In this document: positions 1 through 64,000 of the stretch, piece after piece | Layout: the number at the start of each line of letters is the position of its first letter | Position numbering within the stretch: the first letter of the stretch is position 1 | Virus record (IMG/VR): IMGVR_UViG_3300031853_000029 | Span: 6,657 to 70,656 of that record | Direction: 5' to 3' (one strand) | Source of the DNA: a virus | Taxonomy: Duplodnaviria > Caudoviricetes | Length of the DNA: 64,000 nt | Position numbers and translations under genes: made by a program | Notes under the pieces: generated by a model | The model's database searches: none | Seen by the model: only the letters and a program-made list of their open reading frames with translations | What the model was told of the DNA's origin: nothing

Positions 1-68
1 ATCGAACCGGCTATGAGGCCGCTGTTCCAGGGATTTGCCGATGATATTTGGAAGGAGGTAATGCGGAC

Positions 69-3000
69 ATGAGTTCGAACAACACAGAAACCAGAATTCT
101 GCAGATGCAGCTGGAAAACAAAGATTTCGAAGACGGCGTCCGACAGACAATCAAAAGTCTAGAGGATCTGGAAGAGAAACTGAATCTGAAGAATGCCGGG
201 GACGGGTTTGAGAAAGTAAGTACCGCTGCCAACTCCGTTCAGATGAGCCATCTGGAAAGCGGAATCGATGCTGTGACCAACAAGTTTACCCTGATGGGTC
301 AAATTGGTCTTCAGGCTTTGGAGCGGATCAGCAGCAAGGTTTTGGATACCGGTGAGAAGATTCTTCGTGCGGCCACCGTTCAGCCGATGATTGATGGCTG
401 GGGCGAGTTTGAGATGAAGACGAACTCCGTTCAGACGATTCTCGGCGGTATCCGAAACCAATTTGAAGATCAGCCGACGGCAATTAACGCCATCAGCGAT
501 TCCCTGAATGAACTGAATGAATACGCCGACAAGACTATCTATAACTTCGCCCAAATGACGGAAAATGTCGGCAAATTCACCAACCAGGGAATCGGATTGG
601 AAGAATCAACCAACGCCATCAAGGGTATCGCCAACTGGGCCGCTGCTGTTGGCGCAAACCCGGAGCAGATGAGCAGGGCGATGTATAACATCAGCCAGTC
701 GCTGGGCGCGGGCAGCATGCAGCTGATTGACTGGCGAAGCATTCGTTTCGCCAACATGGCTACGCCTGAAGTCAAGAATCTTTTCGCCGAAGTGGCAAAG
801 AGATACGGGGACGGCCAGATCGATAAGGACGGGAACGTTAAAATTGGCAAAAAGAAAGTCAATATTCTTGACGATTTCGAAAGCTCTCTGAAGGCCGGCT
901 GGTTGACGAATGATGTTATGGCAGAGGCGTTTGCTATTTACGCCAACGCTTTCAGCGAAGAGGAACTGATCGATAGATACGGCGAGGAGCTTGGCAAAAA
1001 GTTCCACGAAATGGGCGTTTATGCCGAAGAAGCCGCTACCAAAGTCCGCACCTTCAGCCAGTTACTCGGCGTATTGCAGGAATCTCTTGGTTCCGGATGG
1101 GCCAACACCTTTGAAATACTGTTTGGCGGGTTTGAGCAGCAGACGGCGTTTCTGACGGCTATTAAGAATAAAATCGAAGAAATCATCAACTTCCAGACCT
1201 ATGACAGGAACAGTTGGCTGCAGAAGTTCAGTGATATCGGCGGCGTCGTTGTCTTCCAGGAGACAATTCTGAAGACGATCGACATTCTGAAAGATTTCTA
1301 CTGGGTGTTTAGTGACGTGCTCGCACTTATATTTAACCCATTCGGAAAAAGCACGTCCAATATACTCGACGGAATCTTCGGTTCCAGAGAGCAGGGTTAT
1401 ACCGATCTGCCGACCACTTGGGAAAGTGTGAAGGGCGTTTTTGATGACATTTACAGTACGCTTGACCGGTTCCATAAGTGGATGGAGACCGCAGACGAAA
1501 ATAGCGGACGCTCCCCTATCCGGAATCTCGCCAACGCGCTCAGCGGCGTGGCTGGAGCGGCTGGAATCGCCGCGAAGGTTATAACCGGATTCGGAAAGCT
1601 CGTTTTCCGCCTGGTCAAACGCTTCAAGCCGCTCGTAAGCTCCGTGCTGGATCTGTTCGGACAAATTGGCGCCGCGATTTACAACCTGTACTATAACCTG
1701 ACGGGACAGCAGAGCATTGAAAAGATATTTGACAAGATCGAGGGCGCTATCGGACCAGCTATCGATCTTGTTGTCGGGCTTGCGTCGGCAGTCGTCGATC
1801 TAGTCCACAGTTTTCTCGGGATCGATGCTGCTGCGGACGACTGGACAGTTCTCGGTGATCGGATAAGGGCGTTCTTTAAAATCTTTACTTATGATCCAAA
1901 TCTTGATTTTGTCACTAATCTGAAGAACAGTCTGAAGAAAGCTCTGGTCGCTGTCTTTGGCGAGGATACTGCTAAAAGTTTGAAACAGTCTTTTGACGAA
2001 AACGTCGCTCCGGTGCTAGATCAGATCAGCGTGTTCTTCGAGAACGCGTTTGGAGATCTTAATCGGGTTATCAATGGACTGCAGAAAGCAGCTGAGGCCG
2101 ATTACAGCCAGGGTAACGGTTTCGAAACGTTCTTAGCAGCCTTTCTTAGAGGGTATCACGGAGAGGACGTCAAAGGCGCCGAAGATGCGTTCAATAATAT
2201 TTTCGGTGTTTATCAACAAATCCAGACGTATTATGACAAAAACGTTGCACCTTATGTTCAGTCCTTGTCCGATGTTTTCACAAAGACACTGCCTGAGTTA
2301 AACACCAAAATTAAAGAATTCCTCTTCGGCGAGGAAACCACAGTCATCACGGGACCGGGCAACGCTTTCTCCTATCGTACCGGAGGTCTGTTACAGACCA
2401 TTGAAGGCTATTTCATAGGCGACGACTGGCAGAAAACGCTTGATTCCATTACAGGAGTTATCGACTCGATCATCACCGAAATCGGAAAGGCGTGGAACAA
2501 GTTTTATTCGTTCCTCTTCGGCGAGGAAACCACGGTCATCACGGGACCTGGCAACGCTTTTTCTTACCGTCAAGGAGGCCTGCTACAGACGGTGCAGGAC
2601 TATTTTGGCGGCGAAGATTGGGTGGAAACGTGGGCCATTATTCAGAGCGCCTTCGAGCAGGTTAGCGGATGGATCACGACAACCGGCGAGGCTGCCATGA
2701 AAACCATCATGGATTTTCTCTTCGGCGAAGAAACCACCGTTGTTACCGGTCCTGGGCAGACTTTCATGCATCGTACAGGCGGGGCATATGACGATGCGCT
2801 CACCTTCTTAGACCCAGTGTTCGACTGGCTTAAAGAGAAGGGCGAATATCTATACGATTACATCACAACCCACGACTTTAATCAAATGTGGCAGGGGCTG
2901 AATGAGCTTCTGTTCGGCTATAACACGACCGTTGTTACCGGACCTGGTCAGACATTTACCAACCATACGGATGGGTTGTTGACACCCGTTATTGAAATGC

Positions 3001-6000
3001 TTCGGCCGATTGCTGATGTATTCGAGCAGATAAAAGGCTGGGCTTTAGAGAAGATCGGCAATATTGATTTTTCCGGAATATGGGATGCTATCGGGAAATT
3101 CTTTAGCGGTTACGATGAAGTAGTAGGTATCTATTACGACGGAAGTGGAAGGCATGAAGATGTCGTGCACCACGACAGCCTGTTCGAGAAAATTTCCGGA
3201 TTCTTCGATCGGCTTATTGACTTTTTCCAGAGCCCTGAATTTCAGGAGTTCCTCGGAAACGTCAAAACATTTTATCATACGTATATTGAGCCTGTGCTCA
3301 GCTGGATCAACGGACTAGGCGGCGAAATCTGGACTGCCGTTCAGGGCATTTTCGCTGGAAATGGATTCGGAGCACTCGAAGGCGTTGGGAATTATATTTC
3401 TGAAGGTGTCAATAAGCTGATCGCGAATATTTTCCCCAATGGATTTGATCTTGGCGGAATATTTGGTGAAGGATTTGATCTTAGCAAGATTCTTGGAGGT
3501 TTACTTGGCGGAAATAAGGGAACTCAGCAGGCTTCCGGTGAACAGAGCTCCGGTTCGGGAGGGATTCTTGATTGGATCGCCAGCCTACTTTTCGGCAAGG
3601 CAGAAGCTGCTGAAGCGGATTCCGCTACTATCACGGATGCTTCAAACAACGTTATCGCTGTTTTGGACCAAGCTGAAAGCAGCGTAGAAACCGCTGCTAA
3701 TCAAGGAACAGAAACATCCAATTCTATTCTGGATTCGGTTTCAAGGTTGCTTCCTTATATCGGAGCAGCTGCCGGTATGGGAATTGTCGGTAAAGTCGGG
3801 GACGTAATTACTGGAATCACAGGCAACAGAAAACCGACTATTATCGAACAAATCGGCGATCTTATTCTCTCATTTGGTGAAGTTTTCAAGGGACTCGGGA
3901 TTGTTATCGCCGCAGCAGGGTTTTCTGAATGGGTAAGTCCGGGCGCTATTGATAAAGTCTTCGGACATATTTCGAGTTTGCTAGATAAGATATTCGGATG
4001 GATTTCCGGAATATCTGCTGGCGGAAAGTTGCTTGATTTCTTATCAAATATCGGCGGAAACTATCTGACGAATAAGACGTTCGGGGCCGACGGTTCCAAA
4101 GTCGCACAGTCCACCAATTTCGATAAGGTATCGTCCATTATTTCTTCCATCGGGGCTGGCATCAGCGGTCTCTTCAGCGGTCTGCAGACCATGTATAACC
4201 TTGTTTGGGAAGTCATGGCTGCTGACTGGATCATGGGCGTCGACGAAAATGGTGTTTATAATTTCGATAAGAGATTAGACCGTGTTCTGGGCTTTATTGG
4301 CAAAGTTTTATGGACGGTTCTCGGAAACGAAACGCTAATTACTATTCTCAGTGTCGGTCAAAACGTTGGGACAGCTTGGCTTTCAAAGGTGTTTAAAGTC
4401 GAATCGCAAACAGAATCTATTGCTAAAATATTCGCAAGTCTTGGGGCGTTCATTTCCGGATTGGGAGACGGGATTGCGGCAATGATGTCGGCGTCAATCG
4501 TGCCGGGCATCCTTGGTATAGACACGGATAAACTTGTTAATATTATCAACGCAGTGGTAACAGCGTTGGGCTCTTTAACTTTTATCACCGAGATAGGCAC
4601 TTTAACGTCTTTGCTGGGGGATAAAGCCGGGTGGGAAGCGTTTAAAGCTTTGGCCCTTGCCGGTGGCGGACTGGCCCTTGCGCTTGAAGCGATAGGCGTC
4701 GTCGCAGCAAGTCTTGTCACGTGGTATATGAGCATCGTTTCCGAAGGGCTCACGACCATGGGTCCGGCTATTTATACTTTCATGTCCAATCTGTCCGGCG
4801 TGCTACAGATGATCGCCTCTCTCGGCGAGACACAGCTCGGTTCCGCAGAAAAACTGCTTTCTGAGGATTTACCAAGAGTGCTCGGTTATATCAATGAAGA
4901 GAATTTGAAGATTGATAAAACCGTAATGAACGAAACCGGCACCATGTTCAGGGATTTCGGGAATCGAATCATAGTCGGTATTGAGTCCCTTGCAAAAGCT
5001 AAAGATATTTTTGACAAGTATAATGATGGAAGCGGGAACGGCTTCCCTATCGAGTTCTTCCGGGAAATGACCGAGGCGCTTCAGTACCTGCAGGGTGACG
5101 GAATTAAAGAATTGTACGACAGCGTATTTGGCCAGAACGGATTCTTCGTCGGAAACGGCGGCAATGAAGAACAGAACCTTGATGGACTAAATACTTTCTT
5201 CAATACACTCGGCAGCCTGGGGTATGTAATTACCGAGTACAGCGAATCGGACATTGGTGCCAACCTGGTCAGATCCGGAACGAAGGTTGAAACGACAAAG
5301 GAAGGCCTCGATGCTTTCCAGGACGCATTCGCCGGAGTTCAGAGTTCTTTCCATTTGCTTATGACTGACATTTCCAACGAGGGCTTTGATATCAAAAAGA
5401 TCGAGTCTCTTGGGGATTTTATTAAAAAGATAGCAGAAGCTGGCAAAACTTTTGCGGATACTTTTTACTACGAAAGCAAGTTCACAAAGATGTACGAAAG
5501 CACATCCCCAGTTACCCAATTCGCTGGTTGGCTACAGAGTATGGGCACTGGCGTGCGCCAGCTGAACGACAGCCTGAAAACGGGCGACAAATACGACATC
5601 AATTATACGCAGCTTGAATCGGCGTTGAAGTCTCTGCTACCGATGACCGAAATCGAGAAAACGATTTACGAGTATTCGAAGCTTACAAAAGAGAACGGCG
5701 ATTTTATCAGCAGCGATCACGATTTCATGTCCAATACTCAGGACTGGATCGATGCCGTTCTTCCGAGAATGACCAGTATCGGCACCGGATTGCACAATAT
5801 GGCCGCTGAAATCAAGCCCGAAGATGTCACCGCTCTGACGAGTTCATCCGGTGCCCTGACCAGCCTCGCCAGTTTCATGAGTCAGGATTTGTATCCAGAC
5901 ATTCAAACGATGAGCACTGAGCAGATTAGCGGGTATGCTTCTGTGTTTGGAGATCTTAAAAAGAGCCTGCTAATGCCGGAGGATGGTAAAAACACCATCG

Positions 6001-6416
6001 CGGACACAATTCAGCAGATTATGACCGCTACCGGCGGCAACGAAATCGAAATGACAATCACTCCTGTCATCGACGACACGACCCCCGGTGGAAAACTGCT
6101 CAGCAGTATTCAGTCTGGAGACGGATACGGCAGTTTGATCAGTATGCAAATGACTTCAGAAGATGTTCAGGGTAGCATAAACGATGCTATCTCGTCCATC
6201 CATGAAGTCAATCAGAGCATCGTCAATCTGATGGAACGCGTATCGATCGAAAATGCGCAAAACATGAATGCTATCAACAGTCTTGGTGAAGACATTAACA
6301 ACGTGGCGACCGCAATCAGCCGAATGCAGATCTATCTCGACACAGGCGTTATTGCCGGGGCTGTCGACGAAGAACTTGGCATCCGAATGCTTCTGGCCGG
6401 ACGAACCGGTGGCTAA
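69..6416 (+). CDS. Tail tape measure protein (~2115 aa)
   Basis: Very long helical Ala/Gly/Leu-rich ORF; tape-measure-type N-terminal domain (LNELNEYADKTIYNFAQMTENVGKF...AIKGIANWAA); periodic W/F; precedes tail genes; start placed at ATG 69 after GGAGG. Confidence 0.9.
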   Translation: MSSNNTETRILQMQLENKDFEDGVRQTIKSLEDLEEKLNLKNAGDGFEKVSTAANSVQMSHLESGIDAVTNKFTLMGQIGLQALERISSKVLDTGEKILRAATVQPMIDGWGEFEMKTNSVQTILGGIRNQFEDQPTAINAISDSLNELNEYADKTIYNFAQMTENVGKFTNQGIGLEESTNAIKGIANWAAAVGANPEQMSRAMYNISQSLGAGSMQLIDWRSIRFANMATPEVKNLFAEVAKRYGDGQIDKDGNVKIGKKKVNILDDFESSLKAGWLTNDVMAEAFAIYANAFSEEELIDRYGEELGKKFHEMGVYAEEAATKVRTFSQLLGVLQESLGSGWANTFEILFGGFEQQTAFLTAIKNKIEEIINFQTYDRNSWLQKFSDIGGVVVFQETILKTIDILKDFYWVFSDVLALIFNPFGKSTSNILDGIFGSREQGYTDLPTTWESVKGVFDDIYSTLDRFHKWMETADENSGRSPIRNLANALSGVAGAAGIAAKVITGFGKLVFRLVKRFKPLVSSVLDLFGQIGAAIYNLYYNLTGQQSIEKIFDKIEGAIGPAIDLVVGLASAVVDLVHSFLGIDAAADDWTVLGDRIRAFFKIFTYDPNLDFVTNLKNSLKKALVAVFGEDTAKSLKQSFDENVAPVLDQISVFFENAFGDLNRVINGLQKAAEADYSQGNGFETFLAAFLRGYHGEDVKGAEDAFNNIFGVYQQIQTYYDKNVAPYVQSLSDVFTKTLPELNTKIKEFLFGEETTVITGPGNAFSYRTGGLLQTIEGYFIGDDWQKTLDSITGVIDSIITEIGKAWNKFYSFLFGEETTVITGPGNAFSYRQGGLLQTVQDYFGGEDWVETWAIIQSAFEQVSGWITTTGEAAMKTIMDFLFGEETTVVTGPGQTFMHRTGGAYDDALTFLDPVFDWLKEKGEYLYDYITTHDFNQMWQGLNELLFGYNTTVVTGPGQTFTNHTDGLLTPVIEMLRPIADVFEQIKGWALEKIGNIDFSGIWDAIGKFFSGYDEVVGIYYDGSGRHEDVVHHDSLFEKISGFFDRLIDFFQSPEFQEFLGNVKTFYHTYIEPVLSWINGLGGEIWTAVQGIFAGNGFGALEGVGNYISEGVNKLIANIFPNGFDLGGIFGEGFDLSKILGGLLGGNKGTQQASGEQSSGSGGILDWIASLLFGKAEAAEADSATITDASNNVIAVLDQAESSVETAANQGTETSNSILDSVSRLLPYIGAAAGMGIVGKVGDVITGITGNRKPTIIEQIGDLILSFGEVFKGLGIVIAAAGFSEWVSPGAIDKVFGHISSLLDKIFGWISGISAGGKLLDFLSNIGGNYLTNKTFGADGSKVAQSTNFDKVSSIISSIGAGISGLFSGLQTMYNLVWEVMAADWIMGVDENGVYNFDKRLDRVLGFIGKVLWTVLGNETLITILSVGQNVGTAWLSKVFKVESQTESIAKIFASLGAFISGLGDGIAAMMSASIVPGILGIDTDKLVNIINAVVTALGSLTFITEIGTLTSLLGDKAGWEAFKALALAGGGLALALEAIGVVAASLVTWYMSIVSEGLTTMGPAIYTFMSNLSGVLQMIASLGETQLGSAEKLLSEDLPRVLGYINEENLKIDKTVMNETGTMFRDFGNRIIVGIESLAKAKDIFDKYNDGSGNGFPIEFFREMTEALQYLQGDGIKELYDSVFGQNGFFVGNGGNEEQNLDGLNTFFNTLGSLGYVITEYSESDIGANLVRSGTKVETTKEGLDAFQDAFAGVQSSFHLLMTDISNEGFDIKKIESLGDFIKKIAEAGKTFADTFYYESKFTKMYESTSPVTQFAGWLQSMGTGVRQLNDSLKTGDKYDINYTQLESALKSLLPMTEIEKTIYEYSKLTKENGDFISSDHDFMSNTQDWIDAVLPRMTSIGTGLHNMAAEIKPEDVTALTSSSGALTSLASFMSQDLYPDIQTMSTEQISGYASVFGDLKKSLLMPEDGKNTIADTIQQIMTATGGNEIEMTITPVIDDTTPGGKLLSSIQSGDGYGSLISMQMTSEDVQGSINDAISSIHEVNQSIVNLMERVSIENAQNMNAINSLGEDINNVATAISRMQIYLDTGVIAGAVDEELGIRMLLAGRTGG

Positions 6417-6451
6417 AACAAACCAAAAACAGGAACCAGGAAGTGAAAAGT

Positions 6452-9400
6452 ATGTATAAGGTTACTATTTATGAACGGACGAGTTATCCTGAAGGTGGCC
6501 AAGTGCTGCTGGATACTTCCTCCGGGACCAATGCCGGGATATCAAAAGTGCAGGTGGACTGGGCACTTAACGAAGCTGGAAGTTTCTCTTTCACTATCGT
6601 CAAGTCCCACCCTCTGTATGACTCAATCGAGCCGCTTCGAACATATGTGGATGTTACCGAAGACGGAACGGAAATCTTCTACGGCCGGGTTATCATGGTG
6701 AAAAAGAGCCCTCTCACGGGTACGAAACAGGTTACCTGTGAGGGGGCGTTCGCCTTCTTATTGGACTCCGAGATGCCGGTCGATTCCAGCGAAGTATCGT
6801 ACACCGCGGCAAACTACTTCAAGCACTGCCTGGATGTACACAACCAGAAGATCGAAAACGACGCCGCCAGGAAACTTCTGGCCGGAAACATCACGATCAC
6901 CGACGCCTCCGTTTCAAAGGGGTATAAGAACTCCTCCAGGACCCAAGTTCAGTCCGTTATGAAGAACCAGCTGCTGAACGTTTACGACGGTTTCTTCAGG
7001 GTTCGAAAGAACGGTACGGCGCACTATCTCGATTGGGTCGAGCAGGTCGGTGTCACTAACCCGCAAACAATCCGTATTGCGCAGAATGTTTCCTCAATTT
7101 CTGCAACAGAATCCGGAGAAGATATTTTCACGATCCTATGCCCCAAGGGTAATTCAACTAGCAGCAACAGCAGCGGCATAGAGATTGATCCTATTGTTAT
7201 CTCCAATGAGATGGTTCAAAAGTACGGAAAGATCATGAGGACCGTTTCCTTTGACGCCAACGATGTTGCGACGCTTAGAACCAAAGCGAACAGATACGTT
7301 GAGAAACTGAAAAACCGCCTTACATTAACCGACGACATTGGGTTCGTCGATATGAAATATCTCGACGGAACTTCTCCGATGGTTCATATCGGGGACGTTT
7401 TTACAGGTATAGACGGCTATTCAGGAACAAAGCTCACGGCTTCCAACGTTACACGGGATCTTTTAAACCCCGCAAACGATAAGCTGAGCCTAAAGACCGA
7501 CAAGGATCTGATGTCCACGGCAAATTCGAATGGCTCCAATTCCGGCGGAGGAGGCAGTGGCGGCAAAGGCGGTGGCAGGTCTCGTTCTTTTAGCGGAAGC
7601 AGTTCTAAGCTGTATAAACATATACGAGAAACGACAGACGACCTGTTTCTGGATGCTAAAAACATCGAGATTAGGGCCGATGAGAAAATTTCGAACATCG
7701 CCGGAACGGTAGAGACGCAGGCCGAAACTATAACTAATCTGAGCGGTCGAGTAACCAACCAAGAGGGAAAGTGGACTACGTTCGAGGGAACCGGAATTTA
7801 TCAAAATCGAGAGGCTATTAACACCATGGCCGGTAAATTTCTGGTCGATGAACAGGGCACTCTCGTTTTGAAATCCGGGACGCAGTTTAAAGTATCCGGA
7901 GACGGTACGTCCACAAATGTCGGTCGACTGATTTATGTCGAAGACGGCCGCGTTAAAGACGTCGGGCAGATCGTAAGCTCATACGAAGGATCATATTCTT
8001 ACAACCACGACAACGAGATCGGCGGTATTGTCGGAAGGTATACAGTTCGTACGTATCGAGATCCGGACAACCCGTTTATTGAAGTTATACCGGAGCCCGG
8101 CGCCAATCCGAAAGAGCTTGGGTACTATGAAAGAATCACCCACGGTACCATATCCGATGATGAGTACGTTCTGACCGATGACACGACCGTCGTCAGCGGA
8201 AAAAAGTATTATCTGCCAAATGATGTCGAAGAGGTTATTTTTGATTCCGGCGGCGGATACAAGCTTATGCAGGATGGTGTGGAATACGGCCTATACACTA
8301 ACCGCGACGGCACAACAGAACTGACAGGCGGAATTGTTGTCAATAAGATCAACGACAATGGCGATACAGAGACTAAAATTCTCGGCAAGCATATCGTGGT
8401 CGGAAACGGTCAGACATCCCAGACGCTGGAGCAGTTCAGGAATGACGCTGCAAATCAGGAAGGCGTGTTCGCACAGTATAAGACTGACGTACCAACCATT
8501 CATACCGGAAGCGAGCAGCCTACAGATGCCAAAGAAGGCGAACTGTGGCTGAAGGATGCTCCAGCCAGAACGTGGGAAGACGCAGAAGACGCGCTGACAT
8601 GGGTTGACGATCCCGAATACAACTGGAACGAATTAGGCGGTTCTATTTTGTATGAATATACGTATGCTCGTGTAGCGCAGCCTAAAGGTAATCCTAAGCA
8701 AAAAGGATATTACGAAAAAGACGGCGACGGCAAATACATTCTGACCAAGGATACGAGTGTTGTTTCGGGAAAAAGCTACTACGCACTTGACTGGGTTGAG
8801 AAAATCAACGAAGCAACGCTTGCACAGGACGCCTACGTTTCTGATACCTCTGCGGGATTACACAGAATCTATGCTCAGGTTACGAAAAATGGCGAAGAGG
8901 CCCACGCCTACAGGTCAGAGTGGCAGCAGACCGCCTCCATGTTGTGGAACGACATGGAAGACAGAGCGCAGGAACTTGGGAGCCGGATAGAACAGTCCAC
9001 GACAGAGATCCGTACGGAAGTCCATGCGGCGAAATCCTCACTGTATTCAGAGATCAAGCAGACTGCTACCAACATTGCGCACCATGTAGCGGATGAGAAG
9101 AGGTCAATTTACTCGCACATCGAGCAAACGGCATCGTCCATCAATTCGTCCGTTGCGGATCTTGAGCGCGGCATGTACTCCAACATTCGACAGACTGCCA
9201 GCGAGATCAGAGCGCATGTCAAGGATGTCAAGGAAGGGCTGGAGTCAACACTCACACAGACCGCAAGCGAGATCCGATCCGAAGTCAAGGATACCAAGAA
9301 CGGGCTGGAATCTGAAATCAGTCAGACCGCCGGCGAAATTAGAGCACGAGTAACCAGTGTTGACGAGAACAACCAGAAGCTCGAAGGACGGCTGGACATT

Positions 9401-11086
9401 CAGGATAGTGAAGTTTCTCTGTTGGTCGGAAACAAGGATGGTCGTCCAAAAAGGGTTTATGCTTCACGCAGTGATTTTCCGGAAACCGGAAGCACGTCAT
9501 ACCTGTATTACGATAAATCTACAAAAAAGTATTACGAGTGGAAAAACGGACAGTACGTCCAAACTGATCCCGAGGCATATATCAACGCTGCTGGTATCGT
9601 TGCACGAATCAATGAGGATAAGACAACTGATACCCAAATTTTGGGTACAAGAATTATCATAGGTGAGTTGGATGATAAGGATCTTAATAGTTGGGCAAAA
9701 GACGCAAAAGACGGCAGTGGAGTTTTTACAAAGTTTTTGACTGTCGGGACGTTAACGGCGAGTATATTGAAGAGTAAGATCGCTACTATAACTACGCTTG
9801 AAGCTAAAAACATTGAAATTTATAATGAAGATAATGGCGGTCATCTTTCATGCGGCCCAATAGATTGTGGCGCCATTGACTGTACTTCGATAGAAACAAA
9901 TGCTGGGGCAATTAGTTGTGGCGATATAGATGCCGACAACGTTTCTACGAACGGGCAACAGCTTCGACTTATAGATGCAAAAATAGAAAATAATATCTTA
10001 AAAATAACAAGGTTAAAAGATGACGGGAAAACAGAAACACTGTCTTTTAGCAAGGCTACTTCACTTAGCGGTGCGTGGAGTAGCTCAGACTTGGGAAAAC
10101 TCACCGTAACAGCAAGCCCACAAGGAACCACATACACGGCTCAGATTTATGTCGAAGCGAACGGGAACCCAACAAGGGCCGCACTGGGGAAAGCGCTTTT
10201 GATGCCTGTGAAAATCAGTGCATACATGAACGGTTCAGAAACCCCGTCATCAACCCGATATACAAGTGATGTGCTTGTAAACGCAACGCTTCTTTACAAT
10301 GAGGGCTGGGCGGCGGCTTATGGAAAGGTGACACTACCGTCTGCTGGATCAAACTCTACAATGGTTGTCAAAACTCCTCCGTCTTCTGTTGATGGGAATG
10401 CAACAAATACGATCTATACACTGAGAGCAACCAAAAATGATGCTTATATCAGTACGTACAGTGGGGAGAGTGCCACCAATTATGCCCACATAACGCATAA
10501 TCAGTACAACAACGGTTGGGCGGCGGCTTATGCAAAAGTCACGTTGCCGACAGCGGGTTCAAGCTCAACGATGGTTGTTAAAACTCCCCCATCCACCGTT
10601 GACGGGAATGCGACAAGCACCACTTATACGCTGAGAAGCACGCAAAACGATGCGTATATCAGCATATACAACGGCAATAATGTCACAAACTATGCACACA
10701 TCGCGCATAACCAGTACCAAGAAGGACGAGCCGCCGGGATTATTGCCGGATGGGATGCGGCCTGTGAAAAAATCAGCAGGTTGACGAATACGATCAGAGG
10801 CCCGAAACCCACAAGCGAGAATAACGGAGCTATCGGCGGGGTGAAGAACTACTACACTGCCGCGGCGAATTACAGCCTGAACCAAGGCAGCGCCTGGGGC
10901 AAGGCAAAAGCGCAATACCGCATCGTGACACCCGGAGGAGCCGGATCATGGATTGGCGAGAAAGATTATGACGTTATCGGCGAGTATGAGATCTCCAGCA
11001 ACGTCACGCTTGAGTACAGAGCAACAAATGGCTACTGGGGCTGGAACACTGAGCCGTCCGCTTCAGCGTGGATTACTTGGTCATAA
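6452..11086 (+). CDS. Tail tip / Tal-like central tail and host-specificity protein
   Basis: Directly follows TMP; N-terminal prophage-tail (endopeptidase-like) region (YVDVTEDGTEIFYGRV), 22-aa QTASEI coiled repeats, duplicated C-terminal modules; start ATG 6452 or GTG 6443. Confidence 0.8.
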   Translation: MYKVTIYERTSYPEGGQVLLDTSSGTNAGISKVQVDWALNEAGSFSFTIVKSHPLYDSIEPLRTYVDVTEDGTEIFYGRVIMVKKSPLTGTKQVTCEGAFAFLLDSEMPVDSSEVSYTAANYFKHCLDVHNQKIENDAARKLLAGNITITDASVSKGYKNSSRTQVQSVMKNQLLNVYDGFFRVRKNGTAHYLDWVEQVGVTNPQTIRIAQNVSSISATESGEDIFTILCPKGNSTSSNSSGIEIDPIVISNEMVQKYGKIMRTVSFDANDVATLRTKANRYVEKLKNRLTLTDDIGFVDMKYLDGTSPMVHIGDVFTGIDGYSGTKLTASNVTRDLLNPANDKLSLKTDKDLMSTANSNGSNSGGGGSGGKGGGRSRSFSGSSSKLYKHIRETTDDLFLDAKNIEIRADEKISNIAGTVETQAETITNLSGRVTNQEGKWTTFEGTGIYQNREAINTMAGKFLVDEQGTLVLKSGTQFKVSGDGTSTNVGRLIYVEDGRVKDVGQIVSSYEGSYSYNHDNEIGGIVGRYTVRTYRDPDNPFIEVIPEPGANPKELGYYERITHGTISDDEYVLTDDTTVVSGKKYYLPNDVEEVIFDSGGGYKLMQDGVEYGLYTNRDGTTELTGGIVVNKINDNGDTETKILGKHIVVGNGQTSQTLEQFRNDAANQEGVFAQYKTDVPTIHTGSEQPTDAKEGELWLKDAPARTWEDAEDALTWVDDPEYNWNELGGSILYEYTYARVAQPKGNPKQKGYYEKDGDGKYILTKDTSVVSGKSYYALDWVEKINEATLAQDAYVSDTSAGLHRIYAQVTKNGEEAHAYRSEWQQTASMLWNDMEDRAQELGSRIEQSTTEIRTEVHAAKSSLYSEIKQTATNIAHHVADEKRSIYSHIEQTASSINSSVADLERGMYSNIRQTASEIRAHVKDVKEGLESTLTQTASEIRSEVKDTKNGLESEISQTAGEIRARVTSVDENNQKLEGRLDIQDSEVSLLVGNKDGRPKRVYASRSDFPETGSTSYLYYDKSTKKYYEWKNGQYVQTDPEAYINAAGIVARINEDKTTDTQILGTRIIIGELDDKDLNSWAKDAKDGSGVFTKFLTVGTLTASILKSKIATITTLEAKNIEIYNEDNGGHLSCGPIDCGAIDCTSIETNAGAISCGDIDADNVSTNGQQLRLIDAKIENNILKITRLKDDGKTETLSFSKATSLSGAWSSSDLGKLTVTASPQGTTYTAQIYVEANGNPTRAALGKALLMPVKISAYMNGSETPSSTRYTSDVLVNATLLYNEGWAAAYGKVTLPSAGSNSTMVVKTPPSSVDGNATNTIYTLRATKNDAYISTYSGESATNYAHITHNQYNNGWAAAYAKVTLPTAGSSSTMVVKTPPSTVDGNATSTTYTLRSTQNDAYISIYNGNNVTNYAHIAHNQYQEGRAAGIIAGWDAACEKISRLTNTIRGPKPTSENNGAIGGVKNYYTAAANYSLNQGSAWGKAKAQYRIVTPGGAGSWIGEKDYDVIGEYEISSNVTLEYRATNGYWGWNTEPSASAWITWS

Positions 11087-11101
11087 AGAAAGGAGCGCAC
11101 A

Positions 11102-11338
11102 ATGAACACGTTAACCTTGGAGGATGTCCTGCGGAACACAGCCCGGAAGCTGGGAGAGATACGGATGCCTGTCCGGGAGCGAGATGCGATGCTTGCCATA
11201 CAGGATTGCATCTCTGATCTGGCGGCTTGCATCGATGCCATCCAGATGCACGACAAGAAAATGCAGGAACAGACAGCGGTTCAGCCGGAAGAGGTGGAAG
11301 TAAAAGCGGAGGTGGAGGATGGACAGTCCGAGGCTTGA
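11102..11338 (+). CDS. Hypothetical protein, tail module
   Basis: 78-aa ORF with AGGAG RBS, packed between tail tip and glycosyltransferase. Confidence 0.6.
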   Translation: MNTLTLEDVLRNTARKLGEIRMPVRERDAMLAIQDCISDLAACIDAIQMHDKKMQEQTAVQPEEVEVKAEVEDGQSEA

Positions 11339-12323
11339 CATCATCGTCACCCACTATAATGAGCCGTGGGAAGTCGGGGAAAAGCTATTTGCGATCCTCA
11401 ACCTCCAGCGTGGCGTGGATCTGACAAGCTGGAGGGTGACGGTGGTCAATGATGGGCCTGACTGCCACATTCCTGACGAACGTTTCGCTGGCCTGAAGTA
11501 TCCGCTCCGGCAGATCGACATCGAGCATGGCGGGGTGTCGGCGGCACGAAACGCAGGTTTGGATGCGGCAGAAGCAGAATGGGTTATGTTCTGTGACTTT
11601 GACGATACCTTTGCCGGGATCTACGCCATGAGAGACATCATGCACGTTCTCCCGGCGAAGGGGTACAACATGCTCCACGGGAAGCTGATGGCTGAGTATA
11701 TCTCCGATGATCGGGATCTGGTTTACTATCCCAGAGAAACGCAGAAATATGTTTACTGTCATGGAAAGCTCTACAGACGGCAATTCCTTCTGGATAATGA
11801 TCTCAGGTTCGACACGGAGCTGGTTTTTAACGAGGATTCAGAGTTTAATGCCATGCTGATCACCATGTGTCATTACAGCACCATTGGCGATATCAAGAGC
11901 GAGATGCCTATTTACTGCTGGATCTCCCGCAATGGTAGCGTTACCCGGTCAGGCAGAGAGGATGAAGCGGCATGGGGCCAGTTCCGGCGAAACCTCAAGA
12001 TCACCGAGGCCAATAAAAAACGGGGCGAAGACCATTATTGCGGAATGATTACCCGGACGGTCTACGACACATGGTATATGGTACAGGGCAAGCGAATCAG
12101 TCAGAGTATGAAGGATCGGATCATGGAGCAATTTATTCCGTGGATCAGCGAGTCTGAACGGCTGAACAGGCTCGGAAAGGTTTCCGACACCACCATGAAG
12201 CAGATTATTGATATTGCCCGGTATGAGCTTCTGGAGCCAGACGACGTTGTTCCCGACAGCATTCGTCTTGTTCGCGGCTGGGTGGAGGCGAATCTGACAA
12301 AAATGAAAGAAGGTGCTGAATAA
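11319..12323 (+). CDS. Glycosyltransferase family 2 (GT-A fold)
   Basis: LDIIVTHYNE, VVNDG, HGGVSAARNAGLDAA, DxD motif FCDFDD, FNEDSEF. Confidence 0.88.
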   Translation: MDSPRLDIIVTHYNEPWEVGEKLFAILNLQRGVDLTSWRVTVVNDGPDCHIPDERFAGLKYPLRQIDIEHGGVSAARNAGLDAAEAEWVMFCDFDDTFAGIYAMRDIMHVLPAKGYNMLHGKLMAEYISDDRDLVYYPRETQKYVYCHGKLYRRQFLLDNDLRFDTELVFNEDSEFNAMLITMCHYSTIGDIKSEMPIYCWISRNGSVTRSGREDEAAWGQFRRNLKITEANKKRGEDHYCGMITRTVYDTWYMVQGKRISQSMKDRIMEQFIPWISESERLNRLGKVSDTTMKQIIDIARYELLEPDDVVPDSIRLVRGWVEANLTKMKEGAE

Positions 12324-12514
12324 TGGCGAGCAAAACGGAGGGTGACATGAAGTTATATCTTCCCGGAACCGGCGATCCGATACGTATTACAGAGATCAAT
12401 AGTAATTTTAGAACGATCGACTCTTTTTACACGCAAGCTAAGCGAGATCTGGAGAGTTTGGACGACAAAACGACCACCATCTCAAACTCCGAGATCGACG
12501 GGCTCTTTTCGTAA
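12323..12514 (+). CDS. Small hypothetical tail-module protein
   Basis: 63-aa ORF translationally coupled to GT2; INSNFRTID resembles tail-fibre N-terminal motifs. Confidence 0.55.
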   Translation: MASKTEGDMKLYLPGTGDPIRITEINSNFRTIDSFYTQAKRDLESLDDKTTTISNSEIDGLFS

Positions 12515-12529
12515 TAGGGAGGGTCTGAA

Positions 12530-12976
12530 ATGTACTATTCGCTGACATTTGGCGGAAGTAAAAACACCTGGACGAACTGGAAACTGATTGCCAAGGCGCC
12601 ACCAATGGTTACTCAGCCTGAACCGAAAAAAAATATGGTTGAAATTCCTGGTAGGACCTCCGGGCCGATCGATCTCAGCTCGGCTGTATTCGGCCATCTT
12701 ACTTATCCGCGGATTACCGGTTCGTGGGAGTTTGTATGTAAGGAAACCAGCTTAACGACCAGATTCGACACCTACGAAGCAGTCCGAAAATGGCTACACG
12801 GAAGAACGACGACCGTGGCGACAGAAGACGACCCGGATCATTATTTTAAAGGACTGTTTACGGTTGGCGAACCTAAAAGTAAAGAAAACGCCGTTGAGAT
12901 TACAATAAAGTATGATCTTGAGCCGGTTCGATATAACAAGGACGGAACTGAGGACACGAATTGGCGTAACCGATAA
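12530..12976 (+). CDS. Distal tail (Dit)-like protein
   Basis: YSLTFGGSKNTWTNW...PEPKKNMVEIPGRTSGPIDLS...GSWEF pattern typical of siphophage Dit; GGAGG RBS. Confidence 0.6.
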   Translation: MYYSLTFGGSKNTWTNWKLIAKAPPMVTQPEPKKNMVEIPGRTSGPIDLSSAVFGHLTYPRITGSWEFVCKETSLTTRFDTYEAVRKWLHGRTTTVATEDDPDHYFKGLFTVGEPKSKENAVEITIKYDLEPVRYNKDGTEDTNWRNR

Positions 12977-12989
12977 GGAGGAATCAGAA

Positions 12990-13772
12990 ATGGGCATTAC
13001 GGGACAGCAGATGGCCGCTCAGGCCGAAATTGCCTATGCCGAAAAATGGGGCTACATTTGGGCAACGGCCGGAGAAAAGTGGACCGAAAAGAAGCAGCGG
13101 GAGCTTGAAGCTAAATACAGAAGCGACCCGTCTAAATATGCCGATTATGCTCAAGGCGCAGCGCATGGAAGCAAATGGATCGGCCAGATGGTCACAGACT
13201 GCAGCGGGCTGGTCAAATGGGCAGCGGTAAAATGCGGCCTGAAAGGTATTTATCATGGCAGCAACAGCATCTTCAACAGGAACTGCAAGAAGATTATGAA
13301 GATCAAAAAGGGTTCCAAAATTCCGATCGGCGCCATGATCTTTACTGGAAAAGAATCCGGGCAGCACAATCATATCGGCATTCTAACGTCCCCCACATGC
13401 GTTACAGAAGCTCATGGCACGATCAAGGGCGTCGTGCATACCCCATTGTCCAACAAAAAGTGGACGTATTGGGGATTGCTTAAAGGCGTTGACTACGAAG
13501 ATCCGGCTGGCAAGGACGCCATTCCGGACGAGGTGACCATCCCAGTCCATACGACGGTAACGCTTCCGACGCTTCGAAAGGGCGCTAAGGGCAGTGACGT
13601 TGAGTTTTTGCAGGGGCTGCTGATCGCTGACGGCGAAGGGCTTTCGAAGTACGGAATCGACGGAGATTTCGGGAACGAGACACTGAGGGCTGTTAAGAGC
13701 TATCAGAAGAAGCACGGACTTGTAGCCGACGGAATCGTCGGGCCGAAGACCTGGACAGAACTGACGAAATAG
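12990..13772 (+). CDS. Endolysin: NlpC/P60 peptidase plus C-terminal PG_binding_1 domain
   Basis: WGYIW, catalytic TDCSGL, HIGI; C-terminal LRKGAKGSDVEFLQ...DGDFGNETLRAVKSYQKKHGLVADGIVGPKTW; RBS before ATG 12990. Confidence 0.88.
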   Translation: MGITGQQMAAQAEIAYAEKWGYIWATAGEKWTEKKQRELEAKYRSDPSKYADYAQGAAHGSKWIGQMVTDCSGLVKWAAVKCGLKGIYHGSNSIFNRNCKKIMKIKKGSKIPIGAMIFTGKESGQHNHIGILTSPTCVTEAHGTIKGVVHTPLSNKKWTYWGLLKGVDYEDPAGKDAIPDEVTIPVHTTVTLPTLRKGAKGSDVEFLQGLLIADGEGLSKYGIDGDFGNETLRAVKSYQKKHGLVADGIVGPKTWTELTK

Positions 13773-13784
13773 GAGGAATCGGTT

Positions 13785-13832
13785 ATGCTCAGATTTCTGA
13801 TCGGCATACCTGTAGGAGCCCTAAGGAGGTAA
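13785..13832 (+). CDS. 15-aa mini-ORF (MLRFLIGIPVGALRR)
   Basis: Strong AGGAGG RBS; its 3' end contains the RBS of the next gene. Confidence 0.3.
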   Translation: MLRFLIGIPVGALRR

Positions 13833-13838
13833 TAAAAA

Positions 13839-14267
13839 ATGCCAACTGTAGAAGGATTCACGCCCGGAGTAGCGTGGACAACGCTTTATGGAATTGTTGC
13901 CATGGGGCTGCTGTTTCTGATCGGATATCGGGTGTATGATGCGATTCATACTATTCTGAGCAGACGGAAACAGCAGCGCCAGGCAGCTCAGCCCGACTTT
14001 GCCGAGGAGGTGAGTCGGAAGGTGATCGAGAAGCTGGAGCCAAGGTTTGCCAAGATCGAAGAAAACCTGGACAAGGACAAGAACCGGCTGGACGCACACG
14101 AAAGCGTTCTGGCCGGGATGCGGGACGGACAGAAAGAAATCCGGGAAGGATTAAGCGCCATTTGCAAATTTATGCTGGTTATCGGTACATACGGTGAATT
14201 CCAGGACAACGAGAAGGTCCGGGACGCCAACGCTGAGCTGCAGAAATATCTGGCGGAAAAGCTTTGA
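13839..14267 (+). CDS. Membrane protein of lysis cassette (holin/antiholin-like)
   Basis: One N-terminal TM segment then coiled coil; between endolysin and holin. Confidence 0.6.
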   Translation: MPTVEGFTPGVAWTTLYGIVAMGLLFLIGYRVYDAIHTILSRRKQQRQAAQPDFAEEVSRKVIEKLEPRFAKIEENLDKDKNRLDAHESVLAGMRDGQKEIREGLSAICKFMLVIGTYGEFQDNEKVRDANAELQKYLAEKL

Positions 14268-14281
14268 GGAGGAACGGCAAA

Positions 14282-14626
14282 ATGAAAGTCAACTGGACAG
14301 TACGTTTTAAGAATAAGACCTGGCTGAGCATGTTTCTGAGTCTGATCATCGGATTTATATTTAATCTGCTGAAGATGTTCGACGTAGCCCCCGTCATTAC
14401 GGAGAGCCAGGTTCTGAATATCGTCAGCCAGATGCTCACTCTGCTGGGTCTGTTCGGCGTAGTTGTTGATCCGACAACGGCCGGAATCGGGGACAGCGAC
14501 CGGGCTATGAACTACAAAGAGCCCTGGTCTGACGAGCACGCGGTTACGAATGCTATTGAAGACGCCCCTGACCCGGAAGAAGGGACTGTCATTGTGGATC
14601 AGAGCGAATCCGAACCCAAAGAATAA
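14282..14626 (+). CDS. Holin, phiLC3 type
   Basis: MKVNWTVRFKNKTW...GVVVDPTTAGIGDSDRAMNYKEP signature, two TM segments. Confidence 0.88.
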   Translation: MKVNWTVRFKNKTWLSMFLSLIIGFIFNLLKMFDVAPVITESQVLNIVSQMLTLLGLFGVVVDPTTAGIGDSDRAMNYKEPWSDEHAVTNAIEDAPDPEEGTVIVDQSESEPKE

Positions 14627-14674
14627 GCGGGTTCCGGACAGATCGTCGGCCAGGGGACAGTGAGGTGATAGATA

Positions 14675-15031
14675 TTGGCTTTTTTAGATTTAACTGGATT
14701 GCAACGGTATCACGGGAAGATTAAGAATTGGGTCACCGGGCGATTCGCCAACACTTTGGACAAAACGGAATCAGGATATGCTCTGGATGCCAGACAAGGT
14801 ACTCAGCTGAAGGTCTACCGTAAGAATTGCGGAACCATCAGCGAACTACCAGCAACGATCGACGATACCAACATTACGAATGATATGGTAGTTGTGCACA
14901 GCGTGCTTGGGACACCTGCCGCACAAGTCGGCAACTGGACGGTGACAACCAGTAACGGGAGCCTGACTATTTCCGGAACCATTGACGGAAGCACGACAGT
15001 AACACTTTATCTTGCGAGAGGGAGGGGTTAA
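14675..15031 (+). CDS. Tail-associated beta-rich protein
   Basis: TTG start with GAGGTG RBS; MAFLDLTGLQRY and T-rich beta C-terminus. Confidence 0.55.
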   Translation: MAFLDLTGLQRYHGKIKNWVTGRFANTLDKTESGYALDARQGTQLKVYRKNCGTISELPATIDDTNITNDMVVVHSVLGTPAAQVGNWTVTTSNGSLTISGTIDGSTTVTLYLARGRG

Positions 15032-15033
15032 AC

Positions 15034-15276
15034 ATGGAGACAAAGTTTTTTCTGCACCAGATCAAGAGGACGGACGGTCTGTATGACAAGGGCATCGTTG
15101 TGAAGGACAGTTATGAGGCGGCGAAGCAGAGCTATCACGCCTATCTTGGGGCTTATGCCTACGGGCAGAACGCTAAGACCGACTATGTCAGCGTTGCGAT
15201 CACCAACATGGCTGGCGTTGTCCTGATGGGCGAAACGTGGAACGGCATCACCGGGAGCGAAGAGCCTGAAGAGTAA
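15034..15276 (+). CDS. Hypothetical protein
   Basis: 80-aa ORF with GGAGG RBS, tightly packed. Confidence 0.6.
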   Translation: METKFFLHQIKRTDGLYDKGIVVKDSYEAAKQSYHAYLGAYAYGQNAKTDYVSVAITNMAGVVLMGETWNGITGSEEPEE

Positions 15277-15287
15277 GAGGTGATACG

Positions 15288-16175
15288 ATGGCAACGAGCA
15301 TCATTCCTGCGCTGAACACGGCGTACAGGGGCCGACACACGCTCCCGGACGGAACTGACCTTAACGAAGTATTTGAGCATGGTCTATATGCGCTTTCGTC
15401 AAACTACACTTATTCGAACATGCCGTCAACAAAGTGCTATTATCTTTTTGTGGGCAGAATGGGAACCGGAACCATTGGTATGCAACTTGCTTTCTATACC
15501 ACAAAGGTCTTTTTCCGTGTACGAACAGGCGCCACTTCTTGGAGCGACTGGCATGTGTTCGGTTCAGATTGGGGCGTAAGAAGACCCGAGATCGTAATCC
15601 CGGCAAACTCTGATTTTAATAGCTACAGAACGCCGGGATCATACAGAGTTACAAGTACCGAGGACATGAAAACCATGGCAAATGTGCCGTTCGATGGTAC
15701 TCCATGCCGGTTGGATGTTTTCCAGACGGCCGGAGACGGTACTGACTATGTTAAACAGGTTTGTTGGGCATATTCAGCCGAAAGCATTTTCATCCGGACG
15801 AAATTTTCTTCTGGATGGACGGAATGGGTAAATTTGCTTCATCCGTATAGGTATCGCGCAAACGGAACAATAAACGGTACGTCCTATGGTGGTTTTGGCT
15901 GGGTGACAACTGATGGCACGCAGTTATCATTTTTCATGCCTTGCGTAACAACGAACGGGGCATCCTTTAACTCCATTACATCTGCAAAGATTCAGATCCG
16001 CAAGCCGACAGGTGGGTATGTGATTTCAAGTGGGTTTGATATAGCGCAATACATTACGTCCAAAACCATCAATTCCCAAGGTTTTTATATTACAGCGATC
16101 AAGTCGGACGGATGGGGTGTTACTAACAACGTTCCAATTGTCGGGGCTATAGTGCTAACTGCAGAAATTGCGTAA
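15288..16175 (+). CDS. Tail fibre / receptor-binding protein with two knob-like repeats
   Basis: Two DLN/DFN..G.Y...Q....F.R....WS.W units typical of fibre knob domains. Confidence 0.6.
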   Translation: MATSIIPALNTAYRGRHTLPDGTDLNEVFEHGLYALSSNYTYSNMPSTKCYYLFVGRMGTGTIGMQLAFYTTKVFFRVRTGATSWSDWHVFGSDWGVRRPEIVIPANSDFNSYRTPGSYRVTSTEDMKTMANVPFDGTPCRLDVFQTAGDGTDYVKQVCWAYSAESIFIRTKFSSGWTEWVNLLHPYRYRANGTINGTSYGGFGWVTTDGTQLSFFMPCVTTNGASFNSITSAKIQIRKPTGGYVISSGFDIAQYITSKTINSQGFYITAIKSDGWGVTNNVPIVGAIVLTAEIA

Positions 16176-16226
16176 AGGAGCCCGCCAATTTACTCGCTTG
16201 TTGCAAGGATAAAGAGGTGATAACCG

Positions 16227-16574
16227 ATGACGATTGAGTTTGCCCGCGGCGACAGCTACGCTGTCGGTTTTAAGCTGCGGGAAAAAGGCAGTGGTACGAC
16301 CATCGACGAAGAGTTCGACGAAATCTACTTCACTGTCAAAAGGGTTTACACGGATAAGGAATATAAACTTCAGAAAACGCTGACAGGCGGCGGGATTACC
16401 AGCGATGGCGAAGGTCATTATACGCTGATATTTTCACCGGAGGATACAGCAACCATGCCGTTCGGAAGATATGACATCGACCTGGAGTTTGATCGCGGAG
16501 ATAATTTTGTTAAGACGTTTGCCGGCGAGCTGAATCTGACTAAGGAAACAACCCATTCTACTAACAAGGGGTGA
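16227..16574 (+). CDS. BppU-like baseplate protein (Ig-like fold)
   Basis: FARGDSY...EIYFTVK...YTLIFSPEDTATMPFGRYDIDL pattern. Confidence 0.55.
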   Translation: MTIEFARGDSYAVGFKLREKGSGTTIDEEFDEIYFTVKRVYTDKEYKLQKTLTGGGITSDGEGHYTLIFSPEDTATMPFGRYDIDLEFDRGDNFVKTFAGELNLTKETTHSTNKG

Positions 16575-16843
16575 TCTGGCAGATGGATAACGTTGAACAG
16601 ATGATCCTCGAAATGGATACCGGGCAGGAACTGGATTTGGTTATGGATGGCGGAAATGATCTGGAGCTCTTTATGAGCGATCCTGCGGTCTATGGAACCG
16701 GCGATTATGAAAAGTTAAAGAATCTTCCGAAAATTAACGGCGTCACAATTATCGGCGACGTTCCGTTGTCAAGAATTATGGATGGCGAAGTTCTCGTATG
16801 GTCGGGAATGACGGCCATAGAGAGGGTTGGTGTCGGCGAATGA
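16571..16843 (+). CDS. Hypothetical tail-associated protein
   Basis: GTG start overlapping previous stop; DYEKLKNLPKING motif common in tail-associated proteins. Confidence 0.55.
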   Translation: MIWQMDNVEQMILEMDTGQELDLVMDGGNDLELFMSDPAVYGTGDYEKLKNLPKINGVTIIGDVPLSRIMDGEVLVWSGMTAIERVGVGE

Positions 16844-17205
16844 TTAACATCAAAGCGGTCATGAGTGCGCCGCATGACACCACGGCCAACTGGAATGTGT
16901 TTCGAACGTTTATTCCCAAAAAAGGAGAGATTATCGTTTATTCCGATTATGAGACGGTTACCGACGAACACGGAGAAACGAAGAACCTTCCGGGAATCAA
17001 AATAGGAGACGGACTGGCCTATCTGGTCGATCTGCCATTTATTGGACAGGCGGAACGGGACACTATTATACAGCGGCTGGATGCTCATATCAACAATACT
17101 TCAATTCATATTACAGACGCTGAACGCCAGAGATGGAATGATAAGCTGGATGACGCATATCTTTTCGGGGACGAGACACTCGTTATTACCCGGAACGATA
17201 TTTAG
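16840..17205 (+). CDS. Tail fibre N-terminal (hyaluronidase-N/Mtd-N-like) domain protein
   Basis: DTTANW...PKKGEIIV...IKIGDG...DLPF motif; ATGA overlap with upstream gene. Confidence 0.6.
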   Translation: MINIKAVMSAPHDTTANWNVFRTFIPKKGEIIVYSDYETVTDEHGETKNLPGIKIGDGLAYLVDLPFIGQAERDTIIQRLDAHINNTSIHITDAERQRWNDKLDDAYLFGDETLVITRNDI

Positions 17206-17231
17206 GACATTGAATCAGGAGGAATAGCCAC

Positions 17232-18584
17232 ATGGCTGAGATTAGTAAAATTACACTGCCTTCCGGTACTACATATGACATAAAGGACGCAACTGCCCGT
17301 GCGGCTATTGCCGGAGGAACAACGTTTCTTGGCATTACGACAACCGCTCTGACGGATGGGGCAACAACCGCGTCTATCGTGATTGACGGTCAGACAGTCT
17401 CCGCCGTTAACGGTGGTATTGCTATTTACAACAATAAGGAATTTATTTATGCCAGCTCCGACAGCAAGTGGCACGAGATTGGCGATACGACCAATCTCGG
17501 CGCCCTGGCGTGGAAGGATTCTGCTTCCGGATCCTATCAGCCGGCCGGTACGGTTTCGGCCCCAACCTTCAGTGGCACGGCATCAAACGTGACCATCACG
17601 ACCGCCAGCAACGAAAACGGAAACTATCAGCCTTCGGGCACGGTCAGCAAGCCGACTTTCTCCGGAACAACTTCGACGTTCACTGGGAAGTTCAAGCCAG
17701 ATGGCACCGTGACCGTAACGAACAAAAGCTCTACCAATAAGACCGCAACTGTTAGTCCAGCCAGCAGCGGCACTGTTACTTACACGCCGGATGGTACGGT
17801 TTCTGCGCCAACGTTTACTGGAACACAGGCGACCATTAACAGTTCTGCAACCTACAAGCCAAAAGGCAACATTTCGGTGACCACCAAGACAGCATCCGTG
17901 ACTTTTGACATTGACACTACCGATGTGCCGGCATCTGAGCAGAATTACAAACCGGACGGGGTAGTCTCCCCGCCGACGATTAGTGTAAAGACAGCAGGCA
18001 CAACCACGACGATCAAAAATCCGACAAGTGTTAATGTCGCAAAATCAGTTGTAGCAGTTGCCCCCGGCGCAACTGCTCCGGCTAATGCTGTGACTTATTA
18101 TAACGTTACAGGTGAGACATTGAGCCTGTATCAGCTCGGCTATACGACTGGCGCTTCCATCACAACGTCCAACGTAACAGTAAAGACGGGAGATGCGGCC
18201 TATCAGGCAGGAACTCCGCAATTTGTAGGTATCGGGGTTAAGATTGGAGGATCCTATAAAGAAGCCATAGGTGCGAATTTTAACGGAACTGAAGAGACTA
18301 TTTCAAGTTCAGCAACTTATAAGCCGGCCGGTACCAACAGCGCTCCATCTTTCTCTGGCACGGGCGTTCGGCTGGTTACCGGAAACATCCCTGTTCCGAA
18401 CGAGTACACAGCGGCATTCTCCGGAACGGAGGGAGATGTCAGCGTGTCCGGCAAGCCCAACGGAAGTGTATCCCAGCCGACCTTCGAAGGCACCAAAGTA
18501 CAGATTTCCGGTACGACCACCGCAGAAGGTACCGTCAGCGCGCCGACGTTCGCCGGTACAACCGCTACGATCACTGTCTCCTGA
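17232..18584 (+). CDS. Thr/Ser/Pro-rich repetitive tail fibre-like protein
   Basis: Many GTVS.PTF.GT repeats; AGGAGG RBS; N-terminus MAEISKITLPSGTTYDIKD shared with next gene. Confidence 0.7.
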   Translation: MAEISKITLPSGTTYDIKDATARAAIAGGTTFLGITTTALTDGATTASIVIDGQTVSAVNGGIAIYNNKEFIYASSDSKWHEIGDTTNLGALAWKDSASGSYQPAGTVSAPTFSGTASNVTITTASNENGNYQPSGTVSKPTFSGTTSTFTGKFKPDGTVTVTNKSSTNKTATVSPASSGTVTYTPDGTVSAPTFTGTQATINSSATYKPKGNISVTTKTASVTFDIDTTDVPASEQNYKPDGVVSPPTISVKTAGTTTTIKNPTSVNVAKSVVAVAPGATAPANAVTYYNVTGETLSLYQLGYTTGASITTSNVTVKTGDAAYQAGTPQFVGIGVKIGGSYKEAIGANFNGTEETISSSATYKPAGTNSAPSFSGTGVRLVTGNIPVPNEYTAAFSGTEGDVSVSGKPNGSVSQPTFEGTKVQISGTTTAEGTVSAPTFAGTTATITVS

Positions 18585-18597
18585 TGAGCCATGCCAC

Positions 18598-18640
18598 GCT
18601 CCCGGTTGGCTTTTTCAAAATGGAAAGGCTAGCCGGGAGC
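18598..18640. repeat. Long intergenic inverted repeat (hairpin, no U-tract)
   Basis: GCTCCCGGTTGGCTTTT...AAAGGCTAGCCGGGAGC. Confidence 0.55.
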
Positions 18641-18665
18641 AGGCTTATGAAAGGAGCGTGAATAA

Positions 18666-20054
18666 ATGGCAGAACTTAGCAAAATTAAAGTACCGGACGG
18701 AACCGTATACGATATTAAGGATGCTGTTGCCAGGGCATATCACGAACCGATCGATATTCGGACCTATACGAATGTAATCGCTACGTCAAACGATAATGTT
18801 GGCGCAGGATTCTTTTATCTGAAAGTCACACCAGACGATTATTATTACTCCAGATGGAGAGTAAAGGTTCGGGTTAAAGCGACTGTCGATGGAACTGGTG
18901 CACAGCAATATTACGACACCGATACGATTTTCCATGTCTGGGGGTCTCAAGCTACTGTATATGGATATATTTGTGAAAACAGGATACTGAACACGTCATA
19001 TCGTCCAATCTATTATAATAGCGTATTCCTGACAAACGCAACAGGATACACCAACGGATGCTCTCATTGGATTGGCTTTAATCTGTGGTATTCCGGGAAT
19101 CCTACAAGTACAAGTTATTACAGAAATGTGGAAGTTGAGCTGCTTGAATACGATGAATGCGAGGCAGAACTTCAAGACAGTTTAATCACGCCGACCAACA
19201 TTCCAAATCGGGCAAGTCATACGAACTGGTACACGTCGACCAATACCTCTTTTTCTAACTATGATGCCTGTACGAGTGGCATCAGACAAAGCGGCGATTC
19301 AAACACAACTAGCATTCATGCGTTGATGAGAAACAGCGGCAATTATATCGCGGACAGCGCATTATATAGGTATCAACTGCTGTTTCATGTGGACGAAGAC
19401 AGGCTTACCCCGCTTAATAATGTTAATAATGGATATAGCAGCACTACCAAGCCCATGCTGACGAATGTGGAGTTCGATCCTTTTAAACCCATCCATTATT
19501 ACGGAACAACGACAACGGTGTCGGCAAATTCTTCGATCGGCGCAGGGGCTTTATACTGGCATTATGCGGGAGTTGACCTGCGGTACATATTTAACATGAC
19601 GACCAGTTCGCTTACAGCGCATAAACCTCTATACCTTGTCGTTACGCCGACGACTGGGGGTATGTGCAAACTTGCCAGTGCAACACCGTGGTCTCAGGCA
19701 TTACCGAGTACAAATGACGGAAACTGGTATATTCTACTCGGCCGTACATATAGCGGGTACCAAATGACGTTGTATGAAGAACATCCTATATACGTGCATG
19801 ATGGGACGGCTGTACGAGAGATTCTTCCACAGACAGCGCTGGCAACGAATGGCTTTGCTGGTCTAATGAGCTCCACCGATAAGACAAAGCTCGATGGCGT
19901 CGCTGCCGGGGCTACAGCCAATGTCGGGACAATCACCGGAATCAAAATGAACGGATCTATCGTTGGGGAATCTGGCATAGTCGATCTCGGCAATATCCCA
20001 CAGACGGAATATGACTCGATTACGGATGCACAGATAGACGCTTTATTCGAATGA
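18666..20054 (+). CDS. Tail fibre / receptor-binding-like protein
   Basis: N-terminus MAELSKIKVPDGTVYDIKD paralogous to upstream gene; Y/N/T-rich; GLMSSTDKTKLDG fibre motif. Confidence 0.65.
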   Translation: MAELSKIKVPDGTVYDIKDAVARAYHEPIDIRTYTNVIATSNDNVGAGFFYLKVTPDDYYYSRWRVKVRVKATVDGTGAQQYYDTDTIFHVWGSQATVYGYICENRILNTSYRPIYYNSVFLTNATGYTNGCSHWIGFNLWYSGNPTSTSYYRNVEVELLEYDECEAELQDSLITPTNIPNRASHTNWYTSTNTSFSNYDACTSGIRQSGDSNTTSIHALMRNSGNYIADSALYRYQLLFHVDEDRLTPLNNVNNGYSSTTKPMLTNVEFDPFKPIHYYGTTTTVSANSSIGAGALYWHYAGVDLRYIFNMTTSSLTAHKPLYLVVTPTTGGMCKLASATPWSQALPSTNDGNWYILLGRTYSGYQMTLYEEHPIYVHDGTAVREILPQTALATNGFAGLMSSTDKTKLDGVAAGATANVGTITGIKMNGSIVGESGIVDLGNIPQTEYDSITDAQIDALFE

Positions 20055-20065
20055 CAATTATATTC

Positions 20066-20103
20066 TCGGGGAGGGGTCGTACGGCGGCCTCTCCCGATTT
20101 ATC
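20066..20103 (+). terminator. Rho-independent terminator
   Basis: TCGGGGAGGGG...CCTCTCCCGA followed by TTTAT. Confidence 0.65.
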
Positions 20104-20120
20104 TTTGATCAAAGATGACA

Positions 20121-20146
20121 CGCCGAAAAAGGCATTCATTTTATGG
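20121..20146 (+). promoter_or_regulatory. 26-bp repeated motif, copy 1
   Basis: CGCCGAAAAAGGCATTCATTTTATGG, followed directly by RBS. Confidence 0.6.
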
Positions 20147-20157
20147 AGGAAACTATA

Positions 20158-20379
20158 ATGACACTCAAGCAGTTAAAAGGCGTTGTAGATCAGCTTCTGA
20201 ACGAAGGGGCTGATCCAGGCGCCGAAATATACGACAGTGATCACCACTTTTTGGAAGAGATTTCGTATGCTGACATTGACTACGAAACCAACGGAAAGGG
20301 TGTTTATCTGGTCTTTTCGGAAGAAGTCGACGGAGGAGCTTGCGACAGCGATGATGCATGTGAATTCGACTTCGATTAA
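20158..20379 (+). CDS. Acidic hypothetical protein (moron-like cassette)
   Basis: GGAGG RBS, ATG 20158. Confidence 0.65.
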   Translation: MTLKQLKGVVDQLLNEGADPGAEIYDSDHHFLEEISYADIDYETNGKGVYLVFSEEVDGGACDSDDACEFDFD

Positions 20380-20409
20380 CTATTATATTTTGCAAGGAGA
20401 TGATCCAAC

Positions 20410-20898
20410 GTGGCTAAGCTGAAGCCCGAGCAGATCGTGGAGGACGCGATGTATGCTCTAAACAGCGGATGGGGTCATATCCGTGGAAAAACAGGCCAGG
20501 TCTGGACTGAAGAAGACCAAAAAGCCGCGGAGAACGCTCAGAACGGCTGTGAACAGACAAAGCTATACGGCAGGAAATGGATCGGCCAGAGAGTTGCGGA
20601 CAGCTGCGGACTTCTCTCCTGGATATTTTATCGCCACGGAGGATACATGCCCCACGGATGCAACAGTATCTATAATCGATACTGTGATCAGAAAGGCGAA
20701 CTGAAAGACGCTGAGGTCCTTCGGCCGGGGTGCCTCGTTTTCAAGCGGAATGAAAAATACGAAAACCCCATTTATCACGTAGGAATTTATGTCGGAGACG
20801 GAAAGGTTGTCGAATCCCACGGAACGGCCAAGGGCGTCATACAAAGCACCCTGTTCGGATGGAGTCATTACGGATATCCGAAGGGGGTTGAATGGTAA
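20410..20898 (+). CDS. Second NlpC/P60-like protein (DSCG variant)
   Basis: Paralogous to endolysin catalytic domain: WGHIRG, WIGQRVADSCGL, YHVGIYVGDGKVVESHG. Confidence 0.75.
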   Translation: MAKLKPEQIVEDAMYALNSGWGHIRGKTGQVWTEEDQKAAENAQNGCEQTKLYGRKWIGQRVADSCGLLSWIFYRHGGYMPHGCNSIYNRYCDQKGELKDAEVLRPGCLVFKRNEKYENPIYHVGIYVGDGKVVESHGTAKGVIQSTLFGWSHYGYPKGVEW

Positions 20899-21102
20899 GT
20901 GGGTATGGACAATTACGATACGTGGTTAAAAGTAGGCGGAAGTTTTCGATGTGGATGCTGCCTCAGGATGCCAACATTTGTCGATATTCGGGATCTGAAG
21001 GTCTGCCCGCATTGTCAGCATATAATGAACTGGTATGAAACAGATCACGGGTTACTCCCCATGAGGAACCAGGAAGGAGAAGATCGGCATGAAGAAGAGT
21101 AA
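20899..21102 (+). CDS. Small Cys-rich (zinc-ribbon) protein
   Basis: CGCC...CPHC. Confidence 0.5.
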   Translation: MGMDNYDTWLKVGGSFRCGCCLRMPTFVDIRDLKVCPHCQHIMNWYETDHGLLPMRNQEGEDRHEEE

Positions 21103-21355
21103 AAACCCCTACCCAATCAGCATGGGTGACGAAAGCGAGATTGTGAAAGACATTCAGGAGAGACTGGCCCTGCTCGGCAGCAAGGTGCAGGCAACCGGTA
21201 AATTCGGCATCGGGATGCTGAGCGCCGTGAAGAGCTGGCAGAGGAAGAACAAGCTCCAGGTGACGGGCAACGTCAGCGCGTTCCAGTACAACAAGCTGAT
21301 CACGATGACCGATCCGCTAAAGAAACCGGCTAAGAAATCCAGGCGAAAGGCCTGA
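21089..21355 (+). CDS. Stand-alone peptidoglycan-binding (PG_binding_1) domain protein
   Basis: MGDESEIVKDIQERL...GKFG...AVKSWQRKNKLQVTGNV. Confidence 0.75.
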   Translation: MKKSKNPYPISMGDESEIVKDIQERLALLGSKVQATGKFGIGMLSAVKSWQRKNKLQVTGNVSAFQYNKLITMTDPLKKPAKKSRRKA

Positions 21356-21376
21356 CACGTAACTTATATTCTGACT

Positions 21377-21411
21377 CGGGGCGGCCGATCGACGCTGCCC
21401 CGGTCTTCTTT
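21377..21411 (+). terminator. Rho-independent terminator
   Basis: CGGGGCGGC-CGATCGAC-GCTGCCCCG then TCTTCTTTT. Confidence 0.65.
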
Positions 21412-22427
21412 TGGAGGTTGACGTTAAGATGATTATATTCTACACTGATGCCGAGCACCTTGACAACTATAGATCTCCTCAGACGGAAGGGGAAAAGAAA
21501 ATGGACGACAATATGACCGTCATGGAATTTATAGAAGTATGGCTGGAAACCTTCAAGAAAAATTCAGTAAAGACTGCCTCATTCGAACGACTGGTAACGT
21601 CGAAAAAGTCGCTTGCCAATTACGAGATCGCAGAGAAAAAGATCGGTGACATCAACTTCTTTGATATTCAGAGGTATGTTAATCAGCTCGTGGAAGACGG
21701 ATACAGCCTGAGCAATATCAAAAAACAGCTGAGGATCGTTACTTCCCCACTGAAACTGGCTGCGGCCATGAAAATAATCAGGGCTGATCCGTCGATCGGC
21801 GTTAAGCTTCCGAACGAAACCAAAGTAAAAAAGCCGACGAAGGAAGTCGTCGCCTATACGAACGATGAACAGGAACGGCTGTTTAAGCGCGTTGCCGTCA
21901 GTCCGATGAACGCCGGGTACATGGGAATTCTCTTCATGATCGAAACAGGGCTCAGGAGCGGGGAACTGCTGGCGTTGAAGTGGAAGGACGTCGAGCTGGA
22001 TCGAAGCCGGCTGCATGTTCACGCGACCATACTAAATCCGATGAGCAACGTAAAAGCAGTCTATCAGGACTCGCCGAAGACCAAATGCAGTAACCGGATC
22101 GTTCCGCTGACGCCAAAAGCAAAGGCCATTTTGAAGAGACTGATAGAGGACCGGCAGACAGAATGGGTCTTCGAGGACAAGGGGAAGCGCTACAGCTATA
22201 AGCAGCTGATGTACCAGACAAAAAAGTTATGTCGGGAAGCCGGTGTAACCTACTATGGCGAGCATGTGTTTCGGCATACCTTTGCGACAAACTGCTACTA
22301 CAAAGGAATCGACGTGAAGATTCTGAGTAGGCTGATGGGCCACAGCAGTGTCAGCGTGACGTACAACACGTACATCAATCTGTACGGCGACGGCTTCGAC
22401 GAAATGTACGCTGCGCTTTGCCTGTAA
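21411..22427 (+). CDS. int: Tyrosine recombinase (phage integrase)
   Basis: TGLRSGELLAL (Arg I), HVFRHTFAT (His-x-x-Arg), LMGHSS...TYNTY (catalytic Tyr); start may be ATG 21501. Confidence 0.93.
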   Translation: MEVDVKMIIFYTDAEHLDNYRSPQTEGEKKMDDNMTVMEFIEVWLETFKKNSVKTASFERLVTSKKSLANYEIAEKKIGDINFFDIQRYVNQLVEDGYSLSNIKKQLRIVTSPLKLAAAMKIIRADPSIGVKLPNETKVKKPTKEVVAYTNDEQERLFKRVAVSPMNAGYMGILFMIETGLRSGELLALKWKDVELDRSRLHVHATILNPMSNVKAVYQDSPKTKCSNRIVPLTPKAKAILKRLIEDRQTEWVFEDKGKRYSYKQLMYQTKKLCREAGVTYYGEHVFRHTFATNCYYKGIDVKILSRLMGHSSVSVTYNTYINLYGDGFDEMYAALCL

Positions 22428-22510
22428 AACTAGGATAAAGGTCTTTTGGGCAAAAATGAAAAATCTGCGTCCCGCCACCACGCTGAAACGCAGATAAATC
22501 AAGGAAACCA

Positions 22511-22556
22511 GAGGTGCCATCCAGATTCGAACTGGAGAATAAAGGTTTTGCAGACC
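22511..22556 (-). other. attP-like core: 3' half of tRNA-Cys(GCA)
   Basis: Reverse complement GGTCTGCAAAACCTTTATTCTCCAGTTCGAATCTGGATGGCACCTC = anticodon arm, T-arm and 3' acceptor strand; 5' half absent; 84 bp downstream of int. Confidence 0.85.
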
Positions 22557-22678
22557 CAAAAGAAAAAATCGCGGAAAATACCGAGGAGATCTATAGATTG
22601 TTTTATAGAGGATTTGGTGCTATTTGTCAACCAAATTTTCCATAAAGCAATCAAAATTATATTCTGGAGGTTACTGTA

Positions 22679-22981
22679 ATGAAGAAGGTCTGGGTATGTG
22701 TGTTTGTGCTGCTGTCTATTGCTTGGCTCGGCATTATATTTTTCGGTAATAAGCTGGGGCTAAGCGAGAAGTGGCTATGGGCGATCCAATCTGGTATATG
22801 GATCGGCGTAGCTATATCCTTCGTCTGCGTGCTCACCGCAAACAGTCGTACGGACGGGGATCTTGTGGCCGGCGCGGAAGATGAAGATGGGCTCGTGTTC
22901 GCTCTAAGTACACCAATCGAAGAGCTCGTACAGAAAGACATTGTTATATTTCACGTAGTAAAGGAGAAAAAACAGAAATGA
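22679..22981 (+). CDS. Membrane protein (2 TM)
   Basis: Two hydrophobic segments; GGAGG RBS. Confidence 0.65.
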   Translation: MKKVWVCVFVLLSIAWLGIIFFGNKLGLSEKWLWAIQSGIWIGVAISFVCVLTANSRTDGDLVAGAEDEDGLVFALSTPIEELVQKDIVIFHVVKEKKQK

Positions 22982-23217
22982 GTAGGTATAAATGTGCGAA
23001 AGAAGACTTCGTAGAACGGCTGAAACTCGCGGCTCAGGAAGTTATCGATAATGCTGAGGACATCGTAGGAAGTCACGATCTTATGAGCCAGGTCGAAGTA
23101 ACTATCACGATCGACACGATTAGGGATTCTCTGAACGACCCTGAAATTCGAGTGAACAAGAGCTTTTATTCAGACAGCATCAAAGCTTATTTGTTCGAAG
23201 ATTGGAAAAAGGGGTGA
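22978..23217 (+). CDS. Hypothetical protein
   Basis: ATGA-coupled ORF. Confidence 0.6.
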   Translation: MSRYKCAKEDFVERLKLAAQEVIDNAEDIVGSHDLMSQVEVTITIDTIRDSLNDPEIRVNKSFYSDSIKAYLFEDWKKG

Positions 23218-23223
23218 GCACGT

Positions 23224-23442
23224 TTGCTGCATGAAGTCAATTTTCATGAATGGTGCCCGAAGTGTGAGCACTTTAAGCTGGCGGAAAGAGAAGATCCCTG
23301 CCATGACTGCCTGAATGAGCCTGTGAATGATGACAGTCGGAAACCGTTCATGTTCAAGGCTGCTGACGGAAAAGGAGATAAAAACGATGAAACATGGAGA
23401 TTTTGTAGACGTACACTTTCCGGACGGTTGCCTGATAGGTAA
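23224..23442 (+). CDS. Cys-rich hypothetical protein
   Basis: TTG start; WCPKC...CHDC. Confidence 0.5.
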   Translation: MLHEVNFHEWCPKCEHFKLAEREDPCHDCLNEPVNDDSRKPFMFKAADGKGDKNDETWRFCRRTLSGRLPDR

Positions 23443-23554
23443 ACTCATATCAGACGAAGGCGAAACTGTAACAGTGGAATTCGACAACGGAATATGTTAC
23501 GGGATACCGAAGTCAAATGTAACTTTATGGGTTGCGAAACCAGAATCTCAGTGA
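23387..23554 (+). CDS. Small SH3-like hypothetical protein
   Basis: AAGGAG RBS before ATG 23387. Confidence 0.55.
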   Translation: MKHGDFVDVHFPDGCLIGKLISDEGETVTVEFDNGICYGIPKSNVTLWVAKPESQ

Positions 23555-23583
23555 TTTAAAACGGATATTCCTGGAGGTGCGAA

Positions 23584-23802
23584 ATGGGACGCATTGTTGT
23601 TATTGAAAAAAATGAAGCTGGGAAGGTCGAGCTGACCAAGGAAGAACTGCAAAAGATGCTGGATGATGCTTACAATCAGGGGTACGCAGACGGCAATAGA
23701 TCGACTACGGTCACTTACCCTTACTGGCCTTACACTGTGCTAACGAACGATCCATGTTCTATTAGCAGTAAAGACTACGTGACTATAACTTGCCAATCGT
23801 AA
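23584..23802 (+). CDS. Hypothetical protein
   Basis: GGAGG RBS. Confidence 0.6.
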   Translation: MGRIVVIEKNEAGKVELTKEELQKMLDDAYNQGYADGNRSTTVTYPYWPYTVLTNDPCSISSKDYVTITCQS

Positions 23803-23807
23803 CAAAA

Positions 23808-23848
23808 AGAAGAGGTTTCGCTGAAAAAGCGGGCCTCTTATTTTTTTC
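23808..23848 (+). terminator. Terminator whose hairpin is a decayed motif copy
   Basis: AAGAGGTTTCGCTGAAAAAGCGGGCCTCTT then ATTTTTTT. Confidence 0.6.
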
Positions 23849-23897
23849 AAATCGAAAAAATCCCGGGAGGGAAAATTTGGAAAAATGTTTTGATATT

Positions 23898-23923
23898 CGC
23901 TGAATTTACACCTTTCTTGGTGG
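23898..23923 (+). promoter_or_regulatory. 26-bp repeated motif, copy 2
   Basis: CGCTGAATTTACACCTTTCTTGGTGG. Confidence 0.6.
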
Positions 23924-23938
23924 AAAGGAGATGAGCAG

Positions 23939-24211
23939 ATGGACGAACTGATCAAGAAGCTTGACGAATTCTTTAGCGATCCGAACAATTTCGACGAGGA
24001 GGGTGATGCCCGTGATGATGCGAGTGATATTAGCGGCGACGTTTACGATACGTTGGTGCGCGACAACATTGGCGTACCATATTCAAAAATCGCGTACATG
24101 GATGATCATGGGTACGAAGTAGTATGCCTCGAGCGGGATTCGTTCGGATGGTTGCTGGGAGGGATCAGCAAAGTGGTCGACGGACAGCGTCGGTTGCTCA
24201 CTTTCGGATGA
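23939..24211 (+). CDS. Acidic hypothetical protein
   Basis: AAGGAG RBS. Confidence 0.65.
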   Translation: MDELIKKLDEFFSDPNNFDEEGDARDDASDISGDVYDTLVRDNIGVPYSKIAYMDDHGYEVVCLERDSFGWLLGGISKVVDGQRRLLTFG

Positions 24212-24271
24212 TTCCTGATTGGCTTCGCGGAAACGCGCGGCCTTTTATTTTTTTGCCCAAAAGTCACACCT

Positions 24272-24297
24272 CGCGTAAATTACTACCCTCTTAATGG
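24272..24297 (+). promoter_or_regulatory. 26-bp repeated motif, copy 3
   Basis: CGCGTAAATTACTACCCTCTTAATGG. Confidence 0.75.
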
Positions 24298-24333
24298 AGG
24301 AGACACCCTACCAAATTTAAGGAGGAAACACAA

Positions 24334-24636
24334 ATGTCAATTTTTAGAAAAAAAGAAGAAACAAAAAAGTATAGTTTCGAAGAAATGGTTGAACTTAGCA
24401 GAATAAGTTCCAACCTAGTCGAATGCCAAAAAATAGATCCTTACGGAAATCCGGAGTATCTGAATTTCCGTTTAGAACTAATTGATGAAGCACAAGCTAG
24501 GTGGAATCGTTTTGCTGCTATACATCCAGAATTCGAAGAGGTACCTATGCTGAAGATGAATCTGGAGATTCTGAAAATGCAAAGAAAAACTTTAATGTGC
24601 AGACTCGAAATGATGGCAAAGGAGGGGCGGGCGTAA
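24334..24636 (+). CDS. Hypothetical protein
   Basis: AAGGAGG RBS; followed by terminator. Confidence 0.65.
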   Translation: MSIFRKKEETKKYSFEEMVELSRISSNLVECQKIDPYGNPEYLNFRLELIDEAQARWNRFAAIHPEFEEVPMLKMNLEILKMQRKTLMCRLEMMAKEGRA

Positions 24637-24654
24637 GCCACCCTCTTCTTTTTT

Positions 24655-24680
24655 CGCCGAAATTACACGTATCTTAATGG
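24655..24680 (+). promoter_or_regulatory. 26-bp repeated motif, copy 4
   Basis: CGCCGAAATTACACGTATCTTAATGG. Confidence 0.75.
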
Positions 24681-24816
24681 AGATATAATGTGCGGTATAA
24701 ACGCAGTGGAGGCTCCCTCGTGGAGGGATAGTTAGCCACGATACAATCGTCTAATGGTAGGACACCGGGCGATTCCGGAGACGTAGGTTCGAAGCCTACA
24801 GACATTATATTTTTTT
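24679..24816 (+). ncRNA. Candidate structured ncRNA with tRNA-like D- and T-arms
   Basis: Ends pair (ATATAATGT 24683-91 / ACATTATAT 24802-10) then U-tract; D-arm GTCTAATGGTAGGAC; T-arm GTAGG-TTCGAAG-CCTAC; no ORF; no acceptor stem. Confidence 0.6.
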
Positions 24817-24842
24817 CGCCGATTTTACACCTGTCATGATGG
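24817..24842 (+). promoter_or_regulatory. 26-bp repeated motif, copy 5
   Basis: CGCCGATTTTACACCTGTCATGATGG. Confidence 0.75.
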
Positions 24843-24853
24843 AGGTGACAGAT

Positions 24854-25033
24854 ATGAATTATTGGGTCGAAGAAAAGAGCGATTTTGATGGACTTTGGGA
24901 ATTGGTTATGGTGTTCGAGTTTAAAGAAAACGCAGAAGAGTTTATTCGGCGGGTGTGCGAAGACGGACCAATATCTATAGATTCGTTAAGAATCGTTAAC
25001 GTGAAAAATGGCGAAATAACATGTCTGAGTTAA
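24854..25033 (+). CDS. Hypothetical protein
   Basis: GGAGGTG RBS; followed by AAGCGGTC-GAAAC-GGACCGCTT terminator. Confidence 0.6.
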   Translation: MNYWVEEKSDFDGLWELVMVFEFKENAEEFIRRVCEDGPISIDSLRIVNVKNGEITCLS

Positions 25034-25071
25034 TATCCAAAAAGCGGTCGAAACGGACCGCTTAACTTTTT

Positions 25072-25097
25072 CGCCGATTTTACACCCGTCATGATGG
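25072..25097 (+). promoter_or_regulatory. 26-bp repeated motif, copy 6
   Basis: CGCCGATTTTACACCCGTCATGATGG, near-identical to copy 5. Confidence 0.75.
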
Positions 25098-25108
25098 AGG
25101 TGATTCAC

Positions 25109-25456
25109 ATGAAAAAACACGAGGTATGTTGGTATGAATCAGATGACGGAAAAATGTTTATGGACGAAGACAAATGTATGAACCACGAAGCTAAGATGTT
25201 ATATCATCAGAGCGGAGTAAGGTTCTATGAAGACGACTGGAGTCCAATCGAATTTAAAGCCGACAACGATTACACATACAATAATGCGTACTACATTGTG
25301 ATTGACCGAACCAATGAGAACAGCAAGAGGTTTGTTGATTATATGAATGACAACTTTGGCTGGTGTTTACTTAAGGATGCTTACGACATGGACGGAGATA
25401 CTTTTGTACTTGAAATGACAAAAGTCACCCCGGTGTCGATACATTTGGTGTATTAA
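25109..25456 (+). CDS. Hypothetical protein
   Basis: GGAGGTG RBS; followed by terminator. Confidence 0.65.
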   Translation: MKKHEVCWYESDDGKMFMDEDKCMNHEAKMLYHQSGVRFYEDDWSPIEFKADNDYTYNNAYYIVIDRTNENSKRFVDYMNDNFGWCLLKDAYDMDGDTFVLEMTKVTPVSIHLVY

Positions 25457-25505
25457 CCAGTGAAAGGAGATCGTTATATTTCAACGGTCTCTTCTTTTTT
25501 TTTTT

Positions 25506-25531
25506 CGCGAAAAATACATACCTCTTGATGG
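25506..25531 (+). promoter_or_regulatory. 26-bp repeated motif, copy 7
   Basis: CGCGAAAAATACATACCTCTTGATGG. Confidence 0.75.
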
Positions 25532-25569
25532 GAACATATTACTTTACGACCAAAAAGGAGGAAAACGGT

Positions 25570-25896
25570 ATGATGAACATCGAAGGAATGACCAAGTATC
25601 TGGAGGAAACTGGACTGGCGGAGCGCTTCAAGCATTTGAAGCCCGGCGACTCGTTTGGCGTTGAATTACCAATCGACGAAGAGAACAACAAGTGGTTACG
25701 GTTCTGGCTTTCGACTGAAGGCGAGAACGACGAGATCGACTATGTGACTCTCGACTTCGAAGGGCTAATTCGTGTCAGAGTTTGCTGTGACGAACAGAAA
25801 CTAGAGGACTGGCTCAACAACAGTGGAATCCTGGAGCTTGCGAAACTGGCCGACGAAGCTCAGGCCGAGACCGAAAAGGCGGAGACTAAGGAATGA
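25570..25896 (+). CDS. Acidic hypothetical protein
   Basis: AAGGAGG RBS before ATG 25570. Confidence 0.65.
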   Translation: MMNIEGMTKYLEETGLAERFKHLKPGDSFGVELPIDEENNKWLRFWLSTEGENDEIDYVTLDFEGLIRVRVCCDEQKLEDWLNNSGILELAKLADEAQAETEKAETKE

Positions 25897-25903
25897 CCCA
25901 ATT

Positions 25904-25943
25904 AGCGGAGACGTTGCGAAAGCAGCTCTCTGCTTTTCTTTTT
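25904..25943 (+). terminator. Terminator of repeated AAGCGGAGAC...TCTCTGCTTT family
   Basis: AGCGGAGACGTTGCGAAAGCAGCTCTCTGCTTTTCTTTTT; relatives at ~28088, ~28629, ~32992. Confidence 0.7.
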
Positions 25944-25969
25944 CGCCGATTATACACGGTTCTTAATGG
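25944..25969 (+). promoter_or_regulatory. 26-bp repeated motif, copy 8
   Basis: CGCCGATTATACACGGTTCTTAATGG. Confidence 0.75.
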
Positions 25970-25980
25970 AGGTGATATGA

Positions 25981-26205
25981 ATGATCACGGGAAAGGACAA
26001 GATGAAAGTTAAATGTTACAAGGGAGCATTAGAGCAATCAAAGCATAATTTCGAACGAATAGCAAAAGATCTGAAGTTGGTGATCGATGCACTTGACAAA
26101 GATGGTATAAACATCTGCGGAGAGCCGTATTGGATGCTGGCTTACGATCATGGGTCTTGCGAAGAAATGGCACGAATATGCGGAAATGAACTTGAACAGG
26201 GCTAA
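25981..26205 (+). CDS. Hypothetical protein
   Basis: GGAGGTG RBS. Confidence 0.6.
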   Translation: MITGKDKMKVKCYKGALEQSKHNFERIAKDLKLVIDALDKDGINICGEPYWMLAYDHGSCEEMARICGNELEQG

Positions 26206-26226
26206 TCGGCCCTTTTCTTTTTTATT

Positions 26227-26252
26227 CGCGAAAAATACATACCTCTTGATGG
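26227..26252 (+). promoter_or_regulatory. 26-bp repeated motif, copy 9
   Basis: CGCGAAAAATACATACCTCTTGATGG, identical to copy 7. Confidence 0.75.
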
Positions 26253-26380
26253 AGAGCCGGCCTATCTTAAGGCAAAGGAGGTTAAAAGAGATTATCTGGC
26301 GATCATGTGAAGGGAGATAACCCGAAGTAGCGGTATGCGCAACCGCGAAACGGACGATTCTCCCGTTTCTTTTTCTTTCA
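26251..26380 (+). ncRNA. Candidate small RNA cassette
   Basis: Motif then ~130 nt lacking an RBS-led ORF; hairpins GCGGT/ACCGC and GAAACGG/CCGTTTC plus U-tract. Confidence 0.35.
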
Positions 26381-26405
26381 AACGAACAAGAAAGGAGGAA
26401 ACGGT

Positions 26406-26669
26406 ATGTGGAAGGACTTAAAAATGATTCTGAGCGTCGGCCTGGCGTATTTACTTTGGCCGTTTATGGCCATTGAGCTTGGTCTGGCCATAATCAAGGA
26501 CACGGCTGCTGGCGTGATTCCTGATAAAGGTGCTCGCGACCACTATGCTTCAGAGAAACTTATGAACTGCAGAGTCCTTCGGTTCTGCTTCAGGATGTTC
26601 CATTCGAATGTGGAGACGGACGAAATTATCAGAGAACATTCCGAAAGGCGAAACAAACGCGGTTTCTGA
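26406..26669 (+). CDS. Membrane protein
   Basis: N-terminal hydrophobic segment; AAGGAGG RBS. Confidence 0.6.
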   Translation: MWKDLKMILSVGLAYLLWPFMAIELGLAIIKDTAAGVIPDKGARDHYASEKLMNCRVLRFCFRMFHSNVETDEIIREHSERRNKRGF

Positions 26670-26694
26670 TTATATTTAAAGGAGGAAAGCGGCA

Positions 26695-26922
26695 ATGAAT
26701 GACGTGCGGGACGGCTTAATCGAGGATCTGCGGGTGACATCGTTCCGGGGAAATCTTCCGGAATTCAGCATGGGGGAACTGAAGTACATGTTCAGGATTA
26801 TTCAGACGAAACCAATGATCAGATACTATGGCGCAAACCGGGCGAAGCAATACAAACAAGCTATCTATGATCGGCTGGTAAGCCGCAAAATTCGTGGAAT
26901 CGAGTGCGAAGTATGGCAGTAA
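26695..26922 (+). CDS. Hypothetical protein
   Basis: AAGGAGG RBS. Confidence 0.6.
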   Translation: MNDVRDGLIEDLRVTSFRGNLPEFSMGELKYMFRIIQTKPMIRYYGANRAKQYKQAIYDRLVSRKIRGIECEVWQ

Positions 26923-27128
26923 GCAAAAAGCAGATCTCAGCAACCGTTATGCCGGAGATAGCTCCAAGAATTGAAACCTGGCTGATGGGACGTAATGTTT
27001 ACTACGAGGTGGAACCGATCAAAAACGGAGCCCGGCTGAAGATCATCGCCTGCTTCCCTGCCGGTGATTACGGTGAACACCGGGCAGAGATGTACGAACG
27101 TTTTCTCGACAGAATTAAACGTAAATAA
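26913..27128 (+). CDS. Hypothetical protein
   Basis: Overlaps upstream stop, fills coding space. Confidence 0.55.
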   Translation: MAVSKKQISATVMPEIAPRIETWLMGRNVYYEVEPIKNGARLKIIACFPAGDYGEHRAEMYERFLDRIKRK

Positions 27129-27141
27129 GGAGGAACCAACT

Positions 27142-27729
27142 ATGCCAAATTGGGCCACAGGAACGATTAAAATTCGCGGAACCAGAGAAAATATTCTGAA
27201 GTTTTGTCAGGAAGAGCTGAGTGAACGAGCAAGCACTAAAGATGAAGAAGCTAGACGTGTCGAATGGGAGCTCGATCTTGCTGATTCGGATTACGATCAT
27301 GGCGATCTCATAGCTACCGTGCATAATGATCCGAGTCTGTGCATCTGGTTCAAGGACAGCAGAAGAAACTTTATTGAAATGGACACCGAGGTTCCGTACT
27401 ATTGGGATATGGAAAACGACGGGGAAACTTATGCCACGACTTTCACGTTTTACAAGCTTCCAAAAGAATCGGATTACTGCATTGTTTTCCCATTTATGGC
27501 CGCATGGGGCGTTGACGAGGACTACTATGCCGAGATAAGCAAAAAATACAAACTCTCCTTCAGAGTTTATACCGTTGAGCAGGGTATGGGATTCTTTTCG
27601 GAGTTTATTGCCGAGAATGGAGAAGTAACGTTCCTTTCTTCCGGGCCTAATATGGAGAAAGAATGGAGCCCCTCAAATACGTACGGACAGTTCGTTTGGG
27701 AATGCCCCTTCCCGTTTCTTGGAGGTTAA
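27142..27729 (+). CDS. Hypothetical protein (MPNW-type, YubB/DUF1281-like)
   Basis: MPNWATGTIKIRG...F..AWG pattern; AAGGAGG RBS. Confidence 0.6.
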   Translation: MPNWATGTIKIRGTRENILKFCQEELSERASTKDEEARRVEWELDLADSDYDHGDLIATVHNDPSLCIWFKDSRRNFIEMDTEVPYYWDMENDGETYATTFTFYKLPKESDYCIVFPFMAAWGVDEDYYAEISKKYKLSFRVYTVEQGMGFFSEFIAENGEVTFLSSGPNMEKEWSPSNTYGQFVWECPFPFLGG

Positions 27730-27738
27730 CGATGATCT

Positions 27739-27764
27739 CGCGAAAAAAGCATCCCTCTTAATGG
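27739..27764 (+). promoter_or_regulatory. 26-bp repeated motif, copy 10
   Basis: CGCGAAAAAAGCATCCCTCTTAATGG. Confidence 0.75.
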
Positions 27765-27796
27765 AAATACAAACGAATAAAAGGAGGTTGCTAACT

Positions 27797-28078
27797 ATGG
27801 CAAAGGAAAGATTCAAGTTTTATCTGGCGATGGATCAGGAAGCCCCCAAAGACGAGAAGAGATTCCAGGAGAGTATGACGGCGGCATACGTGAACGGAAT
27901 CGAGCCGATCGAGTATCGTGAAGATACGGTGCTCGATACTCGAGACAACACGGTCGTAAAAACGATCATCCTGCTGAAATGTACGGAGCGTTGGAACGGG
28001 GCATCAAAGCGGTTCTTCAAGAAGGCAAAATTTGAGTACCTGAACCAGAAGGTAGACGGACTGCCTGTGTTCGGATGA
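27797..28078 (+). CDS. Hypothetical protein
   Basis: AAGGAGG RBS before ATG 27797. Confidence 0.65.
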   Translation: MAKERFKFYLAMDQEAPKDEKRFQESMTAAYVNGIEPIEYREDTVLDTRDNTVVKTIILLKCTERWNGASKRFFKKAKFEYLNQKVDGLPVFG

Positions 28079-28156
28079 GATTCCAAAAAGCGGAGACGCG
28101 GCAAATGCTGCTCTCTGCTTTCTTTTTTTCAAAAATGTCACATCCGGTTACTAATT

Positions 28157-28182
28157 CGCCGAAATTACCATCATCTTTATGG
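28157..28182 (+). promoter_or_regulatory. 26-bp repeated motif, copy 11
   Basis: CGCCGAAATTACCATCATCTTTATGG. Confidence 0.75.
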
Positions 28183-28212
28183 AGAGACTCTATATATTTT
28201 AAAGGAGTGAGG

Positions 28213-28350
28213 ATGATGGAACTTAATGCCGTTATTATTGTAAGTATGATTATATTTACTTTGATTGGTGGAGGAATTGTAACACTCGAACAAAAAATAG
28301 AAGAACTCAAAAGAGAAAGAAAAAGAAAGGATTACTGGTATCGGGTATAA
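28213..28350 (+). CDS. Small membrane protein (45 aa)
   Basis: TM segment plus basic tail; AAGGAG RBS. Confidence 0.55.
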   Translation: MMELNAVIIVSMIIFTLIGGGIVTLEQKIEELKRERKRKDYWYRV

Positions 28351-28378
28351 TGCTCGGTACCTTTATTTTTCAACGCTT

Positions 28379-28404
28379 CGCGTAAATTACCGGCCTCTTT
28401 ATGG
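28379..28404 (+). promoter_or_regulatory. 26-bp repeated motif, copy 12
   Basis: CGCGTAAATTACCGGCCTCTTTATGG. Confidence 0.75.
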
Positions 28405-28446
28405 GAAGGTACGGAAAGTACCTCATAACGAAAGGAGACTGGAAAA

Positions 28447-28623
28447 ATGGAATTTAAATTCAAGTTTGACAATTTGGACGAGCTGAATGCGTGGTTCGAC
28501 TTCTGCTGCACGCGTTGCGCAATGTGCAATCGCGAATACGGCAAAGTGGACCCCTGCTCGACCTGCAAGGCAAACAAGGTTTATGAAACCAGAAGAAAGG
28601 AAATCGAAGAAGGAGGCAAGTAA
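28447..28623 (+). CDS. Small Cys-rich protein (58 aa, not in ORF track)
   Basis: AAGGAG RBS; MEFKFKFDNL...CCTRCAMC...CSTC; followed by terminator. Confidence 0.6.
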   Translation: MEFKFKFDNLDELNAWFDFCCTRCAMCNREYGKVDPCSTCKANKVYETRRKEIEEGGK

Positions 28624-28668
28624 TTCCCAAAAGCGGATGCGCTGCAAATGCAGCCATCTGCTTTTCTT

Positions 28669-28694
28669 CGCGGAAAATACATCTCTCTTAATGG
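28669..28694 (+). promoter_or_regulatory. 26-bp repeated motif, copy 13
   Basis: CGCGGAAAATACATCTCTCTTAATGG. Confidence 0.75.
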
Positions 28695-28729
28695 CAAGGT
28701 TTATATCTACTGAAAAGGAGGAATGCATT

Positions 28730-28933
28730 ATGTGGTTGGCAAGATTTTTGCTTGACGTGGTGGTCTGCATCGGCATCCTTGCGGCAATACCAAAGCTGCT
28801 TGGCACCGGGGTGGATCTGATCGGACGGATTGCAGGCTCAATCAACTGTATGGTACGAAAATTATTCAGGTTGGATGACGACCGTGCCTGGGGAATGGAC
28901 AAGAAAAACAACGAGTACAAGAGTAATTTCTGA
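28730..28933 (+). CDS. Small membrane protein
   Basis: AAGGAGG RBS; hydrophobic N-terminus. Confidence 0.6.
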   Translation: MWLARFLLDVVVCIGILAAIPKLLGTGVDLIGRIAGSINCMVRKLFRLDDDRAWGMDKKNNEYKSNF

Positions 28934-28965
28934 AGACTCGGAGGGCTTCTTGTCCTCCCCTTTTT

Positions 28966-28991
28966 CGCGGAAATTACATGCCTCCTAATGG
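28966..28991 (+). promoter_or_regulatory. 26-bp repeated motif, copy 14
   Basis: CGCGGAAATTACATGCCTCCTAATGG. Confidence 0.75.
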
Positions 28992-29023
28992 TAGAGACTA
29001 TATTATTTTTAGGAGGTATCGGT

Positions 29024-29251
29024 ATGAACATGATTATCTTTGTGGTTTCTGTGGCGGCAGCTATTGCGCTTGGAACAGTCGGAAGCTATATCTTAATGAT
29101 GAAGCTTTTGACTTCCAAGAAAGGGAAAAAAGCTGTGATCGACTACAGCAAGGAGTTGTCAGATGTCACATACGAACTTGTTAAGGCTAACATGGCCGAC
29201 ACCAAAAAATGGACGGAACTGATGACTGGAGCGGCGTTCGAAGAAGAATGA
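29024..29251 (+). CDS. Small membrane protein
   Basis: AGGAGG RBS; N-terminal TM. Confidence 0.6.
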   Translation: MNMIIFVVSVAAAIALGTVGSYILMMKLLTSKKGKKAVIDYSKELSDVTYELVKANMADTKKWTELMTGAAFEEE

Positions 29252-29310
29252 CCGCTGGCGGACACAGTTCCGCCTTTTTTCTTTTCCAATCGACTGAAAG
29301 GGGAAAAAGA

Positions 29311-29727
29311 ATGAGCAAGAAGTTTTATGCGATCTTTCACGGCTACGATACGGACGGAGGATTTGGAGACGCCATTCCTCAGGAAACAATGATGGGCATC
29401 GTCGAGGCGACTGAAGAAGAGATCGAAGCGTTCATTAAGAAATGGGACAAGCCTGTCGTTTATGATCATCCTTATGACGATCTGTGCTGTCACAACGTTC
29501 GGGCTGAAGAGATCAAGATCTGCGATCTTAACACGCTGAATCCGTACGGCAAACGAGATTATTACGGCCTTTGGGCCAAGATGTATGAGTTTGGAGAAGC
29601 TTTCAAGGCCCAGCACGGTGATAACTGGAATCAATCTGATAAGCATGATGAGCTTTATGAGCTTTACTCCAACGGTCTGGAAGAAATCCGAAGGAAACAT
29701 GCGGAGGAGCATAATGAATCGATCTGA
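29311..29727 (+). CDS. Hypothetical protein
   Basis: ATG 29311 after AAGGGG. Confidence 0.6.
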   Translation: MSKKFYAIFHGYDTDGGFGDAIPQETMMGIVEATEEEIEAFIKKWDKPVVYDHPYDDLCCHNVRAEEIKICDLNTLNPYGKRDYYGLWAKMYEFGEAFKAQHGDNWNQSDKHDELYELYSNGLEEIRRKHAEEHNESI

Positions 29728-29887
29728 TATTTGTCCGAGCTGCAGGAAGCAGCTGAGATGGTCGCCGCCGGATCGAATTGGTTTTGAAGCCGGCTTTTAT
29801 TATTGCCCGAAGTGCAAATACAAGCGGTACGAAGGATGTGAGCGGAACATCTGGAACTTCCGAATTCGGAAAGGAAAAAGAGGATGA
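29714..29887 (+). CDS. Zinc-ribbon mini-protein
   Basis: CPSC...CPKC; GGAGG RBS. Confidence 0.55.
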   Translation: MNRSDICPSCRKQLRWSPPDRIGFEAGFYYCPKCKYKRYEGCERNIWNFRIRKGKRG

Positions 29888-30255
29888 TAAAACGTGCCGA
29901 AGAAGCAAAAATGGCCGAGAGCCACTCTTTCAATGCGGTTAACAGAGTCGAGTTTCAAAGTATAGCCGAGCCTGATGATCCGTACAGGCTGCTTGCAGCG
30001 GCAGTCATCCTGCAGGCAGCAATTGACGAGATTAAAGGACAGGAAAAGTTTTACTGGGATTACGGACGTAAGGTCTGGGTCCGAAGCGGTATGTGTGACG
30101 AGGATTACCTGTTTTATGCGGATCTTGTCGGATTGAACGTTACCTACGCCGAATTTCTGGCGGGAATTTCAAAAAAGCTCAAACAAAAAATGAACCGATG
30201 CACTCCCGACGCTGCGGGAATGGTATTGGCGACGATTACAGGGAGGGAAAGATGA
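29884..30255 (+). CDS. Hypothetical phage protein
   Basis: DPYRLLAAAVILQA motif; ATGA coupling. Confidence 0.6.
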   Translation: MIKRAEEAKMAESHSFNAVNRVEFQSIAEPDDPYRLLAAAVILQAAIDEIKGQEKFYWDYGRKVWVRSGMCDEDYLFYADLVGLNVTYAEFLAGISKKLKQKMNRCTPDAAGMVLATITGRER

Positions 30256-30926
30256 ATATCACAACACTTGACGTACATGGAATGATGCCCGCTATGCATG
30301 CTATGAGGAACCCGATGAATAGCTGGGACCGGTCAGACACCTATATGGCTTTGAAGAAAGCGGAAGAGATGACAGATCCCGGACCGATATTCAAGATATT
30401 TGAACCGGAAGGGGTTATGGTCGGAGAAAACGACAAGACGCTGAGCATGAAACTGCAAAAGGCCGGCCCCGAGCACTGCAAGCACCTACGGATGATTATG
30501 GTGTGGGCGGATATCGAGGCGCCAAGATACTGGTGGCAGGAGTTCGACACATACCGCCAGGGCGTAGAGAAGGTCAGCTGCAGCACGATGCACAAGCTGA
30601 CGAGCCAGGAGCTAACGGACGAAGACTTTGAGGTTGAAAAGAGCAACGCCTGGGCGTACAACCACATGCGGCTTGTCAAATACGATCTGAACACGATGAT
30701 TCACGAATACAAAAACGAGAAAGACCCTGCGGAGAAGGAAGAAATCTGGCGCAACCTGATTCAGAACCTGCCGCAGAGTTATATTCAGAAGCGCACGGTT
30801 ATGATGAGTTACGCCGCGCTGAGAAACATCGTCAGACAGCGTGAGGGGCACAAGCTGCGCGAATGGAAGACCTTCATTGACTGGGCCCGGACGCTGCCGG
30901 AAAGCTGGATGATCTTTGATGAATAA
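30252..30926 (+). CDS. ThyX-like (FAD-dependent thymidylate synthase-like) protein
   Basis: AMRNPMNSW, HCKHLRMI.V...APRYWWQEFDTYR, SCSTMH, LPQSY...SYAALRNI...R.GHKL.EW; canonical RHR motif is divergent. Confidence 0.7.
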   Translation: MNITTLDVHGMMPAMHAMRNPMNSWDRSDTYMALKKAEEMTDPGPIFKIFEPEGVMVGENDKTLSMKLQKAGPEHCKHLRMIMVWADIEAPRYWWQEFDTYRQGVEKVSCSTMHKLTSQELTDEDFEVEKSNAWAYNHMRLVKYDLNTMIHEYKNEKDPAEKEEIWRNLIQNLPQSYIQKRTVMMSYAALRNIVRQREGHKLREWKTFIDWARTLPESWMIFDE

Positions 30927-31101
30927 CACGGTTTTCAAGCTCATTGGCATTGACGAAGACGACAACACTTTGTTCCGGTGCAGTTTCTGCGGAAACGTTA
31001 TCCCGCTCGAAAGCGACGGCTCCGGAGACATCGAACTGGCCCGTTTAAGCGACACATGCCCCGAATGCGGGGCTTATATTTTTAGAATCGACCTGGACTA
31101 A
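30916..31101 (+). CDS. Zinc-ribbon mini-protein
   Basis: CSFC...CPEC. Confidence 0.55.
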   Translation: MMNNTVFKLIGIDEDDNTLFRCSFCGNVIPLESDGSGDIELARLSDTCPECGAYIFRIDLD

Positions 31102-31116
31102 GAAGGAGGAGCGTAC

Positions 31117-31317
31117 ATGTTACCTGCAGATGTGGAGATCAGACGGGTACCCGGAGAAAACATTTATGATCTGTATGTGAACGGACACTTCAAAGACTTT
31201 TATAAAACCTTCGGCGAGGCAGCGCTCGGCGCCGAAAAGGCCCTCGAAGGTTGTACGGATATTGTCCAGCAGTGGAAAGAAATGCCGCCCAAGAAAGGCA
31301 AGGTGAGACGCAGATGA
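31117..31317 (+). CDS. Hypothetical protein
   Basis: AAGGAGG RBS. Confidence 0.6.
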   Translation: MLPADVEIRRVPGENIYDLYVNGHFKDFYKTFGEAALGAEKALEGCTDIVQQWKEMPPKKGKVRRR

Positions 31318-31760
31318 CAGCGCAAAAACGATTCAGGCCCACGCCGTGCCCTGACTGCGGCACGAAGCCCAGCCTGTGGGAGGTCACTTTTTTCGGATAC
31401 AGGTCTCCGAAATTCAAGGTTGAATGCCCGGAATGCAAGAAAAAGACGAACTTTTATGATACGGCCCGCGGTGCCGCTTCCGCATGGGAGCGAGGGACCT
31501 ATATGATTCCCAGGGAGGACCGGGAGAATCTCGACAACGACAGCATTGCGGAGCTCATGGGAAAAATCATGGAAGAAATAAATAAGGATTACCAGCGGAT
31601 CGCTTCCGGGCACACCCCGTCCAGATGGGAAAGGACATATATTAAAGAACTTGAAGAATTCGTGATTGAAAATCCGTACATGCTCCCCTACGACCGGGAA
31701 TACGTCGTCGAAGAGATGAGGCGGCAAGCTGAAAAAACGCGAAAAAAGCAGGCTTCTTAA
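31314..31760 (+). CDS. Lar-like (restriction alleviation) zinc-ribbon protein
   Basis: PTPCPDCG...VECPEC...A..AW pattern in N-terminal half. Confidence 0.5.
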   Translation: MTAQKRFRPTPCPDCGTKPSLWEVTFFGYRSPKFKVECPECKKKTNFYDTARGAASAWERGTYMIPREDRENLDNDSIAELMGKIMEEINKDYQRIASGHTPSRWERTYIKELEEFVIENPYMLPYDREYVVEEMRRQAEKTRKKQAS

Positions 31761-31763
31761 TGG
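31738..31763 (+). promoter_or_regulatory. 26-bp repeated motif, copy 15
   Basis: CGCGAAAAAAGCAGGCTTCTTAATGG, overlapping the end of the upstream CDS. Confidence 0.7.
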
Positions 31764-31791
31764 ACGGATATAAAAAAGGAGGTATTCTACA

Positions 31792-32103
31792 ATGAGAGAA
31801 AAGAAAACCTGGTGGCCAAAACGGAAAGCTATGGCGGCACTGGACAAGAAGATTGTCGAAGTCAGCAAGAAACTTGCGGAAGCAAGCGCACTGACGGACA
31901 TCCAGCGGTATCAGCATCAGCTTGATCAGCTTCTGGAATTGAGGGAGAAACTTAAAAAACCCAAAATCCCGAAGGAGGTCTGGGTTGAGGTATTGAAGAT
32001 CGCGGGCATGGCGTTGGCTCTTGGCGCAGTGATCAAGTATGACAAAGATGGTCATGTGCTGCCTAATCGACTTGAAAAATGGGTACCGGGACCGAGGTTG
32101 TGA
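31792..32103 (+). CDS. Coiled-coil protein with Gly/Ala hydrophobic segment
   Basis: AAGGAGG RBS. Confidence 0.65.
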   Translation: MREKKTWWPKRKAMAALDKKIVEVSKKLAEASALTDIQRYQHQLDQLLELREKLKKPKIPKEVWVEVLKIAGMALALGAVIKYDKDGHVLPNRLEKWVPGPRL

Positions 32104-32190
32104 TACCAAGGTCCGGCCAAAATGAACGGAGAGTTCGCAATTTGCGGGCTCTCTTTCTTTTCTGCGACTTATATTTGCGGAGGTGTTGGT

Positions 32191-32406
32191 ATGAACGTGT
32201 ATGCCGTGATTATTTCATGTGAATGCGACGATAGCTATTATCCCGATTACGACAACCTTTATTGCGTATGCTCTACGAAAGAAAAAGCAGATCGAGTCGC
32301 GGAGGCTCTAGAAAAAGAAAACAAAGGCGCAGATTCGTATATGTTCAATGGCGCACGGGTCGTGGAATATGTTCTGGATGATGCGGAGGAGCTTGAAAAT
32401 GATTGA
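32191..32406 (+). CDS. Hypothetical protein
   Basis: GGAGG RBS; MNVYAVII...LYCVCSTKEKA. Confidence 0.6.
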   Translation: MNVYAVIISCECDDSYYPDYDNLYCVCSTKEKADRVAEALEKENKGADSYMFNGARVVEYVLDDAEELEND

Positions 32407-32587
32407 GCTTAAACTGAAGCCGTATTGCCAGCACTGCGGCGGATTTGAGGCGGAAACCAGGCATCAGGTACTTTTCAGCGGAGCGGATATTTATGAGGAC
32501 TCGACGATCATTGTATGCGAAAATGCCCTGAAATGCGAGAACCTTTACAATTATATCTGCCGGAGCATGGAGGACAAAAGGCAATAA
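32399..32587 (+). CDS. Cys-rich mini-protein
   Basis: YCQHC...C...C. Confidence 0.55.
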   Translation: MIELKLKPYCQHCGGFEAETRHQVLFSGADIYEDSTIIVCENALKCENLYNYICRSMEDKRQ

Positions 32588-32590
32588 ATT

Positions 32591-32616
32591 CGCGAAAAAA
32601 GCACGCCTCTTAGTGG
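32591..32616 (+). promoter_or_regulatory. 26-bp repeated motif, copy 16
   Basis: CGCGAAAAAAGCACGCCTCTTAGTGG. Confidence 0.7.
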
Positions 32617-32652
32617 GAGACCTAATATATCAAAACAAGGAGGATTCTCAGC

Positions 32653-32982
32653 ATGGGAGAGAACGGAACGAAGAAGGTAACTGGTATTCCTGAGAACGAA
32701 ACCCTGCTTCAGAAAGCGAAGCGGAAGGCCATGACGGCCGTGAACTGGGGCAAAACCCACTGGAAGGGGCTCGCGATCGGCGCGGTTGCCATCGGCGGAG
32801 GAGCATACATGCTCAGCCGGCGGGGCAGCAATGACGATGGAGAGACTGTTCCAAGCGGATATGCCCTCGGGGACGGAGAGACCGCCCGCGAGGCGATTAA
32901 CAGGGTATTCGACTCGGAAACCGGCGACGGATCCGACATCGGACCCGATGACGATGAACCCGACGAAGTTGATGAATATTGA
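32653..32982 (+). CDS. Membrane-anchored protein with acidic tail
   Basis: GLAIGAVAIGGGAYML glycine-zipper TM; AAGGAGG RBS. Confidence 0.65.
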   Translation: MGENGTKKVTGIPENETLLQKAKRKAMTAVNWGKTHWKGLAIGAVAIGGGAYMLSRRGSNDDGETVPSGYALGDGETAREAINRVFDSETGDGSDIGPDDDEPDEVDEY

Positions 32983-33053
32983 TGACCCGACAAGCGGAGA
33001 CGCTGTGTAAGCAGCTCTCTGCTTTTCTTTTCGACCGGGGAGGAGCGCAGAAT

Positions 33054-34055
33054 ATGCTGGTACACAAGAATGGAGACAGTGAAGATATTCTTGGCTTTAT
33101 ATGCGATATGTGCACCACCTTTACTTCCATGGACGTTATTCCCAACGAACACGGGGAATTTCGTTATATTTGTCCCAAGTGCGGACACAAGATGAAGGAA
33201 ACGCTCGAGACGGAGACAAATGAGGAGGAAACAAAAATGGTAAATGCTTACACGGTATCGAACGCGGCGAAAAGACTTAATTGCTGCGCGTCTACAGTTG
33301 TCAGGGCGATTCAGGACGGCAGATTCCATGACTGTTTTATGGAGACCGGTTATCACGGACGGCCTGCGTGGATGATTCCCAGCGACCAGGTCGAAGAATG
33401 GGTCAGCAAAGGCGGGTTCCTTCAGACTACGAGTCCCAAAAGCAAGTTTATGAGTCGCAGCCAGGTACGGGCAGCGCTTGAGAAGGCGAAGGAAGAAGCT
33501 GCCAGCAAGCAGAAGAAAGCCAACGTTACCGGCGAGACTATTGCTAAACGCGACGCAAGCGGAAAGCCTATTGCCGGACGTTACCCCTGGGACAAAGACG
33601 AAAACGTAAGGAAGGTGTTCGATCCTGAGATCGGGAAGGACGTGCCGGTGCTGGATCTGCTGAGCGAGGAGGACCGGAAGCCTGTGCCCGAGCCTGCTCC
33701 CGCCAGGCCGATGAACGAATTCGAGAAGCGGGCTGTGCGCAGGGTCGCCGGACAGAAATATGTAAAGGTGTTGGACAGGACGACGAAGGAGAAAATGGAG
33801 GAGATCAAGATGGAGAACGTTCGCAATAAAGAGATCCTGAAGAACTTTGCTGAGGAAACACCGTTCCTTCCTGTGAATCCGGGCCCGGTGGTACGGACGG
33901 ATAACGGCTTTGCCATCACCTTCCCTGCCGAGCTGATCAATGACATGGTGCAGAAGCAGCTCAAGGGCGAGATCGCCGGCCGGCTGGCTCAGCTTCGGGC
34001 AGCGTTTGACCAGATGAACGAGGAGCTGAAGAAGCTGGAGGAGGTGATCGCATGA
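33054..34055 (+). CDS. Zinc-ribbon plus excisionase-like HTH protein
   Basis: CDMC/CPKC then YTVSNAAKRLNCCASTVVRAIQDG...WMIP; internal RBS and ATG at ~33237. Confidence 0.65.
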   Translation: MLVHKNGDSEDILGFICDMCTTFTSMDVIPNEHGEFRYICPKCGHKMKETLETETNEEETKMVNAYTVSNAAKRLNCCASTVVRAIQDGRFHDCFMETGYHGRPAWMIPSDQVEEWVSKGGFLQTTSPKSKFMSRSQVRAALEKAKEEAASKQKKANVTGETIAKRDASGKPIAGRYPWDKDENVRKVFDPEIGKDVPVLDLLSEEDRKPVPEPAPARPMNEFEKRAVRRVAGQKYVKVLDRTTKEKMEEIKMENVRNKEILKNFAEETPFLPVNPGPVVRTDNGFAITFPAELINDMVQKQLKGEIAGRLAQLRAAFDQMNEELKKLEEVIA

Positions 34056-34294
34056 CTTTGAAGACTCTGATTGATCTGCTGAATAAGGCTGTTGACGAAG
34101 AAAAATTGAATCCAGACGGAGAAGTTGTCGCCGCCACGCTTAACGGTGCGATTCAGGCCGACGAAGAGGCCCTGATGGAACAGGTCGAAAAAGATAATAA
34201 CGACGGGATGTTTTATATTTTACTGACACTCCCGGATGATCCGAAATACTACCAGGTCTTTTCCACTGTTTACAAAGAGGAGGAAGCCGAATGA
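34052..34294 (+). CDS. Hypothetical protein
   Basis: ATGA coupling, GGAGG RBS. Confidence 0.6.
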   Translation: MTLKTLIDLLNKAVDEEKLNPDGEVVAATLNGAIQADEEALMEQVEKDNNDGMFYILLTLPDDPKYYQVFSTVYKEEEAE

Positions 34295-34617
34295 AGATCT
34301 TTATCAGTCAGCCGATGAAGGGACTGACCCCCGACCAGGTTGAATTCGTGTACAAAAACGCAGTCGACGACATTCGAGGTCGGATGCCAAAGGACGTACC
34401 TATCGAGATTCTAAGCACACGCAAATACGAGCTTCCTTACGAACTGCGCAAGGGGCGCAATGAACGGATGTGCTACTGGAGCCATGCGCTGCAGGTGCTC
34501 AGCATGGCGGACGCCATCTATTTGTGCCCAGGGTGGCAAAACGCCGACGGTTGTACGGTCGAGGCGAACGTAGCCAGACTGTGCGGACTGCCAGTTCTCG
34601 GGCCGGAGGTAGCGTGA
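34291..34617 (+). CDS. DUF4406 / nucleoside 2-deoxyribosyltransferase-like protein
   Basis: MKIFISQPMKG...LSMADAIYLCPGWQNADGCTVE. Confidence 0.7.
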   Translation: MKIFISQPMKGLTPDQVEFVYKNAVDDIRGRMPKDVPIEILSTRKYELPYELRKGRNERMCYWSHALQVLSMADAIYLCPGWQNADGCTVEANVARLCGLPVLGPEVA

Positions 34618-34880
34618 TGATGACAGGCATTCGGCAGGGTCGATGCGAATTTGCCGATATGAATAACAAAAAACGGAAGATGATCTGGACCGTAGGGATC
34701 GACTATGATCTGAGGATCGACAAAAAGCACAAAATCCCGAAGTCTGATCTCTGGATGCTCAAGATTCAGATTGATGATGAAGTATGCGCCTGGTTCGACG
34801 AAGGGGGCTGGAAGAAGCGTCCTCCCCTTTTCGGCGTGGCCAGAGACGCATATAAGGTCGTACGGACATTATATTCCTGA
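34617..34880 (+). CDS. Hypothetical protein
   Basis: TGATG coupling. Confidence 0.5.
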   Translation: MMTGIRQGRCEFADMNNKKRKMIWTVGIDYDLRIDKKHKIPKSDLWMLKIQIDDEVCAWFDEGGWKKRPPLFGVARDAYKVVRTLYS

Positions 34881-34893
34881 GGAGGAAATCATA

Positions 34894-35478
34894 ATGCATT
34901 GCTGCGTCTATCTTTTCACCAAAGAACTTCCGAATGATGAGCAGATTCAAAAGATCATGGAACCGTACAGCGAGTATAATCCGGACCAAGTCTGCAGCGA
35001 CATCAGCTGGGATTCTTGGATCGTTGGCGGAAGGTACGGAGGTTTGCTAAAGCTACGATGTTCCGAAGAGGATGAAAAGTATGAATGGAACTACTACATT
35101 AACACTCCGAGAGGCGGACGATTGTTCAGATGTGATTTTCTTGAAACTCTGTTGCGTATTTATAGAGACAGGCCGATTCCAATATCCGGTTTTTACAGTT
35201 TCAATAGCATAGAAGATAATTTCCTTATTCATAGCGGCATGCGTGACGGATACATTTACATAGACGGATGCAAAATATCTGATCTTTACAATTCCGAGGA
35301 GCTTATAGATCACGGATACGGTTTTATTGATGACGCGTTCGGCATGCAGAGCACACGAGAACACTGGGATCGAGAAACGCTATCGTTCACCGGTAACCCA
35401 GAATATGAAAGCGAACTGAAGACTGCTTTTGATCGAAATAAAGACGGCTATATCACCATTCTTGATCTGCATAGCTAA
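34894..35478 (+). CDS. Hypothetical phage protein
   Basis: GAGGAGG RBS; WDSWIVGGRY motif. Confidence 0.65.
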   Translation: MHCCVYLFTKELPNDEQIQKIMEPYSEYNPDQVCSDISWDSWIVGGRYGGLLKLRCSEEDEKYEWNYYINTPRGGRLFRCDFLETLLRIYRDRPIPISGFYSFNSIEDNFLIHSGMRDGYIYIDGCKISDLYNSEELIDHGYGFIDDAFGMQSTREHWDRETLSFTGNPEYESELKTAFDRNKDGYITILDLHS

Positions 35479-35491
35479 GGAGGAAACAAAG

Positions 35492-35779
35492 ATGGATGAA
35501 AACTTTCATAAGAACGTCATCTGGGCCAAGGCTCTCTCGTTTTTCGAGGGGGTCTGCTTTTTTATGGCCGGTTTGTGCGCCGTCCTTTCGGGCTCGATCC
35601 TTGGTTATATTTCAGGCGCCCTGCTGATCGTTGCCGCGTGCTGCAGCCTGTTCCCTGTATTTGTCGGCGGAGACAGTTTCTGGATCGGCATTGGGGCAAG
35701 TCTGGCGAAAGACGATGACTTTACTGAATACGGAGAGCGACTGGAGGAGATGAAGCAGCATGAAAATGAGGATCTTTAA
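35492..35779 (+). CDS. Membrane protein (2 TM)
   Basis: AAGGAGG RBS; hydrophobic. Confidence 0.6.
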   Translation: MDENFHKNVIWAKALSFFEGVCFFMAGLCAVLSGSILGYISGALLIVAACCSLFPVFVGGDSFWIGIGASLAKDDDFTEYGERLEEMKQHENEDL

Positions 35780-36308
35780 TAACCTGGTGGCAGGCGTCAT
35801 TGCGATTATCAGCGTATTAGCTCTCATTGCCGTACTGACAGGCCAGCATACGCTGTTCGGCATTCTCGCGGCATCCGTATCCACGGTTGTGGCGATCGGC
35901 ATGTATCTGCGGACGCTGATCGGCACGGCGGCGCTCAGCGTGGCGGATAAGCAGCAGAAACTTATGTTCATCGCCATCGCCCAGAAAAGAAACCAGGACG
36001 TTGTAAACGAATTCGCGAAGTGGATGGAGACCGACGACACAGACTTTATGGGCGCAAAGATCTGTAATTTGGTCGAGGTAGTTGACGAAAGCGGTAAACT
36101 GGCCGGATTCTGGCTGCTTCTGGTCGGAACGCGGGATATTTACGATAAAATCCGAATAGCTATAAAGGACACAAACACCGTGCTTGACTACTGGCCAATT
36201 GACCGGAAAAAGTATGCCCAGTTAATCCTGGACGACTATACGGAATACGAAAACGCGGAGGTTGTCGAGGCGGAGGACCTGGACATTCCGATGGAACTTA
36301 AGGGGTGA
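35760..36308 (+). CDS. Membrane protein (2 N-terminal TM)
   Basis: Hydrophobic N-terminal half. Confidence 0.6.
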   Translation: MKMRIFNNLVAGVIAIISVLALIAVLTGQHTLFGILAASVSTVVAIGMYLRTLIGTAALSVADKQQKLMFIAIAQKRNQDVVNEFAKWMETDDTDFMGAKICNLVEVVDESGKLAGFWLLLVGTRDIYDKIRIAIKDTNTVLDYWPIDRKKYAQLILDDYTEYENAEVVEAEDLDIPMELKG

Positions 36309-36676
36309 AACAATTGCTGAATCCGATATTCCAAGCCTGCCTTGAGGACGGCAACAACTACACCGTTCAGGACATCGAGGGCAACGAGGACACTTTTCAC
36401 ATGGCAACTTTTGTCCGGATGTACAAGATGGGTATTCCCTGCGTATGCTGGCTGACCCATAATGGCGAGAAGGACGTGTACTGGAATCAGTGGCAGATCT
36501 TTGATCTGATCAGACAAAACGACATTCACCCGACATGGATGAGAAAGGAAGACCACGATGAGTTATACAAAAACGCTTTTCCGGCAGGCATGGAGGTTTG
36601 TAGAACGGAATTCACAGGTTATCCTCGCCGGAATGAGCATGGCCAGCACCGTAGGCGCCGTCGTACTCGCAGCTGA
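36305..36676 (+). CDS. Hypothetical protein
   Basis: GTGA coupling. Confidence 0.55.
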   Translation: MKQLLNPIFQACLEDGNNYTVQDIEGNEDTFHMATFVRMYKMGIPCVCWLTHNGEKDVYWNQWQIFDLIRQNDIHPTWMRKEDHDELYKNAFPAGMEVCRTEFTGYPRRNEHGQHRRRRRTRS

Positions 36677-37364
36677 GGCGACGCCGAAAGCGATGCAGAT
36701 CATTACGGACGAGGAATGGACCCGCCATGAGCTGCTGGAGCCGAAAGAAAAGATCAAACTGACCTGGAAATGTTATATTCCGGCCGCAGGACTGACGCTG
36801 CTGAGCTGTGCATGCACATTGGGCGGAACCAAAATCGGACTCGGCAAGCAGGCAGAGCTGATGAGCATGGTGGCGGCGGGTGAAAATTTGTACGAACGGT
36901 ATCGTCAGAAGGTGCAGAATGCCCTTGGAAACGAAGAGGAGAACAAAATCCAGGCAGCCATGGCCCGGGAGCAGTTTGAGAAAGGGCCTGTGATCAAGCA
37001 GGAGAACGGCGGAGGCCTGATCATGCCGGCGTCACTTGGTATCTATGACACGGGGGAAGGAGACGAGCTGATTCTGGAGGCATGGACGGGCAAACTGATC
37101 CGTAGCAGTGAGCAGGCACTGATGAACCACTGCGCTGCGTTCAATCAGCTGTGCAGCAACGCACCGGCAACCTTCTTCCCCATGACAGACTTCTATTATG
37201 AGGCCAACATGCCGGTTCCTCTCGGTGCCCATATTGTCGGATATTCCTCGGAATATCGGATGAACGGTGTGCGGTTCGAATGGGATTCTCCAGCCCATGT
37301 ATACAAGATCATGACATACGAAAACAACCCGAAGGCGGAGTTTAATCTCGGAACGTACAGATAA
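36558..37364 (+). CDS. DUF6353-like protein, paralog 1
   Basis: SQVILAGM...AAEATPKAMQII...CYIPAA; similar to 44586..45551. Confidence 0.7.
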   Translation: MSYTKTLFRQAWRFVERNSQVILAGMSMASTVGAVVLAAEATPKAMQIITDEEWTRHELLEPKEKIKLTWKCYIPAAGLTLLSCACTLGGTKIGLGKQAELMSMVAAGENLYERYRQKVQNALGNEEENKIQAAMAREQFEKGPVIKQENGGGLIMPASLGIYDTGEGDELILEAWTGKLIRSSEQALMNHCAAFNQLCSNAPATFFPMTDFYYEANMPVPLGAHIVGYSSEYRMNGVRFEWDSPAHVYKIMTYENNPKAEFNLGTYR

Positions 37365-37493
37365 GGAGACGAAGGCTGAAAGAGAGGTGATGCCAATGAA
37401 AACGATTGATGCAATGAAAAGCATATCTGATATAAAGATACCTCAGCTATTGAGCCCCTAAAAAGGGGCATAAATAAAGGTCGGTGAAGTGGG

Positions 37494-37841
37494 ATGAAAC
37501 ACCCGGAATATGATTCACCTTTTGAATTAGTTGTGAGTAATATAGCAACTCAAGCGGCAAAGAACATTGATGAAATGTGTTGGCAAGCGGTGCAACGGGT
37601 CGGAATCAACGTGGACAAAGAAAAACTGCTTATCGCCTTAAAACAGGATGCGGAACGTTACCGTGAAGCATATAAAAACGGTTACGATACCGGATATGAA
37701 AAGCGTGACGATGACATTGTACGGTGCAAGGATTGTATCTATTTTAATGATTATTTCGTTGAATGCGATAAGGGGCATGATCCAAAACCACCGTACGATA
37801 AGTGGTTCTGCGCTGACGGGGAAAGAGGTGAAGCGGAATGA
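37494..37841 (+). CDS. Hypothetical phage protein
   Basis: VRCKDC...WFCADGER motif. Confidence 0.6.
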   Translation: MKHPEYDSPFELVVSNIATQAAKNIDEMCWQAVQRVGINVDKEKLLIALKQDAERYREAYKNGYDTGYEKRDDDIVRCKDCIYFNDYFVECDKGHDPKPPYDKWFCADGERGEAE

Positions 37842-38047
37842 CTAAAACGTTTTGCGACAGGTGCGGTAAAGAGATAACGAAAAAATACGGATGGATCATA
37901 CATAGGAGGCTATACGCAAGTATAACACTTTTCTCAGGAAATGAGCATGCCGAATGGTCTGATCCAACTGATCGATACGTATGCCCGGAATGCGAGGATA
38001 GCTATGTTCATTGGTTTATGAATCCAGAAATGCAAGATAAGCGGTGA
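37838..38047 (+). CDS. Zinc-finger mini-protein
   Basis: FCDRCG...CPEC. Confidence 0.6.
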   Translation: MTKTFCDRCGKEITKKYGWIIHRRLYASITLFSGNEHAEWSDPTDRYVCPECEDSYVHWFMNPEMQDKR

Positions 38048-38098
38048 AGAGGAAGCTGATAAAACTATATTTGTATAGATTAAAGGAGGAGTAGATCG

Positions 38099-38542
38099 AT
38101 GAGCATTATTAACATGACGAAGAAAGACTTTGATGCTGTTCCCCGCCTTGACACCTATACTGATTGGAAAAAACTTGCGCCGAATGGCCATCTGGAGTTC
38201 AGAAGTTTTGTTATTATTCCAGTCGAAAACGAATACGGAACGATTGACTTGCATGATTCCGGTTGGGGCTGTATGGAATTCTGCCTTATCGATCGGAACA
38301 ACAACCCCATTGGAAAAGTCGGCGGAGGATCCGATGTTGTTAATCTCGATGGCATAGGTGGATACGGAGGAAATCGGCTCAGTTTTACTGAAATTCCTCA
38401 TACCGTTCCGGTTCATGGGTGGTCTATCGATCTCCTGCCTTGTGGGTATTTAAATGTCTGGACAAAAAGAACACTGTATATTAAAGACGGAATCATCTGT
38501 TCCAACTTCGAAGTTTTCTCGGAAGATAAGTATGAGGGATAA
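38099..38542 (+). CDS. Hypothetical phage protein
   Basis: AAGGAGG RBS; LHDSGWGCM motif. Confidence 0.65.
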   Translation: MSIINMTKKDFDAVPRLDTYTDWKKLAPNGHLEFRSFVIIPVENEYGTIDLHDSGWGCMEFCLIDRNNNPIGKVGGGSDVVNLDGIGGYGGNRLSFTEIPHTVPVHGWSIDLLPCGYLNVWTKRTLYIKDGIICSNFEVFSEDKYEG

Positions 38543-38544
38543 CA

Positions 38545-38685
38545 ATGCACAAACTCATTCGCAGTATTCTTAGATTTATCATTCGTCACAGAAAGATCGA
38601 CCGTATTTTCAATAAATGGAAGTGGTTCCGAAATCTGTGCTACGAGGAAGCGCAAGCGGTTATCGGAAATAGACTGTGGTCATGA
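38545..38685 (+). CDS. Small basic protein (46 aa, not in ORF track)
   Basis: GAGGG RBS; MHKLIRSILRF... Confidence 0.4.
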   Translation: MHKLIRSILRFIIRHRKIDRIFNKWKWFRNLCYEEAQAVIGNRLWS

Positions 38686-38699
38686 TTTAAATAACACTA

Positions 38700-38935
38700 T
38701 GTGGAGTATGCCCACGCTGAAAAGCATCGATAGTTGCCGGAGTAGCGCTTAAATTCGGCAGAGAAAAGGCGGCATACACAGAACAGACGAGATGGGGGTC
38801 TGGTCCAACTTAATTAACACGTTGGGTGAGCCGTTAAGCTGTACCCTGTTTGTATTCCGGAGTACGGCAGGAGATGAGCGAAACAGATATGCAAGATGAC
38901 GGTATAGGCACTCGCCACCAAATAGCCTAAATAGG
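38700..38935 (+). ncRNA. Candidate structured intergenic RNA
   Basis: Helices GTATGCC/GGCATAC, TGCCG/CGGCA, CCAAC/GTTGG, TAGGC/GCCTA in an ORF-free gap. Confidence 0.4.
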
Positions 38936-38945
38936 AGTTTAACGC

Positions 38946-39248
38946 ATGACCAGAGACGAAGCCGTTAAGGAAATTGAGGAGTATATTGCAGATGCAGATA
39001 AAGCCGTAAGCGAAGACGAAGAATATATTCGCGGTTGGAAATCAGCATTGCTTGTTGCTTTAGAGGTTATAACAAACATAACGCTTACGAAGGCTAATCT
39101 AATGGATCAAGATTTAGCAGAAAAGATATATTGGATACTGATTGAAGAAGGGCAGCGCAATTTAAAATTCCCGCTTGGAAGTATAATCACAAACACACCG
39201 GATGAAGTAAGGGATATTATTCGGAAACACATCGAGGAACTAACTTAA
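38946..39248 (+). CDS. Hypothetical protein
   Basis: AGGAG RBS. Confidence 0.6.
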   Translation: MTRDEAVKEIEEYIADADKAVSEDEEYIRGWKSALLVALEVITNITLTKANLMDQDLAEKIYWILIEEGQRNLKFPLGSIITNTPDEVRDIIRKHIEELT

Positions 39249-39266
39249 ATAACACGAGGTGAAGCC

Positions 39267-39410
39267 ATGACGATAACGATTTCAGTCGAATTGGAGGTAT
39301 CAAGCCCATATGATCTTACCGCAGAAGAAATTGAAAGAGATTTGCGGATGGCAGAGGATCGTATTGGCTGGGAATATGATTATACCATTATGGATGTCAA
39401 AGTAACTTAA
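39267..39410 (+). CDS. Small hypothetical protein (47 aa, not in ORF track)
   Basis: GAGGTG RBS; MTITISVELEV... Confidence 0.5.
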   Translation: MTITISVELEVSSPYDLTAEEIERDLRMAEDRIGWEYDYTIMDVKVT

Positions 39411-39421
39411 AGCAACTAATA

Positions 39422-39627
39422 ATGCGGTGGCGGAATAGATGTGGGGATGGGACCAAAGCCCCCAGATGCGTACAGACAGAAGCGGGTTCCGCAATTACGC
39501 CCGTGGAGTCCGGTTGCATCAGTAGACGCTTATAGCAAGGTCGTGCGCTATGACAGGATCATTGCGGAAACTGTAAAGCGTGGCTTGACAAAGAACGACC
39601 ATGTGAGGTGCAAATCCTCACCCGCAT
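39422..39627 (+). ncRNA. tRNA-like ncRNA with 83-nt D-loop insertion and pseudoknot
   Basis: Acceptor ATGCGG/CCGCAT; T-arm GTGAGG-TGCAAAT-CCTCAC; split D-arm GGCGGAATAG...GTAGACGC; GGTCGT/ACGACC pseudoknot. Confidence 0.6.
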
Positions 39628-39634
39628 AACAGTT

Positions 39635-39756
39635 AACTTTTCTGCGTTGTTTGCCGATTTCAGCGCTGGCTGGCAGGAGTTTTACTTCTCGAAAGGATCG
39701 CAGACAAATCGGACGTATTACAACAGAGAGTTTATCCCGGCAAAAGCTTGGGATTA
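39635..39756 (+). ncRNA. Candidate structured RNA
   Basis: Nested helices AACTTTTCTG/CAGAGAGTT, GTTGT/ACAAC, CCGATTT/AAATCGG; further ATCCC/GGGAT hairpin. Confidence 0.4.
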
Positions 39757-39770
39757 AGAAGGTGTAAAAC

Positions 39771-39905
39771 ATGATTGATTTAGATTTATCGGATGAATAC
39801 TTGTCCGGATACAAAGCGAGATTGAATGGCGAACCATTTGACGGAACCAAATCTGATGATTGGAAAATGGGCTGGATAAACGCCCATCAGTCTTTGAAAT
39901 GGTGA
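39771..39905 (+). CDS. Small hypothetical protein (44 aa, not in ORF track)
   Basis: AAGGTG RBS. Confidence 0.4.
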   Translation: MIDLDLSDEYLSGYKARLNGEPFDGTKSDDWKMGWINAHQSLKW

Positions 39906-39949
39906 TTATGGTTTAAAATGAATATTTAAGTGAATTGGAGGATTTAATA

Positions 39950-40138
39950 ATGACTTGGGAAGAATTTGAGAAAATGAACCCAAAAGAATATTACATCCAT
40001 AATTCAAAAAGAAAAATAACGGATATTGATTGTCCTAAATGCGGAAAGAAAATTTATGTAAGAACCGATCTTGTTCTTGCTTCATATCCTCCAAAAAGTC
40101 AATACGAATGTGATTGCGGATGGGTGGGATATAATTAA
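39950..40138 (+). CDS. Zinc-ribbon mini-protein
   Basis: CPKCGK...CDCGW; GGAGG RBS. Confidence 0.6.
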   Translation: MTWEEFEKMNPKEYYIHNSKRKITDIDCPKCGKKIYVRTDLVLASYPPKSQYECDCGWVGYN

Positions 40139-40260
40139 ACAATGGCAGGAATAACATTTCTATTGTCGGGCTGACAAAGAACGTAGATAATCTGAGTACA
40201 GGCCGTATTGGTGTCCATTGAAAGAAATTCACGATGATCATGAAGGCGGTTAAAAAAATC

Positions 40261-40286
40261 CGCGAAAAAATCACCTCTCGTTATGG
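40261..40286 (+). promoter_or_regulatory. 26-bp repeated motif, copy 17
   Basis: CGCGAAAAAATCACCTCTCGTTATGG. Confidence 0.7.
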
Positions 40287-40299
40287 AGGTGATCTACAG

Positions 40300-40512
40300 A
40301 TGAGTAGACGCAAAGAGAATGAGATGGATTTCGGTGGACCAAGGTTCGGAGACTGGGCTTTGCTTGGGATTGGAGCGGCGTTCACAGGCTGGAGTGGAAA
40401 CAGAATTTACAAAAAGCACAAACTGGCAAAAGAACGCAGACGATCCTGGGAGGAGGAATACGACCGTGATGACATCGTCACCGATTATGACAGCGGCTAT
40501 TACCTGAGGTAA
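40300..40512 (+). CDS. Small protein with glycine-rich hydrophobic segment
   Basis: GGAGGTG RBS; followed by terminator. Confidence 0.6.
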   Translation: MSRRKENEMDFGGPRFGDWALLGIGAAFTGWSGNRIYKKHKLAKERRRSWEEEYDRDDIVTDYDSGYYLR

Positions 40513-40588
40513 GCTTCCAAGTTAAGAGGACTTTAGAAATAAGGTCCTCATTTCTTTTTATGGCTATTCGGAAGAGAAAGGAGAAAGA

Positions 40589-40894
40589 ATGGGCATGAGC
40601 TTATTCAAGCGCAAGGTTCAGGACGCCACCAAGGAGGCCGTAGCCACCGTGAAGGAGGCCGCGGCGAAAGTCACGACGGAAAAAATGGATATTTGGGGCG
40701 ACGCGGCCAAAATCGGCACATTTGCCATCATGGCATTTGGGGCGATCAAGGCATTCGGGCAGGACGAGCCGCCCCGGAGAACCAGGCACGGAGGTGAGCC
40801 AGATGTACGGACGATCACGGTCAACAACTACTATTACCGGCAGCCGGATGGAGGGCGAAACCATGGTGGAACTCACGGAAAAAGAATCCGCTGA
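40589..40894 (+). CDS. Hypothetical protein with hydrophobic segment
   Basis: AAGGAG RBS. Confidence 0.55.
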   Translation: MGMSLFKRKVQDATKEAVATVKEAAAKVTTEKMDIWGDAAKIGTFAIMAFGAIKAFGQDEPPRRTRHGGEPDVRTITVNNYYYRQPDGGRNHGGTHGKRIR

Positions 40895-40970
40895 ACTGAT
40901 TCTTGAGGCTGAAGCAGTCATCGAGGCCATTAAAAACGGTGAAATTGATGGCGAATACTTTGAATTCTGA
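40863..40970 (+). CDS. Small acidic protein (35 aa)
   Basis: GGAGG RBS. Confidence 0.35.
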   Translation: MVELTEKESAELILEAEAVIEAIKNGEIDGEYFEF

Positions 40971-40993
40971 GAAAAAAGGAGGACGCCAAAACG

Positions 40994-41170
40994 ATGAACA
41001 TGGTTCAGCATGATGAGCAATTCCTGAAGTACGTACAGACGATGAGAGACCGCGGAATGACCGAGGCGCAAATTGCCATGTCGCTCGGTCTTGGAGCAGC
41101 CCGGTACAGGAAAATCCTGCATGGCGTCCTGAACCGGAAACAGCAGAAAAATAAGGAGGACGCCGAATGA
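40994..41170 (+). CDS. Stand-alone HTH protein (58 aa, not in ORF track)
   Basis: AAGGAGG RBS; MRDRGMTEAQIAMSLGL. Confidence 0.6.
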   Translation: MNMVQHDEQFLKYVQTMRDRGMTEAQIAMSLGLGAARYRKILHGVLNRKQQKNKEDAE

Positions 41171-41409
41171 TCGGATTTCTGAAAACTCTGGCGGATTTTG
41201 TTATTCCGATCGGAGCGGAGGCGATTATGGCGGGTATCACAGCGCCTGCCGTACGAAACTGCGGAAAACTGACGAAATTCGCCGCCGGATGCACCAGCCT
41301 GGTTGTCGGATACATGGTCGGTGACAAAGCCGTGGAGTATTTTGACCATGTGCTGGATGAGCAAAAAGACAAATGGGACCGATACAAACTCGGAAGTGAG
41401 GATGACTAA
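41167..41409 (+). CDS. Glycine-zipper membrane-like protein
   Basis: ATGA coupling; two hydrophobic Gly/Ala segments. Confidence 0.6.
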   Translation: MIGFLKTLADFVIPIGAEAIMAGITAPAVRNCGKLTKFAAGCTSLVVGYMVGDKAVEYFDHVLDEQKDKWDRYKLGSEDD

Positions 41410-42059
41410 TGAACGAAGAAAAAACGAACATCGTCCCGTACAATAATGTTCAGAAGGACTATTCCAACAGCAACCGCAGCAAAATGGAGGTTGCTGGAAG
41501 CCAGACGCCCAGTCAGCCATCGGCAAACTATCCGGCAAAGACGGAGATCAGTACGGGTACGAGCGACGGATTCTTTAAAGCCACCCTGAAGCAGGCGGTC
41601 GACCACGCCATCAAAACGGTGATTGACCCGATGATCCGCAACTTCATCTACAGCACTGGGATGAGTGTTCTGAACACCATGCTGTGGAACGGAGGCAAAG
41701 GATCACCGGGTCTGCCAACGGGAATCGGCATGACACCGTACAACCTGATCTCCACGCCGATCGGTCAGGGACAGACCAAGCAGCAGTCCCAGCTGACCAG
41801 GGAAGACCGGGTCTGGCAGCGGTATGAAAAGCTTCACAAGAATACCCTGGACGAGGCAAACGCCATCATGAGCAGGCTTTATCGGATCTTTCTGCAGAAC
41901 GGTCGGGTAACACTGTCCGAATACTACGAGGCGTTTGGCGAAAGATATGAATTCCAGAACGAATACTGGGGATGGCACAGTCTTCCGAAGGATCAGATGT
42001 ACGCCCAGCAGTTTTCTGACGGGTATCACGTGATCATGCCGAAACTGGAGAAACTGTAA
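41409..42059 (+). CDS. Conserved hypothetical phage protein
   Basis: G.VTLSEYYEA.G....WGW C-terminal motif. Confidence 0.7.
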   Translation: MNEEKTNIVPYNNVQKDYSNSNRSKMEVAGSQTPSQPSANYPAKTEISTGTSDGFFKATLKQAVDHAIKTVIDPMIRNFIYSTGMSVLNTMLWNGGKGSPGLPTGIGMTPYNLISTPIGQGQTKQQSQLTREDRVWQRYEKLHKNTLDEANAIMSRLYRIFLQNGRVTLSEYYEAFGERYEFQNEYWGWHSLPKDQMYAQQFSDGYHVIMPKLEKL

Positions 42060-42295
42060 TGAATCGAGAAGAAAAGCGGAAAGTATGGAAGAAAGCACAG
42101 TCGATCCGCGACAGCCTCTGGTGCGATACCTGCAAGCACTGGAGTTTATTCACGGCTGTGAAAGCGGACGACATTGACCACTACGACGTGCACTGCATCG
42201 TGTGCGGCGAACGCAAGTTCCGCTGCCGCGAAGGCGAGCACGGTATTACGGGCGAAGGACTGATCCATAAGATAAAGGAGGTTAAAAGAGCATGA
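42059..42295 (+). CDS. Zinc-finger protein
   Basis: CDTC...CIVC. Confidence 0.55.
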   Translation: MNREEKRKVWKKAQSIRDSLWCDTCKHWSLFTAVKADDIDHYDVHCIVCGERKFRCREGEHGITGEGLIHKIKEVKRA

Positions 42296-42576
42296 TCGCC
42301 ACCACTATTGAATGGTTCGATCCTGAAGAAAAGCTTCCTGAAGAGGATGGATGTTACCTGATTTACACCAGTAACTTTATACCGGTTACCTGCGTCCAGT
42401 TCGCCGTGAACCTCAACGACTTCGACGACATTGACTTCCCTGAAGAATTATATTCTCATTGCGAAGGATTCGTCGATTTTGATGGATCTCAATATCAGTG
42501 GTATAAGGTTCCGATTGAGGAGATTAAATACTGGGCAAAGATTCCGGAAATAAAGGAGGAAACAAAAGATGATTAA
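42292..42576 (+). CDS. DUF551-like protein
   Basis: W.DPEEKLPEEDGCYLI...IKYWAKIP. Confidence 0.6.
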   Translation: MIATTIEWFDPEEKLPEEDGCYLIYTSNFIPVTCVQFAVNLNDFDDIDFPEELYSHCEGFVDFDGSQYQWYKVPIEEIKYWAKIPEIKEETKDD

Positions 42577-42814
42577 CTGGCTTTGGGCGATTCCATGGAT
42601 TGCCATCATTATATTTTTCGCCGGGTGGCATTTTGGCGGAAAGGTTGCCGTGCGCAGGGAGATCCGTGAGCAGATGCTCGAACGGGAAGCTAGGGAAAGT
42701 GAGCGGCAGCACAACCGAGACGTGTCGGAAATCTACAAACATCTGGATAATCTCGAAAGCAAAATCGAACAAATATATGCGACAAGAATTAAGGAGGAAA
42801 AAGTAAATGGGTAA
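42569..42814 (+). CDS. Membrane-anchored coiled-coil protein
   Basis: N-terminal TM; AAGGAGG RBS. Confidence 0.6.
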   Translation: MINWLWAIPWIAIIIFFAGWHFGGKVAVRREIREQMLEREARESERQHNRDVSEIYKHLDNLESKIEQIYATRIKEEKVNG

Positions 42815-43169
42815 GAGACTGCAGAAGGTAAATGCGTGGCTGGACGACCACGCAGACGAGGCGATCATCATTGAGGGCGGCCTGCTGGGCGCATTGTGGG
42901 GCTGGCTGCTGACGGATCCGACCATCGCTAATTGGGTCGGAAAGGGCATTAAGAAGGGCTGGAGCGTTGCGAAAGAAAATATTCATCTGACCATCGGCAA
43001 GCCCTCTGGAGGCCCTTCTGTGACCATTGACGGCGGTTCTGGAGGCAAGAAAGAGAGGATGGGCTACTACGACTACATGGACCGGTGCGAGCAGCGCCGG
43101 CATGAGGAGCGCATGGCCCAGATCAAGAACGGAAAGTTTGTGAATGATGAAGGAGGAACCATCGAATGA
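42807..43169 (+). CDS. Glycine-zipper protein
   Basis: GGLLGALWGWLL; AAGGAGG RBS. Confidence 0.6.
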   Translation: MGKRLQKVNAWLDDHADEAIIIEGGLLGALWGWLLTDPTIANWVGKGIKKGWSVAKENIHLTIGKPSGGPSVTIDGGSGGKKERMGYYDYMDRCEQRRHEERMAQIKNGKFVNDEGGTIE

Positions 43170-43462
43170 GCAAGATCGTGAATGTGAGCAACCCGAAGGA
43201 AATGTACGCCAGCTTCCTTGATATCTACCCGGAATTCAAAGCCCAGTGCAACGGATACAACACGTTTAACTGGGATGACCATCTGCGCAAGATTCTAATC
43301 AACCTGAGCAACATCGACGTCAAGATCCTGTTCAGCGTGCGTAAAAATGAGGAAACAGAAAGTTGGGTCGAGTTCAGCGCGCTGCTGATCCCGGCGCCGG
43401 AAAAGGAAAAGACTCCCGAGCCTGACAAAAACGCTAAAGTAGAAATTTCGGAGGATCTGTAA
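43166..43462 (+). CDS. Hypothetical protein
   Basis: ATGA coupling. Confidence 0.6.
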   Translation: MSKIVNVSNPKEMYASFLDIYPEFKAQCNGYNTFNWDDHLRKILINLSNIDVKILFSVRKNEETESWVEFSALLIPAPEKEKTPEPDKNAKVEISEDL

Positions 43463-43551
43463 GATGGATGCTGGCTTCTGGATCGGCGTGGTGATTGGTA
43501 TTGTGATTTACTGTAGATATTTGGACAATTAAATGAAGGAGGTAGACGGCG

Positions 43552-43743
43552 ATGACCGTTGAGGCGATGCGGGCTAAAATCGGCGAAGTATATGAGAGCG
43601 ACCGTTGGCGCAGGAAGGTGCAGCTGATGCCTGACAACCAGGTCATCGCCATCTACCGCACCATGCGCGACCGGGGGCAGCTTACCAGCAAGAAGCGTAA
43701 GCGCAGCAAAGTATATTTTCAGCAGATCAGCATGTTCGACTGA
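43552..43743 (+). CDS. Conserved hypothetical phage protein
   Basis: AAGGAGG RBS; W..KV..MPDNQVIAIY. Confidence 0.65.
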   Translation: MTVEAMRAKIGEVYESDRWRRKVQLMPDNQVIAIYRTMRDRGQLTSKKRKRSKVYFQQISMFD

Positions 43744-43760
43744 CATGCCGGCGGAGGTGT

Positions 43761-43922
43761 ATGATGGAATCTATACTGCAATTACTCAAAGAAGCACTCG
43801 AGAAAAAGTTGGCCTATACCACGGACGGAGAATCTGTGAGCCTGCTTCTCTCAAACAACGCGGCGAAAGATTTGCTCGAAGCTTTAAATGACGTGTTGAA
43901 CAAGGAGGATGACGGAAAATGA
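43761..43922 (+). CDS. Small hypothetical protein (53 aa, not in ORF track)
   Basis: GGAGGTG RBS; ATGA coupling to next gene. Confidence 0.55.
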   Translation: MMESILQLLKEALEKKLAYTTDGESVSLLLSNNAAKDLLEALNDVLNKEDDGK

Positions 43923-44458
43923 GTACGGTTGAAATCATTCTGATAAGTGTAGCCATGGTCAGCCTGATTGTCAGCATTATTACATTAGCTAGAGTCCATA
44001 GCTGGGAAATTCTTGTCGAGAGAAAGCATTCCGCAATCGACACTTCCGAAGTGAGAGTAAGGCATCTCATTGACGATCTTGACACTGCCCTGTTCAACGT
44101 AAAGTCAGATCTGCTCGACCTGAAGACGACCTTCTACAAATCCGGCATCGAGACACTGAAGGTCAAAAGCGACGACAACGAGAAATCGATCGAGAGTATT
44201 CGGAAGGATCTGCTGGATCTGCAGGTGCTCAGCGGGACGCTTCCGAGCCGGGCGGGCACGATGAGGCAAGAGATTGAAAACACGCTGGAGGCCCTGAAGT
44301 CGGTTCAAAGCAGCTACCTCGAAACCAGGGCAATCACCGAACGTACGAAAGAGCAGGTCGAGAAGCTGGCGGAGGCATACGCAAGTCTTCATTTTACCGG
44401 GAGGGAAATTGAGGAAATGCGGGATGAGCTTGAGGATCTGAGCAGGAAGTCCTCATGA
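43919..44458 (+). CDS. Membrane-anchored coiled-coil protein
   Basis: N-terminal TM then heptad repeats. Confidence 0.65.
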   Translation: MSTVEIILISVAMVSLIVSIITLARVHSWEILVERKHSAIDTSEVRVRHLIDDLDTALFNVKSDLLDLKTTFYKSGIETLKVKSDDNEKSIESIRKDLLDLQVLSGTLPSRAGTMRQEIENTLEALKSVQSSYLETRAITERTKEQVEKLAEAYASLHFTGREIEEMRDELEDLSRKSS

Positions 44459-44496
44459 TCTGAAAAAAAAAATCCCACGGCGTGACAAATTATATT

Positions 44497-44522
44497 CGCG
44501 AAAAAAGCAGTGTTGTTTATGG
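44497..44522 (+). promoter_or_regulatory. 26-bp repeated motif, copy 18
   Basis: CGCGAAAAAAGCAGTGTTGTTTATGG. Confidence 0.7.
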
Positions 44523-44559
44523 AGATGGTAAATGCGAAACAACCATCTCTTTATTTTTT
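44522..44559 (+). terminator. Leader terminator / attenuator directly after motif
   Basis: GAGATGGT...ACCATCTC then TTTATTTTTT. Confidence 0.65.
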
Positions 44560-44585
44560 CGACAAAGGAAGGAGAAACACGAAAC

Positions 44586-45551
44586 ATGGGAATCGCACTG
44601 GTGAAGAAGGTTATCTGGATCGGTAAGAAGTATGCTCCGGAAATTCTTACCTACGGTGGACTGGCAGTGATGGGCGTAGGAACGGTGTTTGCCTGCAAGC
44701 AGACGCCAAAGGCTATTGCGATCGTGGAAGACACGAAGAAGCAACTGGCCGTGATCAAGGGAACTGAAGAGGAAGCCGAGAAGAACGACCGCAAGGTGAA
44801 CCGCAACGGCGGTCTGATCAGCTATTCCGAGCAGGACTTCAAGAAGGACATTACGATTGCTCACGTCAACAACATTAAAGCGCTGGCGAAGACGTACGCC
44901 GTCCCTGGACTGATGCTGATCGGCGGTACGGCCATGGTGCTTGGTGGGCACGGTATTCTGAGAAAGCGGAACGCTGTGGCGATTGCGACGCTGAGCAGCG
45001 TGATGGAAGGCTTCAACAAGTACCGCAGCAACGTCATCAAGGAGCTCGGGGAAACCGCGGACAAGCATTTCCGGTTCGGCAAGGGTACGCCGGACATCGT
45101 CGAAACGGTGGACGCCGAAAGCGGTGAGGTAACACAGGAGAAATCGAGTACGGACGGATTCGCCGATTTTCCGGAAGACGATCCGAGATTCTTCATCTAC
45201 AGCAAGGAAACCTCTCCCGATTTCTACAAGGGAAATCTGCTGATGGATCTGGCTAACCTGCGGTCTTTCCAGAATCACGCGGACGATATGCTGCACATTG
45301 ACGGGAACATCAATGTAAATCAGATCCGCAAGATCTGCGGCGTGAAGCCCATTGATGAAGGTCTGGACAACGGGTATGTGGTGGACGGAAACGGCGACGG
45401 GTATGTGGACTTCGGCATCTTCGACCGGGTGACCGGCGAGCCCAAGGCCTGGGTGTATGAATGCGTGAAGGAAGGTCAGGGTATTCCGATCGAGCTGAAC
45501 ATCGACGGCAACATTAAGGGTCTGCTGAAGCGGCCAAGGAATGCGAGGTGA
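44586..45551 (+). CDS. DUF6353-like protein, paralog 2
   Basis: KKYAPEILTYGG.AVMGVGTVFACKQT...YAVP...GHGILRKRN...F.KYR.NV. Confidence 0.75.
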   Translation: MGIALVKKVIWIGKKYAPEILTYGGLAVMGVGTVFACKQTPKAIAIVEDTKKQLAVIKGTEEEAEKNDRKVNRNGGLISYSEQDFKKDITIAHVNNIKALAKTYAVPGLMLIGGTAMVLGGHGILRKRNAVAIATLSSVMEGFNKYRSNVIKELGETADKHFRFGKGTPDIVETVDAESGEVTQEKSSTDGFADFPEDDPRFFIYSKETSPDFYKGNLLMDLANLRSFQNHADDMLHIDGNINVNQIRKICGVKPIDEGLDNGYVVDGNGDGYVDFGIFDRVTGEPKAWVYECVKEGQGIPIELNIDGNIKGLLKRPRNAR

Positions 45552-45557
45552 GAAAAA

Positions 45558-45689
45558 ATGAAGTTTATTGTGAAGATTTCGTCTTTCATGTTTGACTCAG
45601 CGGTTGCGCTGCTTGGTATGGCGTTCGTAGGAGCGAGTATCAAAATGTTCGACAATGATATTCGCTGGGCGAAAAAGGAGGGCAAATAA
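45558..45689 (+). CDS. Small membrane protein (43 aa, not in ORF track)
   Basis: GAGGTG RBS; hydrophobic core. Confidence 0.45.
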   Translation: MKFIVKISSFMFDSAVALLGMAFVGASIKMFDNDIRWAKKEGK

Positions 45690-45690
45690 T

Positions 45691-46284
45691 ATGACGTTTA
45701 AGTTTCCGAAGATCAACTGGGAAAAGGTCGGCGCCTATGCGTTCGGAGGGCTCCTGGGAGGGGGGCTCTCCGCTCTTGCATGGCACGCAATGGAGAAGCA
45801 CGGGATTGATCCGGGTATGGCGTTCAAAAAGAAGGTTGTTAAAGGAAATATTACCTACTATGACCCGGATAAGGATCCGAATCTGGCGGACCTGGTCAGT
45901 GAGGTTGAGGAGCTTGATATTCTCAACGAAGAGGACTCTGAAGGCGAATTCGAAGAAACGGACGACGGGGACGGAATCAACGACAGCTATGTACAGGTGA
46001 GCAGCGGTACAAATGCCGAGCCGAAAATCTATAAGATTGACGCAGAGACCTGGTACAGGAGCGAAGACGAGGACGGATATTCTCACGCTGAGATGAAGTA
46101 TTGGATCGATGATCAGCAGGTTTCCGACGAAAGAGGTATTCTGATCCCGAAGCCGTGGCTGCTCATCGGCAATGAGAATTACGACGCACTGAGCGATGAG
46201 AACTGCGACACCGAAACGTTCGTACGAAATGAGGAGCTTCAGACCGACTACTGCATCACCCGTACGGAGGGAAGTCTGGACTGA
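45691..46284 (+). CDS. Conserved protein with glycine-zipper N-terminus and acidic body
   Basis: GAYAFGGLLGGGLSAL; FVRNEELQTDYCI. Confidence 0.65.
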   Translation: MTFKFPKINWEKVGAYAFGGLLGGGLSALAWHAMEKHGIDPGMAFKKKVVKGNITYYDPDKDPNLADLVSEVEELDILNEEDSEGEFEETDDGDGINDSYVQVSSGTNAEPKIYKIDAETWYRSEDEDGYSHAEMKYWIDDQQVSDERGILIPKPWLLIGNENYDALSDENCDTETFVRNEELQTDYCITRTEGSLD

Positions 46285-46550
46285 TGATGACGGGCGGAGA
46301 AATTAAAGCCGAGCTGGCTGAGATCATTCGGACCATCGAAGACGCCGCCGGAGATCTGATCGATCATACCGAGTATTACACCTGTGAGGAGTTCGCCGCG
46401 AAGTACAAATACAAGGAATCGACCATCCGGCAGATGATTAAGCGCGGGCAAATTTCAGGGGTTGTGAAGGTGTCCGGGAGATGGATGATCTCCGAAAACG
46501 CGGACATTCTGGTAAAGCAATATACCAAGAAAAACAAGCTCGTGTTATGA
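46284..46550 (+). CDS. Excisionase/MerR-like HTH DNA-binding protein
   Basis: YYTCEEFAAKY...TIRQMIKRGQI...GRWMI. Confidence 0.7.
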   Translation: MMTGGEIKAELAEIIRTIEDAAGDLIDHTEYYTCEEFAAKYKYKESTIRQMIKRGQISGVVKVSGRWMISENADILVKQYTKKNKLVL

Positions 46551-46554
46551 GAAA

Positions 46555-46800
46555 TGTGTCACAAAAATCAGCCAAAATCGCGCGCGTTACTTTCAAAGGC
46601 TGTTTTTGTGACAAAAAAACGCAACATTGTGACGTTTTTTTTAGAGAAGTGTCACAGCTGCAGCCCTTATGGATCAAGGCTTCCAGGGTTTCTGTGACAT
46701 TGTTACACTTATTTTCATAAACTTTTTAAAAATAAAAAAATGCATTTTTTATAAAAGTTTTTGGAGGGGGTAAAAATACGTGTTTTGTAACAACCCCTCT
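46555..46800. other. Candidate replication origin
   Basis: Multiple GTCACA/TGTGAC iteron-like words, ~15-bp inverted repeat, AT-rich tract; directly upstream of the replicase gene. Confidence 0.6.
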
Positions 46801-46817
46801 CAGGAGGTGAGCCTCTT

Positions 46818-49800
46818 GTGAGCTTTTTCTCTGTACTTAGCAGGGAAGTGAAGAAGGGCGTCTATGAAGTTTATCCTGATTTCGACGTAGATCGGCCCAC
46901 CGATTTAATGACCAGAGGACGACACTTCTATGCGATGTGGGATGCAAATCTCGGCATGTGGACGCAGGACGTTTTCGATGTCGTGCAGACTGTTGACAAG
47001 GCTGTGCGTCAGAAAGCCGACGAACTGCAGGCCGCGCTTCCGTCAGCAACCGTTAAGATGAAGCTGATGCGGAATTTCCAGAGCAAAGTCTGGAGCGAGT
47101 TCTCCAATTATATTAACAAGCTTCCCGACCATTTCGTTCCTCTGGACAGCAAGCTGACCTTCGCCAACACACCGCTCGGGAAGAAGTCCGATTATATTTC
47201 CAAGAAACTCCCCTACTCTCTTGAGGAAGGCGACTACAGTGCGTGGGACGAGCTGATGGCCAAATTATATTCTCCGACAGAACGGCAGAAGATCGAATGG
47301 GCTATCGGCAGTGTCATTGCCGGAGAGGCAAAGAAGATCCAGAAGTTCATCGTGCTGTACGGCGAAGGCGGCAAGGGAAAAGGCACTGTGATCGGAATCC
47401 TTGACAAGCTCTTTCAGGGTTATACGACCGCGTTCAATGCAAAGGCACTGACGTCCAACTCCAACCAGTTTGCGACAGAAGCGTTCAAGGGAAATCCGCT
47501 CGTGGCCTTTCAGCATGATGGCGACCTTTCCAAAATTGAAGATAACACCCAGCTGAACAGCATAGTTTCGCACGAACCGATGGTGATCAACGCTAAGTAT
47601 GAATCACCATACACGGCCAAGCCGATCTGCATGCTGTTTCTCGGAACCAACAGCCCGGTCCGGATTACCGATGCGAAGAGCGGAATTATTCGACGGCTGA
47701 TCGACGCGGAACCAACAGGAGACACCTTCGATGGAGTCAAGTATGAAGTGCTGATGGACCGGATCGGCATGCAGCTCGGAGCGATCGCTTTCCACTGCCT
47801 ATCCGTTTATCGGAAGCTCGGAAAGCACTTCTATGATCAGTACAGGTCGCTGAAGATGATGTACAAGACTGATCTATTCTTCAACTTCGTGGAGGAAAGC
47901 TACACGATCTTCAAGGAACAGGATTCGACGACGCTGAAGGCCGCCTACGCCATGTACAAGGAATACTGCGAGGAGAACGGCAGCACTTCCAGCACGATGA
48001 TGCGGATCAAGTTCCGGGAAGAGTTGAAGAACTACTTCAGGGAATTCTATCCGATAACACGTGTCGACGGCAAACAGGTGCGCAGCTACTTCAAAGGTTT
48101 CCGGTCCGAAAAGATCGACGATGGAACTGAGGCTGAGCGGGCCGAGAAAGCCCAGAAGGAAGCGGTTCCAAATTGGCTGGTGCTGGACCAGACGGAAAGC
48201 CTGCTGGATGAGGTGCTGAAGGACTGCCCGGCGCAGTATGCCAGGGAGGATAACGAAGCGCCGTATGTCTCCTGGGACAAATGCACCAAGACGCTGAAGG
48301 ATCTGGATACCAGACGGACACACTACGTCAATATTCCGGAAAGCATGAAGCTGATCCACTTCGATTTTGATCTGAAGGATGAGAACGGAAACAAAAGCGC
48401 GGAAAGGAATATTGAGGCAGCCAACAAGCTTCCGCCGACCTATGCAGAGTATTCAAAAGGCGGAGCAGGAATCCACACAACCTATTATTACGATGGAGAT
48501 CAGAGCAAACTGGCCCTGGTTTATGAGCCGGGAATCGAAATCAAGGTAAGCACCGGAGGCAACAGTCTCAGACGTAAGCTCAGCCTGTGCAACAATCTGC
48601 CGATCGCTCACATCTCCAGCGGCCTGCCATTAAAGGAGGAGAAAGTGATCGACTTTACCACGATTGAAGATGAGAAGCATCTGATTGCTCTGATTGAAAA
48701 GAATCTTAATAAGAAGATTGTGCCTTCCACACATCAGAGCGTTGGGCTGATCAAGAACGATCTGGATACCTTCTATAAGAGCGGAAAGCATTACGATGTT
48801 CGAAGCTATAAGAAGAAGGTGATGCAGTTTGCGGCGAACAGCACCAACCACAGCCCGGAATGTTTGAAGATGGTAACTTCAATGAAATGGCACAGCGACG
48901 ACGTGACCGACCCGAAGGAGGTCGGAGAAGAGGATGAAATCGTGAACGATGAACGGTTAGCATTCTTTGACGTGGAAGTCTTCCCTAACCTCTTCCTGAT
49001 TAACTGGAAGTTCGCCGGAGAACCTGGATGCAAACGGATGATCAACCCGACACCACAGGATCTTGAGGAGTTTATTCATCTGAAGCTGGTTGGGTTTAAC
49101 TGCAGGCGGTACGACAACCATATCGTTTATGCCCGGTATCTGGGGAAGGCCAACCAGGAACTGTATGACCTTTCGCAGCGGATTATCAACGGCGATCCAG
49201 ACGCGTTCTTCGGTAAGGCCTATGACCTGTCCTACACGGATGTGTATGACTTCTGCTCCAAAAAGCAGAGCCTGAAGAAATGGGAGATCGAGCTGGATAT
49301 TCATCACCAGGAGCTGGGCCTGCCCTGGGATCAGCCGGTGGATGAAAGCCTGTGGGGGAAGGTGGCAGAGTATTGCGACAACGATGTAATCGCAACGGAA
49401 GCCGTTTTCAATGCCAGGCAGGATGACTGGAAGGCTCGGAAGATTCTGGCAAGGCTGGCCGGTCTCAACGTAAACGCAACTACCAACCAGCTGACTCAGA
49501 AAATTATATTTGGCTGGGAGAAGAAGCCTCAGGGTGCCTTCAATTATCGCTTTATGGGCGAAATGGAGGATTACGAGACCTACAGCATGCCCTGGGAGGA
49601 TGACAAGGAGTTCACCTTATTCGGACCCGACGGCAAGCCCGTGTTCCCCGGATACACCTTCGATAACGGCAAGAGCATGTACCGCGGTGAAGAGGTCGGA
49701 GAAGGCGGATACGTTTATGCAGAGCCAGGCATGTACTGGAATGTGGCGCTGCTGGACATCGCAAGCATGCACCCAAGCAGCATTGTGGCGGAAGACCTGT

Positions 49801-50738
49801 TTGGCCCCGAGTACACCAGGCGGTTCCATGATATTCTCGACGCCCGTCTGCTGATCAAGCACCGGGAATGGGATAAGGCGCGGAAGATCCTGGACGGAAA
49901 GCTGGCGCCATTCCTGGAGGGTATGGAGAACCTCAGCGAGCAGGAACAGAAGGCGGAGGCCGATAATCTGAGCAGCGCGCTGAAGATCGCGATCAACTCG
50001 GTTTATGGCCTGACCAGTGCGAGGTTTGTGAATCCGTTCCGGGATGTGCGGAACAAGGACAACATCGTCGCCAAGCGCGGAGCTCTATTCATGATCAACC
50101 TGAAACACCTTGTACAGGCTAAGGGATTCACGGTGGCCCATATCAAGACAGATTCTATCAAAATACCGAATGCCACGCCGGAGATTATTCAGTATGTGAT
50201 GGATTACGGAAAGTTGTACGGCTATACCTTCGAGCATGAGAGCACCTACGACCGGATGTGTCTGGTGAATAACGCCGTGTATGTGGCCCACGTGGAAAGC
50301 GGAAAGCATGCAGGAGAGTGGAACACCACGGGAGCCCAGTTCGCAGAACCTTATGTGAAGAAAACTCTGTTCACAAGAGAGCCGATCACATTCAGGGATC
50401 TGTGTCAGACGAAGACCGTGACCACCAACATGTACCTGGATACGAATGAGGACATGCCTGAGGGGCATCACAACTATCATTTCGTCGGAAAAGCAGGAAG
50501 CTTCTGCCCGATCAAGCCTGGCCGCGGAGGCGGATGGTTGGTTCGCCAAAAGGACGACAAGTATGACGCCGTAACCGGAACCAAGGATCAGCGGTGGCTT
50601 GAGGCCGAGACGGTGAAGAATCTCGGAATCGAAGACGCGATTGACCGCAGCTATTTTGACCGCCTGGTCGAAGAGGCCGTTCATGATATCTCGCAGTACG
50701 GTGATATCGAAGTATTTAGAACATTGGAGGGAAGCTGA
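46818..50738 (+). CDS. Fused SF3 helicase - AEP-like primase - 3'-5' exonuclease - family B DNA polymerase
   Basis: Walker A GEGGKGKGT; FDFDLKD and SKGGAGIH (primase); FFDVEV and GFN..RYD (exo); DIASMHPS, KIAINSVYG, IKTDS (PolB A/B/C). Confidence 0.88.
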   Translation: MSFFSVLSREVKKGVYEVYPDFDVDRPTDLMTRGRHFYAMWDANLGMWTQDVFDVVQTVDKAVRQKADELQAALPSATVKMKLMRNFQSKVWSEFSNYINKLPDHFVPLDSKLTFANTPLGKKSDYISKKLPYSLEEGDYSAWDELMAKLYSPTERQKIEWAIGSVIAGEAKKIQKFIVLYGEGGKGKGTVIGILDKLFQGYTTAFNAKALTSNSNQFATEAFKGNPLVAFQHDGDLSKIEDNTQLNSIVSHEPMVINAKYESPYTAKPICMLFLGTNSPVRITDAKSGIIRRLIDAEPTGDTFDGVKYEVLMDRIGMQLGAIAFHCLSVYRKLGKHFYDQYRSLKMMYKTDLFFNFVEESYTIFKEQDSTTLKAAYAMYKEYCEENGSTSSTMMRIKFREELKNYFREFYPITRVDGKQVRSYFKGFRSEKIDDGTEAERAEKAQKEAVPNWLVLDQTESLLDEVLKDCPAQYAREDNEAPYVSWDKCTKTLKDLDTRRTHYVNIPESMKLIHFDFDLKDENGNKSAERNIEAANKLPPTYAEYSKGGAGIHTTYYYDGDQSKLALVYEPGIEIKVSTGGNSLRRKLSLCNNLPIAHISSGLPLKEEKVIDFTTIEDEKHLIALIEKNLNKKIVPSTHQSVGLIKNDLDTFYKSGKHYDVRSYKKKVMQFAANSTNHSPECLKMVTSMKWHSDDVTDPKEVGEEDEIVNDERLAFFDVEVFPNLFLINWKFAGEPGCKRMINPTPQDLEEFIHLKLVGFNCRRYDNHIVYARYLGKANQELYDLSQRIINGDPDAFFGKAYDLSYTDVYDFCSKKQSLKKWEIELDIHHQELGLPWDQPVDESLWGKVAEYCDNDVIATEAVFNARQDDWKARKILARLAGLNVNATTNQLTQKIIFGWEKKPQGAFNYRFMGEMEDYETYSMPWEDDKEFTLFGPDGKPVFPGYTFDNGKSMYRGEEVGEGGYVYAEPGMYWNVALLDIASMHPSSIVAEDLFGPEYTRRFHDILDARLLIKHREWDKARKILDGKLAPFLEGMENLSEQEQKAEADNLSSALKIAINSVYGLTSARFVNPFRDVRNKDNIVAKRGALFMINLKHLVQAKGFTVAHIKTDSIKIPNATPEIIQYVMDYGKLYGYTFEHESTYDRMCLVNNAVYVAHVESGKHAGEWNTTGAQFAEPYVKKTLFTREPITFRDLCQTKTVTTNMYLDTNEDMPEGHHNYHFVGKAGSFCPIKPGRGGGWLVRQKDDKYDAVTGTKDQRWLEAETVKNLGIEDAIDRSYFDRLVEEAVHDISQYGDIEVFRTLEGS

Positions 50739-51049
50739 TGGCTATGACCAGAAAGGAGCTGCTGGATAAGGCATGCTCCATTGTGAACGGCGCACGTGAC
50801 AAAAGCTACGGGTCGCCAGAAGACAGTTTTAAATGCATCGGGAAGATGTGGAATGCTTATCTCGGGAGGCGGCTTATGAAGCCGCTGTCCCCATCGGATG
50901 TGGCGGCCATGATGAGCCTGCTGAAGATCGCCAGGATCAGCTCCGGAATTTATTCCGAGGACAGCTGGATCGACCTAGCCGGGTATGCTGCTTGCGGCGG
51001 CGAGTGCGCAAGCTTTGAGCACGAGGACCGGGAGGATAAAGAGACATGA
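50738..51049 (+). CDS. DUF6378-like protein
   Basis: R..SYGSPEDSF..I..MW.AYL...VA.MM.LLKIAR...DSWIDLAGYA. Confidence 0.7.
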   Translation: MAMTRKELLDKACSIVNGARDKSYGSPEDSFKCIGKMWNAYLGRRLMKPLSPSDVAAMMSLLKIARISSGIYSEDSWIDLAGYAACGGECASFEHEDREDKET

Positions 51050-51204
51050 CGGTTGCTCAGCTTCGTGCACTTTTGAACTGGATGCCAGTGAGCGCAGAAG
51101 TAACTGATAGCTTTGGTAATACGATTACCGACGTTGTCTTGGACGATGATTGCCTAAAAGTTCAGCTCGGAATCAACAACATTCACGACAAAAACGAAGA
51201 TTAA
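51046..51204 (+). CDS. Small hypothetical protein (52 aa, not in ORF track)
   Basis: GGAGG RBS, ATGA coupling. Confidence 0.5.
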   Translation: MTVAQLRALLNWMPVSAEVTDSFGNTITDVVLDDDCLKVQLGINNIHDKNED

Positions 51205-51220
51205 AAGGAGAAAGAGAAAA

Positions 51221-51730
51221 ATGGAAAAGACGATTACAATTCGTGACGCTCAGATTGCCCCTTACAAGTTCCGTAATTTTGAAGGTCGGGAAACCGAGTA
51301 CAACAGAGCCGGCGCCCGCAACTTTGTTATATTCCTAGACAAAGCCCTGGCTCAGCAGCTTGAGGCGGACGGTGCGCCGGTTATCTGGAAACCCGATCGC
51401 TACAATGAGGGCGAACTTCGTGCTCAGATGAAGGTCCATGTGAAGTATTACAATCGCAAGGGCGAGAAGATGACCCCTCCGAAGGTCGTGCTGATCACCA
51501 GAAAGAAGCAGACCAAGCTGACGGAAGATACAATCAGTCTGCTGGATACGGCGGACATCGCCAAATGCGATCTGATCCTCAGCCAGTATCCGAATCCAGG
51601 TTCCATGGGTCCGGAGAATTCTGTAAGTCTGAAGACCATGTATGTTACTTTGGCCGAAGACGAGTTTGCCGAGGAGTACGAAACGGACGACGTGCCTTTT
51701 GCGGCTGGGTCTGAAAGCGAGCCTTGGTAA
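51221..51730 (+). CDS. Probable single-stranded DNA-binding protein
   Basis: FRNFEG...RNF, beta-rich OB-like body, acidic C-tail ending DDVPF...W; in replication module. Confidence 0.65.
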   Translation: MEKTITIRDAQIAPYKFRNFEGRETEYNRAGARNFVIFLDKALAQQLEADGAPVIWKPDRYNEGELRAQMKVHVKYYNRKGEKMTPPKVVLITRKKQTKLTEDTISLLDTADIAKCDLILSQYPNPGSMGPENSVSLKTMYVTLAEDEFAEEYETDDVPFAAGSESEPW

Positions 51731-52917
51731 AACTATACCCCCACCAAAGGGATGCAGTCTGGCGGATGCACAACGGCTGCATCCTGGTGGGCGGGGTCGG
51801 CAGCGGAAAGAGCATTACGTCGCTGGCCTATTATTATATTCGTGAGTGCGGCGGATGCCTCGAGCCCGAAAAGCCAATGACGCACCCAAAGGATCTCTAC
51901 GTCATTACGACAGCCAGAAAGCGGGATACGCTTGAATGGAAGGCGGAGATGCTTCCCTTCTGCCTGCAAGAGTACGACATTCAGGTAACGATCGACAGTT
52001 GGAACAACGTACACAAGTATGTGGATGTTGAGAATGCTTTCTTTATATTTGACGAGCAGCGTGTCGTCGGGACTGGAACGTGGGCAAAGAGCTTTGTTAA
52101 AATCGCAAAGCGCAACCGATGGATCCTGCTCTCGGCCACGCCCGGCGACACCTGGTCTGATTATATTCCAGTCTTTGTGGCAAATGGCTACTATAGGAAT
52201 CCAACTGACTTCCGCAACCAGCATGTGATTTATGCCCGGTTCAGCAAATACCCGAAGATTGACAAATACGTGGCCGTAAGAAAACTGCAGAAGATTCGGG
52301 ACAAGGTGCTCGTCAATATGGATTACAGTCGGAAGACCTCGTGCGTGTATGAGTACATCCAGCCGATGTATGACCGGGATCAGTATTTATTTGTAAACAG
52401 GAATCGGTGGAACCCATATAAAAATGAGCCGCTTGTAAATGCCGGCGAGCTTTGCCTCACGCTTCGGCACATTGTCAACAGCGATCCGAGTCGATTGGCG
52501 AAGCTGACCGATCTGATGATGAAGCATCCGAGAGCAATTATATTTTACAACTTCGACTATGAGCTCGAGATGCTCCGAGGATGGGCGAAGAAGAACATGC
52601 TCACTTATGGAGAGTACAACGGCCATCATCACGATCCGATTCCAGAAGGAGAAAGCTGGGCTTACCTCGTTCAGTATACTGCCGGCGCAGAAGGATGGAA
52701 TTGCACGCTGACGGATACAGTGATATTTTACAGTCTGAACTACAGTTACAAAACAATGGTGCAGGCGGCCGGAAGAATCGATCGGCTGAACACGCCTTAC
52801 CAGACGCTATACTATTATCGCTTTGTTTCCTCTGCCCCGATCGATCTGGCGATCCGGCGGGCTCTAAAGGATAAGAAGAATTTTAATGAGTCGGCTTTTG
52901 TCGGGAGTTTGACGTGA
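51724..52917 (+). CDS. SF2 (SNF2-like) helicase
   Basis: LYPHQ, GGVGSGKS, FIFDE, LLSATP, AEGWN, QAAGRIDR. Confidence 0.85.
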   Translation: MVKLYPHQRDAVWRMHNGCILVGGVGSGKSITSLAYYYIRECGGCLEPEKPMTHPKDLYVITTARKRDTLEWKAEMLPFCLQEYDIQVTIDSWNNVHKYVDVENAFFIFDEQRVVGTGTWAKSFVKIAKRNRWILLSATPGDTWSDYIPVFVANGYYRNPTDFRNQHVIYARFSKYPKIDKYVAVRKLQKIRDKVLVNMDYSRKTSCVYEYIQPMYDRDQYLFVNRNRWNPYKNEPLVNAGELCLTLRHIVNSDPSRLAKLTDLMMKHPRAIIFYNFDYELEMLRGWAKKNMLTYGEYNGHHHDPIPEGESWAYLVQYTAGAEGWNCTLTDTVIFYSLNYSYKTMVQAAGRIDRLNTPYQTLYYYRFVSSAPIDLAIRRALKDKKNFNESAFVGSLT

Positions 52918-52948
52918 TTCTTACAGGAAAAGTGTGACAGTTTTTTTT

Positions 52949-52974
52949 CGCGAAGTTTACAGCGTTCTTTATGG
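52949..52974 (+). promoter_or_regulatory. 26-bp repeated motif, copy 19
   Basis: CGCGAAGTTTACAGCGTTCTTTATGG. Confidence 0.7.
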
Positions 52975-53070
52975 AGAGAGGTTTGACCAATTTGACGGCA
53001 GCGATAAAAAGCGGTCACGCATGGCTCAGTAAGAGTCGGAAGCGTTTTGGACACACCTCTTCTATTTTTT
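52973..53070 (+). ncRNA. Structured leader / attenuator-like RNA
   Basis: AGAGG 52977-81 / CCTCT 53056-60 and CCAA/TTGG closing stems, internal hairpins, then U-tract. Confidence 0.5.
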
Positions 53071-53090
53071 CGCATGAACGGGGAACTTCT

Positions 53091-53384
53091 ATGAAAAAAG
53101 AAAACGCCTTTCAGGGAAAGCTGATCAAAGAGCTCCATGAACGGTTTCCGGGCTGCGTTGTCCTGAAGAATGACCCTAATTATATTCAGGGCATCCCGGA
53201 CCTTCTTGTTCTATATAGATCCCGCTGGGCCGCTCTTGAATGCAAAAGGAGCGAGAATGAAAGCCGTCGACCAAATCAGGAATATTACGTGGACAAGCTC
53301 AATGGCATGAGCTTCTCTGCATTTATATTTCCCGAAAACAGAGAGGAGGTTTTACATGATCTGGAAGAAGCATTCCGAGCTTGA
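53091..53384 (+). CDS. VRR-NUC / Holliday-junction-resolvase-like PD-(D/E)xK nuclease
   Basis: ENAFQ..LI...GIPDL...ALECK...PNQ. Confidence 0.75.
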   Translation: MKKENAFQGKLIKELHERFPGCVVLKNDPNYIQGIPDLLVLYRSRWAALECKRSENESRRPNQEYYVDKLNGMSFSAFIFPENREEVLHDLEEAFRA

Positions 53385-53931
53385 CGGCGCTCATGCTTTT
53401 TTAAGCCCCAGCAAATACCACTGGTTAAACTATACGGATGAAAAGCTTCGTCTAACCTATCAACGCCATCTTGCTACGCTTCGCGGAACTGAACTGCATG
53501 CTTACGCAGAGCAGGCTATTCGGTTAAAGAGAAGGCAGCCCCGGAACTCAGACTCAGTCAACATGTACATCAACGATGCGATCGGATATGGTATGCAGCC
53601 CGAGCAGCCTTTGGTGTACTCCGGGAACTGCTTCGGCACGGCGGACGCCATTGCCTTCGACGAGAAGCACAAGATGCTCCGGATCCACGACCTGAAAACC
53701 GGAGAGATTCCTGCACACATGGAGCAGTTGAAGATCTATGCGGCACTCTTCTTTCTTGAGTATGCCGCCGATCTCGGTTTGGAAAGTATTCACGATATGA
53801 ACATCGAGCTCCGAATCTACCAAAGCGGAGAGGTGCTGGTTGAAAACCCGCCTTCGGAAGAGATCGAGATCATCATCGACAAAATTATTGACAGCGATGA
53901 AACTATTCAGGATGAGCGGCGAAAAGGATAG
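53356..53931 (+). CDS. DUF2800 / Cas4-like PD-(D/E)xK exonuclease
   Basis: HAFLSPSK, GTELH, FGTADAI, IHDLKTG, QLKIYA. Confidence 0.75.
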   Translation: MIWKKHSELDGAHAFLSPSKYHWLNYTDEKLRLTYQRHLATLRGTELHAYAEQAIRLKRRQPRNSDSVNMYINDAIGYGMQPEQPLVYSGNCFGTADAIAFDEKHKMLRIHDLKTGEIPAHMEQLKIYAALFFLEYAADLGLESIHDMNIELRIYQSGEVLVENPPSEEIEIIIDKIIDSDETIQDERRKG

Positions 53932-53966
53932 GTCAAAGAACCGAATGACTGGAGGAGCAATCAAAA

Positions 53967-56885
53967 ATGGAACCTTTGATTCCTTACACCGAAGAAGCGT
54001 TCCGTGCTTTATTCGAAAGCGATACACCGGAGAACGCTTTGGCTCATGTTGGTAAACCACATGACGGTCCCATTCCGCATTCCGGGCGATACGCCTGGGG
54101 AAGCGGTGAATCTCCATATCAGCGGAGTCTGGACTTTATGACACACTACAATGCACTGAGGCGTTCCGGAATGTCGGATAAGCAGATTGCCGAAGCCGAT
54201 GGGCTGACTTTGAATCAGCTCAGAGCTCGCAAATCAAATTCCGGCGCTGATGTGCGGCACCACAATGTGGCAGTTGCCACAAAACTTAAGGCCGCTGGCT
54301 GGTCAACCACGGCTATTGGTAGGAAATTCGGCGTGAACGAGAGCACCGTCAGAGGCTGGCTGGACGAAGATGTTCAGAAGCGGAAAGACGCGTCTCTCGG
54401 CACAGCCAACATGCTTTCCGACCAGGTTAAACAATTCAAATACGTAGAAGTCGGGAAAGGCGTCGAACAGCATCTTGGCGTCAGCAGAACGAAAATGGAT
54501 TACGCCTTGGAAATGCTGAAACAGTCCGGTCAGTATGAAGTGAAAGATATTCGCATTGACCAGGGCGCCAAAGGAAAGAAGACCCGAATTCAGGTTCTCG
54601 TCCCTGTTGGAACGGAACGTAAGGAAATCTATGATCACAAAGATAAGATAGCTATTCCCAACCTTGGTGTTTACACAGAGGACGGTGGCGCAACTTGGAA
54701 CAAGGTAGAAGCCCCGGTTCCGATCGACATGTCTAGAGTGTTCATAAATTACACCAGTCCCGACATGTCTAGGGGAGGGGTACTAAAGGATGGCGTGATC
54801 GAAATCCGGCCTGGCGTTCCGGACCTGAGTCTTGGAAATGCCATGTATGCTCAGGTACGCATTCGTGTTGGAGACGACAAGTACATGAAAGGCATGGCAG
54901 TCTATTCTGACAAAGTGCCAAAAGGGTATGACATTATCTACAACACAAACAAGACCGAAGCCCAGGCAGCCAAAGTATTCAAACCGATGGCCAAGGATAA
55001 GGACGGGAACATCGATCTCATCAACCCATTTGGTGCAACTATCAGAACGGATGATTATAGCGACAATCCGGATCTGATCAAGTGTCAGCGGCACTATATT
55101 GACCCCAAAACGGGCGAACGGAAGTTAAGCGCGCTCAATGTAGTGAACGAAGAAGGCAACTGGAAGGAATGGGGTCGAACCCTGTCTGCCCAGATGCTGA
55201 GTAAGCAGGAGCCTTATCTCGCTGAACGGCAGCTTAAGGTAATGTACAACCGGAAGTTGGACGAGTTTAACGAGATTCTGGGTCTGACGAATCCGACTAT
55301 TCGTGCTCACCTTTTGGAAGGCTTTGCGGATGATTGCGACTCCAGCGCCGTGCACCTGAAAGCCGCGGCTATTCCCGGTTCGGCTTCGCATGTCATTATC
55401 CCAATCCCTTCTATGAAGGAGAACGAGATCTACGCGCCCAACTATGAGAATGGTTCCCGGGTTGCCCTGATTCGTTATCCTCATGGCGGAAGGTTCGAGA
55501 TCGCTGATCTTACCGTCAATAATCTGAACAAGGAAGCCCAGAAGATTCTTGGTGCTGCTCCCGATGCTGTAGGTATTCATCACTCGGTTGCGGCCAAGCT
55601 GTCAGGCGCCGACTTTGATGGGGACACTGTTACGGTCATTCCGAACAATTCGGGCGACATCAAGAGTATGGCCGCCTTGAAAGGGCTGAAGGACTACGAG
55701 CCTAAGGTCCTCTATGCGAAGTCCGACGATCAGATTAAGACCGGAAAACCAAAGAATAAGAAGGACATGTATGATGCTAACGGCAAGCAGCTCTATGATA
55801 ACTTCGACACGCAGCGTCAGATGGGAGAGATTTCGAATCTGATTACAGACATGACCATCAAGGGCGCTCCGACCGAAGACATTTGCAAAGCCGTTCGGCA
55901 TTCCATGACTGTTATTGATGCCGAGAAGCACAACCTTGACTGGAAACGATCTTACGAGGAGAATCAAATCAGAGAACTGAAGAGCAGGTATCAGGGAGTC
56001 AATCCTAATGGCAGCCTGAAGGGCGCTTCGACTCTGATCTCTGCCTCGAAATCCAAGGTCTACCTTCCCGATCGGAAGGCTGGTGTCTGGGCCCATGACG
56101 AGAACGGTAAAGGGTATCGGCAGCTGTATGATCCGGAGACTGGCGCAAAGCTTTATTCAAATACGGGCAAGATGAGCTCGAAAAAAGTCTACGACAAGAA
56201 CGGCGACTACGTTTGGAAGCAGTTTCCGGTCGAGATCACTACTACAAAGATGGCCGAGACTCAAGACGCCTATTCGTTGTCTTCGGGAACAAGAATGGAA
56301 GGCATTTATGCCAACCATGCCAACCGTCTGAAGGCTCTTGCTAATCGGGCCAGAAAAGAAATTATGTCAACGGAAGACGTTCCTTACAGTCCGGCTGCAG
56401 CAAAACGCTACTCCGCTGAGGTAGATTCTTTGAAAGCCAAGAAGAACGAAGCTGACAAGCACAAGCCTTTGGAGCGTCGTGCCGGTGCAATCGCTACCAG
56501 TCTATTCCAAATGAAAGCTGCCGAAGATCCAAGCTTATGGGAAGACCATGATCGGGCCAAAAAGGAAAGGGCCCGTCTGATGGACTATGCACGGAAACAG
56601 ATGGGTGAAAAGCGTCCTCGAATTGCGTTTACAGATAAGGAATACGAAGCGATTCAGGCTGGCGCCGTTCGTAAGACGTTCTTGAAGGACTTGATTAAGG
56701 AATGCGACCAGGACGCCCTGAAACAGCGTGCCATGCCTCGCCAGTGGAAGGCGATGTCTCCTGCTAAACTTTCCAGAGCTCGTCAGATGCTTAAGAATGG
56801 CGCCACAAACATCGAAGTCGCTCAGGCCCTTGGTGTCTCGACTTCGACGCTTTACGACGCTCTTAACGGCAAAACCGGCTCGTAA
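53967..56885 (+). CDS. Putative single-subunit double-psi-beta-barrel RNA polymerase (YonO/RdRP-related) with terminal HTH domains
   Basis: GADFDGD at 55605-55625; LIRYPHGG; YAQVR...KGMAV; HTHs at both termini. Confidence 0.8.
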   Translation: MEPLIPYTEEAFRALFESDTPENALAHVGKPHDGPIPHSGRYAWGSGESPYQRSLDFMTHYNALRRSGMSDKQIAEADGLTLNQLRARKSNSGADVRHHNVAVATKLKAAGWSTTAIGRKFGVNESTVRGWLDEDVQKRKDASLGTANMLSDQVKQFKYVEVGKGVEQHLGVSRTKMDYALEMLKQSGQYEVKDIRIDQGAKGKKTRIQVLVPVGTERKEIYDHKDKIAIPNLGVYTEDGGATWNKVEAPVPIDMSRVFINYTSPDMSRGGVLKDGVIEIRPGVPDLSLGNAMYAQVRIRVGDDKYMKGMAVYSDKVPKGYDIIYNTNKTEAQAAKVFKPMAKDKDGNIDLINPFGATIRTDDYSDNPDLIKCQRHYIDPKTGERKLSALNVVNEEGNWKEWGRTLSAQMLSKQEPYLAERQLKVMYNRKLDEFNEILGLTNPTIRAHLLEGFADDCDSSAVHLKAAAIPGSASHVIIPIPSMKENEIYAPNYENGSRVALIRYPHGGRFEIADLTVNNLNKEAQKILGAAPDAVGIHHSVAAKLSGADFDGDTVTVIPNNSGDIKSMAALKGLKDYEPKVLYAKSDDQIKTGKPKNKKDMYDANGKQLYDNFDTQRQMGEISNLITDMTIKGAPTEDICKAVRHSMTVIDAEKHNLDWKRSYEENQIRELKSRYQGVNPNGSLKGASTLISASKSKVYLPDRKAGVWAHDENGKGYRQLYDPETGAKLYSNTGKMSSKKVYDKNGDYVWKQFPVEITTTKMAETQDAYSLSSGTRMEGIYANHANRLKALANRARKEIMSTEDVPYSPAAAKRYSAEVDSLKAKKNEADKHKPLERRAGAIATSLFQMKAAEDPSLWEDHDRAKKERARLMDYARKQMGEKRPRIAFTDKEYEAIQAGAVRKTFLKDLIKECDQDALKQRAMPRQWKAMSPAKLSRARQMLKNGATNIEVAQALGVSTSTLYDALNGKTGS

Positions 56886-56925
56886 ACGGAATCTATTCCA
56901 AAATCTATTCAGAAAGGAGCTTTAG

Positions 56926-57156
56926 ATGGCCATCGCACTTACCTTTGAAGGCAACCCCTTCAGCCCAGTCACGGACTTTCGTGCCTGGTACGCCTTCGAT
57001 CCGGTTAAAGCGGCGAAATGTTGCTCGATGTACGCTGCATTGACGCCTGAAAGCTCTGAATCGACCCCTTCCGAGCAAGATGAAGCTCGAGAAGCGGCGA
57101 TTGACGAGATTTGTCGTGAGAATGTGACCGGATACTTTAAAAAATACACCGAATAA
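56926..57156 (+). CDS. Conserved small acidic phage protein
   Basis: AAGGAG RBS; LT...NPFSP..DF..W..FD. Confidence 0.65.
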   Translation: MAIALTFEGNPFSPVTDFRAWYAFDPVKAAKCCSMYAALTPESSESTPSEQDEAREAAIDEICRENVTGYFKKYTE

Positions 57157-57199
57157 ATGACGTGAATAGATCTTGAATAGGCCTAAACAGCGTCATTTA

Positions 57200-57290
57200 T
57201 GGCACCCGGGGGAGGGGGTCCGCGAAAAACACCCCCTCCCTGCATCGCCGGCCTCCTCGGAAAAGCCCCGGAGGGATATTTTGGTGGTGC
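57200..57290. other. GC-rich inverted-repeat region, candidate cos/packaging site
   Basis: GGGAGGGGGT...ACCCCCTCCC; noncoding gap upstream of TerS-HNH-TerL. Confidence 0.4.
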
Positions 57291-57311
57291 AAATTATATT
57301 TTTTCTGGGTG

Positions 57312-57340
57312 TTGACGGTGGATTTTAGCGGTGTTAGACT
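57312..57340 (+). promoter_or_regulatory. Host sigmaA/sigma70-type promoter
   Basis: TTGACG-17 bp-TAGACT with extended -10 TG. Confidence 0.55.
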
Positions 57341-57430
57341 ATTATTATATTTTCGGCCGCATCTTTTCCTTAAAAGTGGCCTGAAAGTACACAGAAACGG
57401 TGCCTATAATTGATCTGGGAGGTTACGAAC

Positions 57431-57871
57431 ATGGGACTGACACTGGCGAAGTGCCCTGCGTGTGGTGCGGATCTCAACTTAGAAACTGACCGAGACTTCT
57501 TTTATTGCCCACATTGCGGTTCAAAAGTCGCTAAGTACGACGATAAAATTGTTATCGAGCATGTTAATCGTTCGATTGATGAAGCTGAAGTAAGGCGGAT
57601 CGAATTAGAGCGCGAGATGTACAACCTCGAAGAGCAGCGAATTGAAAAGAACAGGCAGCAGAACCTTCCGAAAGCTAAGAAGATGATTCTTGTCGGCTTG
57701 ATAGTATTCGTTATCGGGCAAGTTTTATCCAGAATAGATAATAACCCCTCAGCTATGATTATTTGGTATGTAGGTGCCATGATTGTTATGATCGGCGGGG
57801 CAACTTTTTTAGTTTCTTATTTCGGAGACACAAATAGAAAGAGCGCTTCCGGCGACAAAGACAAGAAATAA
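57431..57871 (+). CDS. Zinc-ribbon plus 2-TM membrane protein (moron-like)
   Basis: CPACGA...CPHCGS; two C-terminal TM segments; GGAGG RBS. Confidence 0.75.
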   Translation: MGLTLAKCPACGADLNLETDRDFFYCPHCGSKVAKYDDKIVIEHVNRSIDEAEVRRIELEREMYNLEEQRIEKNRQQNLPKAKKMILVGLIVFVIGQVLSRIDNNPSAMIIWYVGAMIVMIGGATFLVSYFGDTNRKSASGDKDKK

Positions 57872-57910
57872 CCTTTCAGATTTAAAAACAAACAGACAGG
57901 AGGGCTTGGC

Positions 57911-58285
57911 GTGCGAGAGATAATGACACGCAAGCCAAGTGGACGCCGAACTACGGCTACTCCAAGAAGCGGGGCCCATTTTCCTTCCGAGGCGACAACG
58001 GCTGAAAAGAGGGAGAATGAGCTCATTGCTTTGGCGGTCGACTTGGCTGAAGAACAGCTTCGTGCCGGAACTGCTTCTTCTCAGGTAATCACGCATTTCC
58101 TGAAGCTGGCTACAGAGAAGGAGAAGCTTGAGAGGGAGAAACTCGAAGCCGAGATCGAAATCACCAGAACTAAGAAGAAGTCCATTGAGGCTTCCGACCG
58201 CATGGAGGAACTGCTGGCCAACGCCATCAACGTTTTCACATCGAAATACGAATGGCAGGGAGATGACACCGGCAGTGAAGGTTAG
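57911..58285 (+). CDS. Probable terminase small subunit
   Basis: RENELIALAVDLAEEQLRAGTASSQVITHFLK helical protein in the TerS position upstream of HNH/TerL. Confidence 0.6.
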   Translation: MREIMTRKPSGRRTTATPRSGAHFPSEATTAEKRENELIALAVDLAEEQLRAGTASSQVITHFLKLATEKEKLEREKLEAEIEITRTKKKSIEASDRMEELLANAINVFTSKYEWQGDDTGSEG

Positions 58286-58739
58286 GTGTTATAAAGAACT
58301 GAGCCGGCTTAAAACGTTCGACGAAAAGTTCAATTATTTGAAGCTTGGCGGAGAAGTCGGAAAAGAGACATTCGGATTCGACCGATACCTTAACCAGGCT
58401 CTATACCATACAGAAGTATGGAGAAGAATTCGACGGGATGTGATTATTCGTGATGAAGGGAACGATCTTGGCGATCCAGACAGGCCGATTGATGTTAGTT
58501 TGGATTGGGAAACGATCGACGGGAAAAAGAGTAGGCGCTCCTCCCCAATCATCATTCATCATATGAATCCAATAACATTGGATGACATTCGCTCCGGTGA
58601 TGAAAAAGTTTTCAACCCGGAGTTTTTAATTTGCTGTTCCCGTCTTACGCATAACGCGATACATTATGGAAACATCGATTTGCTTCACGGTGACGATCTG
58701 ATCGAGCGCAGGCCAGGAGACACATGCCCGTGGAAGTAG
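58263..58739 (+). CDS. HNH endonuclease (packaging-associated)
   Basis: WRRIRRDVIIRD, IHHMNPI, LICCS..THNAIH. Confidence 0.85.
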   Translation: MTPAVKVRCYKELSRLKTFDEKFNYLKLGGEVGKETFGFDRYLNQALYHTEVWRRIRRDVIIRDEGNDLGDPDRPIDVSLDWETIDGKKSRRSSPIIIHHMNPITLDDIRSGDEKVFNPEFLICCSRLTHNAIHYGNIDLLHGDDLIERRPGDTCPWK

Positions 58740-58837
58740 TTATCCTTTAATTGCGTCAAAATCCCAAGCGGAATTCGCACCTATCACTGTTTTTGCGGAC
58801 CGCTAATACAAAATTCATACTTTGGAGGTACAGAGCC

Positions 58838-59029
58838 ATGACTATTATGGACGAACTGAACAAGATTGTTGAAGAGGCTGGCGGAACTCCTTCCGGCGGT
58901 TCTATTATGGACGTTCTGAATGCCGCTGCGGTGGCTCACGGTGGGCAGCCTACTGGTGGATCCATTGCCGACGCGATCGAAAATTATGAGGCCAGTAAGA
59001 CAGACAACAGCGAGGGTGAAGGCGGCTAA
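58838..59029 (+). CDS. Small protein with GG.P.GGSI repeats
   Basis: GGAGG RBS; internal duplication. Confidence 0.55.
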   Translation: MTIMDELNKIVEEAGGTPSGGSIMDVLNAAAVAHGGQPTGGSIADAIENYEASKTDNSEGEGG

Positions 59030-59057
59030 TCCGTTGAGAGCCAACTGACATAAGGAG

Positions 59058-59417
59058 GTGGTCCCAACGGAAGAGAGTATTCTGCAGTCGATTAAGAAGA
59101 TGCTTGGTCTGGAGGCGGACTACACGCCTTTTGACCAGGAATTGCTGATCCACATTAACAGCGCGTTATTCACGCTGATGCAGCTCGGCGTTGGGCCTTC
59201 TGGTGGGTTTGACGTCGACGGAGATGAAGAAACCTGGAGAGATTTTCTTGGCGACGATTTAACAAAACTGAAAGCTGTAAAGAGCTACATTTATTACGAC
59301 GTTCGGCTTGCCTGGGATCCACCCTCTTCAGGAACAGTGGCCAAACAATTCCAGGAGAAGCACGAGGAGCTCGGGTGGCGACTGCGGCATCAGGTAGAGG
59401 CAGGTGATACCGAGTGA
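59058..59417 (+). CDS. Head-tail adaptor-like protein
   Basis: SILQSIKKMLG...FD..L.IHINS...L.QLGVGP...EL.WRL. Confidence 0.55.
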   Translation: MVPTEESILQSIKKMLGLEADYTPFDQELLIHINSALFTLMQLGVGPSGGFDVDGDEETWRDFLGDDLTKLKAVKSYIYYDVRLAWDPPSSGTVAKQFQEKHEELGWRLRHQVEAGDTE

Positions 59418-60262
59418 TTTACGAAAGCAATTATTATGTCGGATCCGATCTTAATGGCGATAGCCTGAGCCACCATGGTGTTCCGAATCAGAAATGGGGC
59501 GTTCGCAATGGACCTCCCTACCCTGTCCAGCGCGGCGGAGCTGTGCACTACAACATCGGTAAGATGACTGATAAGACAAAAGCGACTTTAGGAAATGCCG
59601 CCAAAAGCGTTGTAGGAAAAACCAGCAGTGCTTTTAAAAACTGGAAGAATGGCCTGAAGACAGAACTTGCAGTTAAACCTACTGACAATTTGCTCCTTAA
59701 AAACTGGCAGAAGAAACAGCTCAGGATTAGCGACATGACCGACGATGATCTGAAACGGCGGATCGATCGAAAACGGCTGGAAGAAACCTACAAACATGCG
59801 CTTCGAGGCGATTTCTCTGATCCGAAGACCTGGAAAGGCAGCAAAGGCGGCAAGAACGGAGACGGAAACAATAATAACAAAGGGAAAGAAGCTGCTGACA
59901 ATATTCTCAAAAGAGTCGGAAATGCCGCGGTTGAAGGTTTAACAAGAGGCCTCAGTGCTAAAATTGAAGAGAGTATGGTTACCAAGTCAAAAGCTAAGGC
60001 TGCCAGGAAAGAAGCTCGCAGAGACGCTATGGCGGAGGTCGCAAGAGAGGCTGCTAAGGAACGCGCCGAGTATCGTGCTGAGCGTAGAAACGAAGCTTGG
60101 AAAGAGCGCCAAGAACGGAACAGAACCTACAGGGAAAGCAGATGGAATGGCGACGACGGAGCAATGGATCCGCAGATGGGCTGGACAGACCGTCGTAGAC
60201 AGGCCGGTTCATTAGGAAGCGGCGGATATTACGCTCCTCCCGGTTCCTGGACGGTTACCTGA
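59414..60262 (+). CDS. Basic head-module protein with HHGV..QKWGVR motif
   Basis: DSLSHHGVPNQKWGVRNGPPYP; MTDDDLKRRIDR; Lys/Arg-rich. Confidence 0.75.
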   Translation: MIYESNYYVGSDLNGDSLSHHGVPNQKWGVRNGPPYPVQRGGAVHYNIGKMTDKTKATLGNAAKSVVGKTSSAFKNWKNGLKTELAVKPTDNLLLKNWQKKQLRISDMTDDDLKRRIDRKRLEETYKHALRGDFSDPKTWKGSKGGKNGDGNNNNKGKEAADNILKRVGNAAVEGLTRGLSAKIEESMVTKSKAKAARKEARRDAMAEVAREAAKERAEYRAERRNEAWKERQERNRTYRESRWNGDDGAMDPQMGWTDRRRQAGSLGSGGYYAPPGSWTVT

Positions 60263-60289
60263 CGCGGCATGAAAGACGGGTGACCTGTA

Positions 60290-62032
60290 ATCCTATCTAA
60301 CACAGCTACTCCAAAATATTACGGGATGTTCCGAGACCAGGTTCTTCGGAACGAAATTCCTGTATGCGAAAATATCAGTCTGTATATGAACCTGATCGAC
60401 GAGCGAATCGCCAATCCGATGTTTTATTACGACGACGATCCTGTCGAGCGGTACATATCTTTCTGCGAGAACGAACTGACGCTCACTGACGGCGCGGACA
60501 TGAAGCTTCTTGACTCCTTTAAGCTCTGGGCAGAGGATTTGCTCGGGTGGTATTATTTCGAGGAGCGTAGCGTTTACGAGCCGGGTCAAAATGGTGAGGT
60601 CGGAGGGTACAGACAGAGGCTGGTGAAGCGCCGGCTTATCAACAAACAGTATTTAATCGTAGGACGTGGCGCCGCAAAGAGTCTGTATTCGACAACGATA
60701 CAGGCTTATTTTCTTGTTTGCGACAAATCCACGACCTATCAGATTGCCACGGCGCCAACCATGCGTCAGGCAGACGAAATTCTGGCCCCTATCCGGACGG
60801 CTATTGCCCGGAGCAGAGGGCCGGTTTTCAAATTCCTTACAGCAGGTAATCTGCAGAACACAACCGGCAATCGGCTGAACCGTCCGAAGCTCAGTTCAAC
60901 CAAGAAGGGCATAGAGAACTTCCTGAGTAACAGCAGCCTTCAGGTTCACCCGATGACAGTTGATAAGCTGCAGACCTGGCGATGCAAGGTTGTAAGCATT
61001 GATGAATGGCTTTCCGGAGAAACCCGGGAAGATGTTGTCAATGCTGTGGAACAGTCGGCCGCAAAGGCAGGCGACTATATGATTCTGGCAACCAGCTCCG
61101 AGGGTACGGTTCGAAACGGCGTCGGTGATACGATGAAGATCGAGCTGATGAAAATTCTTCGGGGCGAATACCGGAATCCGCACGTATCAATCTGGTATTA
61201 CAGATTGGACGACAAGAAGGAAATCGCGGACCCGTATCTGTGGCGAAAGGCTAATCCCAATCTTGGTTATACAGTGACCTACGAAACCTACCAGCGGGAA
61301 GTGGAAAGAGCCGAAAACAATCCGAGCTCCGCAAACGACACGCTAGCAAAGAGATTCGGTATCCCGATGGAAGGCAGCACGTTCTTCTTTACGTATGAGC
61401 AAACGTTGTGTCATCCGAAAACCGATTTCTGGGGGATGCCTTGTGCTATGGGTGCGGACTTAAGTCAGGGCGATGACTTCTGTGCGTTTACGTTTTTGTT
61501 CCCGATTGGAGACGGTCGATTTGGCGTTAAGACCAGATGCTATATCACGAGCAGGACTCTTTTAAATCTTCCGGCCGCAACCAGGAATAAATACGACGAT
61601 TTCATTAACGAGACGAGTCTGGCTGTACTTGACGGAACCGTTCTGACCATTGACGATGTATACGATGATCTGGAACGATTTATCGAACGCAGTCAGTACG
61701 ACGTACGGGCGTTCGGGTTTGACCCTTATAACGCCAAAGAATTTGTTGAAAGATGGACGAGGGATTACGGGCCTTACGCTGTGGAGAAAGTAATTCAGGG
61801 CGCAAAGACAGAAAGCGTGCCGCTCGGAGAACTCCGAAATCTTGCCGAAGAGCGATCTCTTATATTTGATCAGGGAATTATGCAATATTGCATGGGCAAC
61901 TGTATCGCGATCGAGGACACAAACGGAAACCGAAAACTGGCAAAGAAAAGGTATGAGCATAAGATCGACGCAGTTGCAGCTATGATGGATGCGTATATTG
62001 CATATAAGCTAAACAGCGAAAACTTTGATTGA
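60290..62032 (+). CDS. terL: Terminase large subunit
   Basis: Walker A GRGAAKS, Walker B SIDEW, nuclease GADLSQGDDF and KIDAVAAMMDA; first in-frame ATG is 60326, probable true start ATC 60290. Confidence 0.92.
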   Translation: MLSNTATPKYYGMFRDQVLRNEIPVCENISLYMNLIDERIANPMFYYDDDPVERYISFCENELTLTDGADMKLLDSFKLWAEDLLGWYYFEERSVYEPGQNGEVGGYRQRLVKRRLINKQYLIVGRGAAKSLYSTTIQAYFLVCDKSTTYQIATAPTMRQADEILAPIRTAIARSRGPVFKFLTAGNLQNTTGNRLNRPKLSSTKKGIENFLSNSSLQVHPMTVDKLQTWRCKVVSIDEWLSGETREDVVNAVEQSAAKAGDYMILATSSEGTVRNGVGDTMKIELMKILRGEYRNPHVSIWYYRLDDKKEIADPYLWRKANPNLGYTVTYETYQREVERAENNPSSANDTLAKRFGIPMEGSTFFFTYEQTLCHPKTDFWGMPCAMGADLSQGDDFCAFTFLFPIGDGRFGVKTRCYITSRTLLNLPAATRNKYDDFINETSLAVLDGTVLTIDDVYDDLERFIERSQYDVRAFGFDPYNAKEFVERWTRDYGPYAVEKVIQGAKTESVPLGELRNLAEERSLIFDQGIMQYCMGNCIAIEDTNGNRKLAKKRYEHKIDAVAAMMDAYIAYKLNSENFD

Positions 62033-62102
62033 TCTAACTGCCCGCGGAACAAAGCAATGGAAGATAAGAAAGGGCGAATAACTCAAAGAGAGGTATACGA
62101 AC

Positions 62103-64000
62103 ATGAGTCAGTTCATAATCAAAGGAATTGATTACACAGATGAAAGCTTGCAGCACGGGCTTGGCAAAGGCAGCGGTAGAGGTCGGCCGGTTGGATCCAA
62201 AAATGGTCAGATTATGCCCGGTGCGGCTTATATGAAAGATTACAAAATCGTTGGGCAGAAGGCTGTTGGCGAACCCGCTGTGCCCGGTGCAACGAATACC
62301 CGCCGTCGGACACAGAGTACACTAAACCGGAGGCAGGCGAGTTCGTCCATCAGGAACCGGTTTTCTGCGCCTAGCAGGACCGGCGGTAGCAGACAGACCA
62401 CGACCGCCGTTCGACCGGCACCTCGGGCGAATGTCGTGACGAATCGGTATACAACACCGACCAAGACAAGCAGTGAACAGACGACGGCCACCGTTCAGCA
62501 GCCGCAGGCAAACACAATTACAAATAGGTTTACAGCTCCAAATAAGGCGGACAGTAATGGTCGGGTATCTACGCCTGCTGAAAATGTTTCTAAAGGTAAG
62601 CGGGCCGTGGAGGCTCTTATGGAAAAGGGCAATGGTCAAAGTCAGACCCAGAAGACGGCCAGTAACGACAACAGCAGAGAGGCCGCGTCTCAGACGAGCC
62701 AGCCCAAACGCAGCAGGGACATGAGCACGGCAGAACTTCGTGCTCTTGACCCCGTCGGTGACTGGCCGTGGAGTGAACGAAGGGTAAAGGCCGCCGGTGG
62801 TCTTGAGGCACGCGAAGGACGTCAGATTGTTTACGATAATCCGACGCTGAGCGACGACTATAAGAAGCAGATCGCCAAAAGATATGGCGACAGTAACGGA
62901 CGGTCATATCCGAAATATCTTGAAGAAGGCGACAATAATTCCACCCAGACAACTAGCAATGAACCCGCGGCTAGCGCCGAGCAGAATAACCGTGAGGCAA
63001 CGAATAGCGTTCTAAATCGTGATGCGAGCACGATGGACAGTTCTCAGACTGCTCCAAGCCAGACTTCCGCACAGAATAACGGCAACGCGATAAACAATGC
63101 ATTGCAGCGGGATGCCCGGCTGATGCCCCGTTCTCAGACTGCGCCGAGTCAGGTTCCAGAAACTTCTGCACAGGATAATGGTAATGTTGCTAATAACAAT
63201 GCGACAGCTGCTCAGGCACAAACCACGGCAGCTCAGGAAACCCCGGAGCAGAAGAGTTTTTGGGATAATGTCGGCGGGTGGTTTTCTCAGGCCGCTAAGG
63301 ATATCGGCGATACTGCTACCGGCGCTTGGAACACTGTCAGCGGCGCAGCCGGAGATGCTGCCAAATGGGTTGGCGATAGACTCGGTCCTGCCGGAGAATG
63401 GGCACAGACGGCGTATAACGATGTCAGCGATTGGGTTGGCGACCGCGCTAAAGATTTGAATAACTGGTGGAATGGTCAGGATGCTTATACGCAGGTTGCT
63501 GATCCGAATAATCCCGGGGTTACCCGCGACATTCAGGGGCATCAGGCAGGCGCACGAGAGCAGATTGGTAACTGGCTTGGATCTGCCGGGCAGTGGATCG
63601 GCGATCGCGCTGCTGACGTAGGCAACGCTGCGAATACGGCCGGTCAGTGGATCGGCGATCGCGCTGCTGACGTTGGTAATGCTGCGAATGCTGCTGGTCA
63701 GTGGATTGGAAATACTACGGGCAACGCTGCGAATACGGCCGGTCAGTGGATCGGCGATCGCGCTGCTGACGTTGGTAATGCTGCGAATGCTGCTGGTCAG
63801 TGGATTGGAAATACTACGGGCAATGCAGGGCAGACGGTTAGTAACGCCGTTAACGATGCCGGTCAGTGGATTGGTAATACAGCGAATAATGCAGGACGTG
63901 ATTTGAACAACTGGTGGAACGGCACCGATCAGTCGGTTCTGGGAATTCCCACTGGTCACACTCCCGGGGCTAGGGAAAATATTGGCAACTGGTTTAATAA
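62103..64000 (+). CDS. Large low-complexity/repeat protein of head module, truncated by window end (not in ORF track)
   Basis: ATG 62103 after AGAGG; reading frame spot-checked as open to 64000; starts MSQFIIKGIDYTDESLQHG; T/S/Q/N-rich; 18-aa QWIGDRAADVGNAANTAG repeats. Confidence 0.75.
   Translation, partial: MSQFIIKGIDYTDESLQHGLGKGSGRGRPVGSKNGQIMPGAAYMKDYKIVGQKAVGEPAVPGATNTRRRTQSTLNRRQASSSIRNRFSAPSRTGGSRQTTTAVRPAPRANVVTNRYTTPTKTSSEQTTATVQQPQANTITNRFTAPNKADSNGRVSTPAENVSKGKRAVEALMEKGNGQSQTQKTASNDNSREAASQTSQPKRSRDMSTAELRALDPVGDWPWSERRVKAAGGLEAREGRQIVYDNPTLSDDYKKQIAKRYGDSNGRSYPKYLEEGDNNSTQTTSNEPAASAEQNNREATNSVLNRDASTMDSSQTAPSQTSAQNNGNAINNALQRDARLMPRSQTAPSQVPETSAQDNGNVANNNATAAQAQTTAAQETPEQKSFWDNVGGWFSQAAKDIGDTATGAWNTVSGAAGDAAKWVGDRLGPAGEWAQTAYNDVSDWVGDRAKDLNNWWNGQDAYTQVADPNNPGVTRDIQGHQAGAREQIGNWLGSAGQWIGDRAADVGNAANTAGQWIGDRAADVGNAANAAGQWIGNTTGNAANTAGQWIGDRAADVGNAANAAGQWIGNTTGNAGQTVSNAVNDAGQWIGNTANNAGRDLNNWWNGTDQSVLGIPTGHTPGARENIGNWFN

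Follow-up and report, generated by a model that had tools for sequence, protein, structure and literature searches.

A strand-specific candidate promoter element that accompanies a single-chain two-barrel RNA polymerase in a phage of the 1706/actinophage supercluster

Polymerase gene and genome organisation

The window (the whole stretch of phage DNA analysed, 64 kb) encodes a protein that motif, family and predicted fold confirm as a single-chain two-barrel RNA polymerase (Table 1). The initial annotation had described it as a single-subunit DPBB RNA polymerase with its own helix-turn-helix (HTH) domains, and this description holds. The protein matched phrog_4291 with 1066 bits, and residues D549, D551, G552 and D553 are invariant in the 23 relatives compared, which argues for an active enzyme. 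Pfam RdRP (PF05183) stayed below threshold (20.8 bits, gathering cut-off 23.8), and a sequence-profile search of the PDB retrieved no polymerase. With the AlphaFold model (pLDDT 78.9, but <50 for residues 1-43 and 45-47), Foldseek retrieved QDE-1 (E=2.4e-8), P23-45 gp64 (4.8e-6) and RDR2 (6.6e-5), further P74-26 gp62, gp96, crAss gp66 (a weak match, E=0.011) and beta-prime subunits. Global TM values were 0.24-0.38, and there were no folds other than two-barrel ones among the matches listed. The HTH domains resemble, though weakly, sigma region 4 and LuxR-type HTHs. No second polymerase was recognised within the window.

The enzyme as such is not new, since its family was named a putative RNA polymerase in a 2021 preprint (Koert et al., bioRxiv 10.1101/842583); at least 250 phage records share about 45% identity with it over 97% of its length. 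Among the genes reported there as common to the whole supercluster, the polymerase is the sole recognised bearer of DNA-binding domains. The phage shows the features of this 1706/BI-AM-AU-AW-DJ-CC-EL supercluster: the same polymerase family (DxDGD, HTH at both ends), a protease-capsid fusion, the polymerase at the right end together with a conserved end sequence, and the same gene order (helicase, VRR-Nuc, exonuclease, polymerase, small gene, genome end, HNH, connector, DUF7211 protein, terminase, portal, protease-capsid fusion). It differs from the supercluster of 10.1101/842583 in having an integrase and a size of about 70 kb. The probable right end aligns with those of Bilo, 1706 and Mudcat. 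The sigma-70-like site beyond it may be a promoter from which host polymerase transcribes the structural arm. The integrase ATG follows the stem of a terminator (21376-21403) by 25 nt and its T-tract by about 10 nt.

Table 1. Features of the polymerase locus and copies of the 34-nt element (positions refer to the window)
Feature	Position	Strand	Remark
Element copy 1	20116..20149	+	Degenerate, score 11.8; after terminator 20069-20095, leads lysis unit
Element copy 2	23893..23926	+	
Element copy 3	24267..24300	+	
Element copy 4	24650..24683	+	Leads ORF-less cassette
Element copy 5	24812..24845	+	
Element copy 6	25067..25100	+	
Element copy 7	25501..25534	+	
Element copy 8	25939..25972	+	
Element copy 9	26222..26255	+	
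Element copy 10	27734..27767	+	
Element copy 11	28152..28185	+	
Element copy 12	28374..28407	+	
Element copy 13	28664..28697	+	
Element copy 14	28961..28994	+	
Element copy 15	31733..31766	+	
Element copy 16	32586..32619	+	
Element copy 17	40256..40289	+	
Element copy 18	44492..44525	+	Leads replication unit
Element copy 19	52944..52977	+	Leads VRR-Nuc endonuclease-exonuclease-polymerase unit
Tyrosine integrase	21429..22427	+	No element upstream
Leader hairpin of copy 18	44521..44559	+	From GGAGA, then T-run; terminator-like, z=-3.1
Structured leader after copy 19	52977..53071	+	Closed by GAGAGG/CCTCTT, then T-run; attenuator-like
Single-chain two-barrel RNA polymerase (P0001)	53967..56885	+	972 aa, phrog_4291; profile match and fold
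Conserved N-terminal peptide	54039..54122	+	LAHVG...SGRYAWGSG...PYQ, residues 25-52
N-terminal helix-turn-helix	54282..54365	+	HTH_23, residues 106-133; Pfam
DFDGD metal-binding motif	55611..55625	+	Residues 549-553; invariant core in relatives
C-terminal helix-turn-helix	56757..56876	+	Residues 931-970
Probable right genome end (cos region)	57208..57254	+	G-run, TCCGCGAAAAA half-motif, C-run, CTGCATCGCCGGCCT
Sigma-70-like site	57312..57340	+	TTGACG, 17 nt, TAGACT, with TG; just inside probable left end
DUF7211-type protein (P0002)	59414..60262	+	Motif at residues 18-37; directly upstream of large terminase

The 34-nt element and its distribution

Eighteen strong copies and one weak copy of a 34-nt element, all on the + strand, were found. 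It consists of a T-rich stretch, TCGCR, 7 nt that are mostly A/T, ACA, 4-5 nt, YTTAAT and GGAGA. With a PWM derived from these same 18 copies, the strong ones reach 30-45 bits and the next best site about 12-13. Independently of the PWM, a 10-base pattern spanning 26 nt has 13 exact matches, again all on the + strand, against 0.11 expected, and none of 100 shuffles reached this number. A start codon follows each copy at a distance of 9-150 nt, and copies are usually preceded by a terminator (called at most about 60 nt upstream in 12 of the 19 cases). The earlier observation of a fixed 26-bp non-sigma-70 motif at the head of accessory and replication units is confirmed.

The element recurs in the same register in IMG/VR relatives, Streptomyces phage Bilo and Lachnospiraceae prophages, all of which have the polymerase, as well as in Lactococcus phage 1706 (12 copies) and Arthrobacter phage Mudcat (7 copies), which have it too. 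Each of the 13 prophage loci examined carries both. Deposited phage genomes with the pair number at least 250, and species-representative bacterial genomes contain it in at least 309 places. For 72 of 96 relatives' loci, a copy lies 100-2,000 bp (in most about 950 bp) upstream of the polymerase gene, and the nuclease-polymerase unit is headed by a copy and then a terminator-like leader. The same arrangement had been noted for the present phage, where the polymerase was placed in the unit behind copy 19 and an attenuator-like leader, as confirmed here; ATG 53091 is likely where the endonuclease really begins.

Of 69 matches in five host genomes (together about 19 Mb), 58 fall inside polymerase-bearing prophages and on the polymerase strand, and matches outside prophages occur at the control rate (10 matches for the reversed pattern, 4 for a pattern mis-spaced by one base). 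Among 201 Lachnospiraceae genomes, the element was present in all five polymerase-positive ones and in 14 of 196 polymerase-negative ones (Fisher p about 4e-6). Co-occurrence in related genomes, proposed as a check in the initial annotation, is seen in one register across two phyla and follows the polymerase within a host family. Retention of the element by relatives without the enzyme had been named as an observation that would speak against the pairing: the remaining 182 polymerase-negative genomes lack the element, but the 14 do carry it, and genuine-looking single copies exist in genomes in which no polymerase was detected. Given these solitary copies, the host enzyme may be able to use the element. 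Among the new findings here are the element and its co-inheritance with the polymerase, from gut Firmicutes to Streptomyces phages.

Geometry of the candidate promoter and alternative readings

A transcription circuit of the phage's own, made up of the polymerase and private promoters that are not of the sigma-70 type, is strongly supported by these sequence comparisons. According to our proposal, which we regard as probable, the 34-nt element is a promoter used by the two-barrel polymerase. The enzyme would locate the upstream TCGCR/ACA boxes through its built-in HTH domains, melt the A/T-rich TAAT box and begin transcription at the purine run just past it (TAAT|GGAGA), as T7 polymerase does after TATA. 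Transcription from the 19 promoters would cover the lysis unit, 13 early cassettes bounded by terminators, and the middle, replication and nuclease-polymerase units; the terminator-like leaders of the last two would delay or insulate them. We infer all three components, i.e. use by this polymerase, start position and recognition domain. As the element also heads the unit of the polymerase gene, a first source of the enzyme must be assumed.

A start directly after TAAT, at GGAGA, is suggested by three kinds of RNA structure that set in 0-4 nt past TAAT: the hairpin at 44521, the stem of the ORF-less cassette, which closes from the GGAGA of copy 4 (24679), and about 70 different leaders in relatives. 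Alternatively, the leader hairpins may serve to terminate upstream read-through and would then be uninformative on the start site.

Sigma-70 promoters need a separation of 16-18 nt between their -35 and -10 hexamers, and factors of the sigma-70 family need an A at position 2 of the -10 hexamer. The geometry of the element does not fit sigma-70: in all phages compared, the distance to the TAAT hexamer is 14 nt from the TCGCR box and 5 nt from the TTTACA-like (ACA) box. Sixteen of the 18 strong copies have CTTAAT, CTTGAT or CTTTAT as their hexamer and so no A at position 2. Sigma-70-like sites are not enriched between 20 and 40 kb (24 versus 26 expected). The copies in Mudcat and Bilo do have a sigma-70-type hexamer (A at position 2, T at position 6), and many relatives have a perfect TATAAT as downstream box; at such copies a role of a host sigma factor is possible.

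The TATAAT or near-TATAAT boxes of Mudcat, Bilo and many prophages would also suit a host RNA polymerase promoter that needs a phage-encoded specificity factor, either the 972-aa protein or some other conserved protein of the phage. Having bound TCGCR/ACA, such a factor would recruit host polymerase to the box resembling TATAAT, or redirect it there; the DFDGD protein may act elsewhere, e.g. in priming. The two HTH domains with their faint resemblance to sigma region 4 and LuxR-type domains, and the solitary copies in genomes without polymerase, agree with this explanation. We nevertheless judge it quite unlikely, because the A that the sigma-70 family needs is absent from those 16 copies, structures that begin 0-4 nt past the hexamer misfit a start 5-9 nt downstream, and the invariant catalytic core of the 23 relatives argues for an active polymerase.

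Still less probable is that the element is no promoter but a regulator binding site (a lysogeny operator) or a site of recombination or cassette exchange through which small early genes are shuffled. In its favour, TTCGCGAA forms an 8-bp palindrome, the early region is built of terminator-motif-gene cassettes with some near-identical copies, and similar cassettes occur in host defence islands. Relatives, however, have lost the palindrome (TCGCA), and the whole element is asymmetric, strictly one-stranded and placed at a fixed short distance ahead of ribosome sites; it also heads large conserved units (replication, nuclease-polymerase) at syntenic positions in relatives. An unusual class of host promoter, read by an alternative sigma factor and unrelated to the polymerase, would account for the A/T-rich sequence, the -10-like box and the T-rich upstream region, but is highly improbable in view of the near absence of matches from the five host chromosomes outside prophages, the lack of the element in the 182 Lachnospiraceae genomes and its identical register in phages of Actinobacteria and Firmicutes, whose hosts share no such sigma factor.

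Possible virion delivery, lysogeny and known phage polymerases

If the phage polymerase reads the element, its first molecules might arrive with the virion, a possibility towards which we remain sceptical. Circumstantial support comes from the motif-led polymerase unit, the position of the gene beside the cos site and the N-terminal peptide, which is predicted to be disordered and is conserved. The initial annotation had proposed an L-x-H-x-G tag common to the polymerase and head proteins. Part of this stands: the N-terminus of the polymerase (LxHxG...SGRYxWGSG) is conserved across the family, and P0002 is probably of the DUF7211 type (PF23847; a 25-residue motif, LxH[HY]G[IV]xG[QM]KWG[VI]RR), as it matches an HMM of 31 DUF7211-type instances from relatives (E=7e-9) and DUF7211 is present in its nearest Atlas clusters; a Pfam hmmscan of P0002 gave no match at E<=0.01. 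The link between the two is weak. L-x-H-x-G alone is not significant in the phage proteome (5 in plausible ORFs, about 3 expected by chance), the polymerase N-terminus has no Pfam match and reaches E=0.002-6 against the DUF7211-type HMM (in a 22-sequence database), and hhalign of its motif with DUF7211 gave a weak 67% over 12 columns. A third proposed bearer (62103, 'LQHGLG') fits neither the pattern nor the HMM. The record of phage 1706 gives the label 'structural protein' to orf6, 7, 11, 12, 17, 62 and 71 and leaves the polymerase, orf75, without it.

The second proposal, lysogeny held by a feedback switch in place of a repressor, is doubtful; it rests on a repressor not having been found. 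We consider it unlikely that all parts hold jointly, i.e. that the polymerase enters with the DNA, loaded into the capsid via a disordered DUF7211-like peptide, that the motif promoters then fire without the host enzyme, that lysogens of these prophages, common in the gut, keep their lytic genes off for want of polymerase and not through a CI-type repressor, and that bacteria may put defence genes behind solitary copies to be switched on by phage arrival. The wording 'unusual for an integrase-bearing siphovirus' in the initial annotation goes too far, because the family had already been noted (10.1101/842583) and integrated prophages with the polymerase are frequent.

YonO of the Bacillus prophage SPbeta (PMC5467207) is likewise a single-chain DxDGD two-barrel DNA-dependent RNA polymerase that transcribes phage genes of a temperate siphophage, but no sequence relationship to it was detected. 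YonO serves one late operon, with a single start (PMC5467207), whereas the 19 candidate promoters described here precede early, replication and polymerase units and not structural genes; fused HTH domains have not been reported for YonO. The best phage structural matches, P23-45 gp64 and P74-26 gp62 (PMC10770324; PDB 8f72, 8f5m; E about 5e-6, TM by target 0.37-0.38), are also single-chain two-barrel enzymes that transcribe phage genes. They are non-virion proteins of about 590 aa, as compared with 972 aa here, and no HTH match was obtained in them; the first transcripts of P23-45 are made by a tape-measure-fused virion polymerase (PMC10770324). Should the polymerase enter with the DNA, the logic would be that of crAss-like phi14:2 gp66 and N4 vRNAP, with the phage enzyme early and the host enzyme maybe late. 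Both of these come from lytic podophages and are giant proteins, gp66 with 2,166 aa modelled and N4 vRNAP with about 3,500 aa. The QDE-1-like gp66 makes early transcripts that share no upstream motif (10.1101/2020.03.07.982082). No promoter consensus has been defined for YonO (PMC5467207) or gp66 (10.1101/2020.03.07.982082), the closest phage enzymes that have been characterised, and the supercluster preprint, in which the word 'promoter' is absent, puts forward neither a cis element nor a role in the virion nor a connection with lysogeny (10.1101/842583).

Promoters of the T7 type are similarly compact (about 30 bp) and one-stranded, with an upstream recognition box and an A/T-rich box abutting the start. 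The initial transcript is purine-rich in both cases (T7 TATA|GGGAGA, TAAT|GGAGA here), and phage 1706 copies read CACTATAGTAGA. Since the Pol I-like T7 enzyme and the two-barrel enzyme are unrelated, this similarity is at most convergent.

The phage thus pairs a compact conserved candidate promoter with a polymerase of an uncharacterised family that carries its own DNA-binding domains, and the pairing is directly testable because several of these phages can be grown in the laboratory, on Arthrobacter, Streptomyces, Gordonia or Lactococcus. If our reading is true, it would yield a small orthogonal expression system of a single protein and a promoter of about 30 bp, an annotation rule for the transcription units of this large phage group, and a route into lysogeny entry and exit in temperate gut phages that are independent of host promoters.

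Genome layout and the putative polymerase

The record is 70,656 bp long with 112 bp repeated at both ends; the window is its final 64 kb and carries every plausible gene on the plus strand. Read round the record, the gene order (see table) is the same as in Lactococcus phage 1706, Streptomyces phage Bilo and Arthrobacter phage Mudcat. Since positions 57208-57254 can be aligned to the right genome ends of these three phages, with a terminal CTGCATCGCCGGCCT identical to that of Mudcat, the physical genome end is probably located about 370 nt past the 972-aa polymerase gene, as in these relatives. We recognised no small terminase; the C-terminal HTH of the polymerase matches small-terminase PHROGs weakly. 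The tRNA scan found no tRNA genes, and Rfam at gathering thresholds gave zero matches in the window. In Bilo and 1706, direct repeats occur in extended intergenic stretches close to the polymerase module; these stretches may be origins or regulatory regions.

The initial annotation described a phage-encoded single-subunit RNA polymerase with HTH domains of its own, and this description holds. The 972-aa protein matches phrog_4291 over its full length (1066 bits), has its DFDGD at residues 549-553 and HTH matches at residues 106-133 and 931-970, and gives a Pfam RdRP match slightly below threshold. Among 23 relatives of 40-89% identity, the aspartates do not vary, nor do many of the residues flanking them. 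For an AlphaFold model computed from the alignment of these relatives (mean pLDDT 78.9, pTM 0.66), the top Foldseek match in the PDB was QDE-1 (E=2.4e-8), further matches being P23-45 gp64, P74-26 gp62, plant RDR2, P23-45 gp96, crAss gp66 and beta-prime subunits, and no other fold was found among the matches listed. Taken together, the DFDGD, the family, HTH and RdRP matches, the invariant residues and the predicted fold make the assignment as a putative two-barrel RNA polymerase well supported. This identification is not new: Koert et al. (bioRxiv 10.1101/842583) had already reported the family, which is known but uncharacterised, as a putative polymerase that carries DxDGD and an HTH domain at each end. 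Some GenBank records name it 'RNA-dependent RNA polymerase'; our literature search found no published demonstration of enzymatic activity for the family.

Features of the window and of related loci
Feature	Coordinates	Remarks
HNH endonuclease, connector, 282-aa DUF7211-type protein		packaging side
Large terminase	60326-62032	packaging side
Repeat-rich protein	62103-63998	at least 632 aa; tandem 15-33-aa repeats (GNAAN.AGQWIG); runs into terminal repeat of record; no Pfam or PHROG family
Portal, protease-capsid fusion, tail genes (including 2,115-aa tape measure), lysis genes		next in order
Tyrosine integrase	21429-22427	after lysis genes; no motif copy in front
Small genes and replication genes		about 30 kb, after integrase
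ORF-less motif-led cassette	24650-24815	140-nt RNA, -46.6 kcal/mol (z=-3.5); closing stem, 5' and 3' ends paired; T-arm-like GGTTCGAAGCC hairpin, U-run at end; no call by ARAGORN or Rfam
Terminator-like hairpin	after copy 44492	z=-3.1
1,306-aa ORF	46818-50738	N-terminal match to DUF5906, D5-like helicase domain; counterpart in Bilo, Mudcat and 1706 annotated 'DNA primase/polymerase' or 'DNA polymerase'
Leader after pre-nuclease copy	52977-53071	counterparts in about 70 relatives; leaders begin at GGAGA or 1-4 nt past TAAT
VRR-Nuc endonuclease	52971-53384	listed as 137-aa ORF; first 40 codons overlap structured leader; start probably ATG 53091 (97 aa, matching homologue size)
Cas4-like exonuclease		after VRR-Nuc endonuclease
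Putative polymerase	53967-56885	972 aa
76-aa gene		end of order
Probable cos region	57208-57254	G-run/C-run inverted repeat around TCCGCGAAAAA (5' half of motif), then CTGCATCGCCGGCCT; arrangement conserved at right ends of Bilo, 1706 and Mudcat
Sigma-70-like sites	57312-57340; 57381-57410	barely inside probable left end
Bilo intergenic region	L073:38817-39202	direct repeat CAGATTTCGCATG, twice
1706 intergenic region	L075:2635-3082	direct repeat CTATCACGAAAAAAC..., three times
Proteins with repeated DUF7211 motifs	L074:2501-3889 (1706 ORF7); L037:16512-19124; L053:21756-22769	spacing about 150-470 residues
Solitary motif copies, Lachnospiraceae	L158:4996-7777 (G203); L157:4996-9156 (G078); L159:4996-6229 (G063); L160 and L164 (G108, G046)	no polymerase found in these genomes

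The motif in the window, in related phages and in host genomes

The 34-nt motif combines TCGCR, ACA and YTTAAT boxes with a final GGAGA. A position weight matrix built from the copies themselves found 18 sites at 30-45 bits, all on the plus strand, the best remaining site scoring about 12-13. Position 20116 is a 19th, degenerate copy whose context is fitting, with a strong terminator before and the lysis unit after it. As an independent check without reuse of the copies, a 26-nt pattern with ten fixed bases gave 13 exact matches (0.11 expected), a number that none of 100 shuffles came near. The 19 copies leading accessory and replication units that had been noticed from the sequence were thus recovered, as was the position of the polymerase gene in the unit behind copy 52944, which is followed by a structured leader. 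Each copy has a start codon with a ribosome site 9-150 nt downstream. For 12 copies, a terminator was called in the 60 nt or so before the copy, and terminators on the plus strand are overrepresented between 20 and 40 kb (43 vs 19 expected). Thirteen copies at 23.9-29.0 kb each lead one small gene of no known family. Of the remaining copies, three stand before middle units and the others before the lysis unit, the replication unit (44492) and the nuclease-polymerase unit. The stretch from 52944 round the record to 20116, which holds the genes for packaging, head and tail, is free of copies. An ATG within the motif as universal start codon of leaderless mRNAs was rejected, being absent in 1706 and in some Bilo copies.

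The proposed check of whether motif and polymerase occur together in relatives was carried out, and the motif was seen to accompany the polymerase. The nearest relative (88% identity) has the same motif, and more distant IMG/VR relatives carry TCGCAA...ACA...TATAATGGAGA, confined to the polymerase strand. Bilo (60% G+C) has five copies in early intergenic regions, ending TATAATGAGACCCCTAC, and a sixth, weaker motif-like site directly ahead of its VRR-Nuc gene; Mudcat has seven copies, and the twelve of 1706 read TTTTACA, 4-5 bases, CTATAGTAGAAAG. When aligned, TCGC, ACA and TAAT occupy equal positions in all of these. Among the 96 loci with enough flank, 72 have a copy 100-2,000 bp (mostly about 950 bp) upstream of the polymerase gene, ahead of the endonuclease. 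Judged by the literature searched, this co-inheritance across phyla is the main new result; the Arthrobacter phage paper contains nothing on promoters, the polymerase or mass spectrometry.

The motif is not a host signal. Prophages carrying the polymerase reside in the chromosomes of cultured Lachnospiraceae, for example Hungatella hathewayi WAL-18680, [Ruminococcus] torques ATCC 27756, Lachnospira hominis, Blautia faecis and Cuneatibacter caecimuris (two). In Hungatella, the motif array begins beside an integrase that adjoins host genes (MatE, NlpC/P60), so this element is truly integrated. A 28-nt pattern with one mismatch allowed gave 69 matches in these five genomes (about 19 Mb), of which 58 are on the polymerase strand within the six prophage regions; 10 matches were obtained with the reversed pattern and 4 with a spacer one base too long. 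Relatives keeping the motif without the polymerase had been named as evidence against the circuit. In a survey of 201 Lachnospiraceae genomes, all five with the polymerase had exact motif matches (5, 2, 1, 6 and 7); of the other 196 genomes, 14 had a match (reversed control: 11 matches). One of the 14 (G185) is a fragmented assembly plainly holding a phage of this kind.

Solitary high-scoring copies (20-31 bits with the family matrix) were seen in genomes where no polymerase was found. Of four contexts inspected, two are defence islands. The first contains Type III Res, AIPR, the motif, a 377-aa Zn-ribbon protein, a 174-aa protein and a ThsB TIR protein; the second a methylase, a Res-like endonuclease, the motif, a 391-aa unknown protein, GmrSD, a WYL protein and Fic. 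At L159, the same 391-aa gene as beside GmrSD is followed by an ImpB/UmuC-type polymerase gene. At L160 and L164, the motif leads a 131-135-aa ORF, then DUF6037 or a 259-aa ORF, and no defence gene was recognised. The genes behind solitary copies could serve defence and have been placed under the phage promoter, or they could be cassettes taken up from the early regions of phages.

Possible start site and leader structures

In every phage compared, the distance to the TAAT hexamer is 14 nt from the TCGCR box and only 5 nt from the TTTACA-like box, whereas sigma-70 promoters need a spacing of 16-18 nt. The hexamer in the window's phage is CTTAAT, CTTGAT or CTTTAT, the position-2 A missing in 16 of 18 copies. 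Both features agree with the earlier view that the motif is not a sigma-70 promoter.

Predicted RNA structures of three kinds (the terminator-like hairpin, the pre-nuclease leaders and the ORF-less RNA; see table) begin at the GGAGA of the motif or 1-4 nt past TAAT. The pre-nuclease leader stems of about 70 relatives vary in sequence, with position and T-run kept. If such structures form in motif-started transcripts, transcription would begin at or just after TAAT, nearer than a sigma-70 -10 element allows and reminiscent of T7 promoters. Alternatively, the leader hairpins may halt read-through from upstream and let RNA started at the promoter pass; they would then leave the start site unfixed. 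A look for RNA sequencing runs that contain the early region listed none.

Polymerase supply and lysogeny

From sequence comparison, we consider the motif a good candidate for the promoter of the phage polymerase, and this is probably its role. All motif-led units, that of the polymerase included, would then need a first source of the enzyme. Delivery with the virion would provide one. It would also fit the lack of enrichment of sigma-70-like sites at 20-40 kb, the early half of the right arm (24 vs 26 expected, though 26 vs 19 at 40-60 kb), the location of the polymerase gene at the genome end beside the half-motif TCCGCGAAAAA near cos, and the N-terminal peptide of the polymerase. Against delivery, both YonO and gp64 are produced only once infection has begun, and the leader terminator points to regulation of polymerase synthesis. 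We regard delivery as possible but less likely than not. Our literature search found no virion proteomics for this phage family. The host enzyme could read the structural arm from the two candidate sigma-70-like sites barely inside the probable left end, which would correspond to the N4/crAss logic.

The L-x-H-x-G tag that the initial annotation saw in the polymerase and head-module proteins stood in part. As a stand-alone tag it was no better than chance, and the 632-aa protein at 62103 was rejected as a bearer. The polymerase N-terminus itself is conserved throughout the family (LxHYGTPRHSGRYPWGSG), residues 1-43 being predicted disordered (pLDDT below 50). In the same phages, proteins whose genes lie close to the packaging genes contain one or two copies of LxHHGIxGQKWGVRR, i.e. 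Pfam DUF7211, of which our literature search found no mention; a DUF7211-type motif is present in the window protein at 59414-60262 and likewise upstream of the terminase in Bilo gp6 and 1706 ORF7. The 1706 record gives ORF7 the label 'structural protein'; the 1706 polymerase has no structural label. Polymerase and DUF7211 motifs have LxH[YH]G and a later WG in common and their profile comparison is weak; a capsid-targeting role common to both is a possible candidate function. Within single proteins, DUF7211 motifs can repeat, as if these were head-to-tail fusions of tag-led modules.

That lysogeny is held without a repressor seems unlikely to us. It is true that, as initially noted for CI, no repressor was recognised in the window, nor beside the Hungatella integrase. 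When 25 small ORFs of the early and middle regions and the four longest minus-strand ORFs were scanned against Pfam and PHROG, neither a repressor nor a sigma or anti-sigma factor was recognised, the sole match of this kind being a weak excisionase-like HTH at 32979-34055. Most small ORFs, however, lack a known family, which makes this absence weak evidence. LexA-box matches were not enriched (37 vs 33 expected).

The candidate promoter, its conservation across phyla and its restriction to the phage are new as far as the searched literature shows, and all three are directly testable.

Follow-up and report, generated by a model that had tools for sequence, protein, structure and literature searches.

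A strand-specific repeated motif in a 70.7-kb siphophage contig as a candidate promoter for the single-chain RNA polymerase that the phage encodes

Promoters of the T7, T3 and SP6 type span approximately 23 bp (-17 to +6) and are read by a single-subunit polymerase, and in the middle promoters of T4, MotA and AsiA replace recognition of the -35 element, with a box located approximately 12-14 nt from the -10 element. The two-barrel polymerases of the Thermus phage P23-45 recognize conserved motifs of their own ahead of the pre-early and early genes, and the later genes are left to host polymerase; ONT-cappable-seq and ChIP-seq defined an AT-rich motif for the virion polymerase gp96 and a GC-rich motif for the non-virion polymerase gp64 (PMC10770324). 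A single-chain two-barrel phage polymerase is likewise the reader of P_YonO in the Bacillus prophage SPbeta, and the sequence of this promoter is still undefined in the literature (PMC5467207). SPbeta also carries SPBRE, a 15-bp element that adjoins sigma-A promoters and is bound by MrpR, a catalytically dead tyrosine-recombinase-like repressor (PMC10516654).

The window analyzed here comprises 64,000 nt of the 70.7-kb contig IMGVR_UViG_3300031853_000029, and the remaining 6.6 kb was also scanned. The contig is an integrase-bearing siphophage of the Lactococcus 1706/Arthrobacter/Streptomyces "supercluster", and the phage is therefore presumably temperate; its integrase is intact, the tyrosine recombinase retaining the catalytic R, H-x-x-R, H and Y. 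The initial annotation had listed 19 plus-strand copies of a fixed-length motif in front of genes and RNAs, and all 19 starts bear the motif in a single fixed register, with zero indels from CGC to GG (Table 1). When the copies were scored leave-one-out with a position weight matrix spanning motif positions -2 to +29, against a background of 50 shuffles of the 70.7-kb contig, 18 were strong matches (25.7-40.0 bits; top shuffle score, 17.9 bits); the count thus stands for these 18, whereas the copy at 20121 is marginal and scores below the best shuffle. Scanning the whole contig with the matrix yielded no additional site above 8.1 bits on the plus strand, none above 9 bits on the minus strand and none in the 6.6 kb beyond the window; the list of 19 is therefore complete, and the claimed restriction to the plus strand was borne out. 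The refined consensus of the 19 copies is TTCGCSRAAAWTRCA-N4-TCTTNATGGAGR, and conservation exceeds the 26 bp first described by 2 nt upstream (TT) and approximately 3 nt downstream (AGR), giving a motif of about 30 letters that is repeated 18-19 times ahead of early and replication genes. We found no publication that describes it.

Table 1. Motif copies and associated features (window coordinates; scores are leave-one-out; SD, Shine-Dalgarno sequence)
Feature	Coordinates	Strand	Score (bits)	Context
Motif copy, marginal	20121-20146	+	11.9	ACA block displaced by 1 nt; strong terminator 20069-20095 upstream; exact tail/lysis boundary; lysis genes downstream (20158; NlpC/P60 at 20410); GGAGG only SD for ATG 20158
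Motif copy	23898-23923	+	30.7	intergenic; precedes 90-aa ORF at 23939
Motif copy	24272-24297	+	32.1	after terminator 24225-24240; precedes 100-aa ORF at 24334
Motif copy	24655-24680	+	38.6	precedes ORF-less cassette (structured RNA)
Structured RNA	24679-24816			fold z = -3.3; 24680-24691 pair with 24802-24813; no plus-strand ORF of at least 20 aa
Motif copy	24817-24842	+	30.8	precedes 59-aa ORF at 24854; GGAGG only SD, ATG 13 nt past G25
Motif copy	25072-25097	+	31.6	after terminator 25042-25063; precedes 115-aa ORF at 25109; GGAGG only SD
Motif copy	25506-25531	+	36.8	after terminator 25465-25493; precedes 108-aa ORF at 25570
Motif copy	25944-25969	+	34.9	after terminator 25918-25937; precedes 74-aa ORF at 25981; GGAGG only SD
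Motif copy	26227-26252	+	40.0	followed by 155-nt untranslated stretch with internal terminator-like hairpin (fold), then ORF at 26406
Motif copy	27739-27764	+	37.1	after hairpin 27697-27714; precedes 93-aa ORF at 27797
Motif copy	28157-28182	+	33.9	after hairpin 28098-28111 and T tract; precedes 45-aa ORF at 28213/28216
Motif copy	28379-28404	+	33.6	after terminator 28337-28361; precedes 58-aa ORF at 28447
Motif copy	28669-28694	+	37.0	after hairpin 28641-28654; precedes 67-aa ORF at 28730
Motif copy	28966-28991	+	32.1	after terminator 28940-28958; precedes 75-aa ORF at 29024
Motif copy	31738-31763	+	25.7	overlaps stop codon of ORF ending 31760 (last 23 nt of that ORF); precedes 103-aa ORF at 31792
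Motif copy	32591-32616	+	33.7	intergenic; precedes 109-aa ORF at 32653
Motif copy	40261-40286	+	26.5	precedes 70-aa ORF at 40300; GGAGG only SD; ortholog retained in relative G001 despite diverged upstream flank
Motif copy	44497-44522	+	29.9	precedes DUF6353 gene 44532-45551 (Pfam DUF6353); GGAG only SD; orthologous copy in G001
Motif copy	52949-52974	+	32.6	heads nuclease-exonuclease-RNA polymerase operon; 1018 nt upstream of polymerase start
RNA polymerase, 972 aa	53967-56885	+		presumed motif reader; N-terminal HTH ~54282-54365; C-terminal HTH ~56757-56876; catalytic GADFDGD (DFDGD 55611-55625)
Small conserved ORF	56926-57156	+		follows polymerase gene in all relatives; phrog_4303, 4.6e-15

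The copies are placed with a clear bias. Seventeen of the 19 are wholly intergenic, compared with an intergenic share of 13% in the 20-53 kb region; the exceptions are those at 31738 and 28157, the latter within a doubtful ORF call that also holds a terminator. The 33-kb structural module contains no copy. Between 20 and 33.5 kb, hairpins that resemble terminators and carry T tracts are more frequent than expected (35 observed versus 13.2 expected), and 12-13 of the 19 sites lie directly after such a structure, in agreement with the earlier statement that most copies follow a terminator. The final GG had also been said to open many ribosome-binding sites or first RNA helices; indeed, the GGAGG or GGAG of the motif is the sole Shine-Dalgarno sequence of six genes, and at 24655 it opens the terminal helix of the structured RNA. 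The layout of the region is cassette-like (terminator, motif, one small gene), and gene content between the copies varies among relatives.

The presumed reader is a single-chain two-barrel RNA polymerase of the QDE-1/YonO class, the signature gene of this phage and the sole DxDGD protein in the contig. It matches phrog_4291 (E = 0), Pfam HTH_23 (1.3e-10) and, below the cut-off, Pfam RdRP (1.8e-4), and GADxDGD is invariant across 23 homologues. Sequence similarity to solved structures was not detectable, but the AlphaFold model (pLDDT 78) matches QDE-1 (E 2.8e-8) and the non-virion polymerases of Thermus phages P74-26 (gp62, E 6e-5) and P23-45 (gp64, E 1e-4). The scanned ORFs contain no sigma-factor domain. 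The small ORF downstream of the polymerase gene, whose slot is occupied by gp97 in Arcadia, gp58 in Bilo and orf76 in 1706, has been listed as a conserved hypothetical (bioRxiv 10.1101/842583) and could encode an accessory factor. Conserved sigma-A-like hexamers are located at 57312-57340.

A motif search in related genomes, proposed with the initial annotation, revealed a family whose occurrence tracks the polymerase gene in phages of both Bacillota and Actinomycetota. The same architecture and register, on the coding strand only, occur in every examined relative with the polymerase: 25 plus and 0 minus copies in G006, whose polymerase is 45% identical, 12 and 0 in Lactococcus phage 1706, 8 and 0 in Arthrobacter phage Arcadia, and 7 and 0 in Streptomyces phage Bilo (61% GC). 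The register common to the family is C1 G2 C3 ... A11 C12 A13 ... T19 W20 T21 W22 R23 T24 R25 G26. In approximately 40 of 46 IMG/VR relatives a copy precedes the polymerase gene by 900-1100 nt, and the orthologs of the polymerase-operon copy are at 54112 in Arcadia and 39550 in Bilo. The polymerase is encoded in all seven IMG/VR records that are at least 90% complete and have at least two same-strand pattern matches, and in 21 of 24 large records with a single match. One of the three remaining records contains a chance match, and the other two bear motif arrays, which counts against the phage polymerase as reader. Both of these contigs also lack a DNA polymerase, and the helicase and nucleases are absent from both contig ends; one is truncated, because it ends where the polymerase-end block begins in a syntenic complete relative. 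Truncation may explain both, the synteny comparison covering one of the two.

With moderate confidence, we favor the reading that the single-chain RNA polymerase of the phage uses the motif as its promoter and starts transcription at GG. This interpretation, including +1 at ATGG, had been put forward initially, and it is the one toward which the comparative evidence points, namely the linkage to the polymerase gene, the HTH domains built into the enzyme and the non-sigma-A geometry; from these sequence features we infer the role in transcription start, the position of +1 and the identity of the reader protein. Sequence-specific binding would take place at the upstream block TTCGCSRAAAWTRCA (approximately -26 to -12), with the fused HTH domains as the most plausible binder. 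Melting would occur in TCTTNAT (-7 to -1), a block rich in A and T, and RNA would begin at the GG of ATGG, so that every transcript would carry GGAGR at its 5' end. The units under control of the motif would be two RNA-only cassettes together with the small early genes, the genes for replication and, with positive feedback as a result, the operon of the polymerase; most units close with a hairpin and U tract. The structural module is probably served by other means. Because the motif heads the polymerase operon, the first polymerase molecules would need another source, such as read-through, a host promoter or virion delivery, a point against this reading.

As in P23-45, a siphophage with a QDE-1/YonO-class polymerase, here assigned from sequence and a structure model, has a conserved motif repeated ahead of pre-early and early genes and absent from the late, structural genes. 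The polymerase, however, belongs to another clade and has an HTH domain at each end. The motif sequence also differs, and there is one polymerase instead of two, with no tape-measure fusion found. T7-like promoters share the contiguous asymmetric form (approximately 30 bp here), the many copies co-oriented with genes, and the order of a recognition segment upstream, an A/T-rich segment for melting just before +1 and a conserved purine-rich start (GGAGR here, GGGAGA in T7). In contrast to those promoters, the present motif has two parts separated by a variable spacer of 4 nt and exceeds them in length. Its targets are the early genes, the replication genes and the gene of the polymerase but not the late genes, and the polymerase folds are unrelated (two-barrel here, right-hand there). 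YonO has no BLAST-detectable relationship to the present polymerase and reads one late operon, not early genes; in the yonO-yonK region of SPbeta, nothing matches the motif family (top score 11.6 bits versus a shuffle mean maximum of 14.1). Both observations speak against the phage-polymerase reading.

The main rival is that host multi-subunit RNA polymerase reads the motif, redirected by a phage factor on the upstream block in the manner of T4 middle promoters, while the phage polymerase reads something else, for example a single late promoter. We regard this as rather unlikely, yet several features speak for it. The units close with classical intrinsic terminators, which act on multi-subunit polymerases, a point that also weighs against the phage polymerase. 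With host polymerase as the reader, neither the early genes nor prophage induction, in a phage with an intact integrase, would pose a bootstrapping problem, and YonO reads late genes only (PMC5467207). The claim that the motif has no -35/-10 consensus holds for this phage but not for most relatives, whose 3' block matches TATAAT perfectly; involvement of host polymerase should therefore not be dismissed outright. The TTCGCR-like block lies 14 nt from the hexamer, which resembles the geometry of a MotA box in place of -35. Judged from sequence, however, the geometry, with this 14-nt spacing and with 5 nt between TTTACA and TATAGT in phage 1706, is not that of sigma-A. A-11 is the most critical base of the -10 element, but its equivalent is T in 15 of the 19 copies and varies between A and T across the family, even within single relatives. 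Because five genes, with start codons 13-15 nt past G25, have the motif GGAGG as their sole Shine-Dalgarno sequence, transcription must start at or before G25, and the proposed start lies directly after the hexamer; a sigma-A-type start approximately 7 nt past the hexamer would cut this sequence off, which counts against sigma-A. Sigma-70-like hexamer pairs are not enriched (19 observed versus 16.3 expected), and no MotA/AsiA-like genes were found in the phage. The upstream block is nearly identical between phages of Actinomycetota and Bacillota, and hosts spanning two phyla call for a conserved phage-encoded reader; no small transcription factor is conserved throughout the supercluster, the polymerase being the only DNA-binding or transcription protein among its approximately 10 universally shared genes (bioRxiv 10.1101/842583).

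The two alternatives named in the initial annotation fare worse than the phage-polymerase promoter. That the copies serve chiefly as operators for a phage repressor, overlapping promoters of another kind, would suit a presumably temperate phage and recalls SPBRE, a short repeat present in about 10 promoter regions of early genes in SPbeta, a temperate Bacillota phage (PMC10516654); the 8-bp palindrome TTCGCGAA in several copies points the same way. This palindrome is nevertheless missing from the family consensus (TTCGCAAA, TTCGTAAA), the recombinase, unlike MrpR, keeps its catalytic residues, and the motif is retained in relatives annotated without an integrase, the sole annotated repressor being one "putative repressor" ORF in 1706. 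Operators alone would leave the genes with no underlying promoter, since no sigma-A promoter underlies the sites, and the asymmetric 3' block and constant Shine-Dalgarno distance indicate a start site; we thus consider this reading very unlikely. Least credible, with a probability that we judge to be minimal, is that the copies are sites of recombination or cassette shuffling, short homologies for single-gene exchange with no role in expression. The cassette-like layout and the variable gene content described above would fit, as would the similarity of some copies (25506 and 26227 are identical across 26 nt; 24817 and 25072 agree at 89% of the 47 nt compared), but strict orientation, fixed register, the polymerase-operon copy conserved in approximately 40 relatives, and a GGAGG that doubles as a ribosome-binding site at constant distance would be left unexplained. 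Where promoters are repeated, recombination between them is more probably a by-product.

All 19 listed positions between 20121 and 52974 carry the motif in a single register with zero indels, as the initial annotation had it in describing the copies as fixed in length. The refined consensus is TTCGCSRAAAWTRCA-N4-TCTTNATGGAGR, and some copies are identical to each other; positions are counted here from the C of CGC, which makes the GG of ATGG G25 and G26. Scored leave-one-out with a position weight matrix spanning positions -2 to +29, 18 copies reach 25.7-40.0 bits, against a maximum of 17.9 when the whole 70,656-bp contig was shuffled 50 times; copy 20121, at 11.9 bits, is marginal by sequence yet well placed. 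The highest score elsewhere in the contig is 8.1 bits on the + strand and 9.0 on the - strand, and a rescan with the family matrix agrees. The earlier claim that the motif always lies on the + strand is thus upheld by a whole-contig scan (18 strong sites on +, none on -), and the motif is not equally common on the - strand or within genes: 17 of the 19 copies are wholly intergenic, compared with 13% intergenic DNA in the 20-53 kb region. Copy 31738 overlaps the end of an ORF, and copy 28157 falls within a doubtful ORF call.

The motif occurs more often than expected, points the same way as the genes and lies in intergenic DNA just upstream of them. It occupies 16 of the 29 intergenic gaps of at least 40 nt, and the distance from G25 to the start codon is 10-44 nt at 17 sites, with a minimum of 10 nt over all sites. 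Terminator-like hairpins with T tracts number 35, an enrichment over the 13.2 expected, and 12-13 copies directly follow one, in agreement with the previous remark that most copies follow a terminator. Four related 50-nt terminator units (GCGGAGACG..GCAGCTCTCTGCTTTTCTTTT; 25893-25942, 28078-28127, 28621-28670 and 32982-33031), distinct from the promoter motif, suggest that terminators may be shuffled as modules too. A near-identity DNA search of the 20-33 kb region against 50,697 phage records gave zero matches, an exact search for the window phage's own motif variant found it in neither IMG/VR nor the GTDB genomes, and the only match for one protein of the small-gene cassettes is a 1.6-kb multi-gene Logan contig.

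The single contig (70.7 kb), of which the window takes up bases 6657-70656, has every gene on the + strand, and it reads as a permuted, near-complete genome because the relative G001 runs from the contig end into the contig start. The layout shows, as judged from the gene content, that the motif/polymerase system occurs in an integrase-bearing phage; Lactococcus phage 1706, Arthrobacter phage Arcadia and Streptomyces phage Bilo are annotated without an integrase.

Layout of the contig, with coordinates of the window
Feature	Coordinates	Strand	Remarks
Tape measure	69-6416	+	
Tail genes	up to 20054	+	
Lysis genes	NlpC/P60 at 20410	+	
Intact tyrosine integrase	21429-22427	+	Pfam Phage_integrase 2.9e-27; catalytic R, H-x-x-R, H, Y present; between lysis genes and early region
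Small genes		+	about 25 kb, after integrase
Protein with HTH_17 excisionase-like domain	33054-34055	+	333 aa
DUF6353 gene, first of paralogue pair	36558-37364	+	E 4e-33
Gap	39249-39949		701 nt, no ORF and no motif copy; tRNA-shaped RNA put here by the initial annotation
DUF6353 gene, second of pair	44532-45551	+	E 5e-32; motif copy at head; start codon inside hairpin, then T tract
Helicase-primase-polymerase	46818-50738	+	1306 aa
SSB, then helicase, nuclease, Cas4-like exonuclease		+	between 1306-aa protein and RNA polymerase
RNA polymerase	53967-56885	+	972 aa
Small conserved ORF, then highly conserved GC-rich non-coding stretch, then terminase and portal		+	after RNA polymerase

Phrog assignment, the GADxDGD signature and the predicted fold all indicate that the phage has an RNA polymerase gene of its own. 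The protein matches phrog_4291 ('RNA-dependent RNA polymerase') with E = 0, scores 20.8 bits with Pfam RdRP, under the 23.8-bit cut-off of that model, and carries HTH_23 near the N terminus and additional HTH models at the C terminus. GADxDGD is invariant in an alignment with 22 IMG/VR homologues (42-89% identity), as is DFDGD at residues 549-553. The AlphaFold model (mean pLDDT 78) matches QDE-1 in Foldseek with E 2.8e-8 and probability 1.00, at a TM-score of only about 0.30; it also resembles the Thermus P74-26 and P23-45 non-virion polymerases (6e-5 and 1e-4), plant RDR2 and P23-45 gp96, with weak matches to crAss-like phi14:2 gp66 and beta' subunits. The DxDGD loop and the QDE-1-like fold together place the enzyme in the two-barrel (double-psi beta-barrel) QDE-1/YonO class. 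It is the sole DxDGD protein of the contig, in which no second or tape-measure-fused polymerase was found. Phmmer and profile searches of PDB sequences gave only weak HTH hits, with sigma region-4-like matches that are not significant (E 0.12-0.26), and a search of GTDB genomes gave zero relatives.

Homologues about 45% identical, for which the usual annotation is 'HTH DNA-binding domain protein', occupy the position of last large gene in phages of Arthrobacter, Gordonia, Streptomyces, Rhodococcus, Microbacterium, Lactococcus (1706-like) and Faecalibacterium and in human-gut siphophages; the polymerase is a signature gene of a large phage group that covers these genera and gut or rumen Clostridia. 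This supercluster, which crosses phyla, was described by Koert et al. (bioRxiv 10.1101/842583), who put the protein forward as a putative RNA polymerase. Every homologue bears the N-terminal peptide L-x-H-Y-G-T-P-R-H-S-G-R-Y-P-W-G-S-G (window 54039-54110, residues ~25-48), which has low confidence in the model and is probably disordered; we found this peptide in no paper. Similar but looser N-terminal sequences (H-x-G...W-G) are found in ORFs 59414 (pre-terminase) and 62103 (portal position). The conserved peptide could be a capsid-targeting signal, with a bearing on how the first polymerase enters the cell.

Motif and polymerase occur together. Motif arrays are present in all five of the polymerase-bearing genomes examined, and in an IMG/VR scan with the exact family pattern, the polymerase was found in 7 of 7 records at least 90% complete with at least two same-strand hits; the polymerase-less records are 8-63% fragments. 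Among large records with a single exact hit, 21 of 24 encode the full polymerase, and in one such IMG/VR record, G030, the sole match is at chance level. Two records, G032 (86.7 kb) and G043 (88.7 kb), contain 12 and 13 copies without the polymerase, and we read both as truncated contigs, despite CheckV completeness of 99-100%, because they also lack the DNA polymerase and the block at the polymerase end. In the complete relative G006, helicase, nuclease and exonuclease genes sit together with the polymerase in a single block at the right end; none of the three was found in the examined ends of G032 and G043 (9 kb and about 6.7 kb per end). Synteny between G043 and G006 begins at the left genome end, and the G043 contig breaks off at a point corresponding to about 81 kb, ahead of this block. 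CheckV completeness for this phage group can conceal a missing right end.

In G001 (polymerase 88% identical, ~75-80% nucleotide identity, covering window 34-64 kb), three orthologous copies are kept (40261, 44497 and 52949), and the upstream flank at 40261 has diverged past alignment. The same architecture and register are found in relatives with a polymerase about 45% identical. In each genome tabulated below, the copies begin right after the tail/lysis genes and cluster among small genes, and the structural module has none. A single copy is found 900-1100 nt 5' of the polymerase gene, an arrangement seen at about 40 of 46 IMG/VR loci. Some Arcadia copies share CGCGTAAATTAC with window copies 24272 and 28379. 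A de novo motif search in the most divergent polymerase clade (L041, L044, L047, L049 and MT835495; 37-40% identity) gave nothing clear.

Motif copies in relatives
Genome	Sites (+ / -)	Consensus
G006 (94.8 kb, complete)	25 / 0	TTCGCAAAWWWWACA-N4-YTWTAATRG
Lactococcus phage 1706	12 / 0	YRCAWSTTTTACA-N4-CTATAGTAGAAAG
Arthrobacter phage Arcadia	8 / 0	CGCGTAAATTACA-MGGG-CTATAATRR
Streptomyces phage Bilo (61% GC)	7 / 0	TCGCAnGTTTTWCC-N4-TTATAATGAGACC

The geometry of the motif does not correspond to that of a sigma-A/sigma-70 promoter (-35, 17 +/- 1 nt, -10 TATAAT with A-11 and T-7). Taking the TTCGCR block as the -35 leaves a 14-nt spacer to the hexamer (positions 19-24) in every genome, and taking TTTACA, a 5/6 match in 1706, leaves 5 nt. 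The hexamer of the window phage is CTTNAT; position 20, the counterpart of A-11, is T in 15 of the 19 window copies and can be A or T within G006 and across orthologous polymerase-operon copies. Sigma-70-like hexamer pairs number 19 against 16.3 expected, which is no enrichment. TTTACA/ATTACA as a sigma-A -35 was rejected, the downstream hexamers lying at inconsistent distances, and ATTACA-16-TATAAT at 24655, the only site with a hexamer pair, was taken as chance. None of the known alternative sigma consensuses (sigB, sigD, sigH, sporulation sigmas, ECF and sigma-54) appears to fit the motif. The observation that the final GG often begins a GGAGG ribosome-binding site also stands: GGAGG at positions 25-29 is the sole Shine-Dalgarno (SD) sequence for genes 20158, 24854, 25109, 25981 and 40300, each with its start codon 13-15 nt past G25, and GGAG of the motif serves gene 44532. 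A sigma-A start ~7 nt past the hexamer would exclude GGAGG, and a start at G25 includes it.

The interval 24679-24816, an ORF-less unit between two copies, would give a structured RNA of 138 nt (MFE -46.3 kcal/mol, z = -3.3) with a T-arm-like hairpin (GGTTCGAAGCC) and with its 5' end paired to its 3' end (24680-24691 with 24802-24813) just 5' of the U tract. This terminal pairing would fit a 5' end at GG; the evidence is weak, as Watson-Crick pairing in the core of the helix begins at 24684. ARAGORN and Rfam gave no hits on the window, so the RNA went unrecognised and the 'ncRNAs' belong to no known family. Following motif 26227, 155 nt without an ORF (26251-26405) contain a terminator-like hairpin and U tract before the SD of gene 26406 (z = -1.85); this stretch could represent a short RNA or a leader of the attenuator type.

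From these observations, we infer that the motif is probably the promoter of the phage polymerase. Recognition by the host polymerase with a phage factor, as in T4 MotA, would explain TATAAT in relatives and terminators of the host type, but A-11 is lost, the placement of the SD sequence argues for a start at the motif itself and any other conserved regulator is lacking; we regard this reading as rather unlikely. The natural variant in the window, a 3' block without the TATAAT look, helps to tell apart reading by the phage enzyme and reading by host sigma-A.

An operator array like SPBRE/MrpR combines host-type promoters with an inactive tyrosine-recombinase-like repressor. Here, an underlying host-type promoter is absent at the sites, the recombinase at 21429-22427 keeps its catalytic residues, and the motif is present in the three named phages annotated without an integrase, which together make an operator very unlikely. 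The palindrome TTCGCGAA, considered as a dimer site, is missing from the family consensus. That the copies are recombination sites is more improbable still: identical copies do exist, but a role in expression is favoured by the constant spacing to genes and by the conserved core copy. In SPbeta (NC_001884.1, 55-80 kb), with the region between yonN and yonK upstream of the mapped YonO start site, the family matrix never scored above shuffles, so the motif belongs to the HTH-bearing clade rather than to YonO itself, whose promoter is still undefined (PMC5467207).

For the phage-polymerase promoter, we propose that the upstream block would be bound, probably by the fused HTH domains, that the A/T-rich block would be melted and that RNA would begin at GG. 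More tentatively, and with somewhat less than even confidence, the system may be self-contained across phyla, a single-chain polymerase with built-in sigma-like HTH modules alone reading a ~30-bp double-stranded promoter, starting at GG and possibly being delivered by the virion. The polymerase operon has a motif copy at its own head, so the first polymerase molecules would have to come from elsewhere; upstream read-through, a host promoter and virion delivery are candidates. Virion delivery, if true, would explain how motif promoters head both the early genes and the polymerase gene. In the 1706 record, seven genes are annotated as structural, and the polymerase orf75 is not among them. The layout of the window matches that of P23-45, in which dedicated motifs before pre-early and early genes are read by two-barrel phage polymerases (PMC10770324).

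The structural operon has no motif copy; it is preceded by sigma-A-like elements, TTGACG-17-TAGACT (57312-57340) and TATAAT (57405-57410), which are kept in G001. Just after the polymerase operon, a GC-rich hairpin stretch of ~85 nt (57205-57290) is near-identical in G001, compared with a genome average of ~80%, and is a probable cos/pac or genome-end element. The loop of its GC-rich hairpin at 57211-57240 resembles the upstream block of the motif, a likeness that G001 does not share.

Single-chain two-barrel RNA polymerases (YonO and QDE-1-like phage enzymes) are taken to model the ancestral enzyme from which all cellular RNA polymerases descend. To our knowledge, how they find promoters is largely unknown, with motifs mapped only for Thermus phage P23-45. 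Dedicated promoters for phage polymerases are of a known kind. The motif sequence is printed in no paper that we found, a promoter of the HTH-bearing polymerase clade is described nowhere in the searchable papers, and the supercluster paper (bioRxiv 10.1101/842583) and the Arthrobacter and Rhodococcus phage papers are silent on such promoters. A conserved 30-bp motif in fixed register, linked to the polymerase, is a directly testable candidate promoter, and 1706, Arcadia and Bilo are cultivable. The window adds a 3' block variant that is not TATAAT-like, the truncation explanation for two apparent exceptions and an integrase-bearing member. If the self-contained reading is true, the motif would be the first promoter consensus of this polymerase clade, and the system would be a compact orthogonal expression system for both Bacillota and Actinomycetota.

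The ~90-kb relatives contain an extra small ORF (133 aa in G043) homologous only to polymerase residues ~618-679, at 51351-51518 in G006 (locus L067) and 29271-29471 in G043 (locus L186); it may be a domain copy or a remnant.

Follow-up and report, generated by a model that had tools for sequence, protein, structure and literature searches.

The gene at 53967–56885 on the plus strand of this 64,000-nt stretch of phage DNA (the window) encodes a predicted single-chain two-barrel RNA polymerase with fused DNA-binding modules, and the product is probably a catalytically active, DNA-dependent RNA polymerase that serves phage transcription, its dependence on DNA being proposed by analogy with YonO. 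For this genome, the outcome is largely a confirmation and adds a diverged new member to the Lactococcus phage 1706 ORF75 family, together with a clear candidate promoter set. What is new for this genome is a two-block promoter-like element, and neither this element nor the winged-helix module described below was found in the published descriptions of the family that were consulted.

Fold, motifs and family of the polymerase

The gene is a single ATG open reading frame of 972 aa in the translation of the window, and sequence comparison makes its product a member of PHROG 4291, the 1706 ORF75 family (E=0, 1066 bits, residues 23–968 against profile positions 10–907 of 909). The family was named in 2010 (Ruprich-Robert & Thuriaux, PMC2919709), its member was described in 2021 as an HTH-flanked RdRP/YonO-like protein (Koert et al., bioRxiv 10.1101/842583), and as "HTH / putative RNA polymerase" it serves as signature protein of an actinobacteriophage supercluster and of 1706-like and Faecalibacterium phages (PMC2919709; 10.1101/842583); our literature search found no experimental study of the family, which is predicted from sequence. 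It comprises about 800 clusters at 50% identity, with 250 cultured phages and prophages in common gut Clostridia. The query is approximately 45% identical to the 250 phage records, at most 45% identical to any named phage, and 86–89% identical to metagenomic contigs. Most of the phage records label the homolog "helix-turn-helix DNA-binding domain protein", while PHROG 4291 and several RefSeq records carry the label RNA-dependent RNA polymerase. The query, from a temperate-looking 70.7-kb genome with an integrase, does not differ in kind from the family: both have the HTH, two-barrel core, HTH architecture with DxDGD and RxP motifs, and in both the gene stands after an exonuclease and before an ORF of about 80 aa.

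53967–56885, plus strand: gene for a predicted single-chain two-barrel RNA polymerase of the PHROG 4291 / phage 1706 ORF75 family (PHROG match and fold matches)
54714–55166, plus strand: predicted double-psi beta-barrel region of beta-subunit type, containing D275, Q296-x-R298 and K308-G309 (strands at 258–395 in the model; alignment to QDE-1 683–1186 starts at model residue 251; residues invariant)
55374–55646, plus strand: predicted double-psi beta-barrel of beta-prime type, containing R503-x-P505 and, as Mg-binding loop, D549-F-D551-G-D553 (largest subunits of Pol I/II/III on model 463–690, Z about 10; phrog_8308 at 482–629; Pfam RdRP at 540–661; residues invariant)

The motifs singled out in the preliminary description (GADFDGD, LIRYPHGG and YAQVR..KGMAV) are all present in the translation where it had placed them: YAQVR is residues 294–298 (54846–54860), KGMAV is residues 308–312 and ends at 54902, LIRYPHGG is residues 501–508, and GADFDGD is residues 547–553, with DFDGD exactly at 55611–55625. 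Ten residues (D549, D551, D553, R503, P505, Q296, R298, K308, G309 and D275) are invariant in an alignment of 38 homologs (38/38), and none of the ten varies in 67 diverged sequences, each representing a 50%-identity cluster and only 41–48% identical to the query; the Asp triad, whose conservation had been set beforehand as a refuting check, is thus unchanged in both sets. The 550-residue core is the best-conserved portion of the protein in the two sets, and at the level of sequence the polymerase motifs are no chance occurrence. Eight residues are invariant across all two-barrel RNA polymerases (PMC2919709), and the candidates for them here are D275, R298, K308, R503, P505, D549, D551 and D553. 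The first three were mapped to QDE-1 D709, R738 and K743 by spacing and aligned ranges, not by residue-level superposition, and the R503–D549 spacing is 46 compared with 45 in QDE-1. The Pfam RdRP family (PF05183) matches residues 540–661 only, with 20.8 bits against a gathering score of 23.8 (E 1.8e-4), and 32 of the 38 members give similar sub-threshold matches; a sequence search of the PDB with the phage protein found no polymerase.

The AlphaFold model of the whole protein (pLDDT 80.7, pTM 0.68) has, as modelled, a two-barrel (double-psi beta-barrel) RNA polymerase fold. Every Foldseek match at E <= 1e-3 was a two-barrel RNA polymerase, led by QDE-1 (6e-8) and P74-26 gp62 (4.5e-7) and followed by P23-45 gp64, RDR2, gp96, crAss gp66 and then beta-prime chains. 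With VIA-align, QDE-1 gave Z 13.8 and an rmsd of 4.8 over 381 residues (model 251–800 on QDE-1 683–1186) and RDR2 gave Z 13.7, with 381–445 residues aligned across the two; Thermus phage gp62 reached Z 12.2 (gp62/gp64 Z about 12), and Rpb1-type largest subunits of Pol I/II/III scored Z about 10 on model residues 463–690. The two-barrel core, the lack of which had been named as a refuting condition, is therefore present in the model and matches QDE-1, RDR2, the Thermus phage nvRNAP, P23-45 gp96, crAss gp66 and beta-prime chains.

The preliminary assignment to a YonO/RdRP-related single-subunit RNA polymerase with built-in HTHs agrees with the fold, the motifs and a local match to phrog_8308, the YonO family (residues 482–629, E 3.9e-7, around the beta-prime-like barrel only). 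An hhalign comparison of the query family and YonO family alignments covered 122 columns with a probability of 0.2 and a sensible alignment of motifs. Membership in the YonO family proper (PHROG 8308) was rejected because the homology is confined to residues 482–629 instead of spanning the protein, and by sequence the query family is a sister family to YonO. YonO of the Bacillus prophage SPbeta is a processive DNA-dependent RNA polymerase transcribing the late genes (PMC5467207). Both are single-chain two-barrel polymerases of siphovirus origin with common RxPH, DxDGD and (I/M)GxxSN(L/N)IT motifs, and both genes stand just upstream of terminase/portal late genes; however, no Pfam HTH modules are recorded for YonO, which has a C-terminal Cys4 cluster instead and whose activity has been assayed, whereas the query family is known from sequence and model alone.

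QDE-1 of Neurospora and RDR2 of plants are the best structural matches over both barrels and have the eight active-site residues for which the query has candidates, yet they are only 10–17% identical to the query, differ in their N- and C-terminal domains, and are eukaryotic silencing enzymes that act on RNA or single-stranded DNA and have no HTH modules. Encoded by phages, like the query, are the minimal two-barrel polymerases P23-45 gp64 / P74-26 gp62 (non-virion), gp96 (virion) and crAss-like phi14:2 gp66 (PDB 8f72, 8f5m, 8h2m, 6vr4), which read phage-specific promoters without sigma. Their sequence similarity to the query is undetectable except for the DFDGD loop (E 0.67), and, unlike the query, they have no fused HTH/wHTH modules; P23-45 gp96 is in addition fused to the tape measure protein, which the query is not. 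Delivery with the virion, established for gp96 and gp66, is only hinted at for the query.

DNA-binding modules and N-terminal motif

54018–54125, plus strand: conserved disordered N-terminal motif, residues ~18–53 (..L-A-H-V-G..S-G-R-Y-A-W-G-S-G..P-Y-Q-R), candidate virion-loading tag, distantly DUF7211-like (pLDDT under 50)
54153–54236, plus strand: HTH module 1, residues ~63–90, LuxR/GerE or sigma region-4-like (second stretch of Pfam HTH_23; fold matches)
54273–54368, plus strand: HTH module 2, residues ~103–134 (Pfam HTH_23 E 1.3e-10, HTH_28, CENP-B_N at 106–134)
54387–54623, plus strand: predicted winged helix-turn-helix module, residues ~141–219 (helices and beta-hairpin wing in both models)
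56757–56876, plus strand: C-terminal HTH, residues ~931–970 (Pfam HTH_3, HTH_7, HTH_Tnp_1; phrog_664 at 927–969)

Two N-terminal HTH-like segments and one C-terminal had been proposed beforehand; the strings quoted for them lie at residues 68–80, 112–131 and 945–966, and the Pfam matches to HTH_23 and to HTH_3/HTH_7 bear the proposal out. HTH_23 matches over two stretches (E 1.3e-10, best at 106–133), and HTH_23/HTH_28 together span 63–134. The structure models add what the preliminary description had overlooked, a winged helix at ~141–219 that is, as modelled, a third N-terminal DNA-binding module (TFIIIC eWH Z 7.8, TFIIE WH Z 6.9, GntR/MarR about Z 6). For HTH module 1, residues 1–65 of a sub-model matched the LuxR-type EsrB (Z 7.5) and sigma-4 of SigL (Z 6.0), both below the level of a specific match; the folds of all HTH modules are generic, with Z under 8.

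In 38/38 members, Pfam places HTH modules on either side of the polymerase core, as in the 2021 description (10.1101/842583). R129 in module 2 and A952 in the C-terminal HTH are at least 90% conserved across the family (38 and 67 sets), and in the 38-sequence alignment G956 and S958 are invariant, while S113 and G122 of module 2 and G945 of the C-terminal HTH are at least 90% conserved; the conservation of R129, A952, G956 and S958 is what would be expected if the DNA target were conserved. Sigma70_r4_2 gives E 0.055 in the query and up to 2.8e-11 in 36 of the 38 relatives. Sigma region 2, the domain responsible for -10 binding and DNA melting, had no Pfam, NCBIfam or fold match in the query, a result with which an undetected domain is compatible. 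Sigma-like promoter recognition in cis by the fused HTHs is plausible, its one support being the co-occurrence of the gene with a conserved promoter-like element.

In the disordered N-terminal motif, G29, S39 and G40 are invariant and H27, R41, Y42, G45, G47 and Q52 at least 90% conserved among 67 relatives. The motif weakly resembles the N-terminus of P0388, a head-module protein of the same genome (E 0.04), which in turn matches DUF7211 weakly.

A two-block promoter-like element and its genomic setting

A 30-nt element, TTCGCG.AAAATACA-N4-TCTTAATGGAG with a T-rich upstream slot, occurs 19:0 on the coding strand and always before genes. Its copies, each given below with its position weight matrix (PWM) score, head 18–19 early and middle transcription units, the polymerase's own operon included, adjoin ribosome-binding sites, and are nearly missing from the structural half of the genome.

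52947–52976, plus strand: element heading the endonuclease-exonuclease-RNAP operon, PWM 40.3 (orthologous copies in the relatives L011, at 8964, and L008, at 9016)
23896–23925, plus strand: element copy, PWM 39.8
24270–24299, plus strand: element copy, PWM 34.9
24653–24682, plus strand: element copy, PWM 50.6
24815–24844, plus strand: element copy with ATTATATT in the upstream T-rich slot, PWM 45.8
25070–25099, plus strand: element copy, PWM 46.2
25504–25533, plus strand: element copy, PWM 50.3
25942–25971, plus strand: element copy, PWM 50.5
26225–26254, plus strand: element copy, PWM 51.6
27737–27766, plus strand: element copy, PWM 36.5
28155–28184, plus strand: element copy, PWM 42.4
28377–28406, plus strand: element copy, PWM 36.1
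28667–28696, plus strand: element copy, PWM 49.1
28964–28993, plus strand: element copy, PWM 42.1
31736–31765, plus strand: element copy, PWM 28.0
32589–32618, plus strand: element copy, PWM 35.8
40259–40288, plus strand: element copy, PWM 34.9
44495–44524, plus strand: element upstream of DUF6353 / DNA polymerase-primase genes, with ATTATATT in the upstream slot, PWM 35.9 (orthologous copy in L011 at 325)

About 14 nt separate the two blocks, a distance at odds with sigma-70 promoters, and no -35 partner lies at sigma-70 spacing; the downstream block is TATAAT-like (TCTTAATGG here and exactly CTATAAT in Arcadia). Among relatives, Faecalibacterium phage FP_oengus has the element 8:0 in 7 kb, Arthrobacter phage Arcadia has its core 6:0, and G001 has six copies in a variant spelling; the models used did not find it in 1706, Moozy, G002, G004 and G005, all of which encode the polymerase. 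Viral contigs contain at least 115 exact copies of the 20-base element pattern. Full-length polymerase homologs are encoded by 14 of the 15 element-bearing viral contigs of at least 45 kb, with element and polymerase gene on the same strand in 14/14, and a homolog is present in all of those at 90% completeness or more (8/8), a co-occurrence that is confounded by shared ancestry. That the element is the template signal of the phage polymerase is, in our estimate, an evenly balanced proposition. A role as a lysogeny operator was rejected because lytic members have the element too.

The polymerase gene closes a replication module (DNA polymerase/primase at 46818–50738, annealing/ssDNA-binding protein at 51221–51730, helicase at 51724–52917, endonuclease and exonuclease) and lies directly upstream of the late operon (HNH-TerL and packaging genes). 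The order exonuclease, polymerase, ORF of about 80 aa is kept in Arcadia, Moozy, Untouchable, FP_oengus and L011; in 1706 a small ORF follows the polymerase gene, and no exonuclease is annotated directly upstream. Three further features lie downstream, and a sigma-70-like TTGACG-17-TAGACT is interleaved with the last of them in the gap before the late genes.

56926–57156, plus strand: small conserved ORF of 76 aa, phrog_4303, always 3' of the polymerase gene (gene order in relatives)
57208–57284, plus strand: pair of GC-rich hairpins with a T run after the second; putative terminator and likely end of the polymerase operon (fold -45 kcal/mol, z only -1.45; sequence conserved in L011)
57293–57351, plus strand: tandem ATTATATT words (57293, 57344) after the polymerase operon and before the late (HNH-TerL) genes (conserved at both sites in L011)

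Proposed function and alternative readings

We propose that the predicted single-chain polymerase most likely uses DNA as its template to transcribe the genes of the phage itself, and that its fused HTH/wHTH modules would supply promoter binding at the two-block element, so that no separate sigma factor would be needed. A competing reading, which we regard as unlikely, accepts the polymerase but has host RNA polymerase read the element: the TATAAT-like block could be read by the host sigma-A holoenzyme, a phage factor, possibly this protein in a regulatory role through its HTHs, would bind the upstream CGCG.AAAATACA as its operator or activator site, and the polymerase would use other promoters, for example those of late genes as YonO does. 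The authors who published the Gordonia cluster DJ motif interpreted it as a sigma-70 -10 element (PMC9671010), the gene lies directly before the late operon like yonO in SPbeta, the gap ahead of the late genes holds the sigma-70-like sequence, and five polymerase-bearing relatives gave no detectable element. Against host recognition stand the missing -35 partner at sigma-70 spacing, the presence of the polymerase in nearly all large element-bearing contigs, and the fixed geometry of the element in phages of Bacillota and Actinomycetota, hosts that differ in promoters and G+C.

The gene's position at the end of the replication module, in an order conserved in relatives, would also suit an enzyme whose transcripts act as primers or activate the origin for the neighbouring module of DNA polymerase-primase, helicase and SSB, and archaeal replicative PolD has the same two-barrel core; we hold this to be quite improbable, since a primase domain is already fused to the phage DNA polymerase (phrog_864/1156 matches), the candidate signals lie before genes, beside ribosome-binding sites, and are almost missing from the structural half, a distribution that suits transcription but not priming across the genome, and YonO, the only assayed bacterial relative, is a transcriptase (PMC5467207). 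RNA-dependent synthesis, for instance amplifying or copying phage or host RNAs, is very improbable. Eukaryotic RdRPs are the best structural matches, the sub-threshold Pfam match and database labels point the same way, and QDE-1 is reported to be active on both DNA and RNA templates (PMC9508822), but the label rests on homology, the phage genome is double-stranded DNA, YonO of the same branch is DNA-dependent (PMC5467207), and four fused modules of double-stranded-DNA-binding type (HTH, wHTH) point to DNA templates. The least credible reading, with very little probability, is that the protein regulates by binding DNA and that its polymerase-like core is a scaffold without catalytic activity. 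An HTH DNA-binding protein is the annotation in most of the 250 phage records and only the HTHs exceed Pfam thresholds, yet the core outdoes the rest of the protein in conservation, and the invariance of the eight candidate catalytic residues, the Asp triad among them, in 67 diverged relatives is a constraint unexpected for a dead enzyme.

Returning to the phage-transcribing polymerase, we suggest more tentatively that the enzyme might be loaded into the virion through the disordered N-terminal motif and accompany the DNA into the cell, as the virion RNA polymerases of N4, crAss-like phages and P23-45 do; this is possible but somewhat doubtful. Such delivery would explain the start-up of an enzyme whose gene sits behind its own candidate promoter. 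The depositors of 1706 annotated orf75 as "structural protein" (GenBank EU081845) and those of ReqiPepy6 annotated gp106 as "similar to 1706_gp75, structural protein" (GU580941), which gives a hint of virion delivery. In its fullest form, which we think unlikely, the proposal describes a self-sufficient, virion-delivered machine of ~110 kDa (two-barrel core, two HTHs, winged helix and C-terminal HTH) that would read a 30-bp promoter without sigma or any host protein and be directed to the capsid by a short N-terminal tag, disordered and common to other head-module cargo proteins; the same system would then serve phages of different bacterial phyla because enzyme and promoter travel together.

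Two-barrel RNA polymerases are the universal transcription enzymes, and their minimal single-chain versions (YonO, QDE-1 and the Thermus and crAss phage enzymes) reveal the capacities of the ancestral core alone. The PHROG 4291 / 1706 ORF75 family is by far the most abundant minimal single-chain version, still labelled in most databases as a DNA-binding regulator or an RNA-dependent polymerase, and a conserved promoter-like signal that travels with the polymerase makes its mode of action testable. If the HTHs read the two-block element, the two would form a compact polymerase/promoter pair independent of host phylum, which would bear on the evolution of promoter recognition, on phage annotation and on orthogonal expression tools.

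Polymerase core, active site and DNA-binding modules

The gene is a single ATG-initiated open reading frame at 53967-56885 on the + strand that encodes 972 residues, and its translation contains every motif named in the preliminary description: YAQVR (residues 294-298), KGMAV (308-312), LIRYPHGG (501-508) and GADFDGD (547-553), with DFDGD encoded at nucleotides 55611-55625 as claimed, together with all three HTH-like segments. The AlphaFold model, built from 38 homologs, was confident (pLDDT 80.7, pTM 0.68), and Foldseek against the PDB at E <= 1e-3 returned two-barrel RNA polymerases only. The best matches were QDE-1 (6e-8), P74-26 gp62 (4.5e-7), P23-45 gp64 and RDR2, with P23-45 gp96, crAss gp66 and many bacterial beta-prime chains lower in the ranking. 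Using VIA-align, residues 251-800 of the model superposed on QDE-1 683-1186, covering both barrels (Z 13.8, rmsd 4.8 A, 381 residues); RDR2 and gp62 gave Z 13.7 and 12.2, and the largest subunits of Pol I/II/III reached Z of about 10 on model residues 463-690. The pair of double-psi beta-barrels expected of such an enzyme is thus present in the model. PDB sequence searches with the protein and with its profile retrieved HTH proteins only, plus a marginal P23-45 gp96 (E 0.67), and the Pfam match to RdRP PF05183 at residues 540-661 lay below threshold (20.8 bits vs. a cut-off of 23.8).

Eight residues are invariant across two-barrel polymerases, corresponding in QDE-1 to D709, R738, K743, R962, P964, D1007, D1009 and D1011 (Ruprich-Robert and Thuriaux, PMC2919709). 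Their candidate counterparts here, D275, R298, K308, R503, P505, D549, D551 and D553, are invariant in 38 of 38 homologs in the family alignment and also in 67 diverged representatives (50%-identity clusters, 41-48% identical to the query, mean column identity 33%), so the proposed Asp triad is conserved throughout both sets. The distance from R503 to D549 is 46, compared with 45 in QDE-1; D275, R298 and K308, mapped by spacing and aligned range only, are candidate counterparts of the beta-like-barrel residues.

For the DNA-binding modules, Pfam identified HTH_23 at residues 63-134 (E 1.3e-10, two stretches) and HTH_3 with HTH_7 at 931-970. Residues 50-250 modelled alone gave a confident structure (pLDDT 85), in which the fold of residues ~50-114 is similar to LuxR/GerE-type domains and to sigma region 4 (EsrB, Z 7.5 over 64 residues; SigL sigma-4, Z 6.0) and a winged helix at residues ~141-219 has counterparts in TFIIIC, TFIIE, GntR and MarR (Z 6-7.8), all of these Z scores being below 8, in the range where such matches may be generic. 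Foldseek with the N-terminal sub-model returned nothing at E <= 1e-3. Sigma70_r4_2 was matched by 36 of the 38 family members (best E 2.8e-11), and a sigma-2-like domain was not seen among the module matches. Since the region-4 likeness is present at Z < 8 and no sigma-2-like domain accompanies it, we limit the term "sigma-like" to one HTH fold, of which it is a fair description; a sigma-like function is no more than plausible. Taken on its fold, invariant active-site residues and Pfam HTHs, the initial reading of a YonO/RdRP-related single-subunit RNA polymerase with HTHs was right in substance.

Family and relation to YonO

The protein matches phrog_4291, labelled "RNA-dependent RNA polymerase" in PHROGs, over its full length (E=0, residues 23-968). 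Full-length homologs of ~45% identity were found by tblastn in 250 phage records (Arthrobacter 95, Gordonia 55, Streptomyces 54, Lactococcus 13; also gut siphoviruses and Faecalibacterium phages), annotated mostly as "helix-turn-helix DNA-binding domain protein" and in some cases as "RNA-dependent RNA polymerase". The family comprises >5,400 proteins in 90% clusters and 793 clusters at 50% identity (E < 1e-30), with 308 matches in species-representative bacterial genomes; prophages carrying a homolog occur in [Ruminococcus] torques, Hungatella hathewayi, Blautia faecis and Enterocloster lavalensis, and a related-locus search using the polymerase protein alone found no close prophage. Ruprich-Robert and Thuriaux (2010, PMC2919709) listed a "1706" family among YonO-like proteins, and Koert et al. 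(2021, bioRxiv 10.1101/842583) described the same protein as a signature of an actinophage supercluster and of Lactococcus and Faecalibacterium phages, noting an HTH at both ends, an HHpred match to PF05183 and a DxDGD motif, and stating that it "could potentially have RNA polymerase activity". Our literature search found no experimental study of the family, and the window's protein is a diverged new member of a known, experimentally untouched group.

YonO itself, taken from the SPbeta record, defines phrog_8308 (E=0 in the profile search), which the polymerase matches at 3.9e-7 over residues 482-629 only. When the family was compared by hhalign with a 20-sequence YonO alignment, RYPH/RSPH, DFDGD/DNDGD and MGxxSNLIT/IGExSNNIT were paired at a probability of 0.2; the right motifs came with a negligible probability, and we dropped this comparison as proof of kinship, along with an alignment against YonO alone that matched an irrelevant stretch. 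The proposed relation to YonO therefore stands for the local profile match and the shared motifs and fails for membership in the YonO family proper: because the phrog_8308 match is local and the hhalign probability negligible, the family is, judged by sequence, a sister of the YonO family and not a member.

In the contig L207 (G012:C1:15494-17875, - strand), a polymerase homolog spans profile positions 6-787 inside a 2465-aa open frame, possibly a polymerase fused to a large downstream protein, which recalls the P23-45 RNAP fused to the tape measure.

Genome context and promoter-like signals

The virus record is complete (70,656 bp with 112-bp direct terminal repeats; the window covers bases 6657-70656), and nearly all of its genes lie on the + strand. 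The polymerase gene is the last of the replication module. It is followed on its 3' side by a conserved 76-aa ORF (phrog_4303) and two GC-rich hairpins that are unexceptional against shuffles (z -1.45); beyond these lie genes for a zinc-ribbon membrane protein, HNH endonuclease, connector protein and basic 282-aa protein, and then TerL (60326-62032).

Replication-module genes, integrase and example hairpin units in the window
21411-22427: integrase
46818-50738: DNA polymerase/primase, replication module
51221-51730: annealing/ssDNA-binding protein, replication module
51724-52917: helicase, replication module
52971-53384: endonuclease, replication module
53356-53931: exonuclease, replication module
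25893-25942: hairpin + T-run unit
28078-28127: hairpin + T-run unit
28621-28670: hairpin + T-run unit
32982-33031: hairpin + T-run unit

Genes for exonuclease, polymerase and an ~80-aa protein follow one another in this order also in Arthrobacter, Streptomyces, Gordonia and Faecalibacterium phages and in two metagenomic relatives; Lactococcus phage 1706 has the small ORF after its polymerase gene and no exonuclease annotated directly upstream. The tail region holds two very large + strand ORFs, at 48-6416 (2122 aa) and 6443-11086 (1547 aa).

A repeat search uncovered a long element, which an iterated weight matrix found 19 times, always on the + strand. In its consensus, TTCGCG.AAAATACA-N4-TCTTAATGGAG comes after a T-rich stretch. 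The element always stands ahead of a gene, many copies lying right after a hairpin and T run and immediately before a ribosome-binding site or overlapping it. The early region of small genes (23.9-29 kb) has fourteen copies, and the others lie at 31.7, 32.6, 40.2, 44.5 kb (before the DNA polymerase module) and 52.9 kb, the last heading the endonuclease-exonuclease-polymerase operon. Between 23814 and 33031, hairpin + T-run units (GGAGACG..GCAGCTCTCTGCTTTTCTT) lie immediately upstream of many copies, so that each small early gene looks like its own terminator-promoter-RBS cassette. The element crosses the bacterial phyla of the hosts: Faecalibacterium phage FP_oengus carries eight coding-strand copies in 7 kb, the core occurs six times in Arthrobacter phage Arcadia, always on the coding strand and with CTATAAT as the downstream block, and the uncultured relative G001 has six variant copies (TCGC-AAAAACTACA-N6-TAATGAAGGAG). 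Spelling differs among lineages (e.g., CGCGAAAAATACA vs. CGCAAAAACTACA), and the exact pattern CGCGAAAAATACA-N5-YTTNATGG gave at least 115 IMG/VR matches where <1 was expected.

The 8-mer ATTATATT is also strand-biased, all 25 copies in the whole genome being on the + strand. Within the window, 23 copies lie at 3391-57351 (2.0 +/- 1.3 in shuffles), and 19 are inside ORFs, about 5-fold more than the 3.8 +/- 1.7 under synonymous-codon shuffling, spanning all three frames as [DN]-Y-I, I-I-F and L-Y-S codons. Few copies of the word fall in the structural half of the genome, and the non-structural half holds 35 of 42 TTATATT copies. We set ATTATATT aside as the promoter candidate: no -35 partner was found, it was not enriched in five distant relatives, and its orthologous conservation in L011, an 86%-identical relative, was 9 of 15 and did not exceed the 50% seen for words of the same composition. 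In the distant relative G001 its strand ratio is 15:1, with GAT-TAT-ATT codons making up most copies. TGGATATT (6:0 in the relative L008) was discarded as arising from codons. The stretch that separates the polymerase operon from the late genes holds a tandem ATTATATT pair, which is kept in full in L011. Between these two words, at 57312-57340, lies a sigma-70-like TTGACG-17 nt-TAGACT with TG upstream, also conserved in L011, which may serve as a late or read-through promoter of the host type.

Proposed promoter recognition and possible virion delivery

Among the first 15 element-bearing contigs of at least 45 kb in the matches listed, 14 carry a full-length polymerase homolog, the exception being an 82% complete record; the gene is present in all eight at >=90% completeness, and the element lies on the gene's strand in 14 of 14. 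The sample behind this co-occurrence is small, and common descent confounds it. The exact core (<=1 mismatch) was absent from four of five complete RNAP-bearing contigs, including G001, later found to have the variant spelling, and with the models used the element went undetected in 1706, Moozy, G002, G004 and G005, which all bear the polymerase gene; such absences are not proven, as G001 shows that the spelling drifts. A scan of 80 RNAP loci (+/-10 kb) gave no information, since copies of the element gather at 20-30 kb from the polymerase gene. As for a host-type reading, the downstream block resembles a -10 element, and a Gordonia DJ motif was taken by its authors for a sigma-70 promoter (PMC9671010); the blocks are about 14 nt apart, a misfit to sigma-70 spacing. 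We give roughly even chances that the polymerase reads the two-block element as its promoter.

The N-terminal 50 residues of the polymerase are disordered in the model yet bear a motif, in which G29, S39 and G40 are invariant and H27, R41, Y42, G45, G47 and Q52 at least 90% conserved in 67 relatives. The basic 282-aa protein before TerL (P0388, 59414-60262) opens with a similar block, DSLSHHGVPNQKWGVRNGPPYP, and continues with KWGVR..PYP..QR, an echo of the polymerase N-terminus; the large ORF after TerL (62103-63998, running past the window end) opens with a weaker version, so that both of these head-module proteins flanking TerL start with a [DE]-S-L-x-H-(x)-G block. In L011, a 960-aa protein (18214-21096) lies between TerL and the portal; as it is the counterpart of the ORF from 62103, that ORF is not the portal. 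Likeness of the block within the genome is weak (BLASTP E 0.04); P0388 gave a marginal match to Pfam DUF7211 (E 0.044), and our literature search found no paper on that domain. The shared block could be a capsid-loading tag. Independently of this, depositors annotated orf75 of phage 1706 as "structural protein" and gp106 of ReqiPepy6 as "similar to 1706_gp75, structural protein". Delivery of the polymerase with the virion is a tentative proposal that we consider somewhat doubtful; it would explain start-up, given that the polymerase operon sits behind its own candidate promoter.

YonO, a DNA-dependent polymerase that works processively, transcribes the SPbeta late operon just downstream of yonO (PMC5467207), and the position of the polymerase gene in the window mirrors that layout. 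To this known family the window adds specific candidate promoters, one of which precedes the operon of the polymerase itself, and a hint of a virion role.
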